A stretch of DNA of 61,786 nucleotides, from NCBI GenBank assembly GCA_037132955.1, contig JBAXPF010000001.1, positions 1-61,786 of the forward strand, written 5' to 3'. Positions within the stretch are counted from its first letter, which is position 1, and every line of letters starts with the position of its first letter. The position numbers and the translations under genes are program-made. The stretch is from Verrucomicrobiota bacterium. GTDB lineage: Bacteria > Verrucomicrobiota > Verrucomicrobiia > Verrucomicrobiales > Akkermansiaceae. Under the pieces are notes generated by a model. It did not search any database, was not told where the DNA came from, and was given only the letters and a program-made list of their open reading frames with translations. This document shows positions 1 through 61,786 of the stretch, piece by piece.

Positions 1-76
1 CAGCCCAAACTGGCATGGCCGCAGGCAATTTTGAATTGAAGAGGAGCCTTGCGCCGGGCGCTCGATTCTGAATACG

Positions 77-118
77 AACATCGAACATTCAACATCGAAC
101 GCTCAACGTCGAACAGAA
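77..118 (+). repeat. Degenerate heptamer tandem array (AACRYYS-like x6)
   Basis: aacatcg aacattc aacatcg aacgctc aacgtcg aacagaa; strict 7-bp period. Confidence 0.85.
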
Positions 119-205
119 GAGGGCGAAAGGAACAGAAGTACAAGGTGACAGATAAAAAGTAGAGAATCTTGTGGATTGTTCGGTTTTCGATGGTATGGTG
201 ACAGG

Positions 206-1312
206 ATGCGTAAAGCACGATGGCTGGCGGGTTGGAAGGACTCGGGCGCGAAGCCGGTGATCTACCACTGTATCTCGCGGGTGGTGGATCGGCGGTTTGT
301 GTTTGAGGAGAAGGAATGCGAGGCGTTCCGGATGTATATGCGGATGTATGAGAATTTCTCGGGCTGCCGGGTATTGTCGTATTGCGTGATGTCTAACCAT
401 TTTCATCTATTGCTGGAGGTGCCGCGGATGGCGGAGGGCGGGCTGAGTGATGAGGTGTTGCTGCAACGTCTTGGCTGGCTTTATTCCGAGGTGGTGGTTG
501 CAGGTGTGGCGGCGGAATTGGCGGAGGCGAGGAAGAATTCCAGCGGCGCGGACGATGGTGCGCATGCTGCGCCTGCCGCGCGGGTGGCGGCCATTCATGC
601 CCGGTTCACCTATCGGATGCACGACCTGAGTGAGTTTATGAAGGGCTTGTTGATCCGGTTCACGCGGTGGTTCAACCGGATGCATTCGCGGTCAGGAACC
701 CTGTGGGAAGAACGCTTTAAGAGCGTGATCGTGGAAAGTGGGGTGGCAGCGCGGACGATGGCGGCCTACATCGACCTCAATCCAGTGCGGGCGGGGATGG
801 TCAAAGATCCGGCGGATTATCGGTGGTGCAGTTATGGAGAAGCGGTGGGCGGCGGGAGGAAAGGGAATGGGAAAAAGGCACGCGAGGGCTTGGTGCGGGC
901 GTATTATTGCGACCAGGGAGTGGGCTTCGAGGCGGATAAATGGCAGGGTGTATCGCGCTTGTATCGGCGGTTGATGGGACTGGCCTTGGGGCGCAAGCCG
1001 GGGCGGGCCGAGGTGGCTGGAGATGGAAATCGTGTGGGCCAAAACACGCTGAACACGGTCGAGATGTTGGAAAGCAAAGATAACGGCACGGTCTTGAAGG
1101 ATCTGGGATTCGCGAAGATGTTGCATTGCCGGGTGAGATATTTCACGGACGGAGCGGTGATCGGCAGCAAGGAGTTTGTGAACGAGGCGTTTGCACGAGC
1201 ACGGGAGCGATTCAGTGCCAAGCGCAAAGATGGGGCGCGGGCAATGCGGGGCAGCGGCAGCGGCGCGAAGGGACTGCTGTGGAGTGTCAGGGATTTGCGC
1301 GTGAGGGTCTGA
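206..1312 (+). mobile_element. Y1 (HUH) transposase, REP-associated tyrosine transposase (RAYT)-like
   Basis: YHCISR N-terminal motif, HUH motif YCVMSNHFHLL, LWEERFKS, YIDLNPVRAG and YRWCSY motifs; ATG at 206 preferred to the ORF start at 176. Confidence 0.9.
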
Positions 1313-1430
1313 AAATAACCCACACATGTCACTTGTCGATGGAGCCAGTCCTGCTTTTCGAGCATAGTGTAGTTGAAGGGTGGCCCCGCATGGCTGATGG
1401 CTACGTGATTCTAAAATAGCGGAATCCGAC

Positions 1431-1459
1431 TTGACAGTCTTACTTTTTGGCATTACCGA
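1431..1459 (+). promoter_or_regulatory. Possible sigma70 promoter of the TA operon
   Basis: Perfect TTGACA at 1431-1436, 30 bp upstream of the ATG; -10 element is weak. Confidence 0.3.
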
Positions 1460-1465
1460 ATCCGC

Positions 1466-1747
1466 ATGATTGCCACCCTTACCAGCAAAGGTCAGATCAC
1501 GATTCCATTGCTGCTGCGCAAGCGGCTCAACCTCAAAGCGGGCGACCGGCTCGAGTTCGATGAAGCCGCGCCGGTTCTAACCGCGCGGCGGGTGGTCGAT
1601 CGCACGGACTGGGCAGCCACCGTGGCGGCTTGGCAGGACTCCGCCGCCACCGTACTGAGTGGGCATCCATGGGCCGACCAAAGTGCGGCGGCCATCGTGG
1701 ATGATTTGCGGGGCGGGCCGGCGGAAACGATTCTCTCACAGCCATGA
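1466..1747 (+). CDS. vapB: AbrB/MazE/SpoVT-family antitoxin (VapB-like)
   Basis: ATLTSKGQITIP..LRKRLNLKAGDRLEF AbrB signature; ATGA overlap with the PIN gene. Confidence 0.88.
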   Translation: MIATLTSKGQITIPLLLRKRLNLKAGDRLEFDEAAPVLTARRVVDRTDWAATVAAWQDSAATVLSGHPWADQSAAAIVDDLRGGPAETILSQP

Positions 1748-2142
1748 TTACAGCGGTTGATTCTTCGGTGCTGTGGGCCATCATCAAGCGAGAAGTCGGC
1801 CACGAACACTGGTTGGAGGCCCTCATTCGCGCTGCCCGTGAGGGCCCGCTCATCATCAGTCCGGTAGCCTTCGCGGAATTGGCGCCTTCTGCCGCTGGCG
1901 CGCCGGAACTCGTTGATTTTCTGGCCCGCCTGTCGATCTGCTACTCCCCCATCTCGCCAGAAGCCGCCCATCTCGCTGGGCACACCTTCAAACGCTACCG
2001 CCAGATCGGAGGTCCGCGCCAGTATCTGGTTCCGGACTTTCTCATCGCCGCCCACGCCCAAACCCAAGCGAACCGCCTCGCCGCAATGGACCGTGGCTAC
2101 CTGCGCCAGTGGTTCCGTGATCTCGAGGTTCTTGTGCCTTAA
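1744..2142 (+). CDS. vapC: PIN-domain toxin (VapC)
   Basis: AVDSSVL, SPVAFAEL, PDFLIAAHA and MDRG acidic PIN motifs; 132 aa. Confidence 0.9.
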   Translation: MITAVDSSVLWAIIKREVGHEHWLEALIRAAREGPLIISPVAFAELAPSAAGAPELVDFLARLSICYSPISPEAAHLAGHTFKRYRQIGGPRQYLVPDFLIAAHAQTQANRLAAMDRGYLRQWFRDLEVLVP

Positions 2143-2178
2143 TCGCTCAGCGGCCGAAGGTCACCGTGTCGTCCGGCG

Positions 2179-2904
2179 TCACGGTGCGGCCGGCGGCGGG
2201 GCCGCGGCGGGGATGACTTGTCCGGTCAACGCCTTGTAAACGGTGGCGGCCAGGAATTTGTGGCCATCCGCGTTTGGATGCACATGGTCGGAGAAACATT
2301 CCGGCTTGCCGTCGAGCGACTCGTACAGATTGATGACATGACAACCCGTGTCGCTGGCAACCTTGCGAATGAGCGGAATGACCTCATCCTTGAGATTGGC
2401 GGGGTCGATGCCAAATTTGTTAGTTTCCAACGGTGGCGGCAGGCAGCAATAGATGATTACCTTGGGGTTGGCCTGCCGGAGCGCCGCGATCATGGCCTTG
2501 TAGTCGGCCTCGAAGCCGGCCTTTTTTTCCCAGTTGCTCGGTTTGCTGTCGTTGGTGCCCAGCGCGATGGTGGCCACATCCGGCTTGAGTGCGAGGGCTT
2601 GGGCGTATTGGGGTAACTTTGTGTAGGGCTTGGCAGCGTTGTTGAGCAGGGTCGCACCGCTCACGCCGAGATTGGTGACCTCCCATTTGTTGCCCAAGGC
2701 ATTGCTGACCACGGTGGCATAACACACCGGACGGCCCGCATACGAGCCGTAGGTGATGCTGTCACCGATGCACGCCAGGCGGATCGCCGCCTGATAGTCG
2801 GCCACCGGCACCGGTTTCGAGTCGTCGGCCGCAGGGGCCGTGAGCATCAGGCCCAGACACGCCAGTGCCGCGCCCAGCCCGAGCCTCAATCCTCTGTTTG
2901 TCAT
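2179..2904 (-). CDS. Secreted SGNH/GDSL hydrolase (O-acetylesterase-like)
   Basis: Signal peptide, CIGDSIT, NLGVSG, LGTND and DHVHP blocks. Confidence 0.88.
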   Translation of the reverse strand: MTNRGLRLGLGAALACLGLMLTAPAADDSKPVPVADYQAAIRLACIGDSITYGSYAGRPVCYATVVSNALGNKWEVTNLGVSGATLLNNAAKPYTKLPQYAQALALKPDVATIALGTNDSKPSNWEKKAGFEADYKAMIAALRQANPKVIIYCCLPPPLETNKFGIDPANLKDEVIPLIRKVASDTGCHVINLYESLDGKPECFSDHVHPNADGHKFLAATVYKALTGQVIPAAAPPPAAP

Positions 2905-3111
2905 TTGATAGATCCTTTCTTGTGTTGATTTGAAGCCAGCGGGGTGCCGCAATCGCCTCACCCTTACGCGGCCTGCGGGCCGGATCTTTCGGTCAAGGCG
3001 CCACCCAAGGAACGACGCTTGCCAAGCGTCGTCTGCATTGCCGTGGCGAAAGACGGGCTTGGGTAAGCCCCGCTCCATGATTGGAGAAATGGCCGCCGGC
3101 GGTATTCCGCC

Positions 3112-4944
3112 TCAGTCTGCCTTGATGCGATTTTCGCCCGGCTTGAGGGGGATTTTGCGGCCTGGCAATTTCACTTCGCCAGTCATGCCGGCGGGTAGGG
3201 TGACCGAGCCGGTCAGGGCGGAACCACGTTCCCAGCGCAGGTGGATGAGTCCTTTGGGCGTGGGGACAACACCTTCCGCCCACTGCAAATCACCTAACTT
3301 GGGTTCGACCACGACGGAAGCAAAGCCCGGCTCTGCGGGTTGCACTCCTAACACGTGAGCTGGCAACAGATAGGCCGGGCCGGCCGACCACCCGTGGCAG
3401 CGGCTGCCGGCTGCGTCGGTTTCGTTAGGGTGATCCCCGACTGTTAGGTCACACTTTTCCCAAGTGGTGGTGGCGCCAAAGCTGAGCATGTGGCCATAGA
3501 TTTTGCGGATATCATTGAGAGCGGCTTCGGTCATGCCAGCCCGGAACTTGGCTTCCATCGTCCAGTACAACATGAAGCCGGCCGTTGCCGGCCGCACCTG
3601 CGAGGAGGTCTTGTCGAGTTGTTGCGCCTGCTTGGCGTAGTCGCCCAAGCCGGCCAGCACGCTGAATGAATTGACATGCCACGAGGTGCTGAGTTTTTTC
3701 CCGGCTTCGTCGAGGAAGAACTGTTCGTCCTTATCGAAGTAGGTGTTCATGATGCGTTCGCGTTGGCGTGGCAGGTAGTCATCGCACTGCCGGCGCAGCG
3801 CATCGTCATTCATCACTTGCGCGAGGTAGGACGCATCCTGCATGGCGATGGCAAACTGCATTTCCAACACGCCGTGGGAGCCCCACCAAGCTTCCCCGTA
3901 GCGGCCGTCGGTGATGAAATTGCCCAACGGCTTGAGGTTGGCGGGCTCTTGTTTCATGAGAAAGGGCAGCAGTTTCTGCACCGCCGGCCACAGTTGCGTC
4001 AAGGCGTCCTTATCGCCGGTGAAACGGTAGTAATCGCGCAGGCAGCCGATGTAGTCCAGGCAGTAGTTGACTAAAATCCAGTTGTTGACGCCGCGCGGGA
4101 TGCCGGGCATGTAATTAATGTTAGATGGGTGTTGGCTGGCGCCGGCGCGACTGGCCTGGGCCGGCATGGAGCCATCCGGGTTCTGACTTGCGGCCATCAG
4201 GAACAGGCTCTTGCGCGCCAGATCACGGTCGCCATACACCAAGGCGTTGCACAGGTATTGCACCCGATAGTCGGAGATCCACAGCAAGCCGTCGCGCTTG
4301 ATGCCGTCCTCATAGTATTGCTGCATACACAGCTTGGTCGAGTAGGCGGCGAGTTCCCAGATTTTGTTCAGTTGGGGGTCCGAGCAGGAAAAGGTGCCTA
4401 CCTCGTTGACCGGATAATGCTGCAAGGTCGCCTGCACGCTTTCCAGGGTGATGGGGGCGGCACCGGCGGGCACGATCAGCCGCAGGTAACGAAACGCCCG
4501 CCGGCCATAGTTGCGCAGTTCCTGCGGCCCGGCCTTCACCTCCAGATGATCGATCGGCCGCTTATACCAGCGGGCCGCGTAGTCATTGTCGCGGTGGACT
4601 TCCTGCAGCGCTTCACCGTAGCGGACTTCAAGCTTGGACGGGGCCTCCGCACGCACGCCAAAACGAACCGTGCCGACAATTTCACGGCCGAAATCTAACA
4701 CAACCTCCGCCGCGCCAGACCCCGGTTGAAAAAGCACCGGCTTGCCATCTAACAAAATAACTGCATCGGCCACCGCCTGTGACGACACGATGGCCTTGGG
4801 TGCCACGGGCGTCGTCTTGAGGGTGAAGACGGTTTGCCCGTTGACGGGCGGCTTGGCGGAGTCTTGCGCGACTGCGTCACCTGTCAGGAAAGCCCCCGCG
4901 ACGAGCATTGTCCGCCACACCCCATGCATTGTTTGCCGTGTCAT
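3112..4944 (-). CDS. Alpha-L-rhamnosidase family (GH78) protein
   Basis: LDFGREIVG, DGIKRDGLLWISD, GATTTWE, SRCHGWSAGP, VPTPKG motifs; signal peptide; start uncertain (4944 or 4929). Confidence 0.85.
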   Translation of the reverse strand: MTRQTMHGVWRTMLVAGAFLTGDAVAQDSAKPPVNGQTVFTLKTTPVAPKAIVSSQAVADAVILLDGKPVLFQPGSGAAEVVLDFGREIVGTVRFGVRAEAPSKLEVRYGEALQEVHRDNDYAARWYKRPIDHLEVKAGPQELRNYGRRAFRYLRLIVPAGAAPITLESVQATLQHYPVNEVGTFSCSDPQLNKIWELAAYSTKLCMQQYYEDGIKRDGLLWISDYRVQYLCNALVYGDRDLARKSLFLMAASQNPDGSMPAQASRAGASQHPSNINYMPGIPRGVNNWILVNYCLDYIGCLRDYYRFTGDKDALTQLWPAVQKLLPFLMKQEPANLKPLGNFITDGRYGEAWWGSHGVLEMQFAIAMQDASYLAQVMNDDALRRQCDDYLPRQRERIMNTYFDKDEQFFLDEAGKKLSTSWHVNSFSVLAGLGDYAKQAQQLDKTSSQVRPATAGFMLYWTMEAKFRAGMTEAALNDIRKIYGHMLSFGATTTWEKCDLTVGDHPNETDAAGSRCHGWSAGPAYLLPAHVLGVQPAEPGFASVVVEPKLGDLQWAEGVVPTPKGLIHLRWERGSALTGSVTLPAGMTGEVKLPGRKIPLKPGENRIKAD

Positions 4945-4996
4945 CACGGCGGAGGATGGAGCGCCCGGCCTAACAAGACAAGCGAAACCCGACAAA

Positions 4997-5863
4997 TTAC
5001 TGGCGCAAGCTCACCGCATCCGCCTTGGGAAAATCCGCCGGCACTTTTTGGGTCACCTTGCCGGTGGCCGCCCATTCGGTGCCGCGTTGCAGCAGGGTGA
5101 TGAAGCCGACGCATTTCATGGCATCCGGCCCGTGGCCGAGCATGAGGTGAAACACCCGGCCCTTGCCGTAGTTGATCACGAGGACTTGAGCTTCCTGCTC
5201 GCCGCTGCCGCCAAACTTCGGATCGGCAAACGCCGTTGCCAGAATCGTCGCGTTTTTGGCCGGCCCACGCATGAAATCATACAACTCGTCCGAAGCATGC
5301 ATCCATTGTGCCGGAAGTCCGGCCATGATCGGATGCTGCGGCGCGCGAGTGTCCAGCACATACTCATGTCCAGCGCCATGATGACCGGCCGGACCCGGCT
5401 TGTCATCCAACACCTGCTTGCCATCCCGCCAGCGCAGATACGGACCGGACTTTTCGTTGCGCCCATACCAGCCGCCGACCGCAATCATTTCGTTGTAGGC
5501 CGGCCACGCGGTGAACGAGTTATCGGCGGCGTGCACCACCACCATACCGCCGCCGCCGCTCATGTAATCCTCAAACGCCTTGCGGGTGGGTTCCCCCCAC
5601 ATCGCGCCGTTGTAATTCATCACAATCACCTTGTATTTGGCGAAATCCGGCTTGAAGTCCGCCAGCGCGGGGTTCTTGGCATCAGGGGCGGTGGCCACCT
5701 CCACCGTGAACAGGCCGCTGGCTTCCAGTAACTTGCCCATCACGGGAGTGGTGGCTTTCCAATCGTGATTGTTTTGGCCGTCAATGATCAGGGTTGGCAG
5801 CGGCGCCGCCTGCCCGGAAAGCAAGCTGCCGGCAACGAACAATGTCGCAAAAAGTGTTTTCAT
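4997..5863 (-). CDS. ThuA-like domain secreted protein
   Basis: IIDGQNNHDW, GGGMVVVHAAD, DELY, YGKGRVFHLMLGH, RGTEWAATG. Confidence 0.85.
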   Translation of the reverse strand: MKTLFATLFVAGSLLSGQAAPLPTLIIDGQNNHDWKATTPVMGKLLEASGLFTVEVATAPDAKNPALADFKPDFAKYKVIVMNYNGAMWGEPTRKAFEDYMSGGGGMVVVHAADNSFTAWPAYNEMIAVGGWYGRNEKSGPYLRWRDGKQVLDDKPGPAGHHGAGHEYVLDTRAPQHPIMAGLPAQWMHASDELYDFMRGPAKNATILATAFADPKFGGSGEQEAQVLVINYGKGRVFHLMLGHGPDAMKCVGFITLLQRGTEWAATGKVTQKVPADFPKADAVSLRQ

Positions 5864-5932
5864 AGGAGGCAAGGCTAGAATATCCGCACCCGATTGCAAT
5901 GCCAATCCACCGGTGTTTGCGCGTCGATGGCC

Positions 5933-5966
5933 GTAACTGTGGCTTCCAGCCGCAGGCCGCCGCTAC
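5933..5966. repeat. REP-like palindrome
   Basis: GTAA + CTGTGGCT-TCC-AGCCGCAG hairpin, followed by GCTAC (reverse of GTAGC); intergenic. Confidence 0.5.
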
Positions 5967-6021
5967 AGGGCTGCGCAGCGTGAAAGAACCCCGCAAAATG
6001 ACGGGTAACTGCTGGCACATC

Positions 6022-6768
6022 ATGCCCTATCAACCCATACCTAACAAAACTTCCGGACCACGTCGCCGTTTCATCCTGCCCGTCTTAGGCGCGCTGGCCA
6101 TCATCACCGGCCCCGCCCGCGCCGCGGAAGCGCCTGACATGCCGGTGTTCAAGCAAAACGCGCGAATCCTGTTTCAAGGCGACTCGATCACCGACGGCAA
6201 CCGCGGCCGCAATGCCGACCCCAACCACATTCTCGGCCACGGCTATTGCTTCATCATTGCGGCCAAATACGGCGCGCAATATCCGGAGCGCAACCTCACC
6301 TTCATGAACCGAGGCTGCAGCGGCAACAAGGTGACCGACCTTGCCGGCCGCTGGCAGAAGGACACTCTCGACCTCAAGCCCGACGTGCTCAGCATCATGA
6401 TCGGCATCAACGACAGCGGCAACATCCCGCTCGACCAATACGAACAAACGTATGACAAATTGTTAGCCGATACCAAGGCCGCCAACCCGGACATCCGCTT
6501 CGTTTTGATCGAACCCTTCTATCTGCCCAAGGACGGCCACAAGGACAACGACGCGCGCGACCAGGACGTCAAGCAACGCCAGGCGATCGTGGCCAAAGTC
6601 GCCGCCAAGCACCAGGCCGCGCTGGTCAAATTGCAGCAGATCTTCGATGACGCCTGCAAGCAGGCCCCCGCCACCTACTGGGTCTGGGACGCCGTGCACC
6701 CCACCTACTCCGGCCACCAACTCATGGCCAACGCCTGGATCAAAACCGTCGGCGAGTTCTATAAATAA
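6022..6768 (+). CDS. Secreted SGNH/GDSL hydrolase
   Basis: FQGDSITD, NRGCSG, IGIND and DAVHP; RRRF N-terminus followed by a hydrophobic stretch. Confidence 0.88.
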   Translation: MPYQPIPNKTSGPRRRFILPVLGALAIITGPARAAEAPDMPVFKQNARILFQGDSITDGNRGRNADPNHILGHGYCFIIAAKYGAQYPERNLTFMNRGCSGNKVTDLAGRWQKDTLDLKPDVLSIMIGINDSGNIPLDQYEQTYDKLLADTKAANPDIRFVLIEPFYLPKDGHKDNDARDQDVKQRQAIVAKVAAKHQAALVKLQQIFDDACKQAPATYWVWDAVHPTYSGHQLMANAWIKTVGEFYK

Positions 6769-6862
6769 ATTCTGGTGCTCATGGAATGAATCATTCACCT
6801 TGCGGTCATGGTATGCTCCGTGGTGGGGCCACCTCCTGAATACCAATCATACCCATGGAATT

Positions 6863-9800
6863 ATGAGCTCCTCCTCCATCATGAACACGATAGGTTCCCC
6901 CGTCCGGCGGGTTGTGTTGTTAGTTGCGCTTGCAGGTATGGGCGCGAATTCGGTGGCAAGCGCCGCCTCGGGTGGCGCGTTGGGCGTTCCGGTCGGCGGG
7001 GGGAATGCCATCGAACAATGGGCAGCCCAGCCTAGCTCGCCGCCGGCATCCGGCGGCAATCTGCAACCGGGGGCGGTGGCGTTCGAAGTGCCGCCGGGCG
7101 CGGTGGCTGAGCCGCTTGAAGTGGTGGTCAAACTCCGCAAGGGTTCGGTGGCGGCAGGCGTCTGGGCGCAAGCCGACCGCGAGGCGCTGGCTATCGGCCA
7201 GGCGCTGGCCGCGGAAAACGAATTGACATTTTTGTTAGGCAAGCATGGAGTGACCGCGGTCCAGCCGGTCTTCGGGCGTGCCAAACAACCGGGCCAACCC
7301 GCTGTGCCGCAAGGTGCGGGCGGCGTGGCGGTCGCTCCCAACCCGCAGGCGGAACAACGGGCCGCGCTCTTCCGCTGGTGTCGCCTGCAATTGCCCGCCG
7401 GCACCGATCTGCAAAAAGTCATCACCGACCTCAAGGCCAACCCCGCCGTGGAATGCGCCGAACCGGTTCATGAATATAAGTTGTGCGACATTGACCCACC
7501 CATCACCGGGCTGCCCGACAGCACCAGCGACCCGATGATGCCGCAGCAATGGCACCACGCCGCAGCCAAGTCCCAGGCCGCATGGAATTATCTCAAACTC
7601 AATGGTGCTCCGATGGGCGGTTATAGTGACGTGGTGGTGGCCGTGATCGACACCGGCACCGATTACAACCATCAGGATCTCGTCGGTAATATTTGGACCA
7701 ACCCGCGGGAAATTCCCGGCAATGGCATCGATGACGATGGCAACGGCTTCATCGACGACATCCACGGCTGTAGTGTCACCTCTGATTCCCGCAGTCATTC
7801 CGGAGACCCGATCGACCTGCATGGCCACGGAACCCATGTGGCCGGCATCATCGCATCCACTGCCTTCAACCACCTCGGCGGTGTCGGCGTCGCCTTCGGG
7901 GTCAAGATCATGCCCATCCGCGCGGCTCATTACTCGGGCACACTCACCACCACCGACATCTCCGAGGCCGTGCTCTACGCTGTGGACAATGGGGCCGATG
8001 TCATCAACATGAGTTTCGGTGGCTCCCAATACTCGCAGCTCGTAGCCGACACACTCCAAGTCGCGCTTGCGCAAGCCGTGCTGGTAGCGTCAGCCGGCAA
8101 TGGCGGCCCTTACCAGCCCCCGATGTATCCGGCTGCGCTGAAATACGTGATTGGAGTCATGGCCAGTGATGCTGAAGGCAAACCCTGTTGGTTCACTAAT
8201 CTCAAGGGTGATCTGGCTGCGCCAGGTGAAGGCATCCTCAGCACCCTGCCTGGCCACGACTATGCCGCCTGGAGCGGCACTTCCATGGCCGCACCCGTTG
8301 TTGCCGGCGCGGCAGCCCTCATGCGTTCGTATTTCTGGCAACGCGAAATTTGGTCGTCACGCTTCATCATGGGCAGCCTGGTCAACTCCGGTCCCAACCT
8401 CGATATCTACAGGGCCATCACCGAACCTCCTCAGCCCGGGGTGACTTTGCTAGAAACCTGGATGTTCGATGACAAGGGCATCGACCCGGCCAACGACGGA
8501 GACGGGAGGGTGGATTCCGGCGAAACCGTGCATCTTGCCTTGGAGTTAATGAACCGCTCCGGAGAGGCGGAAGGTGTCACCGCCTACCTCCAGGCCTGGG
8601 CCGAGGGAGCGGTCATGCCGGACCCCTATGTCACCGTCACCGTGCCCGAGATTTCCATGGGCAACATAGGCCCCTTCAACACCACCGACAACGGCTTTAT
8701 CTATAACTCAGAGGGCGTCATCACGGGGGTTGATCAACCGTTTGTTTTCGAAGTCTCGAAGGACTGCCCCAACGAGCACGTGATTGAATTTGAATTGACC
8801 ATCAACTTCTATGATGGCTGGAATCCGCAAAACACCGAACCCTACACCCGCATCAGCCGCTTCCAGTATGTCGTCCAGCGCGGCAAGAACCTGCCCACCG
8901 TGATCAGCTCCGACATGGTGCTCACGGCGGATGAATACTGGATCGTCGGTGGTCCCGTCCTGATCGAACCGGGCGCAACTCTAACAATCATGCCGGGCAC
9001 ACAGCTCCAGTGGGGTGCCATCAGCGACGACCCCTACAATCCCGGGCCGCAAACCGGCAACATGGTGGTGCGCGGCAATCTGCGGGTTCAAGGCACCTGC
9101 GAGCAACCGGTGGCGATGTTTCCTTCCTACATGGTTTCCGGGCAAGCCGTGAACATTCGGGTTGATGGTGGCACGGCGGAAATGGCTTACGTTAAGGTGC
9201 GTAGCGCCAATGTGACAGGCTTGGGTGTCATCGATCATGCCTACTTTGACTCTGATCTTGGAAGCGGCGCTACCATCAATGCCGCGCAAATCACGAACAC
9301 CATCTTTCACAAGTTGCGTTACGGCGGGCGGATTTGGGCGAGTTCATTTGAGGGTTGCCTTTTCGGGGCAGGGTGGCTCGGTCCGCAGAGTTCACGCGAC
9401 AACAATACGCCTGCGGCGGCATCACCAAAAATCATCAATTGCACGTTTCTTCAGGATAACGAGAACAACATGCCTCTTAGTATTTATCCTAACAAGAGCT
9501 TGGATACCGCTTTTGTTGGGGGCGTGCCCTCCCAATTCAATGGATCTAACAACTATAGGGGTGCCAAGATAGGGATGTATCGCGCGGTAACGCGAAATGG
9601 CTTCACTTACGTGACGCTACCGGTTGAGAGCACCAGTTATCTCCAGCAAGCCGAGTGGATTGCGCAATCCCTTGGCGGTCATATTACCAGCATTGCAGAT
9701 CAGTCGGAGCAGACATTTCTTGAGAACTACGTTACCTTGCCACCCAGTTTTCCGGCACAACCCCCTCATATGGTCACCTATTTCATTGGCTTGACAGATG

Positions 9801-12800
9801 AAGGCAGCCCGGGAACCTACCGCTGGCTGGACGGCTCACCTCTAAGTTATGTCAATTGGGATGCTGGATTCCCTTCCAGCAGTTCTGCGCTATCACAACC
9901 ATTTGTGGCATTATGCAACTTGGGGGTGGCCTATCCCAGTCGCCATGGCGAAGATCGCAGAGTCTCATGGCTTGGACCATGGCGTAACATGACCAGCGCG
10001 GCAGCAACGAATGCCGACGATTGGTCGTATATGGATGGCTTGGCGTTCATCCTGAAGCTGCCTGGCACTTGGACGGCAGAACAACTGAATGCCGAGGCGG
10101 TCACCCGCAATGCGCTGGAATTTATCCGCCCGCGCATGGGCGGCGATATGACCCACAATGCTTTTCTGAGCAAATATTGGGATCCGAATGTCAATACTTG
10201 GATGCATATCCGCGCGTCGGGTGGTGATTCCCCCACCATGAGTTTTAACTACTTCGCCTCCATGAACTTCAACTATTGGGGCACCACGTCCACAACCTTG
10301 ATCGATCACATGATCGTCGATTACAACGACAACTTCAACAGCGCGCACGTCGATTACGCCCCGGTACAGGCGCATGGCTATGCCGCCACCTATCCCTTCG
10401 TCGAGCAGGTGCTGATCAACGGCATCCCTGCTGAATCGGTGCCGAAGTTTGGCACGGAACGCGCGGATTTCAAGCTGACCTTCAACCGCGATATGGACAT
10501 GACGGTCGAGCCGTTTGTCACTTTTGGCCCGAGTTCACCCTACACCGATTTCCAAGTCACGGCACGCGACGCGGATTTCCAGCCGCTGACCCACGGCTGG
10601 TTGAATCCGCGGACGTGGCAGGGCTCGGCATGGATCACGCCGATGAGTGGGGACGGCTATCATTTGATGCGCATTTCGGGCGCAGTGGCGGCGGATGACC
10701 CATGGCTGGTTACTGGTTATGATGTCGGGCGCTTCCGCTTCGAGGTGCGCTCGATGGAAGTAGCGGCCATGACCCTGCAAGCCAACGGCCAGGAAGGGGC
10801 GATTCACCTACAATGGCAGCAGGATGATTTCGATTTGCTCGCTGGCTACAACCTCTATCGGGCCACCAGCGCGTCTGGGCCCTGGGTGAAACTCAACACC
10901 ACCCTGATCCCGCCGGGTTCGGAAAACTATGACGACCTGGCCGTGGCACCGGCAGTGCCGATGTATTACAAATTCAGCGTTTTGAGTACGGACTTCCAAG
11001 AGAGCGATTTCTCCAACGTGGCGATGGCGGCGGCGATCGACACGGTGATGCCGACAATCACCCACGTGCCGGTCACCACCGCGGCCCCGGCACGCGGGAT
11101 GCGCGTCACGGCCACCGCCACCGACAACCTGCGGGTGACAGCCGTCACCGTCCATTACCGGGCCTTGGGTGCCACAGGCGCCTACACGGTGATGTCTGCG
11201 GCCAACCTAACAGGAAATACCTGGACGGCGACCCTCCCCGGTTCGGCGGTGGTGGCGCCGGGCTTGGAGTATTATGTGGTGGCGACGGATGGCATCAGCG
11301 AGGCGTTCAGCGGCACGCCGGTGTTGCCGCATCAGGTGACGGTGAGCAACGTGCCGACCCTGGCTTCGGTGACTCCGGGCAGCGGTCCGGCAACGGGTGG
11401 CACATCAGTCACCCTGAGCGGCATGTTGTTTGATCCCGGCATCTCGGTGTTGTTCGGCGGAGTGCTGGCAAGCAATGTCCAGGTAATCAACTCCGGCCAA
11501 TTGACCTGCGTGACCCCCGCCCATTTTCCGGCCACGGTGGATGTCAAGGTGGTCAACGCCGACCTCACCGAGAGCACTTTGCTGAACGGCTTCCGCTTCG
11601 AGGATACCGGGGTGGTGGTGTCCGCGCCTAACACATTGGGCAATTTTGGCAGCCAGGTGGACATTGCGGTGTCGGCATCCAACTTGGTCGGGTTGCTCGG
11701 CGCGGATCTAACGATCACCTGGAATCCGGCGGTGCTCACGGCGGTGAGCGCCCGTGTCGGCACGGTCACCGCCGGTTGGGCTATTGCTCCCAACCTCAGC
11801 ACTGCGGGCCGGGCGGTGCTGTCATTGGCCAGTGCCAGTGCCGTGAGTGGCAGCGGGTCGCTGGTGATCCTGCGTTTCAATGTCATCGGCAGCCCGCCGG
11901 TCTCGACGCCGTTGGTGATTGAGAGCGTGTCGCTCAATGACGGTGCGATGACAGCTTCCCGCAGTGAGGGTCTGTTCACCGTGAACGGCTTCTTTGATCT
12001 GGCGGGTACGGTGCGCTACTTCAAGACCGGCACTGCGGTGCCGGGTGCGGCATTGTCGCTGGCGGGCGTGGGCAGTTTCCCCGCCACCACCGGGTCAAAC
12101 GGAAATTTCGCCCTGACCAGCATTCCGACCGGGAGTTATATGTTAACTCCGACGAAGGCGAATGATGTGAACGGTGCGATCACCGCGTATGACGCGTCGC
12201 TGGTGTTGCAAAAGGCGGCGGGCTTGATCACGCTGTCGGCCGAGGAAACCCGCGCGGCCGATGTAAACCGCAATGGCATCGTCTCCGCGATGGATGCTTC
12301 CTATATCCTTGGAGCCGCGGTCGGGATCAATTCGTTGCCATTCCCCGGTGCCGGCCGGGTCTGGGATTTCCTGCCGGACCAGCGGACCTACAGCCTGCTC
12401 AATACCAATCTGACAGGTCAGGATTTCACGGCGGTGTTGCTTGGCGATGTCTCGGCCAATTGGAGCCCCGGGAGCGTGCCACAGTCGATCATCCAAACGG
12501 GGGCGGTGGCGTATGCCTTGGTGCATGACGCGGTCAACACCCCGGATCGCAACACGGCATGCCTGCTGGTCAGGACGACCCAGCCCGCGATCTACGGCTT
12601 GGATCTATCCGTAAGTTATGACCCCGCACTCACGCTCTTGGAAGTGCGGGTGGGCGCCCTCGGCTCGAATCATACGGTGGCGTTTCATTCGCCGGCCGCG
12701 GGTAGCGCCCGGATTGCGGCAGCCAGCGCGTTGCCGGTGTCAGGCGAGGGAGTCATGTTGGAACTGCATTTCAGCGGGCCGCCCGGCAACGTGGCGGTGA

Positions 12801-13234
12801 CCTCGGTGCAGTTTGATGAGGCGCAGGTGTCTGCCGTGGCGGATCCGACGCTCGATGTGTTCGACACGGATCACGACGGTTTGACCAATATCATGGAAAC
12901 CGAGGTCTATCACACGAATCCGACCGTGGCGGACTCCGACGGGGACGGCCAGAACGATGGCCAGGAAGTGATCGCCGGAACCTCTCCAACCGATGCGGCA
13001 TCCGTCTTTGCCCTGAAGACGGTGGAGAACCTGCCGGGTGATACTGTGAAACTCACTTGGTCGTCAGTCCAGGGACGGACCTATCGGGTTGAAGTGTCGG
13101 AAACCCTGGCTGCTGGCCAATGGCTGGAGGCTTGTCCCGCAATCACGGCTACAGCCAGCCTAACAACAACTACGGTTCCGAAAGCGCCGGCACACAGCCG
13201 CGGATTCTATCGTATTGCGGTTGCCGCGCCTTGA
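6863..13234 (+). CDS. Large secreted S8 subtilase with beta-helix, C-type lectin, FN3, IPT/TIG, cohesin, dockerin, TSP3-like and C-terminal sorting domains
   Basis: Triad motifs VIDTG / HGTHVAG / GTSMAAP; FIGLTD..YRWLDG..YVNW (C-type lectin); PTLASVTPGSGPATGGTSVTLSG (IPT); DVNGAITAYDA..DVNRNGIVSAMDA (dockerin); DTDHDG..DSDGDG; LTWSS..GRTYRVE..FYRI tail. Start 6863 or 6881. Confidence 0.88.
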   Translation: MSSSSIMNTIGSPVRRVVLLVALAGMGANSVASAASGGALGVPVGGGNAIEQWAAQPSSPPASGGNLQPGAVAFEVPPGAVAEPLEVVVKLRKGSVAAGVWAQADREALAIGQALAAENELTFLLGKHGVTAVQPVFGRAKQPGQPAVPQGAGGVAVAPNPQAEQRAALFRWCRLQLPAGTDLQKVITDLKANPAVECAEPVHEYKLCDIDPPITGLPDSTSDPMMPQQWHHAAAKSQAAWNYLKLNGAPMGGYSDVVVAVIDTGTDYNHQDLVGNIWTNPREIPGNGIDDDGNGFIDDIHGCSVTSDSRSHSGDPIDLHGHGTHVAGIIASTAFNHLGGVGVAFGVKIMPIRAAHYSGTLTTTDISEAVLYAVDNGADVINMSFGGSQYSQLVADTLQVALAQAVLVASAGNGGPYQPPMYPAALKYVIGVMASDAEGKPCWFTNLKGDLAAPGEGILSTLPGHDYAAWSGTSMAAPVVAGAAALMRSYFWQREIWSSRFIMGSLVNSGPNLDIYRAITEPPQPGVTLLETWMFDDKGIDPANDGDGRVDSGETVHLALELMNRSGEAEGVTAYLQAWAEGAVMPDPYVTVTVPEISMGNIGPFNTTDNGFIYNSEGVITGVDQPFVFEVSKDCPNEHVIEFELTINFYDGWNPQNTEPYTRISRFQYVVQRGKNLPTVISSDMVLTADEYWIVGGPVLIEPGATLTIMPGTQLQWGAISDDPYNPGPQTGNMVVRGNLRVQGTCEQPVAMFPSYMVSGQAVNIRVDGGTAEMAYVKVRSANVTGLGVIDHAYFDSDLGSGATINAAQITNTIFHKLRYGGRIWASSFEGCLFGAGWLGPQSSRDNNTPAAASPKIINCTFLQDNENNMPLSIYPNKSLDTAFVGGVPSQFNGSNNYRGAKIGMYRAVTRNGFTYVTLPVESTSYLQQAEWIAQSLGGHITSIADQSEQTFLENYVTLPPSFPAQPPHMVTYFIGLTDEGSPGTYRWLDGSPLSYVNWDAGFPSSSSALSQPFVALCNLGVAYPSRHGEDRRVSWLGPWRNMTSAAATNADDWSYMDGLAFILKLPGTWTAEQLNAEAVTRNALEFIRPRMGGDMTHNAFLSKYWDPNVNTWMHIRASGGDSPTMSFNYFASMNFNYWGTTSTTLIDHMIVDYNDNFNSAHVDYAPVQAHGYAATYPFVEQVLINGIPAESVPKFGTERADFKLTFNRDMDMTVEPFVTFGPSSPYTDFQVTARDADFQPLTHGWLNPRTWQGSAWITPMSGDGYHLMRISGAVAADDPWLVTGYDVGRFRFEVRSMEVAAMTLQANGQEGAIHLQWQQDDFDLLAGYNLYRATSASGPWVKLNTTLIPPGSENYDDLAVAPAVPMYYKFSVLSTDFQESDFSNVAMAAAIDTVMPTITHVPVTTAAPARGMRVTATATDNLRVTAVTVHYRALGATGAYTVMSAANLTGNTWTATLPGSAVVAPGLEYYVVATDGISEAFSGTPVLPHQVTVSNVPTLASVTPGSGPATGGTSVTLSGMLFDPGISVLFGGVLASNVQVINSGQLTCVTPAHFPATVDVKVVNADLTESTLLNGFRFEDTGVVVSAPNTLGNFGSQVDIAVSASNLVGLLGADLTITWNPAVLTAVSARVGTVTAGWAIAPNLSTAGRAVLSLASASAVSGSGSLVILRFNVIGSPPVSTPLVIESVSLNDGAMTASRSEGLFTVNGFFDLAGTVRYFKTGTAVPGAALSLAGVGSFPATTGSNGNFALTSIPTGSYMLTPTKANDVNGAITAYDASLVLQKAAGLITLSAEETRAADVNRNGIVSAMDASYILGAAVGINSLPFPGAGRVWDFLPDQRTYSLLNTNLTGQDFTAVLLGDVSANWSPGSVPQSIIQTGAVAYALVHDAVNTPDRNTACLLVRTTQPAIYGLDLSVSYDPALTLLEVRVGALGSNHTVAFHSPAAGSARIAAASALPVSGEGVMLELHFSGPPGNVAVTSVQFDEAQVSAVADPTLDVFDTDHDGLTNIMETEVYHTNPTVADSDGDGQNDGQEVIAGTSPTDAASVFALKTVENLPGDTVKLTWSSVQGRTYRVEVSETLAAGQWLEACPAITATASLTTTTVPKAPAHSRGFYRIAVAAP

Positions 13235-13236
13235 GG

Positions 13237-13267
13237 CGGATCCCATCCGGACACGGGTTTGGATCCG
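13237..13267. terminator. Hairpin between convergent genes
   Basis: CGGATCC..GGATCCG stem directly after the S8 stop codon; no long U-tract. Confidence 0.35.
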
Positions 13268-13294
13268 GGCAACATGCCCAGTCCACGGTGGCCG

Positions 13295-14122
13295 TCACGG
13301 CTCGCCGATGGTCGGTTGGGGGACGGCCATGGCGGTGGCTTTGACGCCGCGGGTGAGGACTTCCTTGGCGGACTTGCTGTCCGGAGCGACCTCGCGGGCC
13401 ATGCCACGATAGCGCAGCGCTGTGTAGCCGAGTGCGAGCAGGGCGTCCAACGGTGCCTGTTTGAGGCCGGGTTTCCAATAGTCGGGAGCGCCGCCGGTTT
13501 CGTAATAGTAGAGCCAGGTGTGCTCCGGATTGGACCAACCGGCGCAAAGGATCACATGGCGGTGGGGGATGTTGAGCACGTCGCCGGGCCGCAAGTCGCG
13601 CGCGCTGGGCAATTCCGTGCAGACGGCAGGCAACTGGGTGGTGTCATGCACGGCGGGCAGCTTCAAGCAGCGCGAGACGAAGCCGGAACAATCGACCCCG
13701 GCCGCCTGAGCGCTCACGGCGGCGTTGTCGGCCCGGCGTTTTTCCGGAGAGGAAACATCGCCGCCGGCCAGACCCTTGGCGATGGCCGCATCAAACGTGG
13801 CGGGATCATCAAACCCGCCCCATTTGTAGGGAATACCGGTATTGACCTCGCCTGGAATCCACCACCCCTTGCGCGGCAACCCCGGTTCGTGGCTGACGTC
13901 CGGCGTGTTGACCCGAATGCCGGCCTTGTCCATGGCGTGCAGCATGTTGTTAGAAAACGGTCGCCACGGGTGGGTGGCGAGGCTTTGGGCGATGGCGATC
14001 GACTCGCTGGGTGTGAGCTGCGAGGGGGCGCTGGCGTCGCCCGGCACGAGCGGCACCGTGGGTGGCGGCGGCACGGCACAGCTGGTGACGAGCAGCAGCA
14101 AGGGCAAGGAAAAAATTTTCAC
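13295..14122 (-). CDS. NlpC/P60-like lipoprotein
   Basis: GTG start, lipobox LLLLVTSC; GIPYKWGG, VDCSGFVSR and LRPGDVL..HVIL motifs. Confidence 0.75.
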   Translation of the reverse strand: MKIFSLPLLLLVTSCAVPPPPTVPLVPGDASAPSQLTPSESIAIAQSLATHPWRPFSNNMLHAMDKAGIRVNTPDVSHEPGLPRKGWWIPGEVNTGIPYKWGGFDDPATFDAAIAKGLAGGDVSSPEKRRADNAAVSAQAAGVDCSGFVSRCLKLPAVHDTTQLPAVCTELPSARDLRPGDVLNIPHRHVILCAGWSNPEHTWLYYYETGGAPDYWKPGLKQAPLDALLALGYTALRYRGMAREVAPDSKSAKEVLTRGVKATAMAVPQPTIGEP

Positions 14123-14237
14123 GGGCGGAGGATGTGAGGTGAGTGGTGCGTGGTCAAACAAATGCAGTGCCCCACGGCCATGTGGGCTGTCCGGCTTGAG
14201 ATTGACTTGCGGGGGCGCGCCTTGCAGGCTGCTGGCC

Positions 14238-15611
14238 ATGACCATTCGCCTCGCGTTGTTCGTCATTCCAGGTCTCGCGCTTGCGGGAGCAGCGGCCGCG
14301 CCGACCCCCAGCCCGCGCACGGCGCTGGTGATAGGCAATGCCAAATACGAGGCGGGCGTGGGACCGCTTCGCAACGCGGTGAGCGATGCCAAGGCCGTCG
14401 CTAAAACCTTGCGCGGCCTTGGATTTTCCGTGATAGAGGAGCACAACCTCACCCGGGATGAATTGTTAGAATCGGTGGCCGAGTTTCGCGGCAAACTGCG
14501 CGACGCGGAAGTGGCCCTGTTTTACTACGCCGGCCATGGCATCCAGGTCGCCGGCTCGAACTACCTTATTCCCGTGAAATCCGGCTATCAGCCCGGTGCG
14601 GCCGACGACACCACCCAGCGCATGCTGGCGGAAACCAAGCTTTTCAACGCGGAGCAGGTCATCGCCGAGATGAGTGCCGCCGGCGGGCGTTGCAACCTTG
14701 TCATTCTCGATGCTTGCCGCAGCACGCCGGTGGCCCGCAACCCACGCACCCGCGACGTGGCCAACCCTGGCGGGCTGGCCGAGATGAAGCCGCCCGCAGG
14801 CTCGCTCATCGCGTTTGCCACCGATGCCGGACGCACCGCGCAAGATGGCGATGGTGCCAACGGCCTCTACACCGAGGAGTGGCTCAAGCACCTGCGCACC
14901 CCCGGCCTCACCATCGAGCAAGTCTTCAAACGCACGCGGGCCGGCGTCATGGAGCGCAGTGCCGGCGCACAGATTCCCGCCGAATACTCCCGACTCGTCG
15001 GCGAGGACATCTATCTTGCGGGCACCAGCACCGTGGGTGGCGTACCGCCGGACGCCACGGTGGGCGCACCGAAAGCCGTGCCCGTGGCCATTCCCACGCC
15101 GGCTGCCATCAACAAGCTGGCCGCCGCGGGCAAGACCGTCGATTGCATCGCCGCCCTCAAGCTCACCGCCACCAGCCGGGGCCCCGGCGATTATGCCGCC
15201 GCCCCGCTGGACACCTTGTTGGAGTTCGCCAAGGAAAACCTCAAGGAAACCAGTGAGCCCTCACCCAAGGTCGAAGCCGCCATGCACACTTGCGAGCTCG
15301 TGCTCGACGCCTTGGGCGTGTGCCTGCCGCCGGGCCACGTGCAAAAATCCGCGCTCACCGCCAAAGCGCAAAACCGCCGAGGTGACTGTCTGCTGGTTCT
15401 CGGACGGGCGGAAGAGGCGCTTCCCGCCTACGAGGCCGCCATCCTGCTGGCCCCCGAGGATGCCTACCCGATCTTTAATCGCGGCCGCACCCAACTCGCC
15501 CTCGGCCACGCGGACGCCGCCAAAGCCGATTTCACCACCGCCGCCGATCCCAAGTTCAAGCAACCCAAGGCGCGCAAGCTCGCGTTGCAGGCACTGGCGG
15601 ATTTGAAGTGA
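14238..15611 (+). CDS. Secreted caspase-family (peptidase C14) protein with C-terminal TPRs
   Basis: ALVIGN, LRNAVSDA, FYYAGHG (His), ILDACR (Cys); TPR-like NRRGDCL..AEEALPAYEAAILLAP. Confidence 0.88.
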   Translation: MTIRLALFVIPGLALAGAAAAPTPSPRTALVIGNAKYEAGVGPLRNAVSDAKAVAKTLRGLGFSVIEEHNLTRDELLESVAEFRGKLRDAEVALFYYAGHGIQVAGSNYLIPVKSGYQPGAADDTTQRMLAETKLFNAEQVIAEMSAAGGRCNLVILDACRSTPVARNPRTRDVANPGGLAEMKPPAGSLIAFATDAGRTAQDGDGANGLYTEEWLKHLRTPGLTIEQVFKRTRAGVMERSAGAQIPAEYSRLVGEDIYLAGTSTVGGVPPDATVGAPKAVPVAIPTPAAINKLAAAGKTVDCIAALKLTATSRGPGDYAAAPLDTLLEFAKENLKETSEPSPKVEAAMHTCELVLDALGVCLPPGHVQKSALTAKAQNRRGDCLLVLGRAEEALPAYEAAILLAPEDAYPIFNRGRTQLALGHADAAKADFTTAADPKFKQPKARKLALQALADLK

Positions 15612-15845
15612 CAAGCCGCCAGTTCAGCAGGTTGGTGCCAGTTGGGGCGCGCTGGTGAATTAATGGGTTTTTGTTGCTTGACGGGGTGGCGGTCCCATTG
15701 CTTCCTTCGCGTGCGGCATTTGCGGGCTTTTCATCGGACCGTGGGTGACGGTTAGTTACTTTTGCTGCCGTGCCTCACGAAATGTTGGGTGCGGCGCAAA
15801 GGATGATGGCACTGGAACAACATCCGGGAAACCGATTCGAGACGC

Positions 15846-16475
15846 ATGGCAATTGATCCAAAACTGGCGGATGACCTGAAATCGCAGGGAGTGCATGTCA
15901 CTTCCTTTGAGAGCTTGATCAATTGGGGGCGCGCCAGCTCGCTGTGGCCGCTGCAATTCGGCCTTGCCTGTTGCGCCATCGAAATGATCGCCGCCACCAT
16001 GGCGAAATACGACATGGCGCGCTTTGGCGCGGAGGTGTTCCGGCCTTCGCCGCGGCAGGCGGATCTGATGATTGTGGCCGGCACGGTGACCAAAAAAATG
16101 GCACCGCAAGTCGTCCGCCTCTACAACCAAATGGCCGAACCGAAATACGTCATCGCCATGGGTGCCTGCGCAATTTCCGGCGGCCCCTTCAAGGACGGCT
16201 ACAATGTGCTCAAAGGCGTTGATCGCTTCATCCCGGTGGACGTATCCATTCCCGGATGCCCGCCGCGACCCGAAGCGTTGTTGCACGCATTGATCACCCT
16301 GCGCGAAAAAATCGCCAAGGAAAAACTCATGGGCAAAACCCGTGCCCGCCACGCCGATCCGAACGGCCCCGGGGACCTCGCGGTGCCCGTATTCGGCGCT
16401 CACGACATTGAACCGACTTTCAACCCGGACGTTTGGAATCCGCCGCTCATCACCCGCGAAGCCAGCGAATCATGA
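15846..16475 (+). CDS. nuoB: NADH-quinone oxidoreductase subunit B
   Basis: [33 protein letters not shown] and IPGCPPRPE. Confidence 0.96.
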
Positions 16476-17074
16476 TGCCTGAAACCGACGCCATCCTCAG
16501 CCGCCTGCGCGCGGCCCTGCCCGCCGCCGTGGTCGCCCAGCGCCGCAACCCCGGACCTTCCGGCCAACATTCCCTGCTCGTTGCGCCCGCCAACCTCGTG
16601 GCGGTCTGCCAATTCCTGCGCGACACCCCCGACCTCGACTTCGACCTGCTCACCAATGTCACCGGCGTGGACTGGCCGGACCCCACCAAAGCCGACGCTG
16701 TCGCTGTGCCGCTGGAGGAAACACCCGCCGCCGCCTGTGGGTTTCTCGAAGTTGTCTATCACCTTTACTCGACCACCCGCCGCGTCGGCCCGCTGGTGCT
16801 GCGGGCTCGCAGCGCCGACCGCGCCACGGGGGTGCAGATCCCCTCGGTGGTGGCGGTCTACCGCAGCGCTGAATTCCAGGAGCGTGAGATTTATGATTTG
16901 TTCGGGGTGGTCTTCACCGGGCATCCGGATTTGCGGCGGATTTTGATGTGGGATGAATTTGAGGACCATCCGATGCGCAAGGATTACGTGGCCCCGGACG
17001 ATTACCAATACGAACCCACTCCCCACGATGCCGTGTTGGAAAAGGCCAAACAGCATTATCCTGCCAAATCCTGA
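16472..17074 (+). CDS. nuoC: NADH-quinone oxidoreductase subunit C
   Basis: [37 protein letters not shown] and HPMRKDY; ATGA overlap with nuoB. Confidence 0.95.
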
Positions 17075-17131
17075 ATTCTAAACACAAAATCCAAAATTTG
17101 AGTCCCGTGGTTTCTAACTGAATTTACCAGA

Positions 17132-18292
17132 ATGCTTTCCAGCCCGTTGATGCCGCCCGCCGTCAACCCCGCCTCTGCGCCGGGGTTGGACGAGGACCAG
17201 TTGTTGCACGTTTCGTTAGGCCCGCAACATCCGTCCACCCACGGCGTGTTCCGCATGAATGTGGTGCTCGACGGCGAAACCGTCGTCAGCCTCAAGCCCG
17301 TCTTCGGTTACCTCCACCGCAACCACGAGAAAATCGCCGAGGGCATCACCTATCTGTCATCGATGCCGTTCACCGACCGGCTCGACTATATCTGCCCGCT
17401 CACCAACAATTGGGCCCTTGCCCAAGCCGTGGAAAAGCTCGCCGGCATCGAGGTGCCGGAACGCGCCGAATACATCCGCGTCATCACCGCCGAGTTGACC
17501 CGCCTCATCAATCACACCGCATTTGTCGGGTTCTTCCTCGGCGACATGGGAGCCTGGGGGTCCGCGCTGATGTATGCCTTCCGCGAACGCGAGAAAATCC
17601 TCGACCTGTTCGAGGATCTAACAGGCGCGCGGATGATGTCCAATTTCATGCGCTTCGGCGGCTGCCGCAACGATTTGCCTGACGGCTGGGCAGCCCAGGC
17701 CAGCGCCTTGGTGAATGAATTCCCCCGCTTCCTCGATGAATTGGAGAATCTAACCTCCGGCAACGAGATCCTGCTTGCCAGAACCCGCAACGTGGGCGCG
17801 CTCTCCAAGGAAGCGCTCATCAATGGCGGTATCACCGGTCCGATGTTGCGCGCGGCGGGCGTCAACTATGACATTCGCAAGGCCGAGCCCTACGGCATCT
17901 ACGAGCGCTTCTCCTTCCGCATCCCCCTCGGGGAAAAGGGCGATTGTCTCGACCGCCTGATGGTCCGCTTCCTGGAATTGCGCGAGTCGCTCGCCATCCT
18001 CCGGCAGGCGCTCGACCAACTGCCGGAGGGACCCTACATCAACCCGAAGGCGAAGATCCGCAACTTCAAGCCGCCGGTGGGCGAGGCCTACGCCCGCATC
18101 GAAGGTCCCAAGGGCGAACTCGGCTTCCACCTCATCAGCGACGGCTCGGCCAATCCCTTCCGCTACCGCATCCGCCCGCCCAGTTTCATCAATCTAACAT
18201 TGCTCGAGGACATGTGCCTTGGCCTCGACCTTGCCGACGTTGTCATCATCCTCGGCAGCGTCGATATCGTCCTCGGCGAAGTTGATAGATAA
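17132..18292 (+). CDS. nuoD: NADH-quinone oxidoreductase subunit D
   Basis: [31 protein letters not shown] and DIVLGEVDR; no NiFe-binding CxxC pairs. Confidence 0.95.
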
Positions 18293-18299
18293 GCCATTC

Positions 18300-18962
18300 A
18301 TGGAATCTCCCGCCACCCCTCCCCGCGCTTCCAGCCCGCCGCCCCCGGCTGGCTGGTCCGTGCCCGGCATCGGCTTGTTCAAAGGCTTGGTCGTGACCGG
18401 CATGAACATGCTGCAGAGCTATTACCGCAAGGATCGCATGACCACCGTGCAGTATCCCGAGGAACGCGCGCCGATCAGCCCGAATTTCCGCAATTTCCCG
18501 TTTCTGGTCTATGATGGGGACGACGCCATGGCCGGGCTGCGCTGCACGGCCTGTTCGATTTGCGAGAAGGAATGTCCGCCGCAATGCATCTACATCGTGT
18601 TGGACCGCGATGAAAACGGCAAGTCGCTCAAACGCCCCAAGGTGTTCGACATCGATATCTCGGTGTGCATGAACTGTGGGATCTGTGCCGAGGTTTGCCC
18701 GTTTGATTCCATCTACATGGATGGTGAGTATGAACTGAGCAGTCTGGATCGCTTCGGCAGCTTGTTGTTCAACAAAGAACGCCTGGCGCGCTCAACCGAC
18801 TACCACGCCAAGCTCCGCCCGCTTCAAGCCGCCGAAGTCGCCGCCCGCCGCAAGGCCGACGAAGAGAAGAAACTCGCCGCGCAAGCTGCCAAAGAGGCCA
18901 AAGCCAAGGCCGACAAGGAGGCCAGGGACAAAGCCGCGTCTGAGCCACCGCTTGCAGGGTGA
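18300..18962 (+). CDS. nuoI: NADH-quinone oxidoreductase subunit I (2x[4Fe-4S])
   Basis: TVQYPEE, CTACSICEKECP and CMNCGICAEVCP; charged helical C-terminal tail. Confidence 0.92.
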   Translation: MESPATPPRASSPPPPAGWSVPGIGLFKGLVVTGMNMLQSYYRKDRMTTVQYPEERAPISPNFRNFPFLVYDGDDAMAGLRCTACSICEKECPPQCIYIVLDRDENGKSLKRPKVFDIDISVCMNCGICAEVCPFDSIYMDGEYELSSLDRFGSLLFNKERLARSTDYHAKLRPLQAAEVAARRKADEEKKLAAQAAKEAKAKADKEARDKAASEPPLAG

Positions 18963-19032
18963 GCGAGTGCCGCAACGCAAAAGCGCAACACGTCGCCCTT
19001 ACTTCAAGTTCTCATCCCTCCTTTTCAATCTT

Positions 19033-20346
19033 ATGTCACTCGTCACCCAAGTGCGCAATGCCGGCGTCGTCGGCGCCGGCGGCGGCGGCTTTCCCGCCCA
19101 TGTGAAATTGGCCGCCAAGGCCGACACCGTAATTGCCAACGGCGCGGAATGTGAACCGCTGTTGCACAAGGACGCCGCGGTGCTGCAACACCGCGCCGCC
19201 GAAGTGGTGCGCGGCATCCTGCTGTGCGCCGATGCCGTGGGGGCCAGCGACGCGGTCATCGCCATCAAGGCCAAGAAAAAGCTCGCGGTGGCTGCCGCCC
19301 AAGCCGCCTGCGCCGGCACCCGGGCACGGGTCCACTTGTTAGATGACTACTATCCCGCCGGGGACGAATACGATTTGGTCTACTCGGTCACCGGCCGCCT
19401 GATCCCGCCCGCTGGCCTGCCCGTCCATGTGGGAGTGGTGGTGCAGAATGTGGAGACCCTCGCCAACATCGCGGCCGCTGCCGAAGGCCGCCCGGTCATC
19501 CGCAAGACCCTCACGATCGCCGGCGCGGTGCGCGAACCGGCAACCTTCATCGTCCCGCTCGGCATTTCGTTGCGCGAGTGCATCGCCGCTGCCGGCGGCG
19601 CCACGGTAGATCATCCGATGCTCGCCATCGGTGGCATGATGATGGGTGAAACCACCGACGATTTGGATCGCCCTGTGACCAAAACCACCGCCGGCGTGAT
19701 CGTCCTGCCACGCGACCATCATGTGATGGAACGCAAGCTCAAGCCCCCGCACCAACAGGCCGCCATCGGCAAGTCCGCCTGCGACCAGTGCCGCTATTGC
19801 ACCGAGTTCTGCCCGCGGTTTTTGTTAGGTTACGCGGTCGAACCCCACCAGGTGATGCGCTCGCTGGGCTTCACCGCCACCGGCTCGGACCGCTTCAGTG
19901 AATGGGCGGGTCTGTGTTGCTCCTGCGGCCTGTGCACCCTCTACGCCTGCCCGGAAGAACTCTATCCGAAGGAGGCCTGCGACAACTCGAAAGCCGTCCT
20001 GCGCACCAACGGCTGGAAATGGACCGGCGCCACGAGCGTCGAGGCCCATCCGCTGCGCGACGGGCGCCGCGTCCCTATCAAAAGCCTCATGCGGCGCCTC
20101 GGCATCGACCGCTACGACCATCCGGCACCGCTGCGGGAAGGTGTTCTAACCACCGAACGCGCCGTCCTGCCGCTCAAACAACACGCGGGCGCCCCTGCCA
20201 TCGCCAAGGTCGAGGCCGGCCAAACGGTGACCGCCGGCCAAGTGCTGGCTGAACCCGCGCCCAACGCCCTCGGCGCAATCCTGCACGCCCCCATCGCCGC
20301 CACCATCGAAGCCGTCACCGAACACGCCATCATCCTCCGCGCATGA
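19033..20346 (+). CDS. pduS: PduS-like (RnfC/NuoF-related) FMN/Fe-S oxidoreductase
   Basis: AGVVGAGGGGFPAHVKL, NGAECEPLL, YPAGDE, SLBB region, CDQCRYCTEFCP, CCSCGLCTLYACP; the LKQHAGAPA barrel-sandwich is C-terminal as in PduS. Confidence 0.88.
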   Translation: MSLVTQVRNAGVVGAGGGGFPAHVKLAAKADTVIANGAECEPLLHKDAAVLQHRAAEVVRGILLCADAVGASDAVIAIKAKKKLAVAAAQAACAGTRARVHLLDDYYPAGDEYDLVYSVTGRLIPPAGLPVHVGVVVQNVETLANIAAAAEGRPVIRKTLTIAGAVREPATFIVPLGISLRECIAAAGGATVDHPMLAIGGMMMGETTDDLDRPVTKTTAGVIVLPRDHHVMERKLKPPHQQAAIGKSACDQCRYCTEFCPRFLLGYAVEPHQVMRSLGFTATGSDRFSEWAGLCCSCGLCTLYACPEELYPKEACDNSKAVLRTNGWKWTGATSVEAHPLRDGRRVPIKSLMRRLGIDRYDHPAPLREGVLTTERAVLPLKQHAGAPAIAKVEAGQTVTAGQVLAEPAPNALGAILHAPIAATIEAVTEHAIILRA

Positions 20347-20447
20347 GACGCAAGACTGCAAGACACAAGAGGCAAGAGAAGAAGCCCGGTGCCGCATCTG
20401 CTCTTTTGTTTGTCTTGGGTCTTCAAGTCTTGAGTCTTGCGTCTCAT
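20343..20447. repeat. Inverted repeat built from CAAGA-core 7/8-mer units
   Basis: ATGAGACGCAAGACT (20343-20357) / AGTCTTGCGTCTCAT (20433-20447), with inner CAAGA and TCTTG arrays. Confidence 0.85.
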
Positions 20448-20500
20448 TTGCCGTTTCGAAATTGGAATTTAAGATTGCGAATTTTCATCCCCACCTCTCC

Positions 20501-21052
20501 ATGAACGACCGCGCCATTGGACTCATCGAACTCACCAGCATCGCCGCCGGCTTTCTCGTCGCCGACACCATGCTCAAGTCATCTAACGTAAAGCTGCTTC
20601 TGTCGCGGTCGATTTGCTCCGGCAAATACATGGTCATGATCGGCGGCGATGTGGCGGCTGTGGGCGCCGCAGTGCATGCCGGATGCACCGCCGCCAAGGG
20701 CTGCCTGATCGACCAATTTGTCATTCCCAAGGTCCACCCCGACGTCTTTGCGGCGTTGTGCCGCACGCAGCCGGGCGAGCCGACCGGTGCCTTGGGCATC
20801 CTCGAATCATTCAACGTCGCCAACCTGATAGAGGCGGCGGACACCGCCGTCAAGGCCGCCAACGTCTCGTTGTTAGAAATCCGGCTGGCCATGGCCCTCG
20901 GCGGCAAGGCCTTTGCCACCCTCACCGGCGATGTGTCCTCGGTGCAAGCCGCCATTGACGCCGGCCGCGAGGTGATTGCGCAAGCCGGTCTGCTGGTCAA
21001 TGCGGTGGTCATTCCGCGGCCCCACCCGGATGTCTATCGCGAACTGATCTGA
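20501..21052 (+). CDS. pduT: Tandem-domain BMC shell protein, PduT-like
   Basis: AIGLIELTSIAAG..ADTMLKSSNV..SICSGKY..GGDVAAV; second domain ALGILE..AADTAVKAANV..IRLAMALGGK..TGDVSSV..VIPRPH. Confidence 0.92.
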   Translation: MNDRAIGLIELTSIAAGFLVADTMLKSSNVKLLLSRSICSGKYMVMIGGDVAAVGAAVHAGCTAAKGCLIDQFVIPKVHPDVFAALCRTQPGEPTGALGILESFNVANLIEAADTAVKAANVSLLEIRLAMALGGKAFATLTGDVSSVQAAIDAGREVIAQAGLLVNAVVIPRPHPDVYRELI

Positions 21053-22035
21053 AGCAACGCATCGGCGCGCATGCGGTGGATGTCGGCAGGTTCCAACGCG
21101 AGATTGGCGGCGGCGGCATTATCGGCCAACTGGCTGAGCGTGCGGGTGCCGCACAAGACATGGGTGACGCCGGGTTGGGCGGCGGTCCAGGCGATCACGA
21201 GTTGGGAGAGAGTGCAGTTGTATTTTGCTAACAGGTCCTGCCAGGACGCGAGCATCTGGAGCACGCGGCTGCGGTTGGATGGGCTGAACCACGGGTTCCA
21301 GGCGTCGTTGCTGCGGAATTCATCGGCGCGAAACACGCGGTCCATACCGACCTTGCCGGTCAGCAGTCCCTGTTCCAGCGACATGTAGGTGAGGGTGGCC
21401 AGTTGCTTGTCGGCGCAACAGGGCAGGATGTCGTTTTCGGCATCGCGGCAAAGCATGGAATAGCGGAACTGATTGCTCACGATCGGCCCGCATGCGAGAT
21501 ATTCCTGCAACTCGTCGAGCGCCACATTGCAGACACCGATCTCACGGATTTTTCCCTGAGCCTTGAGATTGAGCAGGCAGGCCATGGTGTCTTCGACGGG
21601 AGTCTTTTCCGGCGGCATCGCCGGCCAATGCGTCTGATAGAGGTCGATATAGTCGGTGCCCAGTCGGCGCAGGCTGTTTTCGACTTCGATCTGCAAGGTC
21701 TCCGGGCGCAGGCAGCGATACATTGGCTTGCCGTCGAAATCGGCAAAGAACGAGCCGCGCGGGTCTTCCCACCACAGGCCGCACTTGGTGGCGATGAGCG
21801 CCTGCTCGCGACGACCTTTGAGGGCCTTGCCGACAACCGTCTCGCTGCGGCCCCAGCCGTAGACCGGCGCGGTGTCTATCAAATTGATGCCGAGATCGAG
21901 GGCGGTCTGGATGAGGCGGATGGATTCCGCGTCATCCGGGTTGTCGCCCCAGGTGGTGCCGCCACCCATGACCCAGGTGCCGAGAGCAATGGTGGAGGCG
22001 TTGATGCCGGATTGGCCGAGAGGTTTGTATTGCAT
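21034..22035 (-). CDS. Aldo/keto reductase
   Basis: IALGTW, GINLIDTAPVYG, ATKCG, SLRRLGTDYIDLYQTHWP and GKIREIGVCN. Confidence 0.92.
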   Translation of the reverse strand: MQYKPLGQSGINASTIALGTWVMGGGTTWGDNPDDAESIRLIQTALDLGINLIDTAPVYGWGRSETVVGKALKGRREQALIATKCGLWWEDPRGSFFADFDGKPMYRCLRPETLQIEVENSLRRLGTDYIDLYQTHWPAMPPEKTPVEDTMACLLNLKAQGKIREIGVCNVALDELQEYLACGPIVSNQFRYSMLCRDAENDILPCCADKQLATLTYMSLEQGLLTGKVGMDRVFRADEFRSNDAWNPWFSPSNRSRVLQMLASWQDLLAKYNCTLSQLVIAWTAAQPGVTHVLCGTRTLSQLADNAAAANLALEPADIHRMRADALLQISSR

Positions 22036-22057
22036 GGGATGAGGGGTTGGTTTTGAG

Positions 22058-22900
22058 TTACAGTCCGAGTTTGCGGATGAACTCCGCGTTGCGGCGGCAA
22101 TCGGCCTCGGCATTCTGCGAGGGATTGGCCGTTTCCAACACAATCCATCCCTGATATCCGATGGCTTTGATGGCCTCGGCCACCGGCTCCATTTTCACTT
22201 TGCCCTCGCCGAGGTAGTTAGGTCCGTCCTTGAAGTGAATCATGGCGAGGCGGCCCTTGAGGGCGCGCAGGTCGGCCGGCACGTCGAAGCCGGCACCCGT
22301 CGAGTTGCCGATGTCATAGTATGCCCTGACCGCATCGCTGCCGACCCGGTCCAGCAACTCGATGTATTGTTTGGCTGTTAGAGAGCATTCGATGCCGAGG
22401 CAGACGCCGGCGGCCTGCGCCTTGGGAGCAAGTACTTTGAGGCGCGTGACGAGGGCTTCGAGCGCGTCCTGTTTCCAGTCGGTGCCATTGAGCAGGTGCG
22501 CCTGGCCGAAGAACGGCACGAGCATGCCGCTGGCACCAAGGTCCTGTGCGGCGGCGATGCTTTGTTCCACCCACGCGGGGGCCAGCGGATCGCTGAACAG
22601 CGGATGGCTGTTGAGCAAATCCAAGGACAATGAACTGGTGACCAGTCCGCTGCTTTGCATGCCGTCCTTGAGTTTCTGCCGCGCCACGGGATCGGCGATG
22701 GAAAGTTTTTCCGCAGGTCCGCCGACACCGAGTTCAAGACCGTCCATGCCAGCCCGCTTGGCCGCCGCGAAGTCATTGCCGAACTGGCGCGCGCCAATGC
22801 GGATTGGGGTAGCGGGGGTGGCGGCATGAAGCCGGGACAGCAGCGTGGTGGCTGTTAGAACAGCCGCCCCGTGTTGGAGGAAGTTGCGTCGGGTTTGCAT
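22058..22900 (-). CDS. Tat-exported sugar phosphate isomerase/epimerase (AP endonuclease 2 TIM barrel)
   Basis: TRRNFL Tat motif; LGIE, YYDIGN, IHFKD and GYQGWIVLE. Confidence 0.85.
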   Translation of the reverse strand: MQTRRNFLQHGAAVLTATTLLSRLHAATPATPIRIGARQFGNDFAAAKRAGMDGLELGVGGPAEKLSIADPVARQKLKDGMQSSGLVTSSLSLDLLNSHPLFSDPLAPAWVEQSIAAAQDLGASGMLVPFFGQAHLLNGTDWKQDALEALVTRLKVLAPKAQAAGVCLGIECSLTAKQYIELLDRVGSDAVRAYYDIGNSTGAGFDVPADLRALKGRLAMIHFKDGPNYLGEGKVKMEPVAEAIKAIGYQGWIVLETANPSQNAEADCRRNAEFIRKLGL

Positions 22901-22998
22901 GGGAGTATTGGTTGGTGTGTTGGTGGGATTGCATTGGCAACATCCTAACGCGGGAATTACCGGGAAACGTGGATTCTGAAGGTGAATTGGGTATAATA

Positions 22999-23174
22999 AA
23001 CCACTGAAAGAACTGATATCACTGAGAGCACTGAAAAAGAAATGCATTGTGAGATCTTGAATATGAAGGGGAGAAAATTTCTCGTGTTTTCATCTTGAAA
23101 TCAGTGGTATCAGTGGATCTCAGTGGTATCAGTGGTATCAGTGGTATCAGTGGATCTCAGTGCCTTCAGTGGTT
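22999..23174. repeat. Inverted pair of 9-10-bp tandem arrays (CACTGA / TCAGTG core)
   Basis: Four ACTGA-core units at 23001-23036 and eight TCAGTG units at 23101-23174; perfect outer inverted repeat AACCACTGAA/TTCAGTGGTT. Confidence 0.9.
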
Positions 23175-23222
23175 CCAGAAACCAAAATAACCAAGACAAT
23201 TTTCCTTTCAAGGCTTAAGACA

Positions 23223-24557
23223 TCACACTTGCCACGGCTCGCGCATCGCACGGGTGCGCAGGCGGTTGGCCTCGGCGTCGCCGACGAACTCCTCTTTAAC
23301 CGGATCCCATTTCAGGTCACGTTTCAAGTCGAGGCAGATGTCCATGATGAGGTTGGTGGTCATGGTGCGGTGAGCCACCACGGCGCTGGTCACGGGAGTG
23401 CGGCGGGTCCTCACGCAGTTGAGGAAGTCGCGCAAATGATTGAGCGGGCGCTGGGTGCGGGTGGTGTAATCCTGCAATAATTTTTTGGATTCACGCAACA
23501 GCTGCGGTGAGGAAACATCGGGCTTCTCATAGCCATCGGCGGTGGCCACCCAGCCATCCGTTCCCTCATATTTGACCCCGCAGGAACCCCGCCAGCCATC
23601 GCAGCGGGCCACCAGCTTGACGCCGTTGGCAAAATGCACCGTCATGCCGGCACCTTTCAAATCCTTGGGAAATTCATAGGTGACCGGTGAGGTGTCGGCC
23701 AGCCCGAGGGCGAGCTGGCATTGCAGGATCGTATGAGACCCCCACTGCGGAATGCCGCCGGCAAAATCATACTGGGTATACCAGCCGGGAGTCGGCCACG
23801 GGCCGAGAAACTTGCCATTGTAAGGCCGCCACGGGCTCGGCCCGAGCCACAGGTCCCAATCCAACACTTCCTTGGCAGGTTCGGGTTGGGGCGGCAACAC
23901 GGCATTGACCCGCGGCCAATCGGGCAGAAAGCCGAGGTGGGCATAGACGGTGTGGATTTTGCCCAGCTGGCCGAGTCGCGCCAACTCGCCCGCGACAATG
24001 AAATTCGCCTCACTCGCACGCTGGGCGCCGGTCTGGAACACCCGCCCATAGCGTTGGGTGGCGGCCACCAGTGCCTGGCCTTGGGCAATGGTGAGCGCGC
24101 CGGGCTTTTCGCAATACACATCCTTGCCGGCCTGCATGGATAGAATCGACGCCGGGGTGTGCCAGCGGTCGCCGGTAGCGATCAGCATGGCATCGATGTC
24201 AGTCCGCTCGGCCAACAATTCGCGCATGTCCACGTAGGCCGCGCAGTCCTTGTTGTTATACTTGCCGTTGACGGCGTTTTTGGCGTTTTCACGGTTGCGT
24301 TGCTGCACGTCGCAGACGGCGACGAACTGCACGTCGGCCTCACCTAACAGCCATCCGAGGTCGCCGGAGCCGCGGCCGCCGAGGCCGATGGCGCCCATCA
24401 CGATGCGCTCGCTCGGCGCCACCGCGCCGCCGCGGCCCAGCGCCGAAGCCGGAATGATGTTAGGAACCGCAAAGGCGGTGCTGGCGGCAAGGCTGCGCGT
24501 GAGGAACTGGCGCCGGCTCAGCGGCGTGCCCGACGTTGGAAGGTTGGTCTGGTTCAT
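23223..24557 (-). CDS. Tat-exported Gfo/Idh/MocA oxidoreductase
   Basis: SRRQFL, IGLGGRG, VAVCDV, IATGDRWH, KDVYCEKP and WDLWLGPSP. Confidence 0.92.
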   Translation of the reverse strand: MNQTNLPTSGTPLSRRQFLTRSLAASTAFAVPNIIPASALGRGGAVAPSERIVMGAIGLGGRGSGDLGWLLGEADVQFVAVCDVQQRNRENAKNAVNGKYNNKDCAAYVDMRELLAERTDIDAMLIATGDRWHTPASILSMQAGKDVYCEKPGALTIAQGQALVAATQRYGRVFQTGAQRASEANFIVAGELARLGQLGKIHTVYAHLGFLPDWPRVNAVLPPQPEPAKEVLDWDLWLGPSPWRPYNGKFLGPWPTPGWYTQYDFAGGIPQWGSHTILQCQLALGLADTSPVTYEFPKDLKGAGMTVHFANGVKLVARCDGWRGSCGVKYEGTDGWVATADGYEKPDVSSPQLLRESKKLLQDYTTRTQRPLNHLRDFLNCVRTRRTPVTSAVVAHRTMTTNLIMDICLDLKRDLKWDPVKEEFVGDAEANRLRTRAMREPWQV

Positions 24558-24601
24558 GGCGAGGGTTGGTTGCAAGTTGGCCTGTGCGGATTACAAGCAT
24601 C

Positions 24602-26557
24602 CTACTTTTCATTTTCCATCGCCTTCAACAATTCCTGTGCGCGCTTGACGACGGCGGGATTGTCGGCGGCGACAATGACCCCTTTTTCAAGGGCGGCTCT
24701 GGTGATGGCGACATGTTGGTTTGGCGCGCGCTTTTCGGCAATGGCCATGACGGTGGCCACGGCTTCACGTTTCACGGCAGGCTCATCCAGATACGCCACA
24801 ATCAGGTTCAGGGATTCGGCGTTGGTTAGATTGGAGAGTGCCGCCAGCAACAACAGTTTTTCCTCATTGCGCTGGATCATGGGCGCGGCCTCACGGCAGA
24901 TGGCCAGCTTCGCGTCCGCCGCCATGTCCTTGCGTGCCGCCATGCCCAGATAGCCGCGCAGGCTCAGGATCTTGTCCACCGGCGTGGTGGAGGTCTTGGC
25001 CAGCTCCAGCAGCACGGGTGCGGCATCAGCGGTCTTCCACTCGCTGATGGCCCGGATGGCCGCGGTGTGGACATCCTTGTTAGAATCCGCCACGGCGCCG
25101 CGTACCGCCTTGAGCGCGTCGGCACCACCGGCCACCCGCAGGGTATTGAGCAACGCCTGTTTTGCCTCGGGAGAGGCCTTGGCCAGGGCCGCGATAAGCT
25201 GTGGCACGCATGCCTGCGCTTGCTTGGCATCCCCGCAAATGGAGGCAAGTGCTTTCTCAAGCGCGCTGATTTCCGCGGCGTTGGTGGCTTTGACGAGTTT
25301 GTCGAGCAAGCCGGCCAGTTCGGCCTCGCCGGCCAGCTCCGCATAACTCCTGACGGCGGCCGATTTCACCTCCGCATTCTTGTCGTCCATGAGCTTGAGG
25401 ATCTGCGGCACCGCGGTGACGATCCGCCGTTGGCGCACCATGTCCAACATTTTCAACTGCAGCGTGGGGTCCGGAGCATCCAACATCTTGACCACGCACG
25501 CATCCACTGCGGTGCCCGGCATGCCGGAGATACCGGTGGCTGCCGCTTGCGCGACCTCCGCGTCCGGGTCCTTGAGCAACTCGATGAACGGCGCGGCGGC
25601 ACCCGCATCGCCAATCTCGGTGGCGGCCCGGATCGCGGCAATGCGCGCCGCCTTGTCCCCGGCCTTGGCCAGACCTAACAAGGATGGCAGGGCCGCGGCG
25701 TCGCCGCGCTTGCCCAGCACATTGCACAGCATCATCTGGAGCGCGGCGGGAGCCTTGCCAAGCTCGGCAGCCAGCAACTTCGACGTCTCTTTCATTTTCA
25801 TTTCAATGGCGATGCGCTCGGCGGCCGTCACCAAGCCGGGGTCGGCACTGCGGAAGGCCTCCAACAACAAGGCCAGACCGCCCTCCTTCCGCGCGAGAAT
25901 GGCACCACGCCAAGCACCCGCCAGCACCTGGTGCGGGGCCTGCGGCAATTTGCGCAGCGAGTCATAGATGGCGATGGCTTGGTCCTCGGTCTGTGCTTTG
26001 TTTGTGAGTGCCTCGGCACAGCGGAAGAGTCCCTCGCAAAGGGCAAGCTGGTTAGGCCCGGAGGTCCCGGCCAGCGCGGCCGTCAAGGCTTTTGCGGCCT
26101 CGGCTGTGCCGATCTTGCCCAAGGCGCGCGCGGCGGCCTGCATGACCTCGGCGTCGGAATCTTTGAGAAGCCCGACCAGGGCGCTCACCGCCTTTTCGTC
26201 GTGGCGCACGCCGATGCTGCCGATCACGCCAACCAGGAGGCGCCCCTTGAACTTGCCGAGAGCGTTACGCAACGCCTCATCCGCCGCCGGTCCCGGCACC
26301 GTCTCCAAGCCGTAGCGCGCCATGTGGGCCAGCTTTTCATCGGCCAGCATGGCGGCCAGCGCGGGCACGGAGTCCGTCGTGCCGATGCGGGCGAGTTCGC
26401 GGCAGGCGTCGGCCTTGGCATTGAATTCCGCGGTGGATTGCAGCACGGCGATGAGCTTGGCCTCCTGCTCCTTGGTCGGGGTTTGCCCGAAGGATGAATG
26501 AACCCCACCGCACATGAGTGCGGCAATGAGCGTGAGTTTGATTTTTGATAGTTGCAT
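24602..26557 (-). CDS. Secreted HEAT-repeat protein
   Basis: Signal peptide; repeated LLKD.D.EV..AAARALG HEAT units. Confidence 0.85.
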   Translation of the reverse strand: MQLSKIKLTLIAALMCGGVHSSFGQTPTKEQEAKLIAVLQSTAEFNAKADACRELARIGTTDSVPALAAMLADEKLAHMARYGLETVPGPAADEALRNALGKFKGRLLVGVIGSIGVRHDEKAVSALVGLLKDSDAEVMQAAARALGKIGTAEAAKALTAALAGTSGPNQLALCEGLFRCAEALTNKAQTEDQAIAIYDSLRKLPQAPHQVLAGAWRGAILARKEGGLALLLEAFRSADPGLVTAAERIAIEMKMKETSKLLAAELGKAPAALQMMLCNVLGKRGDAAALPSLLGLAKAGDKAARIAAIRAATEIGDAGAAAPFIELLKDPDAEVAQAAATGISGMPGTAVDACVVKMLDAPDPTLQLKMLDMVRQRRIVTAVPQILKLMDDKNAEVKSAAVRSYAELAGEAELAGLLDKLVKATNAAEISALEKALASICGDAKQAQACVPQLIAALAKASPEAKQALLNTLRVAGGADALKAVRGAVADSNKDVHTAAIRAISEWKTADAAPVLLELAKTSTTPVDKILSLRGYLGMAARKDMAADAKLAICREAAPMIQRNEEKLLLLAALSNLTNAESLNLIVAYLDEPAVKREAVATVMAIAEKRAPNQHVAITRAALEKGVIVAADNPAVVKRAQELLKAMENEK

Positions 26558-26589
26558 GAGCGTGGTTTTTCAGGGTGTAAAATAATTCA

Positions 26590-27915
26590 TTAGATGATCC
26601 ATGGTTCGCGCATGGCGCGCGAGCGCAGGCGATTGGCTTCCGCGTCATTGACGAACTCCTCCTTGACGGGGTCATACTTCATGTCCCGCTTGAGCCACAT
26701 GCAGATGTTGGCCGCATGGACGGTGGACATCGAGCGGTGCATGACATCGGCATTGGCCACGGTCTGGCGGCGCGTTCGCATGCAATTGAAGAAATCACGC
26801 ACGTGGTTCATCGGTCGCTGCGTGCGGGCCATGTATTCGGTCATCACTTTTTTGAAATCGGCGAGCAAGGCGGGCGATGACGCCTCCGTTTTTGTATAGT
26901 CGTCGGCCGCGCCAATCCAGCCTTCCGGGCCTTCAAAGCGCTCACCGCATGAGCCGTGCCAGTATTTGTTGCCGCGGGACAGGACCATCTTCACGCCATT
27001 GGCAAACGTGGCCACCATGCCGTCGCCGGTCGGGTTGTCCACATACTTGTAATCGACCGGCGAGGTGTCCAAGGCATCGATGCCGGCCTGCGCCTGGGCA
27101 AAGGTATGGGCGCCCCATTCGCCAATGCAACTGGTATGGAAATCGTAGTAGCCGCGCCAGCCGCCGCTTACATAACTCGGATCGTAAGGGCGCCACGGGC
27201 AGGGGCCGAGCCAGGCGTCCCAATCCACAACCTCTTTGTCAGGCTCGGGTCGCCCCGGCTTTCTATCATAACTCATGATGGCGGCATCCCACGGCGCGAT
27301 GTGTGCATAGGCGGTGTGCACCTTGCCGAGACGGCCGGAGCGCGCGGTCTCGATGGCAAACACATGATTGGCCTCGCTGAGCCGTTGGGTTCCCGTCTGG
27401 TAAACCCGGCCGTATTTGCGTGCGGTCTCCACCACCGCCTGACCCTCGGCAATCGTCATGCTCGACGGCTTTTCGGAATAGACATCCTTGCCGGCGCGCA
27501 TAGCCAGGGTGGAGGCGAGTGCATGCCAGTGGTCGCCGGTGGCTATCAGCACGCCGTCAATGTCGGTGCGCTCCGCCAGGAATTCACGGATGTCCCGGTG
27601 CATCGTGCAATCCTTGGTGCCATATTTGTTGTCAATGGTCTGTTTGACGGCTTCCCGCCGCTCTTTCCTGACGTCACAGATGGCGACAAACTGGACATCG
27701 GGCTCACCCATCATCCAGTTCAAGTCATGACTGCCGCGGCCGCCGATGCCAATGCCTGCCATCACGATGCGCTCACTGGGAGCCACGGCCCCGCCCCTGC
27801 CCAGCGCCGATGCGGGGATGATCCATGGAATGGCGAATACACTGCTGGCTGCCGCACTTCCCTTCAGAAATTGCCGGCGTGATAGAGAGGGGGTTGCGGG
27901 GGGATCGTTGTTCAT
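26590..27915 (-). CDS. Tat-exported Gfo/Idh/MocA oxidoreductase (paralog of 23223-24557)
   Basis: SRRQFL, IGIGGRG, KDVYSEKP; shares IIPASALGRGGAVAPSERIVM and EANRLR.RAMREPW with the paralog. Confidence 0.92.
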   Translation of the reverse strand: MNNDPPATPSLSRRQFLKGSAAASSVFAIPWIIPASALGRGGAVAPSERIVMAGIGIGGRGSHDLNWMMGEPDVQFVAICDVRKERREAVKQTIDNKYGTKDCTMHRDIREFLAERTDIDGVLIATGDHWHALASTLAMRAGKDVYSEKPSSMTIAEGQAVVETARKYGRVYQTGTQRLSEANHVFAIETARSGRLGKVHTAYAHIAPWDAAIMSYDRKPGRPEPDKEVVDWDAWLGPCPWRPYDPSYVSGGWRGYYDFHTSCIGEWGAHTFAQAQAGIDALDTSPVDYKYVDNPTGDGMVATFANGVKMVLSRGNKYWHGSCGERFEGPEGWIGAADDYTKTEASSPALLADFKKVMTEYMARTQRPMNHVRDFFNCMRTRRQTVANADVMHRSMSTVHAANICMWLKRDMKYDPVKEEFVNDAEANRLRSRAMREPWII

Positions 27916-27994
27916 GGGTTGCTTGGTGTGAATATGTTAGTAATCCGACAGGACGTCCGGGGTCACAAAACCTAAGGAATTTATCGGCGGGCGA

Positions 27995-28747
27995 TCATTC
28001 CAAGGCTTTGCCGTAAACCTCGGCTTCAATATAATGGTTCGCGTCGTTGGAGGTGTTGCCGTTGCTGTAGAGACGAACGTAGCGGCCCTTGGCACCCTTG
28101 CCGTCGATTAATTTGCCCTCATAGGTCTCGATAAATTCCTTGTCCTTGCCCGCACCCAGACCCGACGAATTGTCGTCGTCGTTATTGAACACGGTGGCCA
28201 CCCCGGTGATGAAATCCGCATCCTCCGCGACCTGCACGACGACGTCCCGATAGACGCGCGCATCCTGATGATAATGCCAGACGACGATAGCGGCGAGTTG
28301 CGCCGGTTTTCCCAGATCGATCTGCACGTATTGCTTGCCCGGACTGAGTTCGACGATGCTGCCGTCGCCGCCTTCCTTGTCCTTGTCGGTGAGCAACTCC
28401 AGGCTGCCGATGATCGGGGCCTGATCACTGCTGGAGACTGGCTTGCCGGCGGACAGAAGGGTGGTGCCGGCGGGAACCTGATAGATCGGACGCTTGCCGG
28501 GGAGCGGCTTTTCCAGATTGGTGGACTTGATGTTCTTGGGGGTGCCGACGAACAAGGGCTTGGGCAGTTGGATTTCCAACGCCTGCGTGCCCGGTTGGGC
28601 AGCGGTCGTCAGTGCGGCGGCCTTATCCTCGGCTGTGGCGGCCAGGCTGAAGGCCAGGCCGAGCGCGGCGCTGGTGGCAAGGATGAAGTGGGGCTGGAGC
28701 GTTTTCATGTGAGCTGCGGGCGACATGGCGTGGGGCATGGCAATCAT
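27995..28747 (-). CDS. Secreted protein with discoidin/F5-8C (galactose-binding-like) domain
   Basis: GKPVSSSD, YVQIDLG, GRYVRLYSNG..EAEVYG; ATGA overlap with the upstream gene (alternative start 28708). Confidence 0.65.
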   Translation of the reverse strand: MIAMPHAMSPAAHMKTLQPHFILATSAALGLAFSLAATAEDKAAALTTAAQPGTQALEIQLPKPLFVGTPKNIKSTNLEKPLPGKRPIYQVPAGTTLLSAGKPVSSSDQAPIIGSLELLTDKDKEGGDGSIVELSPGKQYVQIDLGKPAQLAAIVVWHYHQDARVYRDVVVQVAEDADFITGVATVFNNDDDNSSGLGAGKDKEFIETYEGKLIDGKGAKGRYVRLYSNGNTSNDANHYIEAEVYGKALE

Positions 28748-29463
28748 GGCAACGGCTTGAGCATCAAATCCTTGAACTGGACCATCATTGGCGCGCCTGC
28801 GTGAAGTTGCAGGGCAAGGGTGGTTCCGTTAGGTCCTTTGGTGCTTTCATTCATCACGTCCACCATCTGGACGCCGTTGACCCAGATTTGGATCAGAGGG
28901 CCTTTGGCCAGCAGACGGAAATCGCTCCACTCGGTGGGTTTGATCGCGGCCATGATCTGCGCCTTGTCGCCGGCGCTGCCGTTGGCTTCGGCCTTCACGC
29001 TGTTGCCGGCACCATCCTTGAGCAGCAACTTCTGTCCCAACTGGGCGCAGCGGCCGACACCCCGTTCATCATACAGGGTGCCGTAGATGCTCGGTTGCAC
29101 CGCGAGGTCGGCCTGCAGGCCGCCCACGATCCATTTCGCGGGCTCCATCACCACGCTGCGGAATTGGATGCCGGAATTGCCAAAGGCGTTATCCGGGGTG
29201 GTGGTGAATTTGATTTTGCAGTTCAGCTCAAAATCGGTCACGGCGCCTTTCCAGATGAGGAAGGTATTGTTTTTCGCCGGGACCTCCTTGGTGGTTTGGC
29301 CGGTGATGCAACCATCCTTGACCGACCACAATTGGCTGTCGCCCTCCCAGCCGGTCAGATCCTTGCCATTGAAGAGGCTTTGCTCCTGCGCTGCGGCAAC
29401 GCCACAGCATATTGCCAGCACCCATGGTGCCAGCATCGATTTCATCAGGGTTGTCAATTTCAT
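28744..29463 (-). CDS. DUF1080 (3-keto-glycoside lyase/hydrolase) family protein
   Basis: SLFNGKDLTGW, WSVKDG, DFEL, GNSGIQFRS, VNG and LALQLH. Confidence 0.9.
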   Translation of the reverse strand: MKLTTLMKSMLAPWVLAICCGVAAAQEQSLFNGKDLTGWEGDSQLWSVKDGCITGQTTKEVPAKNNTFLIWKGAVTDFELNCKIKFTTTPDNAFGNSGIQFRSVVMEPAKWIVGGLQADLAVQPSIYGTLYDERGVGRCAQLGQKLLLKDGAGNSVKAEANGSAGDKAQIMAAIKPTEWSDFRLLAKGPLIQIWVNGVQMVDVMNESTKGPNGTTLALQLHAGAPMMVQFKDLMLKPLP

Positions 29464-29572
29464 TAGGGTCAGTGGTCTACACCGTTGCATCACGCAATCA
29501 TTCATCGTTGCCTGAAAATGTTGCACATTTCCCCAGATTTCTTCCGGGTTGATCCTGCCTTGGGCCGGGGTA

Positions 29573-32536
29573 TTAGTCAGCACCCGCCGCCTCGGGATCT
29601 CCAGCGACGAGGATTTGGAGACTGAGGGCTAGGGCATCACCGGGATAATCCTCCAGGACTTTCCCGACTGTGCTGCGTGCGCCTTCCAGGTCGCCTCCCA
29701 GTGCTTGTTGCACCGCAAAGATGCACAAGCGGAAAGCGTTGAGCTCCGGGCGCCGTTGCCACTGAGCATCTGCATACCAGATATCGGCGGCCTTTTGCAG
29801 CAACCCAATGACGGCGGCGCGGGTCTTCGCTGTCTGGCTTATCCGCAGGGAAACCGCAGCGAGGTTGAGCAGGTATTCGAGATTCTCAGGCTCCAACTTC
29901 AGCGCTCGTTCCCAGGCCGCCTTGGAAGCCTCCTTCTTCAGCGAGCTAAACGCCACCAGGGCCTGACTGCGGCCGGTTTTCAACACCTTGGAGCGCTCCA
30001 CCGCGAGGGAGTTGACCTCGCGAGAATCGGCCGTGATCCGCCCGTCCGGTTTGATGCCCGCATGGGTAATGAGCAGATCCCAGGCCAGACAACGTTGGGG
30101 AGCCAAGCGCACGGCACGAGCCAGAAGCGCGGGAATGCCGGCAGAGAGCAGCGGATGCCCGCCGAGCACGGGCACAAGTAACACAACTGCACCGTATGCC
30201 TCACAGGCAGGGGCGGCCAAGTTGGCATCGGGGTTGTCACACAACTCGCGCAGGCGAGTGAGCCCCGGAGTCAGCACCTCGTTCTGGCGTTTTACCAGAA
30301 CCTCCGGATCGGGCCTGCCCTGCCCATTTTTCGGCAACAGGGAATACATGATCTTGAACTGCATCAGCGTCAGCGCGCCGAGGGCCTCGGGTCTATCCCG
30401 GCACAAGGTCACAGCCTGTTTCATGAGTTCGAGGCTTTGCCGATCCTCATCCGCCTGATCCGGTGTGACCTCGCGGCGCATGCGATGCAGGGAGTTGACG
30501 AGGAAGTTGACTTTGAGCTGGAGCGCCAGATGGCGCAGGAAGAGCTCCGGCTTGGCAGGAGCCACTTCAATGGCCTTCATGGAACTGGCAAGCGTCTCAC
30601 GGGCCAGAGCAAAGATAGCATTCGCGCGCTCCTCGGACTGGGCCTGGAACTGGAGCGCCTGCTGCAGATGGGATAGGTCAATGTCGCCAGACCCTTCGAA
30701 GCATTTGAGCATGAGTGCCTGTGCTTGATGCTGCGCCATGGCCAGCCAAGACTCCCATGCCTGAGGTGCCACTTCCGTGGCGCGGCGGGCCATGCGTGCG
30801 CCTTCCTTGGTGCCTCGCAGACACAGGGCCAGGCCGGTTAGGCCGGGTATATCCTCGGGGTTTATTTCCAAACGCTTGCGGCAAATCTCCACCGCCTCCT
30901 TGAGCCGAAGGTCACCTTCGGCGTTGCGGCCGTTGATTTTCAGGAGGCATCCCAACCGGTAGCGACACGCCGCGTCCCGTGGCTCGGCCACAGCCTGCTG
31001 CACCAGATTTTCGCACTCCACCTGTAACGGCTCAAACCGGATATCATAGATCAAGCCCAGGTGGTCGAAGATCCTGGGTTCCCATCTAACGCACTCGAAG
31101 TTGGCTCTCAAATGGTCGGTGAGCGCCGCCGCGCTTGTTGTGCCCGCATCCATTTTGCCCTTGGCAAGGCAGGTGTCCAGATTGCGTTGGGCGCTTGCAA
31201 GTCCTTGTTTGGCCGCCTTGCGAAACCACTTCACAGCCTCAGCAACGTCTTTGTCCACGCCGATGCCATAGGAGTAGCAGATGCCGAGATTGTTTTGGGA
31301 GTTGGCATGTGCCTGATCGGCGGCCTTGCGAAACCACTTCACGGCTTCGGTCACGTTCTTTTCAACTCCCATACCATCGGAGTAGCGGAGTCCCAGACTA
31401 TATTGGGCTTCGGCGAAGCCCTGCGCGGCCGCTTTGCGATACCATGTTACAGCTGCGCCAGAGTCCCGTGCCACGCCGGTGCCTGTCTGATATAACAAGC
31501 CGAGGCTGTATTGGGCGGTGGCATGTTCCTGCTCGGCGGCCTTGCGAAACCACCTTACCGCCGCCTCCTCGTCCTTCGGCACACCTAGACCATCACGGTA
31601 GCAGACGCCGAGATTGTATTGCGAGCCGGCGTTGCCCTGTTCGGCAGAGCTGTGAAACCACTTCACGGCTGCCACAAAGTCTTGTTTCACGCCAGCACCC
31701 TGATAGTAGCAGACGCCAAGATTGTATTGCGAGCCGGCGTCGCCCTGCTCGGCAGCCCTGCGAAACCACTTTGCGGCTGCGGCGGTGTCCTTTGCGATTC
31801 CCTCACCCTGATAGTAGCAGTGCGCCAATGTTGATTGAGCTCTGGCGAGGCCATGCTCGGCAGCCTTCTGCAACCACTTCACGGCTTGTGTTCGATTTCG
31901 TTCCACACCTTCGCCCCTGGCATAGCAACCGCCGAGATTGAATTGGGCCCAGGCATCGTCCTGCGCGGCGGCCTTGCGATACCACTTCACGGCTTCGGCG
32001 AAGTCCTTCTCGACGCCGACGCCCATGGCGAAGCAACTTCCGAGAGATGATTGAGCCACGGCGTATCCCTGCTCGGCCGCCTTGCGATACCACCTTACAG
32101 CTTCCACAAAGTCTTTCTCCACGCCTTCGCCGTTTTGATAACAACCACCGAGATTGAATTGAGCTTTGGCGTAGCCTTGCGCGGCAGACTTGTGCAACCA
32201 CTTCACGGCTTCAGTTGGGTCCTTCCCAACCCCTTCGCCGGTGGCGTAACAGCGGCCTAACATCGCCTGAGCCATGGCATCACCTTGCTCCGCCTTGGCT
32301 TGGTATTGCGCGAATTTGGCGGGATCGAACGCGTCGCCGCAGACTGGTTGTGCATAACTCCAGGTGCCGCACCAACCCACCGCAAGCACCAGAGAGGCAA
32401 GGCATTTGACAACCCTTGCGCAACGATCATAGTCTCCGGATTGCAGCACCAGGCAGGTGGGGTCCGGTTGCTCATCCTGATAAGGTGGACTCGGCGAGCG
32501 ACAGTTAGAGCGCTTGTTTTTTGGAGATGCAATCAT
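29573..32536 (-). CDS. Sel1-like repeat protein (10 SLRs) with TPR-like C-terminal half
   Basis: Ten 36-aa units AQ.NLG.CY..G.GV.KD...AV.W.RKAA.QG; start at 32536 inferred from ATGA overlap, uncertain. Confidence 0.88.
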   Translation of the reverse strand: MIASPKNKRSNCRSPSPPYQDEQPDPTCLVLQSGDYDRCARVVKCLASLVLAVGWCGTWSYAQPVCGDAFDPAKFAQYQAKAEQGDAMAQAMLGRCYATGEGVGKDPTEAVKWLHKSAAQGYAKAQFNLGGCYQNGEGVEKDFVEAVRWYRKAAEQGYAVAQSSLGSCFAMGVGVEKDFAEAVKWYRKAAAQDDAWAQFNLGGCYARGEGVERNRTQAVKWLQKAAEHGLARAQSTLAHCYYQGEGIAKDTAAAAKWFRRAAEQGDAGSQYNLGVCYYQGAGVKQDFVAAVKWFHSSAEQGNAGSQYNLGVCYRDGLGVPKDEEAAVRWFRKAAEQEHATAQYSLGLLYQTGTGVARDSGAAVTWYRKAAAQGFAEAQYSLGLRYSDGMGVEKNVTEAVKWFRKAADQAHANSQNNLGICYSYGIGVDKDVAEAVKWFRKAAKQGLASAQRNLDTCLAKGKMDAGTTSAAALTDHLRANFECVRWEPRIFDHLGLIYDIRFEPLQVECENLVQQAVAEPRDAACRYRLGCLLKINGRNAEGDLRLKEAVEICRKRLEINPEDIPGLTGLALCLRGTKEGARMARRATEVAPQAWESWLAMAQHQAQALMLKCFEGSGDIDLSHLQQALQFQAQSEERANAIFALARETLASSMKAIEVAPAKPELFLRHLALQLKVNFLVNSLHRMRREVTPDQADEDRQSLELMKQAVTLCRDRPEALGALTLMQFKIMYSLLPKNGQGRPDPEVLVKRQNEVLTPGLTRLRELCDNPDANLAAPACEAYGAVVLLVPVLGGHPLLSAGIPALLARAVRLAPQRCLAWDLLITHAGIKPDGRITADSREVNSLAVERSKVLKTGRSQALVAFSSLKKEASKAAWERALKLEPENLEYLLNLAAVSLRISQTAKTRAAVIGLLQKAADIWYADAQWQRRPELNAFRLCIFAVQQALGGDLEGARSTVGKVLEDYPGDALALSLQILVAGDPEAAGAD

Positions 32537-32994
32537 GGATTGCCAGTTGTTGGGGAGGGGTGAACGCGTTTGGCCCATTCCTCCAATTTGTCGTCGAGCG
32601 ACCCGCGTTGGGAGAGGCTGACAAAATCCGCTTGCCGAACGATGCCACGCTCATCGAAAGCCACGAAGAAGGAGTGCCTGCCGCCAACGAGGAACTCGTC
32701 GCCGTCCCCTCCGTACGGGCCAAAGGCCCACCAGTGCACCGTCCACCCCGGCGTTTCCCACAAGTAGGCGGCGGCGGGCGGGCGGTCACAATGGCGGGAG
32801 CTGGCCCCCAACCGGCGCTCGACTTCCAGCCGTGTTGTCACTCCGGGGACGATGAACTTGACTTCGCTGTGTTCGATCTTACGTCCATTCCGGACCTCCG
32901 ACGAGAGCGGTGGAACTGGCAGGATTCCCACACAGCCTGTCTGGAGCGTGAGCACCAGCGGAAGTAAAACGAACCAGGTGAATATTCTATTCAT
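32533..32994 (-). CDS. Lipoprotein, SmpA/BamE-like fold
   Basis: Lipobox LQTGC; FIVPGVTTRLEVERRLG..FVAFDERGIV pattern. Confidence 0.6.
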   Translation of the reverse strand: MNRIFTWFVLLPLVLTLQTGCVGILPVPPLSSEVRNGRKIEHSEVKFIVPGVTTRLEVERRLGASSRHCDRPPAAAYLWETPGWTVHWWAFGPYGGDGDEFLVGGRHSFFVAFDERGIVRQADFVSLSQRGSLDDKLEEWAKRVHPSPTTGNP

Positions 32995-33025
32995 GGGGGT
33001 GTTATTGTTAGGGTGGCGGCAACTA

Positions 33026-33137
33026 TCACTTGTTGCGGGAAGAATTTTCCAGCAACGTCACCAGCGGCTGATCGCCGCGGGCTTTTGCCACGTCACGCGC
33101 GGTGGTTTTGTTTTGGGGATTGAGGGCGTCGGGGTTG
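33026..33137 (-). pseudogene. Orphan 3' fragment of an ankyrin gene
   Basis: Ungapped 112-bp match (about 17 mismatches) to 38803-38914; encodes NPDALNPQNKTTARDVAKARGDQPLVTLLENSSRNK*. Confidence 0.85.
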
Positions 33138-33197
33138 TCCTAACTAGATTTGATGGATCTCAATGAGCCGCTGCGGATATTGGAGTGCAAGGAGCAC

Positions 33198-34049
33198 CTA
33201 GTTCGGGAGCGCGGTGAAAATGTTGCGGTCTGTGTCCCAGCGCAGTTTGGCCTTGTGATCGATGTATTTCTCGCCCTGTTTGATCGAGAACGATGCATTG
33301 AACACGAGCCCGTTGGATTTCCAGCCAACGAAGGACAGATCGAAAGGGATTCCTACCGCCTTTGCTTGCTTCTCAAGGCCAAGGGCTTTGAGAACGTCCT
33401 GCTGCTGGAATTGCCGCAGGCCCTGTTTATGAATCCATGCCCAAATCGTGGTATGATGCCGATCCTCGATGATCTCCAGGGCCACCATCTCCTGCTTGGG
33501 ATGCCAGATCGCCACGGGAGCGACTTGCTCGTTGCCGTATGCCGCGCGCAACTTGGCCTCCGTGCCAAACCCGAGCAATTCCTCCGTGTTGTTACTCGTA
33601 TCGATAAGACAGGGCAAGCCGTAGCGTTCGTAGATCACCCAACGCTTGTTAGAACTGCGGCTGACCATGGCATTGCGGTAGTCGCGGGTGAGCAATGCAA
33701 TGCCGCGGCGGGACATGTTCCGCAGCCCATCATGGTCGCCGTCCAATTGCGCTTTCAAGGCGGCAGTGAAAGCAGGGACACGCTCCTTGGGAATCCCGTG
33801 CCAGCGGCTTCCGATCGCGCGGGCTGCGAGTCGCCGGATGGAGTTGCCCTCCATCTGCAACACGGGCAGGCAAGCCTCGGGAATCCTCGGATCGAGCGAG
33901 GTCTGCAAACTGCGCATCGCATCGTAGCGGGTCTCGATGTTGCGACTTTGCAATTGCTTCAGCAGCAGCGTGACGTTGGGTTCAGCCCGCGCCGGCAGCA
34001 TGGTGGTAAGCAGGAATCCGACGACGAGTATTTGGTTTGTTAAGTTCAT
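33198..34049 (-). CDS. Secreted hypothetical protein with N-terminal HEAT-like repeats
   Basis: Signal peptide ending ARA-EP; LQSRNIETRYDAMRSL and IRRLAARAIG. Confidence 0.65.
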   Translation of the reverse strand: MNLTNQILVVGFLLTTMLPARAEPNVTLLLKQLQSRNIETRYDAMRSLQTSLDPRIPEACLPVLQMEGNSIRRLAARAIGSRWHGIPKERVPAFTAALKAQLDGDHDGLRNMSRRGIALLTRDYRNAMVSRSSNKRWVIYERYGLPCLIDTSNNTEELLGFGTEAKLRAAYGNEQVAPVAIWHPKQEMVALEIIEDRHHTTIWAWIHKQGLRQFQQQDVLKALGLEKQAKAVGIPFDLSFVGWKSNGLVFNASFSIKQGEKYIDHKAKLRWDTDRNIFTALPN

Positions 34050-34163
34050 GACTGTGGTGGAAATCAAATGGGGGGGGCTTGATGATTGTAGGCTGGTTGC
34101 TGTGAATTCTAACTATTGGAGATGTGCTCACGGGGTTTGACAGTTAGGAATGGGGGGAGGATG

Positions 34164-36446
34164 TTATTTTCTCGGTGATGGCGGTGCCTGGGCCTTGAGC
34201 GCCGCGAGGATCTCCGGCGTGCCGAACGTGCCGGCGGCATCGATCGGAGTGGCTCCTTCCAGATTTTTCACCTGCGGTCGGGCACCCTTCGCCAGCAACA
34301 GCTTGACGATTTTCAATTTATCCGCGGCGTTGCTTTTGTTGATGGTATCCAAGGTCTGCTGCGCAGCTTCCTCTGGCTGTCCTGCCATGGTTTTGGCGTC
34401 GTTCCTGCCAATTCGGACGATGGTCGCATTGTGCAGCGGGGTGTTGCCTAGCGCGTCGGCCACATTGACCGGTGCCTGGTGATCGAGAAGCAAGCGGACA
34501 ATTTCCACCGCACCCACGGTGGCGGCTACGTTGAGCGGTGAATTCTTGAATTGATCGAGGGCTGCTGGTGGGGCACCGTGCTCTAGCAGAATTCGCACCG
34601 CCTCGAGTTGGGCGGATGCTGCGGCGACATGGAGCGGAGTGCCGCCGTGGCTTTCCGTGGCCGCCACGTCCGCCCCCTTTTCGAGGAGCAGACGGAGCAC
34701 CTCCACATTACCGGCTTGGGTCGCCAAGTGGATAGGCTGGCATCCATTACTATCCCTGGCAGTGATGTTGGCCCCTTTCTCTAGCAGGAGCGCGGCGGTT
34801 TTCGCATCGGCAGTATACGCCGCGTTATGCAACGGGATGCGTCCAAAAAGGGTGTCCTTCGCATCCACCTCAGCCCCCTTCGAGAGCAACAGCTCAACCA
34901 CTCCCGCATTCCCGACTGCGGCAGCCCAATGCAGGGCACCTTTCCCCTCGCGATCCTTGGCCCGCATGTCCGCGCCTTTGTCGAGCAAGAGTGCCGTGAT
35001 TTTCAGTGAGTCATCAAACGGGCCGCACTGTCCTAACGATTGAGTCCCAGTCCTCAAGTCAGTTGGCGACACCCTACCTCCAATGGCCGCGACCATAAGC
35101 GCCGTCATTCCCTTTTTCTTTTCGGCCCCATTCACGCTGGCCCCTGCGCCGAGCAACAGGGTCACGGTTTCCAGTCGACAATGTCCCGCAGCACTCATGA
35201 GGGCTGTATCACCGGAGTTGCTCACTTCATTGACGCCAAACTGATGGTCCAACAAAAACCGCACCGCCTCTGGACTTGCCGAGCCCGCGGCGAGGTGAAG
35301 GGCGTTCCTGCCATGTTTTTGGGTCGCCTTGAGATCGGCCCCGGCTGCAACCAGCAGTTTCAGGAGATCCGCCCGGCCAGCCTCCGCCGCATTGAGCAGG
35401 GGCGTGAATTCCTGGCCGTCCCAGGCGTCCAGGTTAGGGTGGAGTAGCAGCAATTTTTCGACGAGCCCTTTACTCCCGTCCTGGCATGCCCGGTGGAGCG
35501 TGGTGGTGCCGTCGGACTGTTCCAATTTGGGATCCGCGCCACGATCCAGCAAAAGGTTGCAGATTTCATCGCTCCAGGTCGCATCGTGCAGGGCGGGACC
35601 ACCGTTTTTGTTCACGGCATTGACCTCCGCGCCGTGGTCGAGCAACAGACGGATGATTTCCATGTCACCATTGATGACCGCAAAATGGAGCGGCCGGGTG
35701 CCAAGGGGAACCTGGGCCGCATTCACATCCACCTTGCGCGCGAGCAGGAGTTTCACCACTTCCGCATTGCCACCCAGCGCGGCGTTGTGCAACGGGCGAG
35801 TGCCTAGCTTCATCTCCTCCGGGTTCGCCCCATGCTCGAGCAAATAGGCCACGGCCTTGCTGTTAGGATAATTTACCGCAAGATGCAATGGCGTCGGTTC
35901 GTCCGCCGACAGGTCACCACGGACACTTCCGCCCTGCTCCACCAGCAAGCGCAGGATGGCCAATCGCGACGACTCTTCCTCAGGGCTGGGGGCAAAGGAT
36001 TTCTGACAGGCTTTCAGCGCCTCACGGGCGGCGGTCCTCGCCGGACCTGGGGAAGAGTTGACAGATGAAAGCAACACTTGCGTCAAATCGGCTATGCCCT
36101 CATTGTTGGAAATCGCAGCAGCCCGCAACATGGGCGTCATGCCGCCGTCCGCCTTGGCGTTCACCTTGGCCCCGGCCTTGAGAAGGACCCTGACGATTTC
36201 CATATTCCCCGCGACCACCGCATAATAGAGTGGCGAGGCCCTGAGTTTCTCATCCGCTAGATTCACCAACTTCGCGTCCTTCTTCAACAGCCGCACCACG
36301 ACCGCGGCATCCCCGGCACGCACCGCGTCATGAATCTCCGCCGCCACGGCCACGGCGGAACATCCCAAAATCAGCGCCGCGGACACGACGCGGAGGAGTT
36401 TCGTATTTCTAATTGCTAGATATACGCCGCGTGGGCGAATGTTCAT
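34164..36446 (-). CDS. Secreted ankyrin-repeat protein (about 17 repeats)
   Basis: Many G.TPLH.AA..G..E.V.LLL..GA.VN units; signal-like LLRVVSAALILGCSAVAVAA; ORF stays open upstream to 36587. Confidence 0.9.
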   Translation of the reverse strand: MNIRPRGVYLAIRNTKLLRVVSAALILGCSAVAVAAEIHDAVRAGDAAVVVRLLKKDAKLVNLADEKLRASPLYYAVVAGNMEIVRVLLKAGAKVNAKADGGMTPMLRAAAISNNEGIADLTQVLLSSVNSSPGPARTAAREALKACQKSFAPSPEEESSRLAILRLLVEQGGSVRGDLSADEPTPLHLAVNYPNSKAVAYLLEHGANPEEMKLGTRPLHNAALGGNAEVVKLLLARKVDVNAAQVPLGTRPLHFAVINGDMEIIRLLLDHGAEVNAVNKNGGPALHDATWSDEICNLLLDRGADPKLEQSDGTTTLHRACQDGSKGLVEKLLLLHPNLDAWDGQEFTPLLNAAEAGRADLLKLLVAAGADLKATQKHGRNALHLAAGSASPEAVRFLLDHQFGVNEVSNSGDTALMSAAGHCRLETVTLLLGAGASVNGAEKKKGMTALMVAAIGGRVSPTDLRTGTQSLGQCGPFDDSLKITALLLDKGADMRAKDREGKGALHWAAAVGNAGVVELLLSKGAEVDAKDTLFGRIPLHNAAYTADAKTAALLLEKGANITARDSNGCQPIHLATQAGNVEVLRLLLEKGADVAATESHGGTPLHVAAASAQLEAVRILLEHGAPPAALDQFKNSPLNVAATVGAVEIVRLLLDHQAPVNVADALGNTPLHNATIVRIGRNDAKTMAGQPEEAAQQTLDTINKSNAADKLKIVKLLLAKGARPQVKNLEGATPIDAAGTFGTPEILAALKAQAPPSPRK

Positions 36447-36875
36447 GGGAAAGGCGTGGCGCGTATCACAGCAGAAATGTGAGGCGGCCTGTAACAGACA
36501 GGCGGGACACATGCCGCTGCGGCCCTGTTGGGCAAGCGGGGTGCCACACGCCGGGCAGATGGGAGGATCCGTCATGGCAGTGTTCAAACTGGTGAATTTT
36601 ATTCATTGGGTCAATGACAAATGGTTGATATTTGAAGTGGTTTCGCCAAGCTGCCATGCAGGGTTCCGGCGGCGCTCAATTCAATCTCGGCTTGTGTTAT
36701 GAGAATGGCAGTGGTGTATTACGGAGCGTTGGCTCAGAGGTCGGCGTGGAGAAGGTGCGCGCCGGCTGGGTATAACAGGCCGACTCCCCGATCTAACGAA
36801 TAATTCCGGCCCGAGAGCCGGGCCGGATTCCCAATGAACAGCAGCAACTCCCCCAACTCCAACCAACGACCTACA

Positions 36876-38486
36876 ATGAAATCACCATGGAAACCGGAAT
36901 GGCATATCATGATCGGTGCCGCGGCGGCGGCCGCATGGCTGGCTGATCCAGCACTGGCGGATATCGCAGCAAGCCTGCCGGAGGGTTTTGCGATTCCCTC
37001 CTGCACCTTGTCGCCGGACGGACGTCTCGGTGTGTTGGTGCCCGATGGTGACCGCTACCAAGAGAACAACGGCAACCGACTGGTCGATACCGCCACGGGC
37101 AAGGAAGTGGCACTGATTCTGGCCGGAACCGGCATGGAGCACATGAACCATGGTGGTATCTATCCGCAGTGGGCTGAAGACGGCAGTGGACTGCTATGGC
37201 TGGTGGGCGGCAAGTGGGTTCCCCGCGCCATGGTTTACTTGCTAATTGCGGACGGCAAGGTGAAGTGGCAGCAGGACCTGTTGACCCTGTCACAGCAGGA
37301 AATTCTCAAGCAGGTGCGCAAGGCCGACCCGGTCGCTTATGCTGCCGCGATGGAGGAAAACAAACGCCCCGGGACAGCCTATCCGGATGGTTTCACGATC
37401 GACGTGAAGGTCGTCGGAAGAGAAGACGGGCTGCCCCTGCGTTTTCTCGTCGCGCTGACTGCCGACCCGCTACACCTCAATTGCCCGCTCGGGGGGAAAA
37501 CCCTCAGCGGTCGGATTTATGAGCCTTTGCCTTCCGAACGCAAACCCTTTGATGTCATGCCCATGGGTGAGGTCGTGGAAGCAAGGATGCACGGCATACT
37601 GGCGGCGGATGGCTCGATCACCTGGTCGGGCTTCAGGGTGGGCACCGGCGTGAAGGCGGCGAAGAGGCACCAATACCTAACTGGCGGAGAGTGGCGCGGA
37701 GACCTGCCGGAAGATCTCGCGACCAAGGTCAGCAAAGCCGTGCCCGAAGCCATGGCCGCGGTTCAGGCATACGTCAGGCAACACCCCGAGGAGCGGTGCT
37801 GGAGCATCGTGCTCATGGCCGAGCCACGCGCGCCGGACTCACTCGCTGTCGATTTTCTCATGGTGATCGATTCTAACAGCCCTAACCCGCAGGGTTCTGG
37901 CGTGCCGGGCCGGCGGGAACGGGTGGATTTCCCTCTGGCAGCCGAGATTGCGGGGTCGCTGACCGGAAGTCTTGAGGAAGATGGCAGCATGACATGGGGG
38001 AAGTTCAACATGGTGACCGGAGCCGAAGCTCTCCGCCGCCGCGTCGCCATGAAGCAGGACGACGCCTTCCAGACCGAGGCACGGGCGGAAATTAGACGCC
38101 GCGTGGAGGCCGCCGCAGCGGAAACCATGGCCGCCTTGCGCACATTCGCGACCACCCAACCGGTGCAGGATGACGTGTGCAGAGCGGAATTCGAGACAAG
38201 GCACCTGTCGGAGCGCCATCCTGGCGTCCGGCCCTATGGCTTCGCGCTGACGCTGGAACCGGCCTACGTCAATTCGCGCCAAGTCAGGATGCCGCTGGAG
38301 GCCGAGTTCCAGGCACGTCTGGAAGGTGTCGTGCAGACCGAGGGCACCCTCGTATGGGCTGACTTCGCCCTCCTCCGCGGCGAGAATGCCCGCAAGGCCC
38401 GCAACGATAGCCACGTCGCACGCTACCATGCCGGATGGCCATCGTTTCTTGCACCATATACCATTTACCGTGCTGCCACCCGGTAG
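36876..38486 (+). CDS. Secreted hypothetical protein with a three-fold internal repeat
   Basis: Signal peptide; three units ending GILAADGSITWSGF / GSLEEDGSMTWGKF / GVVQTEGTLVWADF. Confidence 0.7.
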   Translation: MKSPWKPEWHIMIGAAAAAAWLADPALADIAASLPEGFAIPSCTLSPDGRLGVLVPDGDRYQENNGNRLVDTATGKEVALILAGTGMEHMNHGGIYPQWAEDGSGLLWLVGGKWVPRAMVYLLIADGKVKWQQDLLTLSQQEILKQVRKADPVAYAAAMEENKRPGTAYPDGFTIDVKVVGREDGLPLRFLVALTADPLHLNCPLGGKTLSGRIYEPLPSERKPFDVMPMGEVVEARMHGILAADGSITWSGFRVGTGVKAAKRHQYLTGGEWRGDLPEDLATKVSKAVPEAMAAVQAYVRQHPEERCWSIVLMAEPRAPDSLAVDFLMVIDSNSPNPQGSGVPGRRERVDFPLAAEIAGSLTGSLEEDGSMTWGKFNMVTGAEALRRRVAMKQDDAFQTEARAEIRRRVEAAAAETMAALRTFATTQPVQDDVCRAEFETRHLSERHPGVRPYGFALTLEPAYVNSRQVRMPLEAEFQARLEGVVQTEGTLVWADFALLRGENARKARNDSHVARYHAGWPSFLAPYTIYRAATR

Positions 38487-38556
38487 AATGCCGCATCGTC
38501 AGGCGCGGCAAAATTGCAGCCGATTTAACCTTGCGCGTTGACTGTTGTTTGCGGAG

Positions 38557-38627
38557 CCATTCACACGGGCTCCGGCCGCGAGCAACAGCGTCACGTTTTG
38601 CAGTCGGCAATGTCCCGCGGCGCTCAT
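38557..38627 (-). pseudogene. Isolated ankyrin-repeat gene fragment
   Basis: 71-bp ungapped homolog of 35128-35198 (MSAAGHCRLQNVTLLLAAGARVNG vs MSAAGHCRLETVTLLLGAGASVNG). Confidence 0.8.
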
Positions 38628-38802
38628 GGTGTCAGCAATGTCCATGTCGCTGGTTGGTTAGCATTTCGGGGTTATCGACGACGATAAATCTTTTCAAGCT
38701 CATCGCTTCGCGCGGTCACCGCGTCAGCCTCCTTCCAGCGTTGCATATAAGAGGGGATGTTTCATTTTGTGCCTCCGGTTGTTTGTTAGCATGTTGAACG
38801 CC

Positions 38803-41033
38803 TCACTTGTCGCGCGGATACTTTTCGAGCAGTGTCACCATTGCCTGATCGCCGCGGGCTTTCGCCACGTCGAGGGCGGTGGTTTTGGTTTGGGGATTGG
38901 GGGCGTCGGGGTTGGCGCCGGAGACGAGCAGGGCGCGCACGGCACGCAACTGGCCGCCGGAGGCCGCCACCCAGACGGGCGGTTTTTCGTTAGGACCGGT
39001 GGCGTCCGGCGCGGCGCCGTGGGTTAGAAGCACGGCCATGCTGGCGGTTTTGCCGGCGGCCGCCGCATGGGCCAGCGGGCTGATGCCATTCACATCGAGC
39101 ACCTTGGGGTCCGCGCCGAGATCCAGCAGCACCTGCACGGTCGCCACCCTGGATATGGCAGCGGCCAGCGCCAGCGGCATGACCTTGTGATACATTTCCT
39201 TGTTCACCTGGGCGCCCGTCCCGACCAGCGGTTTGATCAGCGTGCTGCGGCGCATAGCGATGGCGCCGAAGAGCAAGCCGGGTTTGGTGTTATCCTCAGC
39301 CTCAGGCTTGGCACCGTGCTTGAGCAGCAGGCTGACCACCGCCAGGGTGTCCTCATCCGCGGTGCTGGCACCATTGGCAACCATCACCAGCGGCGTGAAA
39401 CCGAACGGGGATTTGGCATTCGGATCGGCTCCGGCGGCAAGGAGTTTGGCTACCAAGCGCTCGCGAATGGCATCGGACTTTTCGATGCGCAATGGCAGAA
39501 TCGCGGCGAGCAGCGGTTGCAGCTCCACACCCTTGGATGCAAGCCCGGGTCCGCCTGTCTTCAACAGCCAATCGACGACATCCTCATGGCCGCATAACAG
39601 TGCCAACTCCAAGGGCACGGGCCATGGAATGTTAGACCGCATCTCGTCAGGAATTATCGCCAGCATTTCCTTGGCCACGGGGAGATTCCCGCCGGTGCAG
39701 GCTGCGCCAAGCAACCCGACGTCCTGGTTGGGATCCTTGGGAAACCTAGCCTTGCCCCGCAGGGCTTGCACCGCTGCCGGACCGCCGGTGCGGGCGGTAG
39801 CCAGCAATGGAGTGTAGCCTAACGGGTTGGCACGATCGGGATTAGCTCCTTTCTTCAACAGCATTTCGATCAGGGCGGGATCACCGCTGCTACACGCGGC
39901 GATCAGAGGAGTGTCGGAAGTTTTCCAGCTAGAATCCGAATCCACGGGAGCCCCGGCTTCGAGCAAAGCCAGCGCCGCCTCCCGCGATCCGAAAGCACAA
40001 GCTTCGGCGAGCGGCAATTGATCTGGCGTGCCCTTCACATCCGCCCCCGCCGCAGCCATCCGTAGCCAATTTCCATGTCGCCGAACGAGGGTTCGTTGCT
40101 CGGATCGATGGACGCTGGCAGCAGGTGCTTCAGGCCAGCACATTCCACGGTAAGCCAGCGGCCAGACGGCAAGGACTCCATGCCTTTGCCGAGTGGCAGC
40201 TCGTCGTCGTCAGGCACATAGGCGCGAAATGTGGCAGGGTGCGCGATCACCGGACCACTCCAAAGCGGGTCTGCGTGATTTCTAAGAAACGGCCTCTGGA
40301 TGAACACGGACGGTTCGGCGCTATTGAGTATGGCCATGGATTTGCAGCCCTTGCCCGCAGTGATTTCGATGAAGTCGCGGCCATCCTTTTCGATCATCGG
40401 GACACGCGTGGCACCCGCAGCGGGCGTGGCCTCCCGTTGCCACTCTAACTGTAGTGTCGGCTCATCCAGAACAAATGGCAGCGTTTTGAGCAGGTCCCAG
40501 CCCAGCCTTCCGGAAATGCCTTCGCCATACATCTTGACGGACTCCTGTGACATTTCCGACAGATTGTAGGGAGCCAGATGAACGTCCGTGGCCGTTGCCG
40601 CGCCGCACTGCAAAACATCAACCCGAAAGCGTTTGTTTTCGCCGCTGCCGCGGTCCCCGATGAAACCCGTCATCAGACCGCAATTCGAAACCACGGGCAG
40701 TTTGAGCCGTGCCGCCACCTGGGGATCGATGCAGGACGAACGCCAGCCGGTGGCGATCATAAACCATCCGGCGTCGGCACCATTGATCGTCACTTTTGCC
40801 AGCACCCAACCGCCCGCCCACCGCAGGGGCACCGGTTCCAGCGGTGCCTCCGCTGCCAGTTCGAATGCGGGCTCCAGCGGAAACGCCAGGGAGGAACCGG
40901 CGAGCAGCCGCGCAGAACCGGCGAGCAGCGCGAGAGAGACCGTCAATACTGTTAGAAAATGACCGTGCAGGCGAGCCCGCCAGGAAAATCCGGAGCGCAA
41001 AGCGGCAAGCGTCTGTGAGGAGGCGGGATTCAT
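38803..41033 (-). pseudogene. Tandem aspartyl-protease-like + ankyrin-repeat gene, split by a frameshift near 40050
   Basis: ORF 40035-41033 has two retropepsin-like domains (VTING..WFMIATG, GRLGWDLL; AILNSA, EIGYGWLR); the ankyrin ORF begins mid-repeat (AAGADVKG) in another frame at the same point. Confidence 0.6.
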
Positions 41034-41331
41034 TTGATTGCTCCTGTTGTATGTTAGATCAGTGATGCCTGATTTTTGTCGTGCTGGTTTTCCAGCGAGT
41101 GTCACCCTTCGCGGGCAGTTGACACGATCAGAGCAACCGGCATAATCCAGTTGTGGCCAATGACTATCAAGTCAATTCCATCCAGCCGCTTTGGTTAAGT
41201 GATCTTCCAAGATCCCGACAATTTAGGAGATCCTAAGCAATGCGGCTGGCTCCGGCTTCAAGCTGTTGCCCAAGGTGAGGGCGCTCATCTTGAGCATGAC
41301 GCGGAGCAGCCACGGTCACGGCACTCAGAGT

Positions 41332-41377
41332 CTTCGGCAGGATGCCGAAGGCAGCCGCCAAGATGGCGGCGCTCCCC
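41332..41377. repeat. REP-like double hairpin
   Basis: CTTCGGCA-GGA-TGCCGAAG and GCCGCC-AAGAT-GGCGGC followed by GCTCCCC; intergenic, downstream of hisH. Confidence 0.6.
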
Positions 41378-41420
41378 AGTGCGTTCGCGCCACCTCTGAC
41401 CTCTAACCACGGCGCGGGCT

Positions 41421-42035
41421 TCAGACGCGTAGGAAATTGCGGATGAGGCGCAAGCCGGCGTCCTGGCTTTTTTCCGGGTGGAACTGGCAGGCTAGCAGAT
41501 TGGGCCTCTCGATGGCGGCGGCAAACGTCTCGTTGCCATAAGTGGTGTCCGCCGCGATGAGGGCGGCGTCCTCGGGCACCGGAAAATACGAATGCACGAA
41601 ATAGAAATACGGTTCGGCTCCCAACCCTTGCCAGCAGCCTTGCGTGGGCGTGCGTGGCACCGCCGCATTCCAGCCCATGTGGGGGATCTTCAGGCCGGGG
41701 GCCTCCGCAAAGCGCCGCACCTGTCCTTTCACCAATCCCAACCCGGCCACGCCGGGGCTTTCCTCGCTGCCATCAAACAAGATCTGATAGCCCAGACAAA
41801 TCCCCAGATACGGCTTGCCGGCAAGCACCCAGGCGCGGATTGGATCCAACAAATCCCGGCCTGCCAGTTGGGCCATGCAATCGCCGAAGGCACCGACGCC
41901 GGGCAGGACCAGATGGGTGGCGTCGGTTAGATCCTGCGGGGCGGCGGCGAGCTGCGGCGCGACGCCGATGGCGGCGAGCGCGTTGGCCACGCTGCGGAGG
42001 TTGCCGGCACCGTAATCAATCAACGCGACCTTCAC
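41421..42035 (-). CDS. hisH: Imidazole glycerol phosphate synthase subunit HisH
   Basis: IDYGAGNLRSV, LPGVGAF, GICLGYQ, PHMGWN, YFVHSY and QFHPEKS. Confidence 0.96.
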   Translation of the reverse strand: MKVALIDYGAGNLRSVANALAAIGVAPQLAAAPQDLTDATHLVLPGVGAFGDCMAQLAGRDLLDPIRAWVLAGKPYLGICLGYQILFDGSEESPGVAGLGLVKGQVRRFAEAPGLKIPHMGWNAAVPRTPTQGCWQGLGAEPYFYFVHSYFPVPEDAALIAADTTYGNETFAAAIERPNLLACQFHPEKSQDAGLRLIRNFLRV

Positions 42036-42625
42036 AACGCTTGCTTGGTGCTGGGGATGCCCTTGACCCGCGGGTCGCGCTCGCAGGCCTCACGCAAGGC
42101 GCGGGCCAGGCCTTTGAAGATGGCTTCCGCGACGTGATGGCCGTCGCGGCCGTAGAGGAGTTCGACGTGGATGTTAGCCCGCAAATTGGAGGCCACGGCG
42201 CGGCAAAATTCCTCGACGAGAGTGAATGGGAAATTCGGCGCGGAGGGCGTGCCGGCAGGGGCCCGGAACTCGAGGTGCGGACGGTTGCTCAGATCGATGA
42301 CGACGCGGGCGAGCGTTTCGTCCATCGGCAGATAGGCGCAGCCGTAGCGGTGGATGCCTTCCTTGGTGCCGAGCGCCTCGCGCAGGCAATCGCCAAGAAC
42401 AATCCCGACGTCCTCAACCGTGTGGTGGAAATCCACCGCCAGATCGCCCGTCGCTTTCACGCTTAGATCAAACAAGCCGTGCTTGGAGAACAAGGTGAGC
42501 ATGTGATCGAAAAACGGGATACCGGTATCAATCGAGGAAACTCCCGAACCATCGAGGGCAATGGAAAGTTCGATAGCAGTCTCCGCGGTTTTGCGGGAAC
42601 GGGTGGCGGTGCGTGCGGTTGGCAT
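42032..42625 (-). CDS. hisB: Imidazoleglycerol-phosphate dehydratase
   Basis: RKTAET, TGIPFFDHML, DFHHTVED, PMDE, HHVAEAIFK and PSTK. Confidence 0.96.
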   Translation of the reverse strand: MPTARTATRSRKTAETAIELSIALDGSGVSSIDTGIPFFDHMLTLFSKHGLFDLSVKATGDLAVDFHHTVEDVGIVLGDCLREALGTKEGIHRYGCAYLPMDETLARVVIDLSNRPHLEFRAPAGTPSAPNFPFTLVEEFCRAVASNLRANIHVELLYGRDGHHVAEAIFKGLARALREACERDPRVKGIPSTKQAL

Positions 42626-42641
42626 GAGTCCTAACAAGTAA

Positions 42642-43733
42642 TCATTTGCCGGCGGGCTTCACGACCGGAGCCTTGACTTCAGCCTGCAGCAGCTTGAGGT
42701 ATCGCTCAGGCAGACCGGCGGATTCCGCTTCGGAGATGGCTTTTTCCACGGTCTCGGCAGCGGCGTCGTTGTGGATGGATTTCCATGTGGTGCGGAAGAT
42801 TTTGCCGCCATCCGGGGTGGGCGCGGGTTGGCCTCGCAGCTGGGTGAGGCGCTGCAATTCCGCTTCGGCGAAGCTGTTATCGTCTTCGAGCGACTGCCTG
42901 TGTGACAGGTGCGGGGTCACCCAGGGAAGCTCGGCTTTCTTTTCTTTTTGATAGAGTGCTTCGATCTCCACGGCTTGCTCGGCCAGCGCGCGCTTGGAAC
43001 TTCCGCCATCGCGTTGGGACAAGGCTTCGGCCTCCGCCGCTTGCTTGTCCATGCGCTCATCAAAGGTGGCAAGTTCGTTGGTGAGCTGGGCGCGGAATGC
43101 TTGCAGGGATTTGATCACCAGGGGCAACACCTCGCGGTAGCTGGTGCTGGATTGATAGTCCTTGTCAAATTCCACAAAGTTGCGGAGCAGCACGAGCGAT
43201 TGCGCTTTGTTGGCTGCGTCGCGGATTTTCGCCTCGAACACGCGGGCATCCAGATCAAAGGCATTGGCCCGGTAATCCGCGGCAAGGATCATCATTCCCT
43301 GCAGCTTTCTGCCACCGGCCGCGACCACCGCGCTTTCATCGGTTAGTTTTTTCAGAATACCCTGCGCATCCTTGAGCCGGTCGCTCTGGGGGAATTTGGT
43401 GATGAAGGATTTCACCGCCTGGCAGCGTTGCTGGTAGTCGTCTTCGGTGAGCAAGTCGGGCGTGGGCAGCAACTTGGCGATCGCCGCGAAGGCTTGCTCG
43501 TCGGGCTTGTCGGTGATGATTTTGACCACGTCCGTTTTGGGCACGATTTTGATGTCCTTGATGCCCTTGTTCACCCGGTTGACTTGGTACTCGATGACAT
43601 AAGCGCCACCCTGTTCCCGGATGATCTTGCCATCCAGAACCTTGCCGTCTTTGAGGGTGAAAGTGTCTGCCAACCCCAACCCCGCAAAACCATAAACCCA
43701 AAACAATGTTGAAGTGAACGAAGAGATTTTCAT
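42642..43733 (-). CDS. PTPDL-family secreted protein
   Basis: ADTFTLKDGKVLDGKII N-terminus and LLPTPDLL motif; helical remainder. Confidence 0.7.
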   Translation of the reverse strand: MKISSFTSTLFWVYGFAGLGLADTFTLKDGKVLDGKIIREQGGAYVIEYQVNRVNKGIKDIKIVPKTDVVKIITDKPDEQAFAAIAKLLPTPDLLTEDDYQQRCQAVKSFITKFPQSDRLKDAQGILKKLTDESAVVAAGGRKLQGMMILAADYRANAFDLDARVFEAKIRDAANKAQSLVLLRNFVEFDKDYQSSTSYREVLPLVIKSLQAFRAQLTNELATFDERMDKQAAEAEALSQRDGGSSKRALAEQAVEIEALYQKEKKAELPWVTPHLSHRQSLEDDNSFAEAELQRLTQLRGQPAPTPDGGKIFRTTWKSIHNDAAAETVEKAISEAESAGLPERYLKLLQAEVKAPVVKPAGK

Positions 43734-43763
43734 CGGCTTGAGGGATTGACGCGCACGGAGTAT

Positions 43764-45938
43764 TCACCCGTTCCCCCCCGAAGGCAAGAGGACATCTCGC
43801 AAGTCGTCGGGGGTCGCAGCCATCCGGGCGCTGCCATCCGGCAGGATGATTTTCACCGCGCCGCTGGGCACGGCGTCGCCGCCAACGCCTGCGCGTTGCT
43901 TGAACTGACGCAGCGGCAAGCGTTCGACAGCGGTCTGCAAGGGTTCCGGCAGATCCTTGCCGAGCACCAGCAAGGGTGCGTAGTGCCGCACCAGTGCGGC
44001 TTGAATCAGGTCCGTGTGCAGCACCGGTCGCTCCACGACCGACCGCGGCAGCATCACGGCCAGACGGCTGAAGGCTTCCACCAAGGGACGTTTGCGTGCT
44101 GCCAGGCGACATTCCGCGAAGGACATCAATCCGGCCGTGGAATCGTCAAACAACATGACCAGGTCGCTGATCGGAAGATCGAGGACTTTGGCATTGTCGG
44201 GACACTCCTTGAGAAAATTGGACTCCGTAAAGCGCTCGGCGGCGGTGCTCGCCAGATCGTCCGCCCACGCGAGCCACTTTTCCTCCCCCGTGATGTCCGC
44301 CAGATCCAGCGCGGCTTGGATGGCCAGACTGTAAAGAAAGGCCCGGCCCGCGGCAATCGGCGGTGGGGTCTTGGTGGCATACATCCAGAGCTGCGGGCCG
44401 TCGGTAAAGGTCTTGCGGGCCTGCTCCAGCAAGGTCACCGCCTTGTCGCGGAGCGCGGGGTTGCCCGTGGCACCAAAGGCCGCCGCATAGGCGGAAACCA
44501 TCCGAAACGTGGTGGCGGCATGTGCCGTTTCATCTCTCACCGCGGCACCCAGGCGTTCCTCACGAACTTTGAGCAACATCTTGCGTGCGGTCTCAAACCG
44601 CGGCTTGAAGGCGTCCGGGGTGAGCGCAAGTTCAGCGGCGATCTGAGCCATCGGCTTGACCAAGCCAAGGGTGTTGCAGCGGAAAAACTCGCGGGTGGGA
44701 TCATCTTCGGATGGCAGGTTGCCCAAGCCGCGCATCCCGGTGGCGGCGATCCACCATGCGGCGTCTTGCGGCGGCAGTGTCTTTTGGATTTCTTCCACCG
44801 ACCACAGCCAGGACTTGGTGAGAGTGCCCGGTGCGGACCCAAGCGCGAACAAGCCATCACGGGTGGCATACGTTTTTTCAGCAAAGGCGAGCACTCCGAG
44901 CGCCCGCTCAAGCGCCAGCGGATTGCCCGTTGCCTGATAGGCGCGACACAAGGCGACGATGGCGCGGGCCTGGCTGTTGGCTTCCCGATCAAACACCGCA
45001 TAGGCCCAAGTCGCCGCACGCCGCGACGCAAACAGCCCGCCATCGAGCGGGTCGAACATCGCACTGGGCAACAAGTCCGCCATCAACTCTTGGACGGTCT
45101 TCAGACTCAGGGCGCGGATTTCCTTCGGCAGCTCGGGATGGATCGCCGCGCTTGCCAACAAGTCGATGACTCCTGAGGGAAACAGTCCGCCCGCCTTATC
45201 AAAGGAACGCGAACCCGGATCGTAGAGCGAGACCAGTTGCCGGATAGCCTTGAGCACATCGGCGGCGGGATCCTTGCTGACCCGGGCCGGGTCGGTGCGG
45301 CGGGTGAGCCTGGCCCGGCGTCCCTGATTGTCCATGGCGCTGTTGTTGGTCACATATTCGGGATTCTTCACCCAACTGCTGTTGACCATCGCATGGGACT
45401 TGTAAAACAAATCCCGGGCACTCTTGGGCACCTCCGCGGACACCGGAATCCAAGCCACCGGATTGGCCTCGGGCGTCAACCAAACCAACAGCGGCAATTG
45501 CAGCGGACGCTGGATTTCAGCCGCCAAGTCCGCCGTCAACAATCCGACCTCGCGTGCCGCATCCCCATCGACCAACACCGGCACATACTGCTCGTTGATC
45601 AGTGTCACCAAGTTGGCATCCGCCGCCAGCTCGCTCAACACCTTGCGAAACGCCGTCTGCTGCGGCACGGCAATCACCAGAAACACCAGGCGCTTGGCCG
45701 CCTTGGCATGCTCGAAGACCGCCTTGGACCATGGCTGCCAATGAATCGGCGAACTGGCCTGGCCCGCGTATACCCCACCCGGCAGCCCCGCCATCCCGTT
45801 GCTCCGCAACTCCGGCGCCACCGTCGCCGGGGACTCGACCATCGCCGCAGGCGTGCGTTTCCGACAGGAACTCCCGCCCAGCAACATGGCGCCCATCACT
45901 GCGGTGCCCACCAGCTTGGAAATAATCGTGGAATTCAT
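43764..45938 (-). CDS. YyaL/DUF255 thioredoxin-like + alpha/alpha-barrel lipoprotein
   Basis: SPIHWQPWS..AFE-like, INEQYVPVLVD, PLLVWLTPE, MFDPLDGG; lipobox GGSSC. Confidence 0.78.
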   Translation of the reverse strand: MNSTIISKLVGTAVMGAMLLGGSSCRKRTPAAMVESPATVAPELRSNGMAGLPGGVYAGQASSPIHWQPWSKAVFEHAKAAKRLVFLVIAVPQQTAFRKVLSELAADANLVTLINEQYVPVLVDGDAAREVGLLTADLAAEIQRPLQLPLLVWLTPEANPVAWIPVSAEVPKSARDLFYKSHAMVNSSWVKNPEYVTNNSAMDNQGRRARLTRRTDPARVSKDPAADVLKAIRQLVSLYDPGSRSFDKAGGLFPSGVIDLLASAAIHPELPKEIRALSLKTVQELMADLLPSAMFDPLDGGLFASRRAATWAYAVFDREANSQARAIVALCRAYQATGNPLALERALGVLAFAEKTYATRDGLFALGSAPGTLTKSWLWSVEEIQKTLPPQDAAWWIAATGMRGLGNLPSEDDPTREFFRCNTLGLVKPMAQIAAELALTPDAFKPRFETARKMLLKVREERLGAAVRDETAHAATTFRMVSAYAAAFGATGNPALRDKAVTLLEQARKTFTDGPQLWMYATKTPPPIAAGRAFLYSLAIQAALDLADITGEEKWLAWADDLASTAAERFTESNFLKECPDNAKVLDLPISDLVMLFDDSTAGLMSFAECRLAARKRPLVEAFSRLAVMLPRSVVERPVLHTDLIQAALVRHYAPLLVLGKDLPEPLQTAVERLPLRQFKQRAGVGGDAVPSGAVKIILPDGSARMAATPDDLRDVLLPSGGNG

Positions 45939-46046
45939 AATGACTTGGATTAACGCCCGTTTGCAGCTCGTGTGGCTCTGACCTAAAGAAAATACTTCCC
46001 CTGTGGCAAGCACAAGCTAGTTTGCGCCTACAATTTCTTACCAAGT

Positions 46047-46838
46047 GTGACCAGCATTGCCGTTTCCAGTCAAAAAGGCGGGGTGGGTAAAACCACCCTA
46101 TCCATCAATCTGGCCCATGCCTTTGCGCGGGTCGGCATCAAAACCTTGTTGGTGGATGCCGATCCCCAAGGCTCCGTCGGCCATTCCCTCACCCGCCAGT
46201 CGCGCCTGCTCACCGGGTTTTACGATTTTCTAACAGATCCGACGCTCCCGCTGGAACGCCTGGTGGTGCCCACGCGGCTCGACACCTTCGCGCTGGTGGC
46301 CAGCGGCCATGCCAGCGATTACGAAGCGGGCGGGGGGGGCAATGGCTCCCATCTGGCACGGGTGCGTGCGTTTCTGCGCGCGGTCGCGGCCCGCGGCTTC
46401 GACCTCTGTCTGATGGATACCGCCGCCGGGCTGTTCGGCGTCACCGGCGATGTCATCGCCTCCTGCGATGCGGTCCTCATTCCGCAACAAGCCGAACCGC
46501 TGGGCATTCGTTCGGTGCCCAAACTGCTGGAGGGCTTGCAGCGGCTGCGCATCACCAATCCGCGCCTCAACGTGCTCGGCGTTTGCCTGTCGATGGTCCA
46601 ACCCGAGTTGGCGGACAGTCGTGAAGCCGCCTCGACGCTGCGCCAGATCCTGCCGCCGGATTGGGTCTTTCAAACACACATTCCACGGGATCCCCTGTTT
46701 ATCCGCGCCAGTGCCCGCGGTCTGCCGGTGGGCCTGCTCGGGGCGGGTGGCGGCGTGCAGCGGGTTTTCGATGCCCTCCGCAACGAGATCGAGGCCAAGC
46801 TGGGAAACGCCGCCGCCCGGTCCAACCCTCCCGTCTAA
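46047..46838 (+). CDS. ParA/Soj-family ATPase (no parB in window)
   Basis: [10 protein letters not shown] deviant Walker [10 protein letters not shown] and LMDT. Confidence 0.9.
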
Positions 46839-49800
46839 CTCGTCCGGCGGTTTTGATAGGACAGGATGAAGCTGGCCAGCATCCAACAGCCAAACACCAG
46901 TCCCGTTAGAATCAGGCCGCAGGATTGTCCCGTGGCGAACTCTCCCTTGGCCGCAGCGGCCCGGGCCGGCTTGCCCGGCGCCTCGTTGGGCTCCGGCTTT
47001 TTCAACCCGGCAAACGGCAGCGGCTTTTGCAGTGCCAGGAAAATGTTCCGGTATTGCTTGTCCCGGTAATCGTTGCGAAACGTTTCCGCTTCCCGGACTA
47101 ACAAATCAATCCGCTCGTTGACGAAAAACTCCGACGCCGGATACACCGCCGGCGCATCCGGCCACACTTTCATGGTTTCCACCTCCAGCTTGCTGCCGTA
47201 GCGGGCGATGCGGGCGATGCGGGCCACCAAATCCGCGGCCTCCTGGGGCGTCTCCGCGCCGGCCGCCAGCAAGCGCCGCAGCCCCTCCTTGAGCAACTCA
47301 AAGCGCTCGGCATGAGCCGCGTTCATCGGTTCGCGCTGGTCCCGGATCAGATTGATTTTGCGCTGCAAGCGGAGTCGCTCGAACTCGAACGGATTGCGGG
47401 TCGCCTGCGTCACCACCATGCCCTCGTAGGCATAGCGCAAGGGCATCAGCACGGATGGCACCGGTGCCCCGCCCCGCTCACGGTCGATCCCGACGTTTTC
47501 AAACAAGCCGCGGTTCATTTCCCGATAGGGCACCAGCGCGCCGGCCAACAACATTTGCGGCACCAATAAGAGCGGCACCGCGGTCAACGCCGCCCGCTCG
47601 GTATTGACCACGGTGGAAACCACCAGCGCCAGTGCCGTGCCGGTCCACGCCGTGAGGGTCATCCACAGCCAATGCTCCAGCACCATCCCGTGGATATCCA
47701 AAAAGTAATTGCCGACCACGACATACATGAAACACTGCCCGGACGCCACCAATCCCAACGCCACAAACTTCGCCGCCAGATACGATGCCGCACTCGTCTG
47801 GCAATTGCGCTCCCGGCGCAACACCGGACGGTCCCGCAACACTTCGGTCGCCGAGTTGGTCAAGCCCAGAAACATCGCCACCGTCACACTCAAAAACAAA
47901 TACGCCGGTATGTGCAGCGCCGTGGCAAAATGATACTGCCCGGTCGGCGACGAGCGCAGCGTGATGGATACCAACGCCGCCAACACCGGCGCCTCAATGC
48001 AGGTGCTGTAAATGGTCCCCCGGTTCCTGAACTTTGATAGAAGGGAACGCAGGAAATGCGTGGCAAACACCGCCATGACCGTCCGCAAACGCCGCTCCGG
48101 CTTGAGTGGCACCGGCAGGCCCGCCACCGTCCCCACATCGCTCAGGCGCGAGACCGGGCCGGCACCCGGTTGCAGGGACCGTAACAAGGCCGCGCTCTCA
48201 TGCCGTTCCTGCCAGAACGCGGGTGGAAACCGCCGCGCCGCTCCCGTGTTAGAACCGCCGCCGATGACGCTCAGCGGTGTCTCCAACACATCAAACACGA
48301 AATCCGCACCCAAGGCCGCCCCACCCGTCATCGAGGGATGGGAAATGCCGAGTTCCTCACAGGCCCCACGGAAATACTCCACCATCCCCGTCGGGGTCCC
48401 GAAATAGGCCAGACAGCCACCGCTGTCTAACAACAACACCTTGTCAAACAGGCGCAGCACCAGGGCCCCCGGCCGGTGCAACGACGCGATCACGATCTTC
48501 TCCCGCGCCAACGAGCGCAGCGTTTCGGCCACATGTTCGGAGTCCTTCGACGACAACCCGGAGATCGGCTCGTCAAACAAAAACACCTCCGCCCGGCTGC
48601 CCAGATCCAAACCCAGATTCAAGCGGCTGCGTTCCCCTCCGGAAAGGGTCTTCTCGCCGGCGGAGCCGACCCGCCGCCGCGCGATCGATTGCAAACCCAG
48701 CTCGGCCAGCGCGCTATCCACGCGCCGTTCATGCTCCGCCAGGGACAGGCCCGGGCGGCGGATGGTCACCGCGTGGCGCAAATGCTCGCGCACCGTCAAT
48801 TGCGGGTTGAGCGCCTCCTCCTGGGGCATGTAGGCAATGAAGGGCACCAAGCGCTCGCGGTGCTCGTAGAGTTGGATACCATTGAGTTCCACCTTGCCCC
48901 GGCTCGGTTGCAATTGTCCGGACAGCACCGACAACAAAGTGCTCTTGCCGCTCCCGCTCGGCCCGATGATGCACATCATCTCGCCGCGTCTCACCTCAAA
49001 GTTGATGTGATCCAAGGCCCGCGCGCCCGGCGCAAAATCATGAATCAAATCCTCCACCTGCAACGATTCAATCTGCGTTCGTTCCTCATCCAAAAAGCCC
49101 TCGCGAAACCGGCAGCGCACCGCCTGGCTACCGGACAAGCGGATCACCGACCCATCCACCAACACCGCCGTCCCGCGCACCCCCTGCCCGTCCACCTCAA
49201 TCGCCCCCTCGCTCTGCCTGACCTCCAACACCCCTTCCGCCCGCTCCGCATCATAACGGATGAACAACACCGCCCGCGGCGCCAGCTTCGATCCTAACAA
49301 CAAATCGCCGGGCGCCAACGCCGCGGCATCGTTGGAAACCAAGTATTCCTGGCGATCCCCCGCGAGGCGGAACCGGCGCCCGGACTGGGTGGCGCGGCGT
49401 CTCAGCTCGTTGATCGAAAAGCTCACCCCGGCCGCATCGCCGAGCCGTTCGTGATTGAGGCAGATCACCTTTTCCCCCCGCCGCAACGGGCCACGATTGC
49501 CCGCGTGCAAATTCGTGTGGCGCAAGGCCTCCACCTCGGCTTGCAAGCCAAAGCTCACCCGCACCGCGCTCATCCGCCCCCGCATCCGCTCTGCGGTCAG
49601 TCCGTTGGGTCCCGCCTCCAGATAGATCGCCGGGGTATTGCCGGTGCGCTTCACGTTGAGGAAAAACATCAAATCCTCATGGCTGAGGGTCCAGCCCAGC
49701 ACCACCAAGGGTTGGCGCTCCCGCATCCGCAAAAACGCGCCGGTCTCCAGCGACCTCCCCCGAATCCACAGCGGTGCCACCCCGGTATTTCTGACCAGCA

Positions 49801-50386
49801 CCAACTCCCCGGTCCGATACACCCGGAACTCCTGCCCCTGCGCCACCGCCATCGGCGGCAAGATCACATCCGCTCCCTCTCCACCGAAAATGACCCGCTC
49901 AAACGGCAAGCTCTCATCGCCGGCTTCCCCGAGCATTTCCCGCAAAATCGCCGCCCCATAATCCGGCCGCCCCAAGCGCCGCATGAACACGTCAAAGCTC
50001 GCCCGCCCGCGCTCCGACCGGCCAGACGCATCCACTAAGGTAAACAACTCCAAGCCCACCGCCAGCTTGCCCGCATCATTCAAGGTCTCCTTCAACTCTG
50101 CGGAAATCCCCTGCAGCGGGCGTGGATTCCTCACCGCGCGCTGCAAACGCCGCCGCAGCCAGCCGTGGTCCACCTCGGGAAAGGCACTCCGCAGCAAATC
50201 CAAAATCATATCCGCCTCCGCCGTGCTCAGTTGGTTGTCCAATGTCGCAAACGCCGCAAACGCATCCACTAACACCCCCACATGCGCGTCGGTCCCCGGC
50301 CGCAACGCCCGCAGCCGCGCAATTCCCGGAACCAGCCGCAACCACCCCCAGCGCATCCAATACAGCGGGTTGAGTTTCCGATTCAT
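46835..50386 (-). CDS. Fused ABC transporter (TerB-like N-terminus, FHA-like region, NBD, ABC-2 permease)
   Basis: [24 protein letters not shown]; C-terminal TM helices; start uncertain. Confidence 0.85.
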
Positions 50387-50526
50387 GCCGTGAAAATGCC
50401 AGTCCACGTGCCCATCCATGCCAGAGCTTGCGTCCACCCGCAAGAACTCTGCAAAAAAGGGGTTTCCTTTTTGCCCACGGCGATTACCATAGGCCACCCC
50501 CTGCCGGGCTGCCTCGCCCATCCACC

Positions 50527-52899
50527 ATGTCTGAACAACCGACCCCCCCTTCCAATCCCAACCCCAACCGCAGCACCGGCGACGTCGGCGGTTTTAACTG
50601 GCGTTTGTTGATTTTGCTTGCCGTGGCCACCCTCATCCTCGGGCTGGCGTTTTTCAACAACCCGCTGGGCAACAATCCCGCCAAGTCTCTGAGCTACTCG
50701 GAGTTCCGGGCGTGTTGGAATCAAGGCCGCGTCCTCGTTGACGACTCAAAACACCCCCTGAAAGTCGTCACCACCGACACGTCCTACGATGCCGAAATCA
50801 ACGGCTGGCTGGCCCCGGAACTCCAAAAATCAGACACCTCGGAGGAAAAGACCACGACCATCCGCGTGCTCGTCAACCTCGACCTCCAAAAGGACGAGAT
50901 CAGCGCCATGCTCGGCGACAAAATCAACATCGAGGCCAGTCCGGATGTTAGCCCGCCAAGTGCAGCCGCCAATGCTTCCAGCGAAACCTTGTCGCTCGCC
51001 GAGTTTCGCAAAGCTCTCGCCCTCGGTCAGATCCAAACCGCGGACGCCGTCAATCCGCTGCGCATCCGCACCAACCCCGGCACGTCCCAAGCCCTCATCG
51101 TCGGCACCCGCAAAGTCACCACCAACCTCGTCGCCAAGAAAAATCCCAAAGACGGCAAAGACCTCGCCGCCGAGCCCTTCAGCGTCAGCGTCTCCGTGCC
51201 GATCCTCAGCGACGACCTCAAGCAACTCGTCAAGGACAAGGCCAAATACGAGCGCCACAAGGACTACCTCGGCAGTGCCATCATCACCTTTCTGCCGGTC
51301 CTGCTCATTCTATTGCTGCTCTTTTTCTTGTTCCGCCAGCAAATGAAAAGTGTGGGCCGCGGTGCCATGTCGTTTGGCAAGAGCAAGGCCCGCCTGCTCT
51401 CCCAAGACCGCGTCAAGGTCACCTTCAAGGACGTCGCCGGCATCCAGGAAGCCAAGGAGGAACTCTGCGAAATCGTCGATTTCCTCCGCGACCCGCGCAA
51501 ATTCCAAAAACTCGGCGGCTCCATCCCCAAGGGCGTCCTGATGGTCGGCGCCCCCGGCACCGGCAAGACCCTCCTCGCCCGCGCCATCGCCGGGGAGGCC
51601 GATGTCCCGTTCTTCTCAATCTCCGGCTCGGACTTCGTCGAAATGTTTGTCGGTGTCGGAGCCTCCCGCGTCCGCGACATGTTCGAACAAGGCAAAAAAC
51701 AGGCACCCTGCCTCATTTTCATCGATGAAATCGACGCCGTGGGCCGCCACCGCGGCCATGGCATGGGCGGCGGTCATGACGAACGCGAACAAACCCTCAA
51801 CCAACTCCTCGTCGAGATGGACGGCTTCGACACCCAGGAAGGCGTCATTATCATCGCCGCCACCAACCGCCCCGATGTCCTCGACCCCGCGCTGCTGCGG
51901 CCCGGTCGCTTCGACCGCCAGGTCACCATCTCGCTGCCCGACGTCAATGGCCGCGAGGAAATTCTCCGTGTCCACGTCAAAAAAATCAAACTCGCCGCCG
52001 GCGTCGATCTGTCAAAAATCGCGCGCGGCACGCCCGGGTTTTCCGGCGCGGAACTCGCCAATCTGGTCAATGAGTCCGCGTTGCTCGCCGCCCGCCGCGG
52101 GCTGAGCGCCGTCACCCTCGACGAAATGGAGGAAGCCCGCGACAAGGTCCGCTGGGGCCGCGAACGCCGCTCGCTCGCCATGTCGGAAAAGGAACGCATC
52201 GGCACCGCTTGGCACGAGGCCGGCCATGCTTACCTCAACATGGTTTTGCCGCACACCCACCCGCTGCACAAAGTCACCATCATCCCCCGCGGCCCCTACC
52301 TCGGCGCCACCATGTATCTGCCCGATGGCGACAAATACTCGACCCAGAAAAAGGAAGCCCTCGCCAGCCTCATCGTCACCATGGGCGGCCGCATCGCTGA
52401 AGGCTTCCACAGTGAGGATGTCTCTAACGGTGCCGCCGGCGACATCCGCCAAGCCACCGCCCTCGCCCGCAACATGGTTTGCGAATGGGGCATGAGCGAC
52501 AAACTCGGCATGGTTGAATACGGCGAGGGCGACGCCCCCATCTTCATCGGTCGCGGCGATACCGGCCGCCACCCTAACTATAGCGGCCATACCGCCAAAC
52601 TCATCGACGAGGAAATCAAGTTCTTCATCGATGACGCCTTCCGCCAGGCCACCGCCATTCTCAGCGCCGCGCGCCCCAGCGTCGAGGTCATCGCGCAAGC
52701 CCTTCTCGAGTATGAAACCCTCGATGCCTCCCACTTGCGCGACCTCATCGACTCCGGCGTCATGCGCAATCCGCCCAATGTTCCCAAACCGCCGCCCGTC
52801 CCCGAGGAGCTGCGCAAAAAACCCACCAAAAAACCTGCGGAAGAAAATCTGCCCGATGACCACGGTCCCATCCCCGGCGTCGTCGGTGCCCCCGCTTGA
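50527..52899 (+). CDS. ftsH: ATP-dependent zinc metalloprotease FtsH
   Basis: Two TM helices, [43 protein letters not shown] and HEAGH. Confidence 0.97.
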
Positions 52900-52948
52900 G
52901 TCCACTTTCAATGCATCAAGCGACTGAAGGGGTTGCGGGCGGAGAGAA

Positions 52949-52994
52949 TCACTGAACCTGCTGAAATATTTAATATAATCAGCGGCATCAGTGG
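52949..52994. terminator. Imperfect hairpin between convergent ftsH and cls (CACTGA/TCAGTG family)
   Basis: cactga-acc-tgctga-aatatt..aatata-a-tcagcg-gca-tcagtg. Confidence 0.45.
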
Positions 52995-53083
52995 GTCTTA
53001 TTTGCATGCCCAACCTTTTGGAGGTTGTCCTAAGGAATCCTCAGTGGATCGTCCGTCCTCCCAGTCGGAAAATTGGCGACGGC

Positions 53084-54526
53084 TCACTGGATGGGTGCGA
53101 GCAGGCGTGCGGCGCGGCAGGCCGCGCGAAACAAGAAGGAACTCTTGGTAAAATCCTCCACTCTGGCCTCACGCGCATGCTTGAAGTCGAGCACCAGCAT
53201 CCGTGTGACCTGCTCGACAAAGCGCGGATCCGGCGAAAATGCGGTGATCTCGAAGTTGAGGCGGAACGAGCGGTTGTCGAGATTGGCGGTGCCCACCGCC
53301 GCCAGTCGGTCGTCTATCAACATCACCTTCTGATGGAGGAAGCCACGGTGGTAGCGGAACAATCTCACGCCGTAGGGAATCGATTGCTCGTAGTAGGAAA
53401 AGGCCGACAACCAGACTAACAGGTGATCGGCCCGCTCGGGCAGCAGGATGCGCACGTCCACCCCGCGGATGGCCGCCGCCTGCAAGGCGGTTAGAACACC
53501 CTCGTCCGGGACGAAGTAGGGCGAGGTGATCCACAGGCGATGACGCGACGAGTTGGCGGCCTCCGCCACCACCAGTTGCCAGGAATCCGCGGGATCGGCC
53601 GGGCCGGTCGGGATGATGGCCGCCACTTGGTCGGCGGCTTCCGGGCGGGTGGTCCAACGCAATTGTGGCACGGTTTCCGACGCCCAGAACCAATCTTCGA
53701 GAAAGACCATCTGCACGGCCTGCACCGCCGGGCCTTGGAGTTGCAGGTGGGTGTCCCGCCAGGGGCCGAACTTCACATCGCGGCCGAGATATTCATCGCC
53801 CACGTTGAGTCCGCCGAGAAAGGCGGTCTTGCCATCGATGACGACGATTTTGCGGTGGTTGCGGAAGTTCACCTGCAGCCGCGACCACCAATGGCGGTTG
53901 GTGCCGAACGAGCGGCACTCGACCCCGGCATCGCGCAACGTCCGCAGGTAGTGGTGTGGCAACTTGTGCGAGCCGAATTCATCAAACAAGAACAAGACTT
54001 TCACGCCGGCTTGCGCGCGTTCGACGAGTGCCTGTTGGAAGCGCTTGCCGAGTTGGTCGTTTTTGACGATGAAGAAATTGACGCACAGATACTCGCGTGC
54101 CTGCCGCATCTCGCGGAACAAGCGCTCGAACATTTCCTCGCCATCGATCAACAACTCCAGCGCGTTGCCCCGCGTGAAGGGCAGCCCGCCCAGAATCATC
54201 GCCGCCCGGGCAAACGCGTCCTCGTCGGGAATCTCGATCTCATAGCGCCGCAAGCGCCGGTGCATGGACTCGGCCAGCTTGCGCAGGCGTTCATCGCCCG
54301 CCCGCCGGCCGCGCACATAGCCGGAAAACCGGCTCCGCCCGACCACCCAATACAAGGGAATCGCCAGATAGGGGAAGGTCAGCAGAAAAATCACCCAGGC
54401 AATGGTGCCTTGGGCTGTTCTAACATGCATCAGCGCGTGCAGCACGTGCAGCAAGCCTATCAGTTCGAGCGCCAGCCACCCCAGCAAGCTGAGCATGGGC
54501 ATGAGTTCCGGACTGATCAACGCCAT
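53084..54526 (-). CDS. cls: Cardiolipin synthase
   Basis: Two HKD motifs (NHRKIVVID, LHQKVMLID), N-terminal TM helices, WRDTH and SPYFVPD. Confidence 0.93.
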   Translation of the reverse strand: MALISPELMPMLSLLGWLALELIGLLHVLHALMHVRTAQGTIAWVIFLLTFPYLAIPLYWVVGRSRFSGYVRGRRAGDERLRKLAESMHRRLRRYEIEIPDEDAFARAAMILGGLPFTRGNALELLIDGEEMFERLFREMRQAREYLCVNFFIVKNDQLGKRFQQALVERAQAGVKVLFLFDEFGSHKLPHHYLRTLRDAGVECRSFGTNRHWWSRLQVNFRNHRKIVVIDGKTAFLGGLNVGDEYLGRDVKFGPWRDTHLQLQGPAVQAVQMVFLEDWFWASETVPQLRWTTRPEAADQVAAIIPTGPADPADSWQLVVAEAANSSRHRLWITSPYFVPDEGVLTALQAAAIRGVDVRILLPERADHLLVWLSAFSYYEQSIPYGVRLFRYHRGFLHQKVMLIDDRLAAVGTANLDNRSFRLNFEITAFSPDPRFVEQVTRMLVLDFKHAREARVEDFTKSSFLFRAACRAARLLAPIQ

Positions 54527-54626
54527 GGCGCAGAGTCTAGCGGGTTGGGTGGCGGACACAAGCATTCCCGAGCGCGGCGCAATTGGCGTTGACTCGCGGC
54601 AGGGCGACTCGCAGGCTGAGCTGGAG

Positions 54627-56648
54627 ATGACCCGAAATTCATGGCTTGATGCCGGCCAATGGCTGGCGACGTCGGACACTGCCATTGCGCTCCACGGAGT
54701 GGACATCGCGATCCTGCTGATTTACGTGCTGGTGGTCGTCGCCATCGGCTTTGCCTTGAAACGGCACATGAAATCCTCGGCGGACTTCCTGACGTCCGGA
54801 CGTTCGATTCCCGCGTGGGTCACCGGCCTGGCCTTCATGTCCGCCAATCTCGGTGCCCTTGAATTGGTGGGCATGACCGCCTGCGGCGCGAAATACGGCA
54901 TGGCCACCTGCCATTTTTACTGGGTGGGGGCGATCGCGGCGATGGTGTTTTTGGCGGTGTTCATGATGCCGTTTTATTACGGGTCAAAGGCCCGCTCGGT
55001 GCCTGAATACCTGAAACTCCGCTTTGACGAACGGGTTCGCTGCCTGAACTCTATCACCTTTGCCGTGATGACCGTGTTTGCCTCCGGCATTTCCATGAAC
55101 GCCCTGGCCAAACTGCTCCATCAGTTGTTAGGCTGGGATTACAGCGTCAGCTTGTGGCTGTGCTCGGTGGTGGTGCTCATCTACGTGCTCAAAGGCGGCC
55201 TCACCTCCGCGATCTACACGGAAGTCCTGCAGTTTTTCATGATCGTCCTGGGATTTTCGCCGGTGGTCTATCTGGGCATGCGGGACATCGGCGGCTGGCC
55301 CCGGCTCAAGGAAATCCTCGGGCATGTGGCGCAGAATCCGTCCTCCATCGGGCTCAAACCGGAGGGCGTTCACTATGCAGCCAACGCTTGGACCAGCGTC
55401 TGGGCGCCGCTGCTCGGGGGTGGCCAAGCCAACCCGATGGGGGTCGATTGGTTTGCGATGTTTTTCGGTCTCGGCTTCGTGCTCGCGTTTGGCTATTGGT
55501 GCACCAATTTCCTTGTCATCCAGCGCGCCATGGCGGCCAGAAATATGACAGCCGCCCGCAACACCCCGCTCATCGCCGCCGTGCCGAAGATGTTTCTACC
55601 GTTGCTCGTCATTCTTCCAGGAATGCTCGCCGCCGGCCTTGCCTACCGCGCCAAGGATGCCGACAACGGTTATCGCCTGCCACCCAAGGCCATCGAACCG
55701 GCGGCCTATGCCACCATGCTGCCCGTGGTGAAACACGCCGCGGCTAATAATCTAACTGCTCCAGCGGCCCTGGCGGCTATCAACCAGGCGCTCGGCTCCG
55801 CCGCCAACGATCTGAAACTCAGCGAGGAAAAAATCGGCAAGCTGGTGGCCGCGGTGGCCGCCAATCCCGCCCTGCCCGCAGCCGCGATGGAAACATCGCT
55901 GCAGAATGCGGTGAAGGAAACCGACTTCGACGGCGTGATTCTCTCGCTGGTGAAGCGGTATTGTCCGCCGGGAATGCTCGGGCTGGCGCTCACCGCGCTG
56001 CTGGCGTCGTTCATGTCCGGCATGGCGGGCAACGTCACCGCCTTCAACACGGTGTGGACCTATGATCTCTATCAAGCTTATATCGCTCCGGACAGGAGTG
56101 ACGCCCACTACATGTGGATGGGGCGTTGTGTCACCGTGGTTGGCATCCTGCTGAGCATCGCCTGCGCCTATTTTGCCGCGAACTTCAACAACGCCATGGA
56201 CATCTGCCAGTTGGTGTTCAGCTTTGTGAACGCGCCGCTGTTCGCCACTTTTCTGTTAGGAATGTTCTGGGCGCGCACCACCGGCACCGGGGCCTTTTAT
56301 GGCTTGCTTGGCGGCACGGCCACTTCCGCGTTGTTTCACGGCATGACGCTGGCCGAGGGCAATATCCCCGGCGTGAAGGGTGGCTACTTCGGAGTGCAGC
56401 ACACCTTCCCCTCGGAGATGGCACAGAACTTCTGGCTGGCAACCTTTGCCTTCACGATCTGCCTGGCTCTAACCGCCGTGTTGTCGCTGGCAACCCGCCG
56501 CACCAAGACCGATGAGGAACTCAAGGGCCTCGTCTATTCGATGACGCCGCGGCTCGTTGTAGAAAACCAGCCGTTCTATCAGCGCCCGGCGGTGTTGGGC
56601 GGCGTCCTGTTTGCCATCTGCATCGTGCTCAACATCATCTTCTGGTAA
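54627..56648 (+). CDS. Sodium:solute symporter family protein
   Basis: DFLTSGRSIPAW, SVPEYLKLRF, GGLTSAIYTEVLQ, QRAMAA and ALLASFMS. Confidence 0.92.
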   Translation: MTRNSWLDAGQWLATSDTAIALHGVDIAILLIYVLVVVAIGFALKRHMKSSADFLTSGRSIPAWVTGLAFMSANLGALELVGMTACGAKYGMATCHFYWVGAIAAMVFLAVFMMPFYYGSKARSVPEYLKLRFDERVRCLNSITFAVMTVFASGISMNALAKLLHQLLGWDYSVSLWLCSVVVLIYVLKGGLTSAIYTEVLQFFMIVLGFSPVVYLGMRDIGGWPRLKEILGHVAQNPSSIGLKPEGVHYAANAWTSVWAPLLGGGQANPMGVDWFAMFFGLGFVLAFGYWCTNFLVIQRAMAARNMTAARNTPLIAAVPKMFLPLLVILPGMLAAGLAYRAKDADNGYRLPPKAIEPAAYATMLPVVKHAAANNLTAPAALAAINQALGSAANDLKLSEEKIGKLVAAVAANPALPAAAMETSLQNAVKETDFDGVILSLVKRYCPPGMLGLALTALLASFMSGMAGNVTAFNTVWTYDLYQAYIAPDRSDAHYMWMGRCVTVVGILLSIACAYFAANFNNAMDICQLVFSFVNAPLFATFLLGMFWARTTGTGAFYGLLGGTATSALFHGMTLAEGNIPGVKGGYFGVQHTFPSEMAQNFWLATFAFTICLALTAVLSLATRRTKTDEELKGLVYSMTPRLVVENQPFYQRPAVLGGVLFAICIVLNIIFW

Positions 56649-56854
56649 GCTTGGGCGGATCGATCACGTCCCCGCAGGAATGTGTGGGTTTCTGACTGCG
56701 CCTGCTGCGCGTATTGATTCAGATGCTTTGCATGGGTTGCTCAATGCTTGCGGGGGCGGCAGCGTTGAAGATTCTCCGGGACTCCCTTGCGGCAAAGCTC
56801 CCGGCAGGCTCCGGATCTTCCGCCACCCCATCTATCACATTCCTATCCGGATTC

Positions 56855-58081
56855 ATGACTTCCTCGCCCATTTCCATCGTCTGCCTTTGGTTGGGCCTCG
56901 GTCTGGCCAGTGGCGCTGCTGCCGCCACCGCAACAACTCCCGCCGGTGAGCCCACAGGACTCCTCACCGGCAAACTCGCGAACGGCTCCGCGTATGACAC
57001 CTTGTGGTCGGTGCCACTGCTCTACAAGAATGAGGCCAACCCGCTGCTGCAGGAGTTGGCGCTTCAAGGTCACCTGCAGACGCAATATGCCTCCGGCTCC
57101 AATGGCAGGGGCCATTTCGGCACCTATGACTTGTCGGACAAATGCACATGGGACGACGTGGATGTCCGCCGGTTCCGGGTGGGACTCAGGGCGCGGGTGC
57201 TGGGGAACTGGAAACTGCACACATTGTTTGATATCTATCCGGACCTGGAGCCGCGCATCTACAAGGGCATTGCGGAAGCCTATATCAGCTATGCCCCCTG
57301 CGATGCCTTCAACATTTCGCTTGGCAAGGCCGAGTTGAAATTCACCCGTGAGCAGGAGTATTCATCGCGCGACCATCTCCCTTTCGAGCGTTCGCAGATT
57401 GTCAACCAGTTCTATGGCGGCGAACTGACCGGCATGTGGGTTTCCGGCAAGGGTATTGGCGGCGGCTGGCTCTATGAGCTGGGTGCCTACGGCAATGACC
57501 GCCGCGACGAATGGAGCGAGTTCAACGCTGGTGCCATCGTTCTCGCCAAACTCGGCTACAACTACAGCAAGGCGTCCGGTTTGGATTTTGCCCAGGCCGC
57601 CATCCATTACCTGCACAACACCGAACCCGGTTACTTCGTGCACGGCTGCTCAGTGCCATCCCCGTCTTACTCGGACTGCATTGCCTTGTCTAACGATCTA
57701 ACAAACGGGCGTCTCTCCCTGGTGACCGAGTTGTTCTGGGGTGATGGTGCCATGGGCCGCCCTGATATCTATGCCTTCACCGCCATGCCCACCTGCTACC
57801 TGGTTCCCACCAAGTTGCAACTTGTCACCACCTTCCAGTTTGCCGGCAGCCATGACCCTAACGGGGTGTGCCTGCCCACTCGCTATGAGGCTCTGGCACC
57901 GGGCACCGGCGACAAGGCGGGCGACGCCTACTTCGCGGGATACGCCGGCTTGAACTATTATTTCTATGGCCAGAAACTCAAGGTGATGTCCGGCGTCAAA
58001 TACACCCACCTCGACGGCGGCCCCGGCGGCGGCAACTCCAACGGCTGGACCTGGCTGGCCGGCTTGCGCAGCGCGTTCTAG
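56855..58081 (+). CDS. Outer-membrane porin (OprO/OprP-like)
   Basis: Signal peptide, RRFRVG, alternating beta-strand pattern, C-terminal Phe. Confidence 0.75.
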   Translation: MTSSPISIVCLWLGLGLASGAAAATATTPAGEPTGLLTGKLANGSAYDTLWSVPLLYKNEANPLLQELALQGHLQTQYASGSNGRGHFGTYDLSDKCTWDDVDVRRFRVGLRARVLGNWKLHTLFDIYPDLEPRIYKGIAEAYISYAPCDAFNISLGKAELKFTREQEYSSRDHLPFERSQIVNQFYGGELTGMWVSGKGIGGGWLYELGAYGNDRRDEWSEFNAGAIVLAKLGYNYSKASGLDFAQAAIHYLHNTEPGYFVHGCSVPSPSYSDCIALSNDLTNGRLSLVTELFWGDGAMGRPDIYAFTAMPTCYLVPTKLQLVTTFQFAGSHDPNGVCLPTRYEALAPGTGDKAGDAYFAGYAGLNYYFYGQKLKVMSGVKYTHLDGGPGGGNSNGWTWLAGLRSAF

Positions 58082-58163
58082 CCTGCATTGCGCATTGACA
58101 ACCCGGGTGGGGCGCTGTCTATGGTCGCGGGCCGCGCCGCGCTGCATGCCCATCCGCAAGACC

Positions 58164-59159
58164 ATGACCCACAAACGCACCCTCCGCTTTCTATCCGCTG
58201 CCGACGTGCGGCGCGCCTTGCCGATGAAGCAGGCCGTTGAGGCGATGAAATCCGCCTTCCAAGAACTGTCCGAAAACCGGGCCGTCGTGCCGATGCGCAC
58301 GCATGTTTCCATGCCCGCTCACAAGGGTGAGGTGCTCGTCATGCCCGCTTACTGTCCTGCCACGGCGCGGTTTGGCTTGAAAGTCATCACGCTCTTTGAG
58401 AACAATCCGGCGCTCAACCTGCCCTTCATCCAAGCCATGGTCATGGTGTTCGACACCGCCACCGGCAGTCCCGTGGCGATCATGGAGGGCACCGCGCTCA
58501 CGGCCATCCGCTCCGGCGCGGCATCCGGCGCTGCGACCGATCTGTTAGCCAGGGCTGATGCCCGCGCCGTCGCCATTTTCGGTGCCGGGATTCAAGCCCG
58601 CACACAACTGGAAGCGGTGTGCGCCGTGAGGTCCATCAGCTCCGCCATGGTGTTTGACCACGACCGGGAACGAGCCGTCCTCTTTGCGCGGGAAGCCAGC
58701 GAGCAACTCGGCATCAGCGTGTCGCCCGCAGCGAGTCCCGCCGAAGCCCTCGCCGGTGCCGATGTCATCTGCACCGCAACCACCTCGGGCACCCCGGTTT
58801 TTGCGGACCACGAGGTGGCCAGCGGCAGTCATATCAATGCCATCGGTTGCTACAAGCCGCATATGCGCGAAATCCCGCCGGAAACCGTCGTGCGCTCGCA
58901 CGTCGTCGTGGATCAGTTAGATGCAGCATGGCAAGAGGCCGGCGACCTGATCATGCCGCGTGATGCCGGGTTGATTCAGGCCGACCATATCCGGGCCGAG
59001 CTCGGGGAAATCGTCGGCGGGACCAAGCCGGGGCGGACAGACCCGGCGAGCGTGACATTTTTCAAATCGGTGGGCATTGCCATCCAGGATCTGGCGGCGG
59101 CCAGTTGTGTGCTGGCCAATGCGCAGCAGCTCGGCCTCGGCACCGAAGTGCAGATGTGA
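58164..59159 (+). CDS. Ornithine cyclodeaminase / mu-crystallin family protein
   Basis: LVMPAY, GLKVIT, LTAIRSGAAS, FGAGIQA, ADVICTAT, HINAIG and FFKSVGIAIQD. Confidence 0.92.
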   Translation: MTHKRTLRFLSAADVRRALPMKQAVEAMKSAFQELSENRAVVPMRTHVSMPAHKGEVLVMPAYCPATARFGLKVITLFENNPALNLPFIQAMVMVFDTATGSPVAIMEGTALTAIRSGAASGAATDLLARADARAVAIFGAGIQARTQLEAVCAVRSISSAMVFDHDRERAVLFAREASEQLGISVSPAASPAEALAGADVICTATTSGTPVFADHEVASGSHINAIGCYKPHMREIPPETVVRSHVVVDQLDAAWQEAGDLIMPRDAGLIQADHIRAELGEIVGGTKPGRTDPASVTFFKSVGIAIQDLAAASCVLANAQQLGLGTEVQM

Positions 59160-59200
59160 GACCCTCCCACCAAAAAAAGGTTGTTGATAGCGAAGCTGAA

Positions 59201-59235
59201 TGAGCCCGTTTGGATTCGGGTGTTCGGCGGGCTCA
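59201..59235. terminator. Hairpin between convergent genes
   Basis: TGAGCCCG..CGGGCTCA stem. Confidence 0.4.
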
Positions 59236-60078
59236 GCCGGCGGACCACTGGCGCAGGCGCTCCGCGGAGAGTTTGACGGCTTCCTCGCCGGCGATCTCCA
59301 GAGTGGTGGGACCATCAAAGCCGGTGGCTAACAACTCCTTGACGAGCACCTCAAGGCCGACGATGCCGTCACCTAACGGAATGAGACCCATCCCGCAGCC
59401 GAACTGGGTGCCGCGTTTGGACAGCATCTCGGCGGGCATGTCCTTCCAATGCACATGTTTGATGCGCGGGCCGAAGGTCTTGATGAACTGTAGCGGATCG
59501 CCGCCGCCGAGCCATGAGTTGCCGGTGTCAAGGTTGATGCCGACGGTGTCCTCGTTGCCCAGCGCGTCAAGGATGCGGGTCATGCCGTCCACGGTGTCGG
59601 TGAGGATGCCGTGCGGTTCTAACAAAAGTTCGATGCCCAGGGCCTTGGCCCAGCGGACGGGTTCCTGGAGTTTTTCACGGATGCTGAAGATCCGTTGGTC
59701 GTCGGTGAGGTGATGGCCGAAGTCGGTTTTCGGGTCGCCCTCGGTGGTGATGACTTGTTTGACGCCGAGGAAATGGGCGAGCTTGATGGCCTTGATGATT
59801 TCGGCGGTGCCGTAGCGGTCCGGCGAGGTCGGATCGAGCAAGTTGGCGTGGGCGCAGACGCTGGTGAGCGTGAGCCCGAACTCGTTGACCATGTCAAGGA
59901 TGGTCGCCGGATGCGAGTCGAGGCTGATTGAGGCGGAGAAACCATATTCGGTGCCGAGGGTGGCGCCGTCGTGGTTGTCGGTTAGGTCGGCGTAATCGAA
60001 GCCGAGTTCACGGATGAGTTCGAATTGCCGCCGCATGGGCGAGAACGGTTGGATGAGGGCGAAGCAGCCGATTTTCAT
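59233..60078 (-). CDS. Sugar phosphate isomerase/epimerase (IolE-like TIM barrel)
   Basis: LLEPHG, INLDTGN, HVHWKD, IPLGDG and FDGPTTLE. Confidence 0.88.
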   Translation of the reverse strand: MKIGCFALIQPFSPMRRQFELIRELGFDYADLTDNHDGATLGTEYGFSASISLDSHPATILDMVNEFGLTLTSVCAHANLLDPTSPDRYGTAEIIKAIKLAHFLGVKQVITTEGDPKTDFGHHLTDDQRIFSIREKLQEPVRWAKALGIELLLEPHGILTDTVDGMTRILDALGNEDTVGINLDTGNSWLGGGDPLQFIKTFGPRIKHVHWKDMPAEMLSKRGTQFGCGMGLIPLGDGIVGLEVLVKELLATGFDGPTTLEIAGEEAVKLSAERLRQWSAG

Positions 60079-60103
60079 GGTGTTGGGGGATTGGGGTGGG
60101 GGA

Positions 60104-60979
60104 TCATTTCGCCATGCGCTCGGCGTCGGCCTGGGAGGCAGGCCAGTCTTTGGCGGGGGGGAGGGTGACTTTGTGAGTGGCGGCCCATTCGGTGCCGCGT
60201 TGGAGCAGGGTCCGCCAGGCGGTGTTCTTCATGGCGGTGGCGTCGTGGCCGAGGAAAATGGCGAACCCACGGGCGCCGCCGCTTTCGGTGGTGAAGAGAA
60301 TATTGTTATGATTGGCGGGATCCGTGGCGTTGGGCGTGGCGGCATTCGGTGGTGCGACGGTGGCCAAGGCCTTGGCACCGGCGGCCACCCCGGCGTTGTG
60401 CCAAAACTCATCGCGGATCCAGAACGGCGCGAGGCCGGCGGTGATCGGGCTTGGTTCCGCGGTGAAGGCGACCCGGTCAATGTGGATCGCGCCGTGACTG
60501 GTGGCGTCCTGCCATGCCCCGCAGGCCAGTTTTTGAAACTCCGGCCAATCGTAAAACACCGAACTGCCAGCATGCACAATGACCAAGCCGTGACCTTGCC
60601 CAAGGTGATCGAGCAGCGCCTTGCGCATCGCCGCATCCCAGACTTGGAGCGATTTGTCCTTGCCGAAGAGATTGAAATCACTGAGGACCACCGCATAGGG
60701 GGCAAAGGCCTCAGGCTTCATGCCCGCCACGTTGTTTTCGACGTCCACGCTGAAACGCCCGCTCTCTTCCAGGGTGGCCTTGATGGCCGGGGTGGTTTCC
60801 TGCCACTTGTGGTTGTTCGCTCCGCTCAGAATCAGCACGCGCAGCTTGGCTTCTTCCGCCCGCACGGGGTGGGCGGCCAGGCTGGCCACCCCGGCAAGCA
60901 GCACCAGCCCGAACCAACGGCGGGCAATGCGCCGGGTGCCGGAACCTGGGAACGCATCAAGCAACAAGCGGGAACACAT
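60104..60979 (-). CDS. ThuA-like domain secreted protein
   Basis: VLILSGANNHKW, GLVIVHAG, DEFW, FLGHD and RGTEWAAT. Confidence 0.82.
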   Translation of the reverse strand: MCSRLLLDAFPGSGTRRIARRWFGLVLLAGVASLAAHPVRAEEAKLRVLILSGANNHKWQETTPAIKATLEESGRFSVDVENNVAGMKPEAFAPYAVVLSDFNLFGKDKSLQVWDAAMRKALLDHLGQGHGLVIVHAGSSVFYDWPEFQKLACGAWQDATSHGAIHIDRVAFTAEPSPITAGLAPFWIRDEFWHNAGVAAGAKALATVAPPNAATPNATDPANHNNILFTTESGGARGFAIFLGHDATAMKNTAWRTLLQRGTEWAATHKVTLPPAKDWPASQADAERMAK

Positions 60980-61249
60980 GGCCGAAACCTAGCACCCGCG
61001 GCTGCGGGAAAACTTCCAAATCCATTCACTGGTAAATATTGCAATAAGCGGGCGCGCCCCGGAAGAGGCCCCGCGAATGGGCTGTCGCGAATGGGCTTGC
61101 CAACCCGCGCCGGTTGGCTACATTGACGCCTGAGAAACTCTCCCATCAAGCTGACGACCCACTCCATACCCCGGCGCGATTCCAACCGGCCAAGGCCCTG
61201 CAAGGCCTTCCTCCTGTGTTTCGTCCTGCCATTTCTCGGCGGGTGCAGT

Positions 61250-61696
61250 ATGGTCGGACCCTTGATCGGCGCGGCCCTGCCGCTGGCCGGAGTCAAGCTG
61301 GCTTTTTCCTGTCTCCCTGAGCATACCCTGGTGGACACCCCCTCCGGTCCGCGGGCGGTCGAACGACTGGAAGCCGGCGACTGGGTGACCGGCTATTCCG
61401 GCAAGCCGGTGCGCATCCTGCAAAAACATTCCTATCTGGAAAATCCGGCCACCGTGTTTTTGCGCATCGGCTTTGACGACGGTGCGGCGGTGGACCTGTG
61501 CGGGATGCACCGCGTGGCCGGCATCCGGGCGCGCGACCTGCGGGTGAACCAGATTGTCGCCGGCCGCAAAATCATCCGCATCGAGTCCCGCCGCGGCGTC
61601 ACCCGCTCCTTCGACCTGCTGACCACGGATGCCGGCTACCGGATCGGCGGGGTGCCGGTCAACAGCATGATCGAGGAAATGCTCGCCGCTTGTTAG
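61250..61696 (+). CDS. Stand-alone Hint (intein-like) domain protein; probably extends upstream as a lipoprotein
   Basis: S/CLPEHTLVDTPSG..VERLEAGDWV (block A), LCGMH (block B), SFDL..YRIGGVPVN/S (blocks F/G); upstream in-frame KAFLLCFVLPFLGGC. Confidence 0.8.
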   Translation: MVGPLIGAALPLAGVKLAFSCLPEHTLVDTPSGPRAVERLEAGDWVTGYSGKPVRILQKHSYLENPATVFLRIGFDDGAAVDLCGMHRVAGIRARDLRVNQIVAGRKIIRIESRRGVTRSFDLLTTDAGYRIGGVPVNSMIEEMLAAC

Positions 61697-61786
61697 CAAA
61701 CCACCAGCGGCTGCACCTTCCACACCTGGTCGCAATAGTCGCGGATCGAGCGGTCGGAGGAGAACTTGCCCATGCGCGCCACGTTG
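61693..61786 (-). CDS. glgP: Glycogen/alpha-glucan phosphorylase, C-terminal fragment (runs off the window)
   Basis: Minus-strand translation NVARMGKFSSDRSIRDYCDQVWKVQPLVVC*; FSSDR.I..Y..W is the GT35 C-terminal motif. Confidence 0.9.
   Translation of the reverse strand, partial: NVARMGKFSSDRSIRDYCDQVWKVQPLVVC

Follow-up and report, generated by a model that had tools for sequence, protein, structure and literature searches.

Word content of the window

The DNA analysed here (the window) is a stretch of 61,786 nt from G000, a freshwater Luteolibacter-like MAG. It carries a nuoD-like gene and, dispersed throughout, copies of the non-palindromic heptamer YCTAACA/TGTTAGR (Table 1). An earlier note on this sequence had estimated some 45 heptamers in both orientations over the whole window, and exact matching indeed returned 45 (24 on the plus and 21 on the minus strand), including all 17 positions quoted there, while 100 dinucleotide-shuffled versions of the window yielded a mean of 3.66 and a maximum of 8. 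The CTAAC/GTTAG core, put at about 100 copies, occurs 106 times, against 27.7 expected under a second-order Markov model. The note's view that only the heptamer is in clear excess must thus be revised, as the core is enriched here and also genome-wide (5,724 copies versus 1,615 under synonymous shuffling). Of the 45 heptamers, 40 reside inside called genes and 5 outside. The excess persists against a codon-preserving null, with 39 copies in the window genes versus a mean of 2.45 and a maximum of 7 in 200 synonymous-codon shuffles. The nuoD-like gene has exactly four CTA/TTA leucine codons, and all four fall in CTAAC/GTTAG, as had been claimed. Contigs of an independent lake-water run (X2) are identical to long pieces of the window, and the word is therefore not an assembly artefact.

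Table 1. Copies of the word and related features in the window.
Feature	Position	Strand	Remark
Dispersed YCTAACA/TGTTAGR	1..61786	.	45 heptamers, 106 cores; part of 2,939-copy genome set
nuoD-like gene (Complex1_49kDa)	17132..18292	+	CTA/TTA Leu codons at 17216, 17618, 17750, 18194, all in word
Weaker copy CCTAAC	17215..17220	-	TCG TTA GGC on +; nuoD-like gene
Weaker copy TCTAAC	17749..17754	+	AAT CTA ACC; nuoD-like gene
CCTAACA	3347..3353	+	
CCTAACA	3442..3448	-	
TCTAACA	4119..4125	-	
TCTAACA	4694..4700	+	
TCTAACA	4748..4754	+	
CCTAACA	4969..4975	+	outside called genes
CCTAACA	6040..6046	+	
CCTAACA	7233..7239	-	
TCTAACA	8980..8986	+	
CCTAACA	9488..9494	+	
TCTAACA	9545..9551	+	
CCTAACA	11206..11212	+	
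CCTAACA	11627..11633	+	
CCTAACA	13159..13165	+	
TCTAACA	13948..13954	-	
TCTAACA	14464..14470	-	
TCTAACA	17617..17623	+	GAT CTA ACA; nuoD-like gene
TCTAACA	18193..18199	+	AAT CTA ACA; nuoD-like gene
TCTAACA	19337..19343	-	
CCTAACA	19823..19829	-	
TCTAACA	20871..20877	-	
TCTAACA	22376..22382	-	
TCTAACA	22853..22859	-	
CCTAACA	24343..24349	+	
CCTAACA	24458..24464	-	
TCTAACA	25078..25084	-	
CCTAACA	25674..25680	+	
CCTAACA	32256..32262	+	
CCTAACA	33006..33012	-	outside called genes
TCTAACA	33647..33653	-	
CCTAACA	35861..35867	-	
TCTAACA	37872..37878	+	
TCTAACA	39630..39636	-	
TCTAACA	40950..40956	-	outside called genes
TCTAACA	41052..41058	-	outside called genes
CCTAACA	42630..42636	+	
TCTAACA	46229..46235	+	
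TCTAACA	48247..48253	-	
TCTAACA	48426..48432	+	
CCTAACA	49293..49299	+	
TCTAACA	54419..54425	+	outside called genes
CCTAACA	55126..55132	-	
CCTAACA	56254..56260	-	
TCTAACA	57697..57703	+	
TCTAACA	59618..59624	+	

Genome-wide abundance and arrangement

The excess is real and genome-wide. G000 holds 2,939 heptamers, with 2,496 in the coding sequence of 3,184 genes versus about 190 in synonymous shuffles; the coding copies comprise 1,230 sense and 1,266 antisense occurrences across four frame/strand classes, and the density is near-equal in coding and non-coding DNA (0.64 versus 0.60 per kb). Congruent with the codon context suspected earlier, 2,310 of 4,164 CTA codons are followed by AC or TC and 1,956 of 3,119 TTA codons lie within G-TTA-G. 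In its extended form, aYCTAACAaaw, the word has an asymmetric core followed on the 3' side by A/T-rich sequence; its purine position shows a preference of T>C>>G, and its weaker variants are CTATC, itself enriched and conserved, and CCAAC.

Copies avoid one another within about 200 bp: relative to random, pair density in G000 is 0.41, 0.67, 0.61 and 0.80 in four consecutive 50-bp bins and reaches 1 near 250 bp, whereas control words cluster. The avoidance persists after control for amino-acid context, is present in all four geometries, and is replicated in G121 (26 pairs below 200 bp versus 46 expected), in G211 (48 pairs below 100 bp versus 94) and at 17 other loci (14 versus 30); in the small sample of G049 it is weak or absent (40 versus 41 pairs below 100 bp). 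A small neighbour excess appears at 300-400 bp, and pair density is otherwise flat from 0.5 to 15 kb without a 10-bp phase. Depletion is strongest for inverted pairs at close spacing, terminator hairpins are lacking, and inverted pairs at 60-150 bp show no excess.

The word has no replichore polarity beyond base composition, as anticipated in the earlier note. Its share on the keto-rich strand is 54-59% versus 54-60% for similarly skewed control words, its orientations are balanced on the long contigs of G121, and in the first 1.09 Mb of G015 they number 53 and 52. This lack of replication-polarised orientation argues against a Chi/KOPS identity.

Evolutionary maintenance

Next, synonymous motif positions were compared with baseline in 243 orthologs of G000 and its sister genome G211. 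At five such positions gains were raised 2.3-9.1-fold and losses reduced to 0.15-0.25 of baseline, two further positions were unchanged at all 68 and 83 sites, and the transversion positions of the word were conserved too. The raised gains together with the 4-7-fold cut in losses indicate that a selection-like force, not a mutation hotspot, maintains the word, and this force would act on double-stranded DNA. Combined with the excess over codon nulls, this bears out the proposal of a genome-wide, actively maintained DNA word.

A context-dependent mutation hotspot (e.g. C-to-T deamination) or a codon/translation effect could have been invoked for a word that includes rare codons and a TA step, which is avoided elsewhere. 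This explanation has become barely credible and is already largely refuted: a hotspot predicts unchanged loss and cannot produce the 200-bp avoidance, while a codon effect is at odds with the word being as common on the antisense as on the sense strand and in non-coding DNA, and with avoidance seen also in Pro/Ser-Asn frames that lack rare leucine codons.

Individual sites turn over, as the distant G121 keeps the motif at 17 of 52 occupied versus 27 of 132 unoccupied contexts. Depletion in acquired DNA, a check suggested earlier, is observed with GC serving as a proxy only for recent acquisition: genes with GC3 of 0.6-0.7 have a word occupancy of 0.71 of expectation, and low-GC contigs are motif-poor. 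Between 12 and 50 bp from the word, G+C at unrelated 4-fold sites is elevated by 0.7 points, and it falls with distance, although one control word displays part of this gradient and the halo was not replicated in G121 and G049 combined (standard error about 0.7). Synonymous divergence from G211 is unchanged near shared copies (0.98-1.01).

Distribution in the genus

The word abounds in many species of the genus. Among 194 genomes of the genus the density ranges from 10 to 1,490 per Mb, with complete loss in several species, and hyper-abundance was detected in none of 200 genomes of other Verrucomicrobiota. The 3' flank varies by species, with A predominating in G000, G in G049 and a mixture in G121. 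No prior description of the word was found in the literature searched. The 150-fold range among congeners represents a natural experiment in which the reader may be sought by gene-content regression, and it equally serves the long-open question of whether selection or molecular drive sustains hyper-abundant words.

Possible readers of the word

Judged from sequence patterns, we tentatively consider the word an uptake/recombination 'self' tag resembling DUS/USS, a reading we hold at somewhat below even confidence. Fragments bearing it (for instance as TCTAACAA) would enter the cell and be copied into the chromosome more often, and motif-bearing alleles would thereby win short conversion events. 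From the mutual avoidance over about 200 bp we infer that one copy per fragment of that length would suffice; recombination biased by uptake, and not selection acting through a bound protein, would be the driving force, and the reader may be a pilus- or surface-associated protein. The G+C halo weakly supports such a tag. Of the competence genes, comEC and dprA are each present in 55 of 56 genomes and pilT exceeds the cut-off in 54 of 56, but they do not discriminate, because they are equally frequent in motif-free genomes. A ComEA-sized HHH_3 protein was found in 0 of 5 genomes, with matches over the cut-off only in frames of 767-983 aa, and one comEC copy of G000 (C86) is frameshifted relative to G211. 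Also counting against a tag, the scale of about 200 bp is far under the Neisseria conversion fragments, given as 1.1-1.7 kb in PMC2397512. If the word is nonetheless an uptake tag, it would imply that natural transformation in the PVC group can be sequence-specific and work with very short fragments.

It is less probable, yet worth weighing, that an abundant, chromosome-organising (nucleoid) protein binds the word, whose density would be sustained by weak per-site selection. Each complex would span or serve some 200 bp, and extra copies in one footprint would therefore bring no benefit. Selection, spacing, orientation-independence and turnover fit equally well here, no ComEA is needed, the small excess at 300-400 bp may speak for it, and comparable evidence of conservation has led to the proposal of a chromosome-structure role for HIP1 (PMC5861425). 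On the other hand, no candidate protein emerged: histone-fold proteins were found in 0 of 56 genomes, and HU/IHF-family genes are carried by 5 of 5 genomes, whether rich in the motif or free of it. The flat pair density from 0.5 to 15 kb without a 10-bp phase argues against this role too, and full loss in several congeners would be odd for an architectural signal.

In a HIP1-type scheme, following the Elhai model (described in PMC4390886), an orphan DNA-modifying enzyme would mark the word, and repair guided by the mark would resolve mismatches in favour of the word. Repair with such a bias would likewise lead to more gains and fewer losses, and could yield a short exclusion range. We regard it as highly improbable: 7 of 26 motif-rich genomes, some of which are 96-100% complete, lack a C5 methyltransferase, and in five genomes no size-matched N6/N4 (PF01555), N6_Mtase (PF02384) or Dam-like (PF02086) enzyme was common to the rich ones, a negative covering these four families. 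The word is moreover not palindromic. DndC was absent from 5 of 5 genomes, which counts against a phosphorothioate (Dnd) motif; a DUF4007 (sspB) search gave 0 of 5 but is uninformative, its control having given no signal either. Of the three identities first suggested, the methylation-linked word is accordingly disfavoured, no shared methyltransferase being found, while uptake sequence and nucleoid site both stay viable.

The uptake reading leaves one feature without explanation, the attC-end-like spelling of the word. Read on the reverse strand, as TTGTTAGRT, the word agrees with the attC core GTTRRRY and with the attC bottom-strand consensus TTGT/T (PMC7923331). For IntI secondary sites the consensus is GWT, or TGWT for IntI2, in bioRxiv 10.1101/2022.09.11.507474, and GWTMW in PMC4618277; the tolerated GTT/GAT (the enriched CTATC variant) and the T>C>>G preference match integrase tolerances. 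An alternative, albeit an unlikely one, is hence a tyrosine recombinase of the integron-integrase type, or a domesticated relative, that reads the word as an R-box half-site; its activity would bias allele survival in local recombination or repair. The genus has real integrons, with AA after AAC in 21 of 24 attC candidates near intI, and IntI exceeds the cut-off in 20 of 26 motif-rich versus 10 of 30 motif-poor genomes (Fisher p 0.0014, uncorrected for kinship).

However, the spelling is GAAC/GTTC in 20 of these 24 candidates and TAAC/GTTA in only 4, and the majority spelling is depleted in G000 genes (CGAACA 1,836 versus 2,766). IntI is neither necessary, with none in motif-rich G049, G121 and G102, nor sufficient, being present in motif-free G057 and G208. 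Paired half-sites at recombinase spacing, a one-sided tract and, in G000, an attC array were not found, and a cutting enzyme would be expected to erode its own site rather than enrich it. In a full attC site, R'' and R' boxes 60-150 bp apart, with paired L boxes, flank a cassette; the copies are single half-sites without an excess of inverted pairs at that distance, and no precedent for genome-wide R-box enrichment was found in the literature searched. As to a match with the XerD arm of dif, no dif site was found in the genus, and the word is absent from the arms predicted for dif in three other Verrucomicrobiota listed in PMC3025954. More doubtful still is the further proposal that an IntI-type enzyme or a domesticated relative reads lone R-boxes chromosome-wide and drives its own site into coding DNA by biased local conversion, which would constitute a new word class distinct from uptake sequences, HIP1 and Chi. 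Were the attC-like spelling causal, an integron-type enzyme would be reshaping host genes.

Comparison with known systems

Like DUS/USS, the word is present in thousands of non-palindromic copies, on both strands, inside genes and beyond codon-preserving nulls, with motif positions more conserved than background and scarce in foreign-looking genes. In USS a short essential core is accompanied by AT tracts (PMC7811141), akin to the present core and A/T-rich flank, and the species-specific 3' flank recalls DUS dialects, which differ between species (PMC3630211). Few close neighbours are likewise a property of USS outside terminators: in H. influenzae a neighbour lies within 100 bp for 23% and within 30 bp for 17% (PMC7811141), leaving, by our own arithmetic, 6% at 30-100 bp versus about 13% expected for one per kb. 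Unlike DUS/USS, the word has an unrelated sequence with a shorter core of 5-7 bases, lacks inverted terminator pairs, comes without a detected ComEA and varies 150-fold in density within one genus.

With HIP1 and the alternate HIPs of cyanobacteria the word shares about one copy per gene, rare codons, lineage losses, and codons better conserved inside the word than outside (PMC5861425), whereas it is non-palindromic, A/T-rich and without a cognate methyltransferase found. HIP1 has a 10-90 kb periodicity; here pair density is flat to 15 kb, the contigs being too short for longer periods.

The spelling fits the attC/attI R box and IntI attG sites (GTTRRRY, TTGT/T, GWT/TGWT). Unlike attC, the copies are single half-sites in ordinary genes, without hairpin or L box, and most resident attC sites are spelled otherwise, in a form depleted genome-wide. 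Chi and KOPS are also short, non-palindromic and over-represented, as is the present word, which differs in having no replichore polarity beyond composition. Well-studied hyper-abundant words that override codon choice come from few groups (Neisseriaceae, Pasteurellaceae and cyanobacteria), and the present word resides outside these, in a freshwater verrucomicrobial genus.

Results

The earlier note had counted by hand about 45 copies of the heptamer YCTAACA / TGTTAGR (hereafter the word; motif sequence for fragments with or without it, TCTAACAA; related word type, GCCTAACG), and the exact number in the window is 45 (24 on the plus and 21 on the minus strand); 100 dinucleotide shuffles average 3.66 and never give more than 8. 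The accompanying impression that only the heptamer is in clear excess did not hold, since the core CTAAC is enriched too, with 106 copies where a second-order Markov model predicts 27.7. Forty of the 45 copies lie inside genes as called by our own hexamer-based ORF caller, and the proposed codon-shuffled null leaves the excess standing, with 39 copies in window genes against a mean of 2.45 over 200 synonymous shuffles. The nuoD-like gene has four CTA/TTA codons, and each of them indeed sits within the word, as had been claimed. Long pieces of the window have exact matches in contigs from an independent lake-water run (X2), which together with the sister genomes rules out an assembly artefact. 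The closest NuoD relatives carry titles of Akkermansiaceae or Luteolibacter MAGs; Acidobacteriaceae also harbour close relatives of the window's 49 kDa subunit.

Features located in the window and in other contigs of its genome (G000)
Sequence	Positions	Feature	Remark
Window	257-2142	IS200-family transposase gene, then MazE-type antitoxin and PIN-domain gene pair	
Window	3347	First YCTAACA copy	None upstream of it
Window	15846-21052	Four complex-I-like genes (20, 30 and 49 kDa subunits, 4Fe-4S protein)	Membrane-arm genes not adjacent; PduS/RnfC-like flavoprotein gene and tandem-domain microcompartment shell gene come after the set
Window	20346-20445	Intergenic hairpin of degenerate 7-base tandem units (AAGACAG type)	
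Contig C93	8677-10551	Gene presumed mutL-like from its N-terminus (labelled by eye)	Among the most motif-rich genes, 7 copies against 2.0 expected; maybe chance among 3,184
Contig C86	11810-13506	Part of comEC	Frameshifted relative to the sister genome G211
Contig C124	102-992	Part of comEC	Overlapping parts of the two contigs differ

The presence of the word throughout G000, the genome of the window, is real: the assembly (4.64 Mb, 628 contigs) holds 2,939 copies (1,529 plus, 1,410 minus), and when 5- to 9-mers are ranked against a second-order Markov model, the word or its overlaps come out on top. Coding DNA carries it at 0.64 per kb and non-coding DNA at 0.60. The 3,184 genes contain 2,496 copies, compared with about 190 in synonymous shuffles; these are divided between sense (1,230) and antisense (1,266), with four frame/strand classes occupied. 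The site, aYCTAACAaaw, is graded and has weaker variants in CTATC and CCAAC. Codon choice follows it, as 635 of the 1,159 leucines ahead of an ACA codon are encoded by CTA (CTA makes up 3.2% among all leucine codons), and proline is CCT in 65% of cases ahead of AACA (n=563) compared to 3% ahead of other A-starting contexts. Peptides able to encode the word show a modest excess over motif-poor genomes, [FDYNI]LT reaching 1.25 of expectation against 0.98. Separately, G000 strongly avoids GTAC, TTAA and CTTA, which stand at 0.2-0.36 of the level in synonymous shuffles, and likewise several six-base palindromes, and contains 188 tandem-unit arrays, 53 of the AAGACAG type, other families being built of AACATCG/AACATTG units that end in AAC as attC R boxes do.

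The absence of a Chi/KOPS-type polarity noted earlier was upheld. Skew-sorted contigs carry 54-59% of copies one way, like composition-matched control words, and orientations are balanced on long contigs of G015 and of the motif-rich congener G121, together excluding Chi/KOPS or primase-site polarity. Copies keep apart from one another. Successive 50-bp bins hold pairs at 0.41, 0.67, 0.61 and 0.80 of the random density, with a plateau of about 1.1 past 250 bp, whereas the short-range values of control words are 1 or more. When amino-acid context enters as a covariate, the occupancy log-odds drop by 0.6-1.0 in all four geometries if another copy lies within 60 bp, an effect that fades by 200 bp. 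The avoidance was replicated in G121 (26 against 46 pairs under 200 bp), in G211 and in 17 other loci, and is weak or absent in the motif-rich G049 (75 kb). Since it extends across all geometries, the reader, i.e. whatever recognises the word, would act on double-stranded DNA and be orientation-blind, with one copy seemingly serving about 200 bp. A phage primase uses CTAAC/CCAAC (excerpts of PMC12205980), a resemblance only; strand-specific, primase-like use is unlikely because copies on opposite strands avoid each other too. Terminator pairing, helical phasing, local clusters and a promoter position were not found in the searches for them, and a rise directly upstream of gene starts on the sense strand probably reflects upstream TAA stops. 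In G000, neighbours of opposite orientation whose 5' (Y) sides face each other are over-represented at 300-600 bp; the log-odds are +0.43 and +0.26 where the background is about +0.15, and this is one coefficient among 24.

The force maintaining the word was assessed against about 600 kb of the 5.6-Mb G211, whose genes are about 92% identical to those of G000. Retention at 4-fold sites is 48% for T and 53% for A, rising to 25/29, 25/28 and 25/28 within the word. A two-state estimate from 243 orthologs at five synonymous motif positions gives gains raised 2.3-9.1-fold and losses lowered to 0.15-0.25 (log-odds shifts of 2.7 to 3.9), and two further positions show zero changes among 68 and 83 sites. 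The lowered loss argues against a mutation hotspot, for which unchanged loss is predicted, and the rates together with the retention rule out a single C-to-T hotspot. A codon or translation effect is excluded by the equality of sense and antisense, the non-coding density and the avoidance in varied amino-acid contexts; mutation or codon effects, taken as a general account of the word, are hence scarcely credible. Selection and biased conversion each predict raised gain with lowered loss, and the data fit either equally.

Individual sites are not permanent. Private copies number 58 in G000 against 30 in G211, and of the contexts occupied in G000 the distant G121 carries the word at 17 of 52, of the unoccupied ones at 27 of 132 (p 0.09); in motif-poor genomes the corresponding figures are 0/30 and 1/126. 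Copies per gene are under-dispersed (chi-square 2,860 for 3,184 genes), genes whose GC3 is 0.6-0.7 have 0.71 of the expected occupancy, and the word is almost missing from several very long genes. Synonymous divergence from G211 is flat around shared copies, and a mismatch-repair strand signal reducing local divergence was rejected, an early dip having vanished with better controls. In G000, unrelated 4-fold sites that lie 12-50 bp away from the word are 0.7 points richer in G+C, a difference that declines outward; it was not replicated in G121 and G049 at low power and is partly shared by one control word.

Among 194 genus genomes, ranked by hand, density is lowest in G057 (about 10 per Mb) and highest in G049 (about 1,490 per Mb), with at least 500 in 26 and at most 58 in 32. 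In samples from seven motif-poor genomes CTAAC is under expectation (16 against 58), and no replacement word of comparable strength was found there. The base 3' of CTAACA differs by species: A predominates there in G000 and G in G049, and G121 is mixed. Among 200 other Verrucomicrobiota genomes, drawn evenly and with ratios read off by hand, CTAACA/GTAACA reaches about 1.6 at most (10.2 in G000) and CCTAAC/GTAACA about 3.1 (6.2 in G000), and none holds thousands of CCTAAC. A weak version occurs in G034, of a different family in the same order (CCTAAC 30 against 13.5), in the form GCCTAAC/CCTAACA (loci L146, L147, L271-L274; G038 listed alongside). A genome-wide excess was found neither in three Chthoniobacterales-like genomes and eight loci nor in the Terracidiphilus-like Acidobacteriaceae G418 and G419 (genomes of L048 and L052; L255-L270), where CTAAC stands at 78 against 95 and 33 against 48 expected; the latter show a patchy TAACT/CTAACT excess (CTAACT 38 against 17 in G418) which is clustered, unlike the evenly spread word of G000. 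A DNA search with the nuoD gene for long-contig relatives matched none of five.

Candidate readers were sought in the 26 motif-rich and 30 motif-poor genomes (two incomplete ones of the 32 left out). Competence genes occur in rich and poor genomes alike (comEC 55/56, dprA 55/56, pilT 54/56 above the cut-off). In five genomes no ComEA-sized HHH_3 protein was found, the matches over the cut-off lying in frames of 767-983 aa that are probably Tex, a label inferred. The comEC of G000, frameshifted in one copy and with its end present on a second contig too, might represent a genuine pseudogene, a mixture of strains or an assembly error. The HIP1-like link to methylation suggested earlier was not borne out: C5 methyltransferases are missing in 7 of 26 motif-rich genomes and three adenine/N4 families are not common to those examined. 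With no enzyme shared across these four families, and no DndC in five genomes, repair directed by a mark on the word is improbable. A site for a nucleoid protein is a possible, somewhat doubtful reading; a histone fold was found in 0 of 56 genomes. Searches for a link to XerD located no dif site.

The word's reverse strand resembles the integron core site. Published consensus sequences, as excerpted, are GTTRRRY for attC R' and TTGT/T for the R'' bottom strand (PMC7923331), and, for secondary integrase sites, GWT, TGWT for IntI2 (bioRxiv 10.1101/2022.09.11.507474) or GWTMW (PMC4618277); the spelling of the word matches, and its tolerated variants agree with the secondary-site forms. IntI exceeds the cut-off in 20/26 motif-rich against 10/30 motif-poor genomes (p 0.0014, kinship not corrected). 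That an integrase-type protein reads the word is nevertheless unlikely: of 24 attC candidates from 20 regions around intI (own heuristic), 20 are spelled GAAC/GTTC, a type depleted in G000 genes (CGAACA 1,836 against 2,766), IntI is missing from the motif-rich G049, G121 and G102 and present in the motif-free G057 and G208, and neither paired half-sites nor a one-sided conversion tract, both looked for, were seen.

Discussion

Congruent with the earlier note, no description of the word in Verrucomicrobiota was found in the open-access literature; further sources are PMC4889954, PMC12614218, PMC3146285 and PMC3025954 (excerpts). New here are the genus-wide range, the gain and loss rates, the replicated 200-bp avoidance and the mixed result on the integron link.

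By analogy, we tentatively read the word as a putative uptake or recombination tag. The nearest neighbour of a USS in Haemophilus influenzae lies within 100 bp in 23% of cases and within 30 bp in 17%, and uptake gains nothing from a second USS inside 100 bp (excerpts of PMC7811141). Saturation by one copy, as in USS, would under drive produce short-range avoidance.

HIP1 (PMC5861425, PMC4390886, in part) is similar in abundance and codon-level conservation, but the word is not a palindrome and has no shared methyltransferase. We do not class it as a DUS/USS, because its sequence is unrelated, terminator pairs are absent and ComEA was not found. DUS/USS anatomy (excerpts of PMC7811141, PMC2397512, PMC3630211) is nonetheless the closest, with a core that is asymmetric and has an A/T flank, no regard for orientation, conservation, an even spread and dialects.

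Follow-up and report, generated by a model that had tools for sequence, protein, structure and literature searches.

The C-terminal motif of B-type BILs is an acidic residue followed by Ser. The accessible portion of PMC7765530 describes these domains as lacking the penultimate His and terminal Asn of canonical inteins and as cleaving N-terminally, and another group of secreted bacterial Hint proteins is on record (PMC2362128, accessible portion). In Tetrahymena BUBL BIL2 the Hint thioester is resolved by a Lys epsilon-amine to give an isopeptide (PMC8616854, accessible portion), the reaction taking place between ubiquitin-like domains or on other proteins. Hedgehog Hog is the C-terminal part of a secreted precursor with an N-terminal Cys lipid. 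Phage virion proteins may end in an unrelated self-removing cap, Peptidase_S74 or intramolecular chaperone autocleavage (PF13884), which has a Ser–Lys dyad inside the cap (PMC8326128, accessible portion). The first ejection protein of phage T7, gp14, is encoded in a gp14–gp15–gp16 operon and forms a hexameric outer-membrane pore; the accessible portion of the review describing this (PMC8954989) contains no mention of a Hint.

We analyzed a stretch of 61,786 nucleotides from an Akkermansiaceae genome (the window), at the end of which a gene encodes, judging by its sequence, a real and conserved protein composed of a lipoprotein signal, a Cys, an apolar peptide, a Hint domain, and a short helix. 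The domain shares the Hint fold of the type B BILs and Hint_2 and likewise has no intein His–Asn end, but it matches Pfam Hint_2 (PF13403) over positions 2–40 of 147 only and below the cut-off (25.8 bits vs. 28.4), is compact at 119 aa, and belongs to a family with an invariant lipoprotein Lys five residues before the first Hint residue (Lys −5) and a conserved C-terminal helix. For BILs, the text accessible describes a location in hypervariable regions of non-conserved proteins, whereas this Hint belongs to a lipoprotein that is conserved and single-copy, and also to virion proteins of phages. As in the Hedgehog precursor, a Hint followed by a helix ends a secreted protein with a (here predicted) N-terminal Cys lipid. 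The N-product differs, being a helix of 11–32 aa rather than a signaling domain; the tail (9–10 residues from the Ser in many members) is far shorter than the sterol recognition region, an intein-type block-F Asp is present, unlike in Hog, and no adduct is known for the window family. BIL2 is a structural match (Z 15.5); in the window family the Lys sits in the same chain, at a distance of five residues, and its reaction is a prediction. The Peptidase_S74 cap sits at the same junction after an apolar helix on orthologous virion proteins. Carriers of the module resemble T7 gp14 and P22 gp7 in following tail or virion genes, preceding two large genes, and ending in an apolar helix, but gp14 has about 200 aa, and the gp14-like placement of the viral carriers is by gene order alone. 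In the literature covered, from which most subscription journals are missing, we found no description of a Lys–Hint lipopeptide family. The family defines a compact Hint subtype in which the conserved unit includes a lysine of the extein.

The coordinates of the gene are collected in table 1. As described in the earlier note, which was made from the sequence alone, the frame is open over 61127–61693 with a stop at 61694–61696, and an L-G-G-C lipobox is followed after 21 residues by Cys1. The CGMH block B (His at 61508–61510), the Asn (61661–61663) and Ser (61664–61666) with MIEEMLAAC after them, and the promoter candidate were also found in place. The mature Hint lipoprotein has 150 residues. 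The first promoter hexamer is kept in the relatives L001 and L002, and the second is not; a −35-like hexamer lies upstream in 19/78 loci against 7/78 coding controls, a weak promoter signal for the family as a whole.

Table 1. Features of the Hint lipoprotein gene and its surroundings (positions in the window)
Feature	Position	Strand	Evidence or remark
Sigma-70-like promoter candidate, TTGCCA-16-TACATT	61097..61124	+	9/12 matches; 1 site vs. 0.1 expected
Probable non-canonical start, ATA	61166..61168	+	Aligns with ATG in L001/L120, ATT in L002
Predicted signal peptidase II signal, 26 aa	61166..61243	+	Arg-rich n-region, h-region, L-G-G
Lipobox Cys, predicted lipid attachment site	61244..61246	+	Invariant, 62/62 in alignment A1
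N-extein, 22 aa, predicted amphipathic apolar helix = predicted mature product	61244..61309	+	Composition, lengths, models
Lys at −5, candidate nucleophile or base	61295..61297	+	206/206 lipoprotein exteins
Hint domain, 119 aa	61310..61666	+	Cys1 61310, block-B His 61508, block-F Asp 61613
Hint C-end slots	Asn 61661 = penultimate slot; Ser 61664 = terminal slot	+	Structural alignment
C-terminal helix MIEEMLAAC with stop codon; predicted to remain attached to Hint	61667..61696	+	Conservation, models
Convergent glycogen phosphorylase gene, 3' end (neighbor)	61693..61786	−	Translation; L001/L002 counterparts

The window protein has 337 protein matches, of which the 120 listed are 64–92% identical to it. 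A genome scan confirmed 94 relatives, and the 80 that were kept are nearly all labeled Verrucomicrobia, with one Planctomycetota. All 80 loci share the layout of h-region, G/S/A–Cys, apolar peptide, Hint domain, and short tail, with Leu at −3 of the lipobox in 59/80 and 118–121 residues from Cys1 to the Asn in 80/80. A bacterial lipoprotein n- and h-region with a lipobox Cys is thus recognizable by sequence pattern, as distinct from a dedicated signal predictor. The earlier note looked to homologs for a conserved lipobox and short hydrophobic N-extein and named homologs that are fragments of larger toxins as a refutation; the elements are conserved together with the Hint in 80/80 loci, and the homologs are not fragments of larger toxins. 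A chance open reading frame is ruled out by the 337 matches and the identical layout in all 80 loci. A polymorphic toxin with a pretoxin Hint was also rejected, the tails being short and no neighbor (immunity gene) recurring across the family. One seed of the genome scan was the C-terminal motif, and conservation was therefore counted on the product of an unseeded HMMER search, including 77 full-domain representatives longer than 300 aa (hereafter long relatives). The gene is patchily distributed, being present in 9/60 relatives (5/36 within the genus) and in 1/400 genomes of an even draw from the phylum (at most eight candidates scored per genome). It is single-copy in the source assembly, in which (at 89% completeness) no paralogs were found. 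NCBIfam holds no family for the protein, the ESM Atlas has only two unnamed Verrucomicrobiota clusters, and no RNA holder came up.

No in-frame ATG, GTG, or TTG lies upstream of 61250, as the earlier note had observed, and the open reading frame list begins the gene at ATG 61250. A canonical ATG is found 13–45 codons before the lipobox Cys in 75 of 90 loci examined, the others having GTG or TTG only (7), none (4, the window copy included), or not being parsed (4). An ATG at position 61166, which the earlier note had hoped to find in homologs, is indeed carried by L001 in alignment with the ATA of the window, and L002 has ATT there; its own ATG aligns with AAG 61202. An assembly error at the start codon is ruled out because contigs of three other studies show no difference over the stretch that includes 61166 and 61202. 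For the window population we prefer initiation at ATA over silence or initiation at ATG 61250 without the signal. It is unlikely, and a question separate from the mechanism of the family, that this copy has lost its start and is silent, or yields a signal-less cytoplasmic protein. The missing start codon is what speaks for such a loss. Against it, the ATA occupies the position of a relative's ATG, neither the signal nor the lipobox nor any catalytic residue is damaged, three further loci likewise have no canonical start, and lineage-specific changes are 5 synonymous to 1 non-synonymous (small numbers). The dN/dS of the window gene against its two closest relatives is 0.22 and 0.16, which at the level of sequence comparison shows purifying selection despite the lack of a canonical start. 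Five loci (L057, L059, L060, L070, and L006) also have no ATG before the signal, four of them with a similar upstream peptide. The pattern of starts suggests that non-canonical initiation recurs in the family. Run X4 holds a second related allele (window 61235–61768) with 30 differences and different upstream sequence, from the same lake sample as an identical allele. LspA was found in the source assembly and Lgt in 5/5 relatives; no Lgt was found in the source assembly (89% complete).

AlphaFold modeled the Hint domain with pLDDT >90 and included the C-terminal helix, and both Foldseek and VIA-align returned Hint structures, which confirms a horseshoe Hint fold. The top VIA-align match was the Hedgehog Hint 1at0 (Z 16.9, rmsd 1.7 Å, 119 aligned residues), tied with class 3 inteins within one Z unit. 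The N-terminal motifs match Hint_2 in 60/62 family members, and 14/62 weakly match the Pfam Hint module. Cys or Ser at position 1 and the block-B His are present in 62/62 members of alignment A1, and Cys1, block-B His, and block-F Asp are each present in 77/77 long relatives. Block F has the consensus D-x-G-Y, with no His. The Asn is kept in 14/14 lipoprotein representatives and in 47/77 long relatives, the others having Asp (19), Gln (4), or Ala, Glu, Lys, or His (7), so that 70/77 have N, D, or Q. The residue after it is S, T, or C in 77/77 and is followed by Met in 77/77, with Glu at +5 in 62/77.

The earlier note read the Asn as the terminal splice residue of a 118-aa domain. In the VIA-align end points the window Ser is the last residue aligned to the final residue of many intein chains. 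Aligned chain ends include residue 145 of MchDnaB-1, for which the title of a sister entry names the terminal Asn N145; the final residues of the other aligned chains we take to be terminal Asn as well. The His–Asn Hints among the matches have a turn Gly, three residues, and then His–Asn, and the Asn–Ser of the family falls in these two slots. The Asn thus fills the slot of the penultimate His, the Ser the terminal slot, and the domain has 119 aa. Both C-terminal His residues, penultimate and F-block, are absent. The end of the domain is therefore not a splice junction, leaving a thioester with no splicing exit, and with Cys1, His, and Asp invariant the sequences lead us to conclude that thioester formation is probably conserved and splicing unlikely. 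The Hint is always near the C-terminus, and orthologs that have none simply end there or carry S74, a pattern other than the insertion of a canonical intein. Long proteins with several His–Asn Hint domains each, some in tandem, were also encountered (P0310, P0315, P0320, and P0324).

The Lys five residues before Cys1 is present in 206/206 lipoprotein exteins. In the long relatives it is at −5 in 64/77, at −6 in 4, and at neither in 9, with Arg at −5 in 0/77; Lys reaches at most 10% at any other of 30 upstream positions. The HMMER profile contained the Lys column, which biases these Lys counts upward. One clade of long relatives has no such Lys, and the phage-type clades of P0256, P0258, P0264, P0269, P0248, and P0254, which keep the Hint and have lost Lys −5, constitute natural controls for the role of the Lys. 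Across the 206 exteins only 2 of 4457 residues are acidic. Extein lengths of the lipoproteins are 11, 14, 15, 18, 22, 25, 26, 29, and 32 aa, and are phase-locked at 100 degrees per residue (R 0.77, P 5e-5 under a null of random distinct lengths with the ends fixed). Lengths that step by helical turns indicate that the extein is under selection as a helix of fixed register. Lys −5 lies within 60 degrees of the center of the apolar face in 68/73 lipoprotein exteins of at least 18 aa and in 51/64 long exteins, counts that come from related rather than independent sequences. The extein is helical in both AlphaFold models, at low confidence, and in the second only the segment from the Lys onward reaches pLDDT of at least 50 next to the Hint, which is weak support. 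The earlier note is borne out on the arrangement of lipobox, extein, and Hint, Asn-type splicing is not supported, and the note missed Lys −5, the length rule, and the sharing of the module with phages.

The same Lys–Hint module terminates proteins of 300–1350 aa and the products of 39 viral loci, none of which (0/39) is of the lipoprotein type. Long representatives with no genomic context are called phage-type here by their likeness to these loci. Viral carrier genes have about 290–1270 codons, and in the 14 of 39 loci read, the carrier as a rule comes after large genes of tail- or virion-like type, often with a small gene in between (an acetyltransferase in L081), and is itself followed by two more large genes. 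A PHROG virion family was matched by 3 of the 29 long proteins scanned. Hint-capped phage virion genes before two large genes are seen in L081 (8924–10432), L082 (9173–10453), L106 (9347–10507), L108 (8873–10387), L113 (8561–10474), and L119 (9050–10435); their 390–640 aa products are unnamed in PHROGs, and one downstream large gene of L113 has LysM/endolysin similarity.

Orthologs of one phage protein, P0128, differ in how they end. Among the 120 of 136 orthologs listed, 8 have a Hint cap (6 of these first found with the Hint profile), 35 a recognizable Peptidase_S74 junction, and 77 neither, the last group comprising uncapped proteins plus some S74-like tails missed by the motif. Lys −5 is present in 8/8 Hint-capped and 0/35 S74-capped proteins, and a Lys five residues from the C-terminus in 1/77 of the rest. 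This distribution ties the Lys to the reaction of the Hint rather than to whatever the helix itself does. In each of the three forms the mature protein terminates in an apolar helix rich in Gly and Ala. Hint cap, Peptidase_S74 cap, and no cap interchange at the same helix end in P0327–P0440, one phrog_6121-like virion family. Cultured relatives carry the annotation of virion structural protein, in some cases together with S74; the 50,697 records of cultured phages gave no full-length match to the module. Hint and S74 would be exchangeable caps that complete the membrane helix of a phage virion protein and then remove themselves, an exchange relevant to how ejection proteins are kept soluble until they are needed.

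A midpoint-rooted tree placed the lipoproteins on one side of a branch with SH-aLRT 93 (43 vs. 77 rows). With six His–Asn Hints as outgroup, in a tree drawing on 40 of 74 long rows and leaving out 3 long-branch rows, the long forms could still be monophyletic (p-AU 0.76), an arrangement that had the higher score, the lipoproteins needing four changes. Neither rooting establishes that the Hint lipoprotein was borrowed from phage.

We propose the following course for the bacterial protein. By analogy with established lipoprotein biogenesis, the precursor is very probably exported and lipidated on Cys 61244. An N–S shift at the Ser−1/Cys1 bond would then place a thioester on the Hint Cys1, and N-terminal self-cleavage, by which the Hint cuts itself off through this thioester, is also probable, with slightly more reserve. 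Lys −5 may attack the thioester in cis to form a five-residue lactam ring at the C-terminus of the peptide, with no separate enzyme, and we hold it tentatively, at somewhat short of an even chance, that the lipidated amphipathic helix is closed in this manner. The lactam would erase both end charges, the Lys amine and the C-terminal carboxylate, and so complete the apolar face, which could let the lipid-anchored helix sink into the outer membrane; phage virion proteins in the gp14-like slot would have their membrane helix completed by the same cap. Closure by Lys is in accord with the invariance of Cys1, His, and Asp next to a varying Asn, with a thioester that has no splicing exit, with the conservation of Lys −5 on the apolar face and never as Arg, with its restriction to Hint-capped P0128 orthologs, with the placement of the Lys-onward segment in the second model (weakly), with dN/dS values of 0.16–0.22, and with the precedent of BIL2. 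Against it, strict Lys conservation fits a general base equally well, 13/77 long relatives have no Lys −5, so that the Hint can be kept without it, and the window copy has no canonical start. The retention of Asn in all lipoprotein representatives, and of N, D, or Q in most long relatives, is further counter-evidence. If the lactam or isopeptide is true, it would add a new outcome to the splicing, cleavage, and sterol transfer that Hints are known for, and would give a route to ribosomal cyclic lipopeptides that needs no other component and is useful as a cyclization tool.

The main rival reading, possible though not probable, is that the cap is lost by plain hydrolysis: the Hint and C-terminal helix would chaperone the apolar helix and cleave off, leaving a linear lipopeptide, and Lys −5 would, at a similarly modest likelihood, be an extein-supplied base or a docking residue. 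The Hint stands at the same junction as the self-cleaving S74 cap with its Ser–Lys dyad, many uncapped orthologs end in the same helix, some long relatives have no Lys, and B-type BILs offer an example of N-terminal cleavage. Hydrolysis would, however, leave a charged Lys in the middle of an apolar face, which S74-capped and uncapped orthologs avoid, and the usual set of Cys, His, and Asp is already present in the Hint.

Two other fates of the thioester seem improbable, to about the same degree. In the first, Lys −5 of a neighboring chain attacks it and a covalent oligomer or ring results, a stapled membrane pore. The conservation of the Lys suits this equally, as do the hexameric pore of gp14, the ligation to Lys in trans by BIL2, and the fixed packing register implied by the helical-turn length rule; yet the Lys is four residues from the acyl carbon of its own chain and should have a much higher effective concentration in cis. 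In the second, as in Hedgehog, the nucleophile comes from outside (a membrane lipid, LPS, or an amine of peptidoglycan) and is brought in by the C-terminal helix, giving a doubly anchored peptide. The first rank of the Hedgehog Hint by Z (with class 3 inteins tied within one unit), the weak matches of 14/62 members to the Pfam Hint module, and the conserved helix in the place of the sterol or adduct region of Hog are consistent with such an adduct, but the tail, which can have as few as 8–9 residues, falls well short of a sterol recognition region, one and the same module would have to act in phage-infected cytoplasm and in periplasm, and Lys −5 is left unexplained. Canonical splicing, in which Asn cyclization would join lipopeptide and C-terminal tail (part of the idea in the earlier note), has in its favor the near-invariant Asn–Ser of the lipoproteins and the N/D/Q and S/T/C residues of the long relatives, but is very improbable given the wrong register, with Ser rather than Asn matching the terminal intein residue, the missing G- and F-block His, and an Asn that varies in 30/77 long relatives, to A, E, K, or H in 7.

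Among toxin, signal, envelope, and decoy roles for the bacterial peptide, we weakly favor a decoy that would disturb assembly of the phage ejection channel, rating it well below an even chance. Its patchy, partner-less occurrence and its likeness to the phage membrane helix point that way, whereas the neighbors show no defense context. Closing the Lys lactam and the decoy role combine in a broader and rather doubtful scenario of a single-gene route, free of enzymes, to a lipidated macrolactam peptide, in which a Hint subtype that cyclizes its own N-extein through Lys −5 is used by phages to arm the helix of the first ejection protein, and Verrucomicrobia display a lipid-anchored mimic that jams the channel.

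A defense island was considered and rejected, with a PADLOC match in only 1/87 flanking open reading frames, a cyclase (frames picked heuristically). A conserved operon partner such as a receptor, transporter, or immunity gene was also excluded: the largest neighbor cluster covers 11/81 loci, with synteny otherwise at clade level only. Named flanking genes have assorted housekeeping functions (70 of 87 picked frames scanned). In the window, positions 58095–60979 hold an ornithine cyclodeaminase-family gene (+), a xylose-isomerase-like TIM barrel gene (−), and a ThuA-like gene (−), which are not linked to the Hint gene family-wide. The Hint gene itself lies between this divergent ThuA-like gene and the 3' end of the convergent glycogen phosphorylase gene. 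The abutting genes in L001 (from 6453) and L002 (from 981) are also glycogen phosphorylases. In the window the stops of the two convergent genes overlap, and the glycogen phosphorylase gene probably explains the short, Cys-ending tail of the Hint in this clade.
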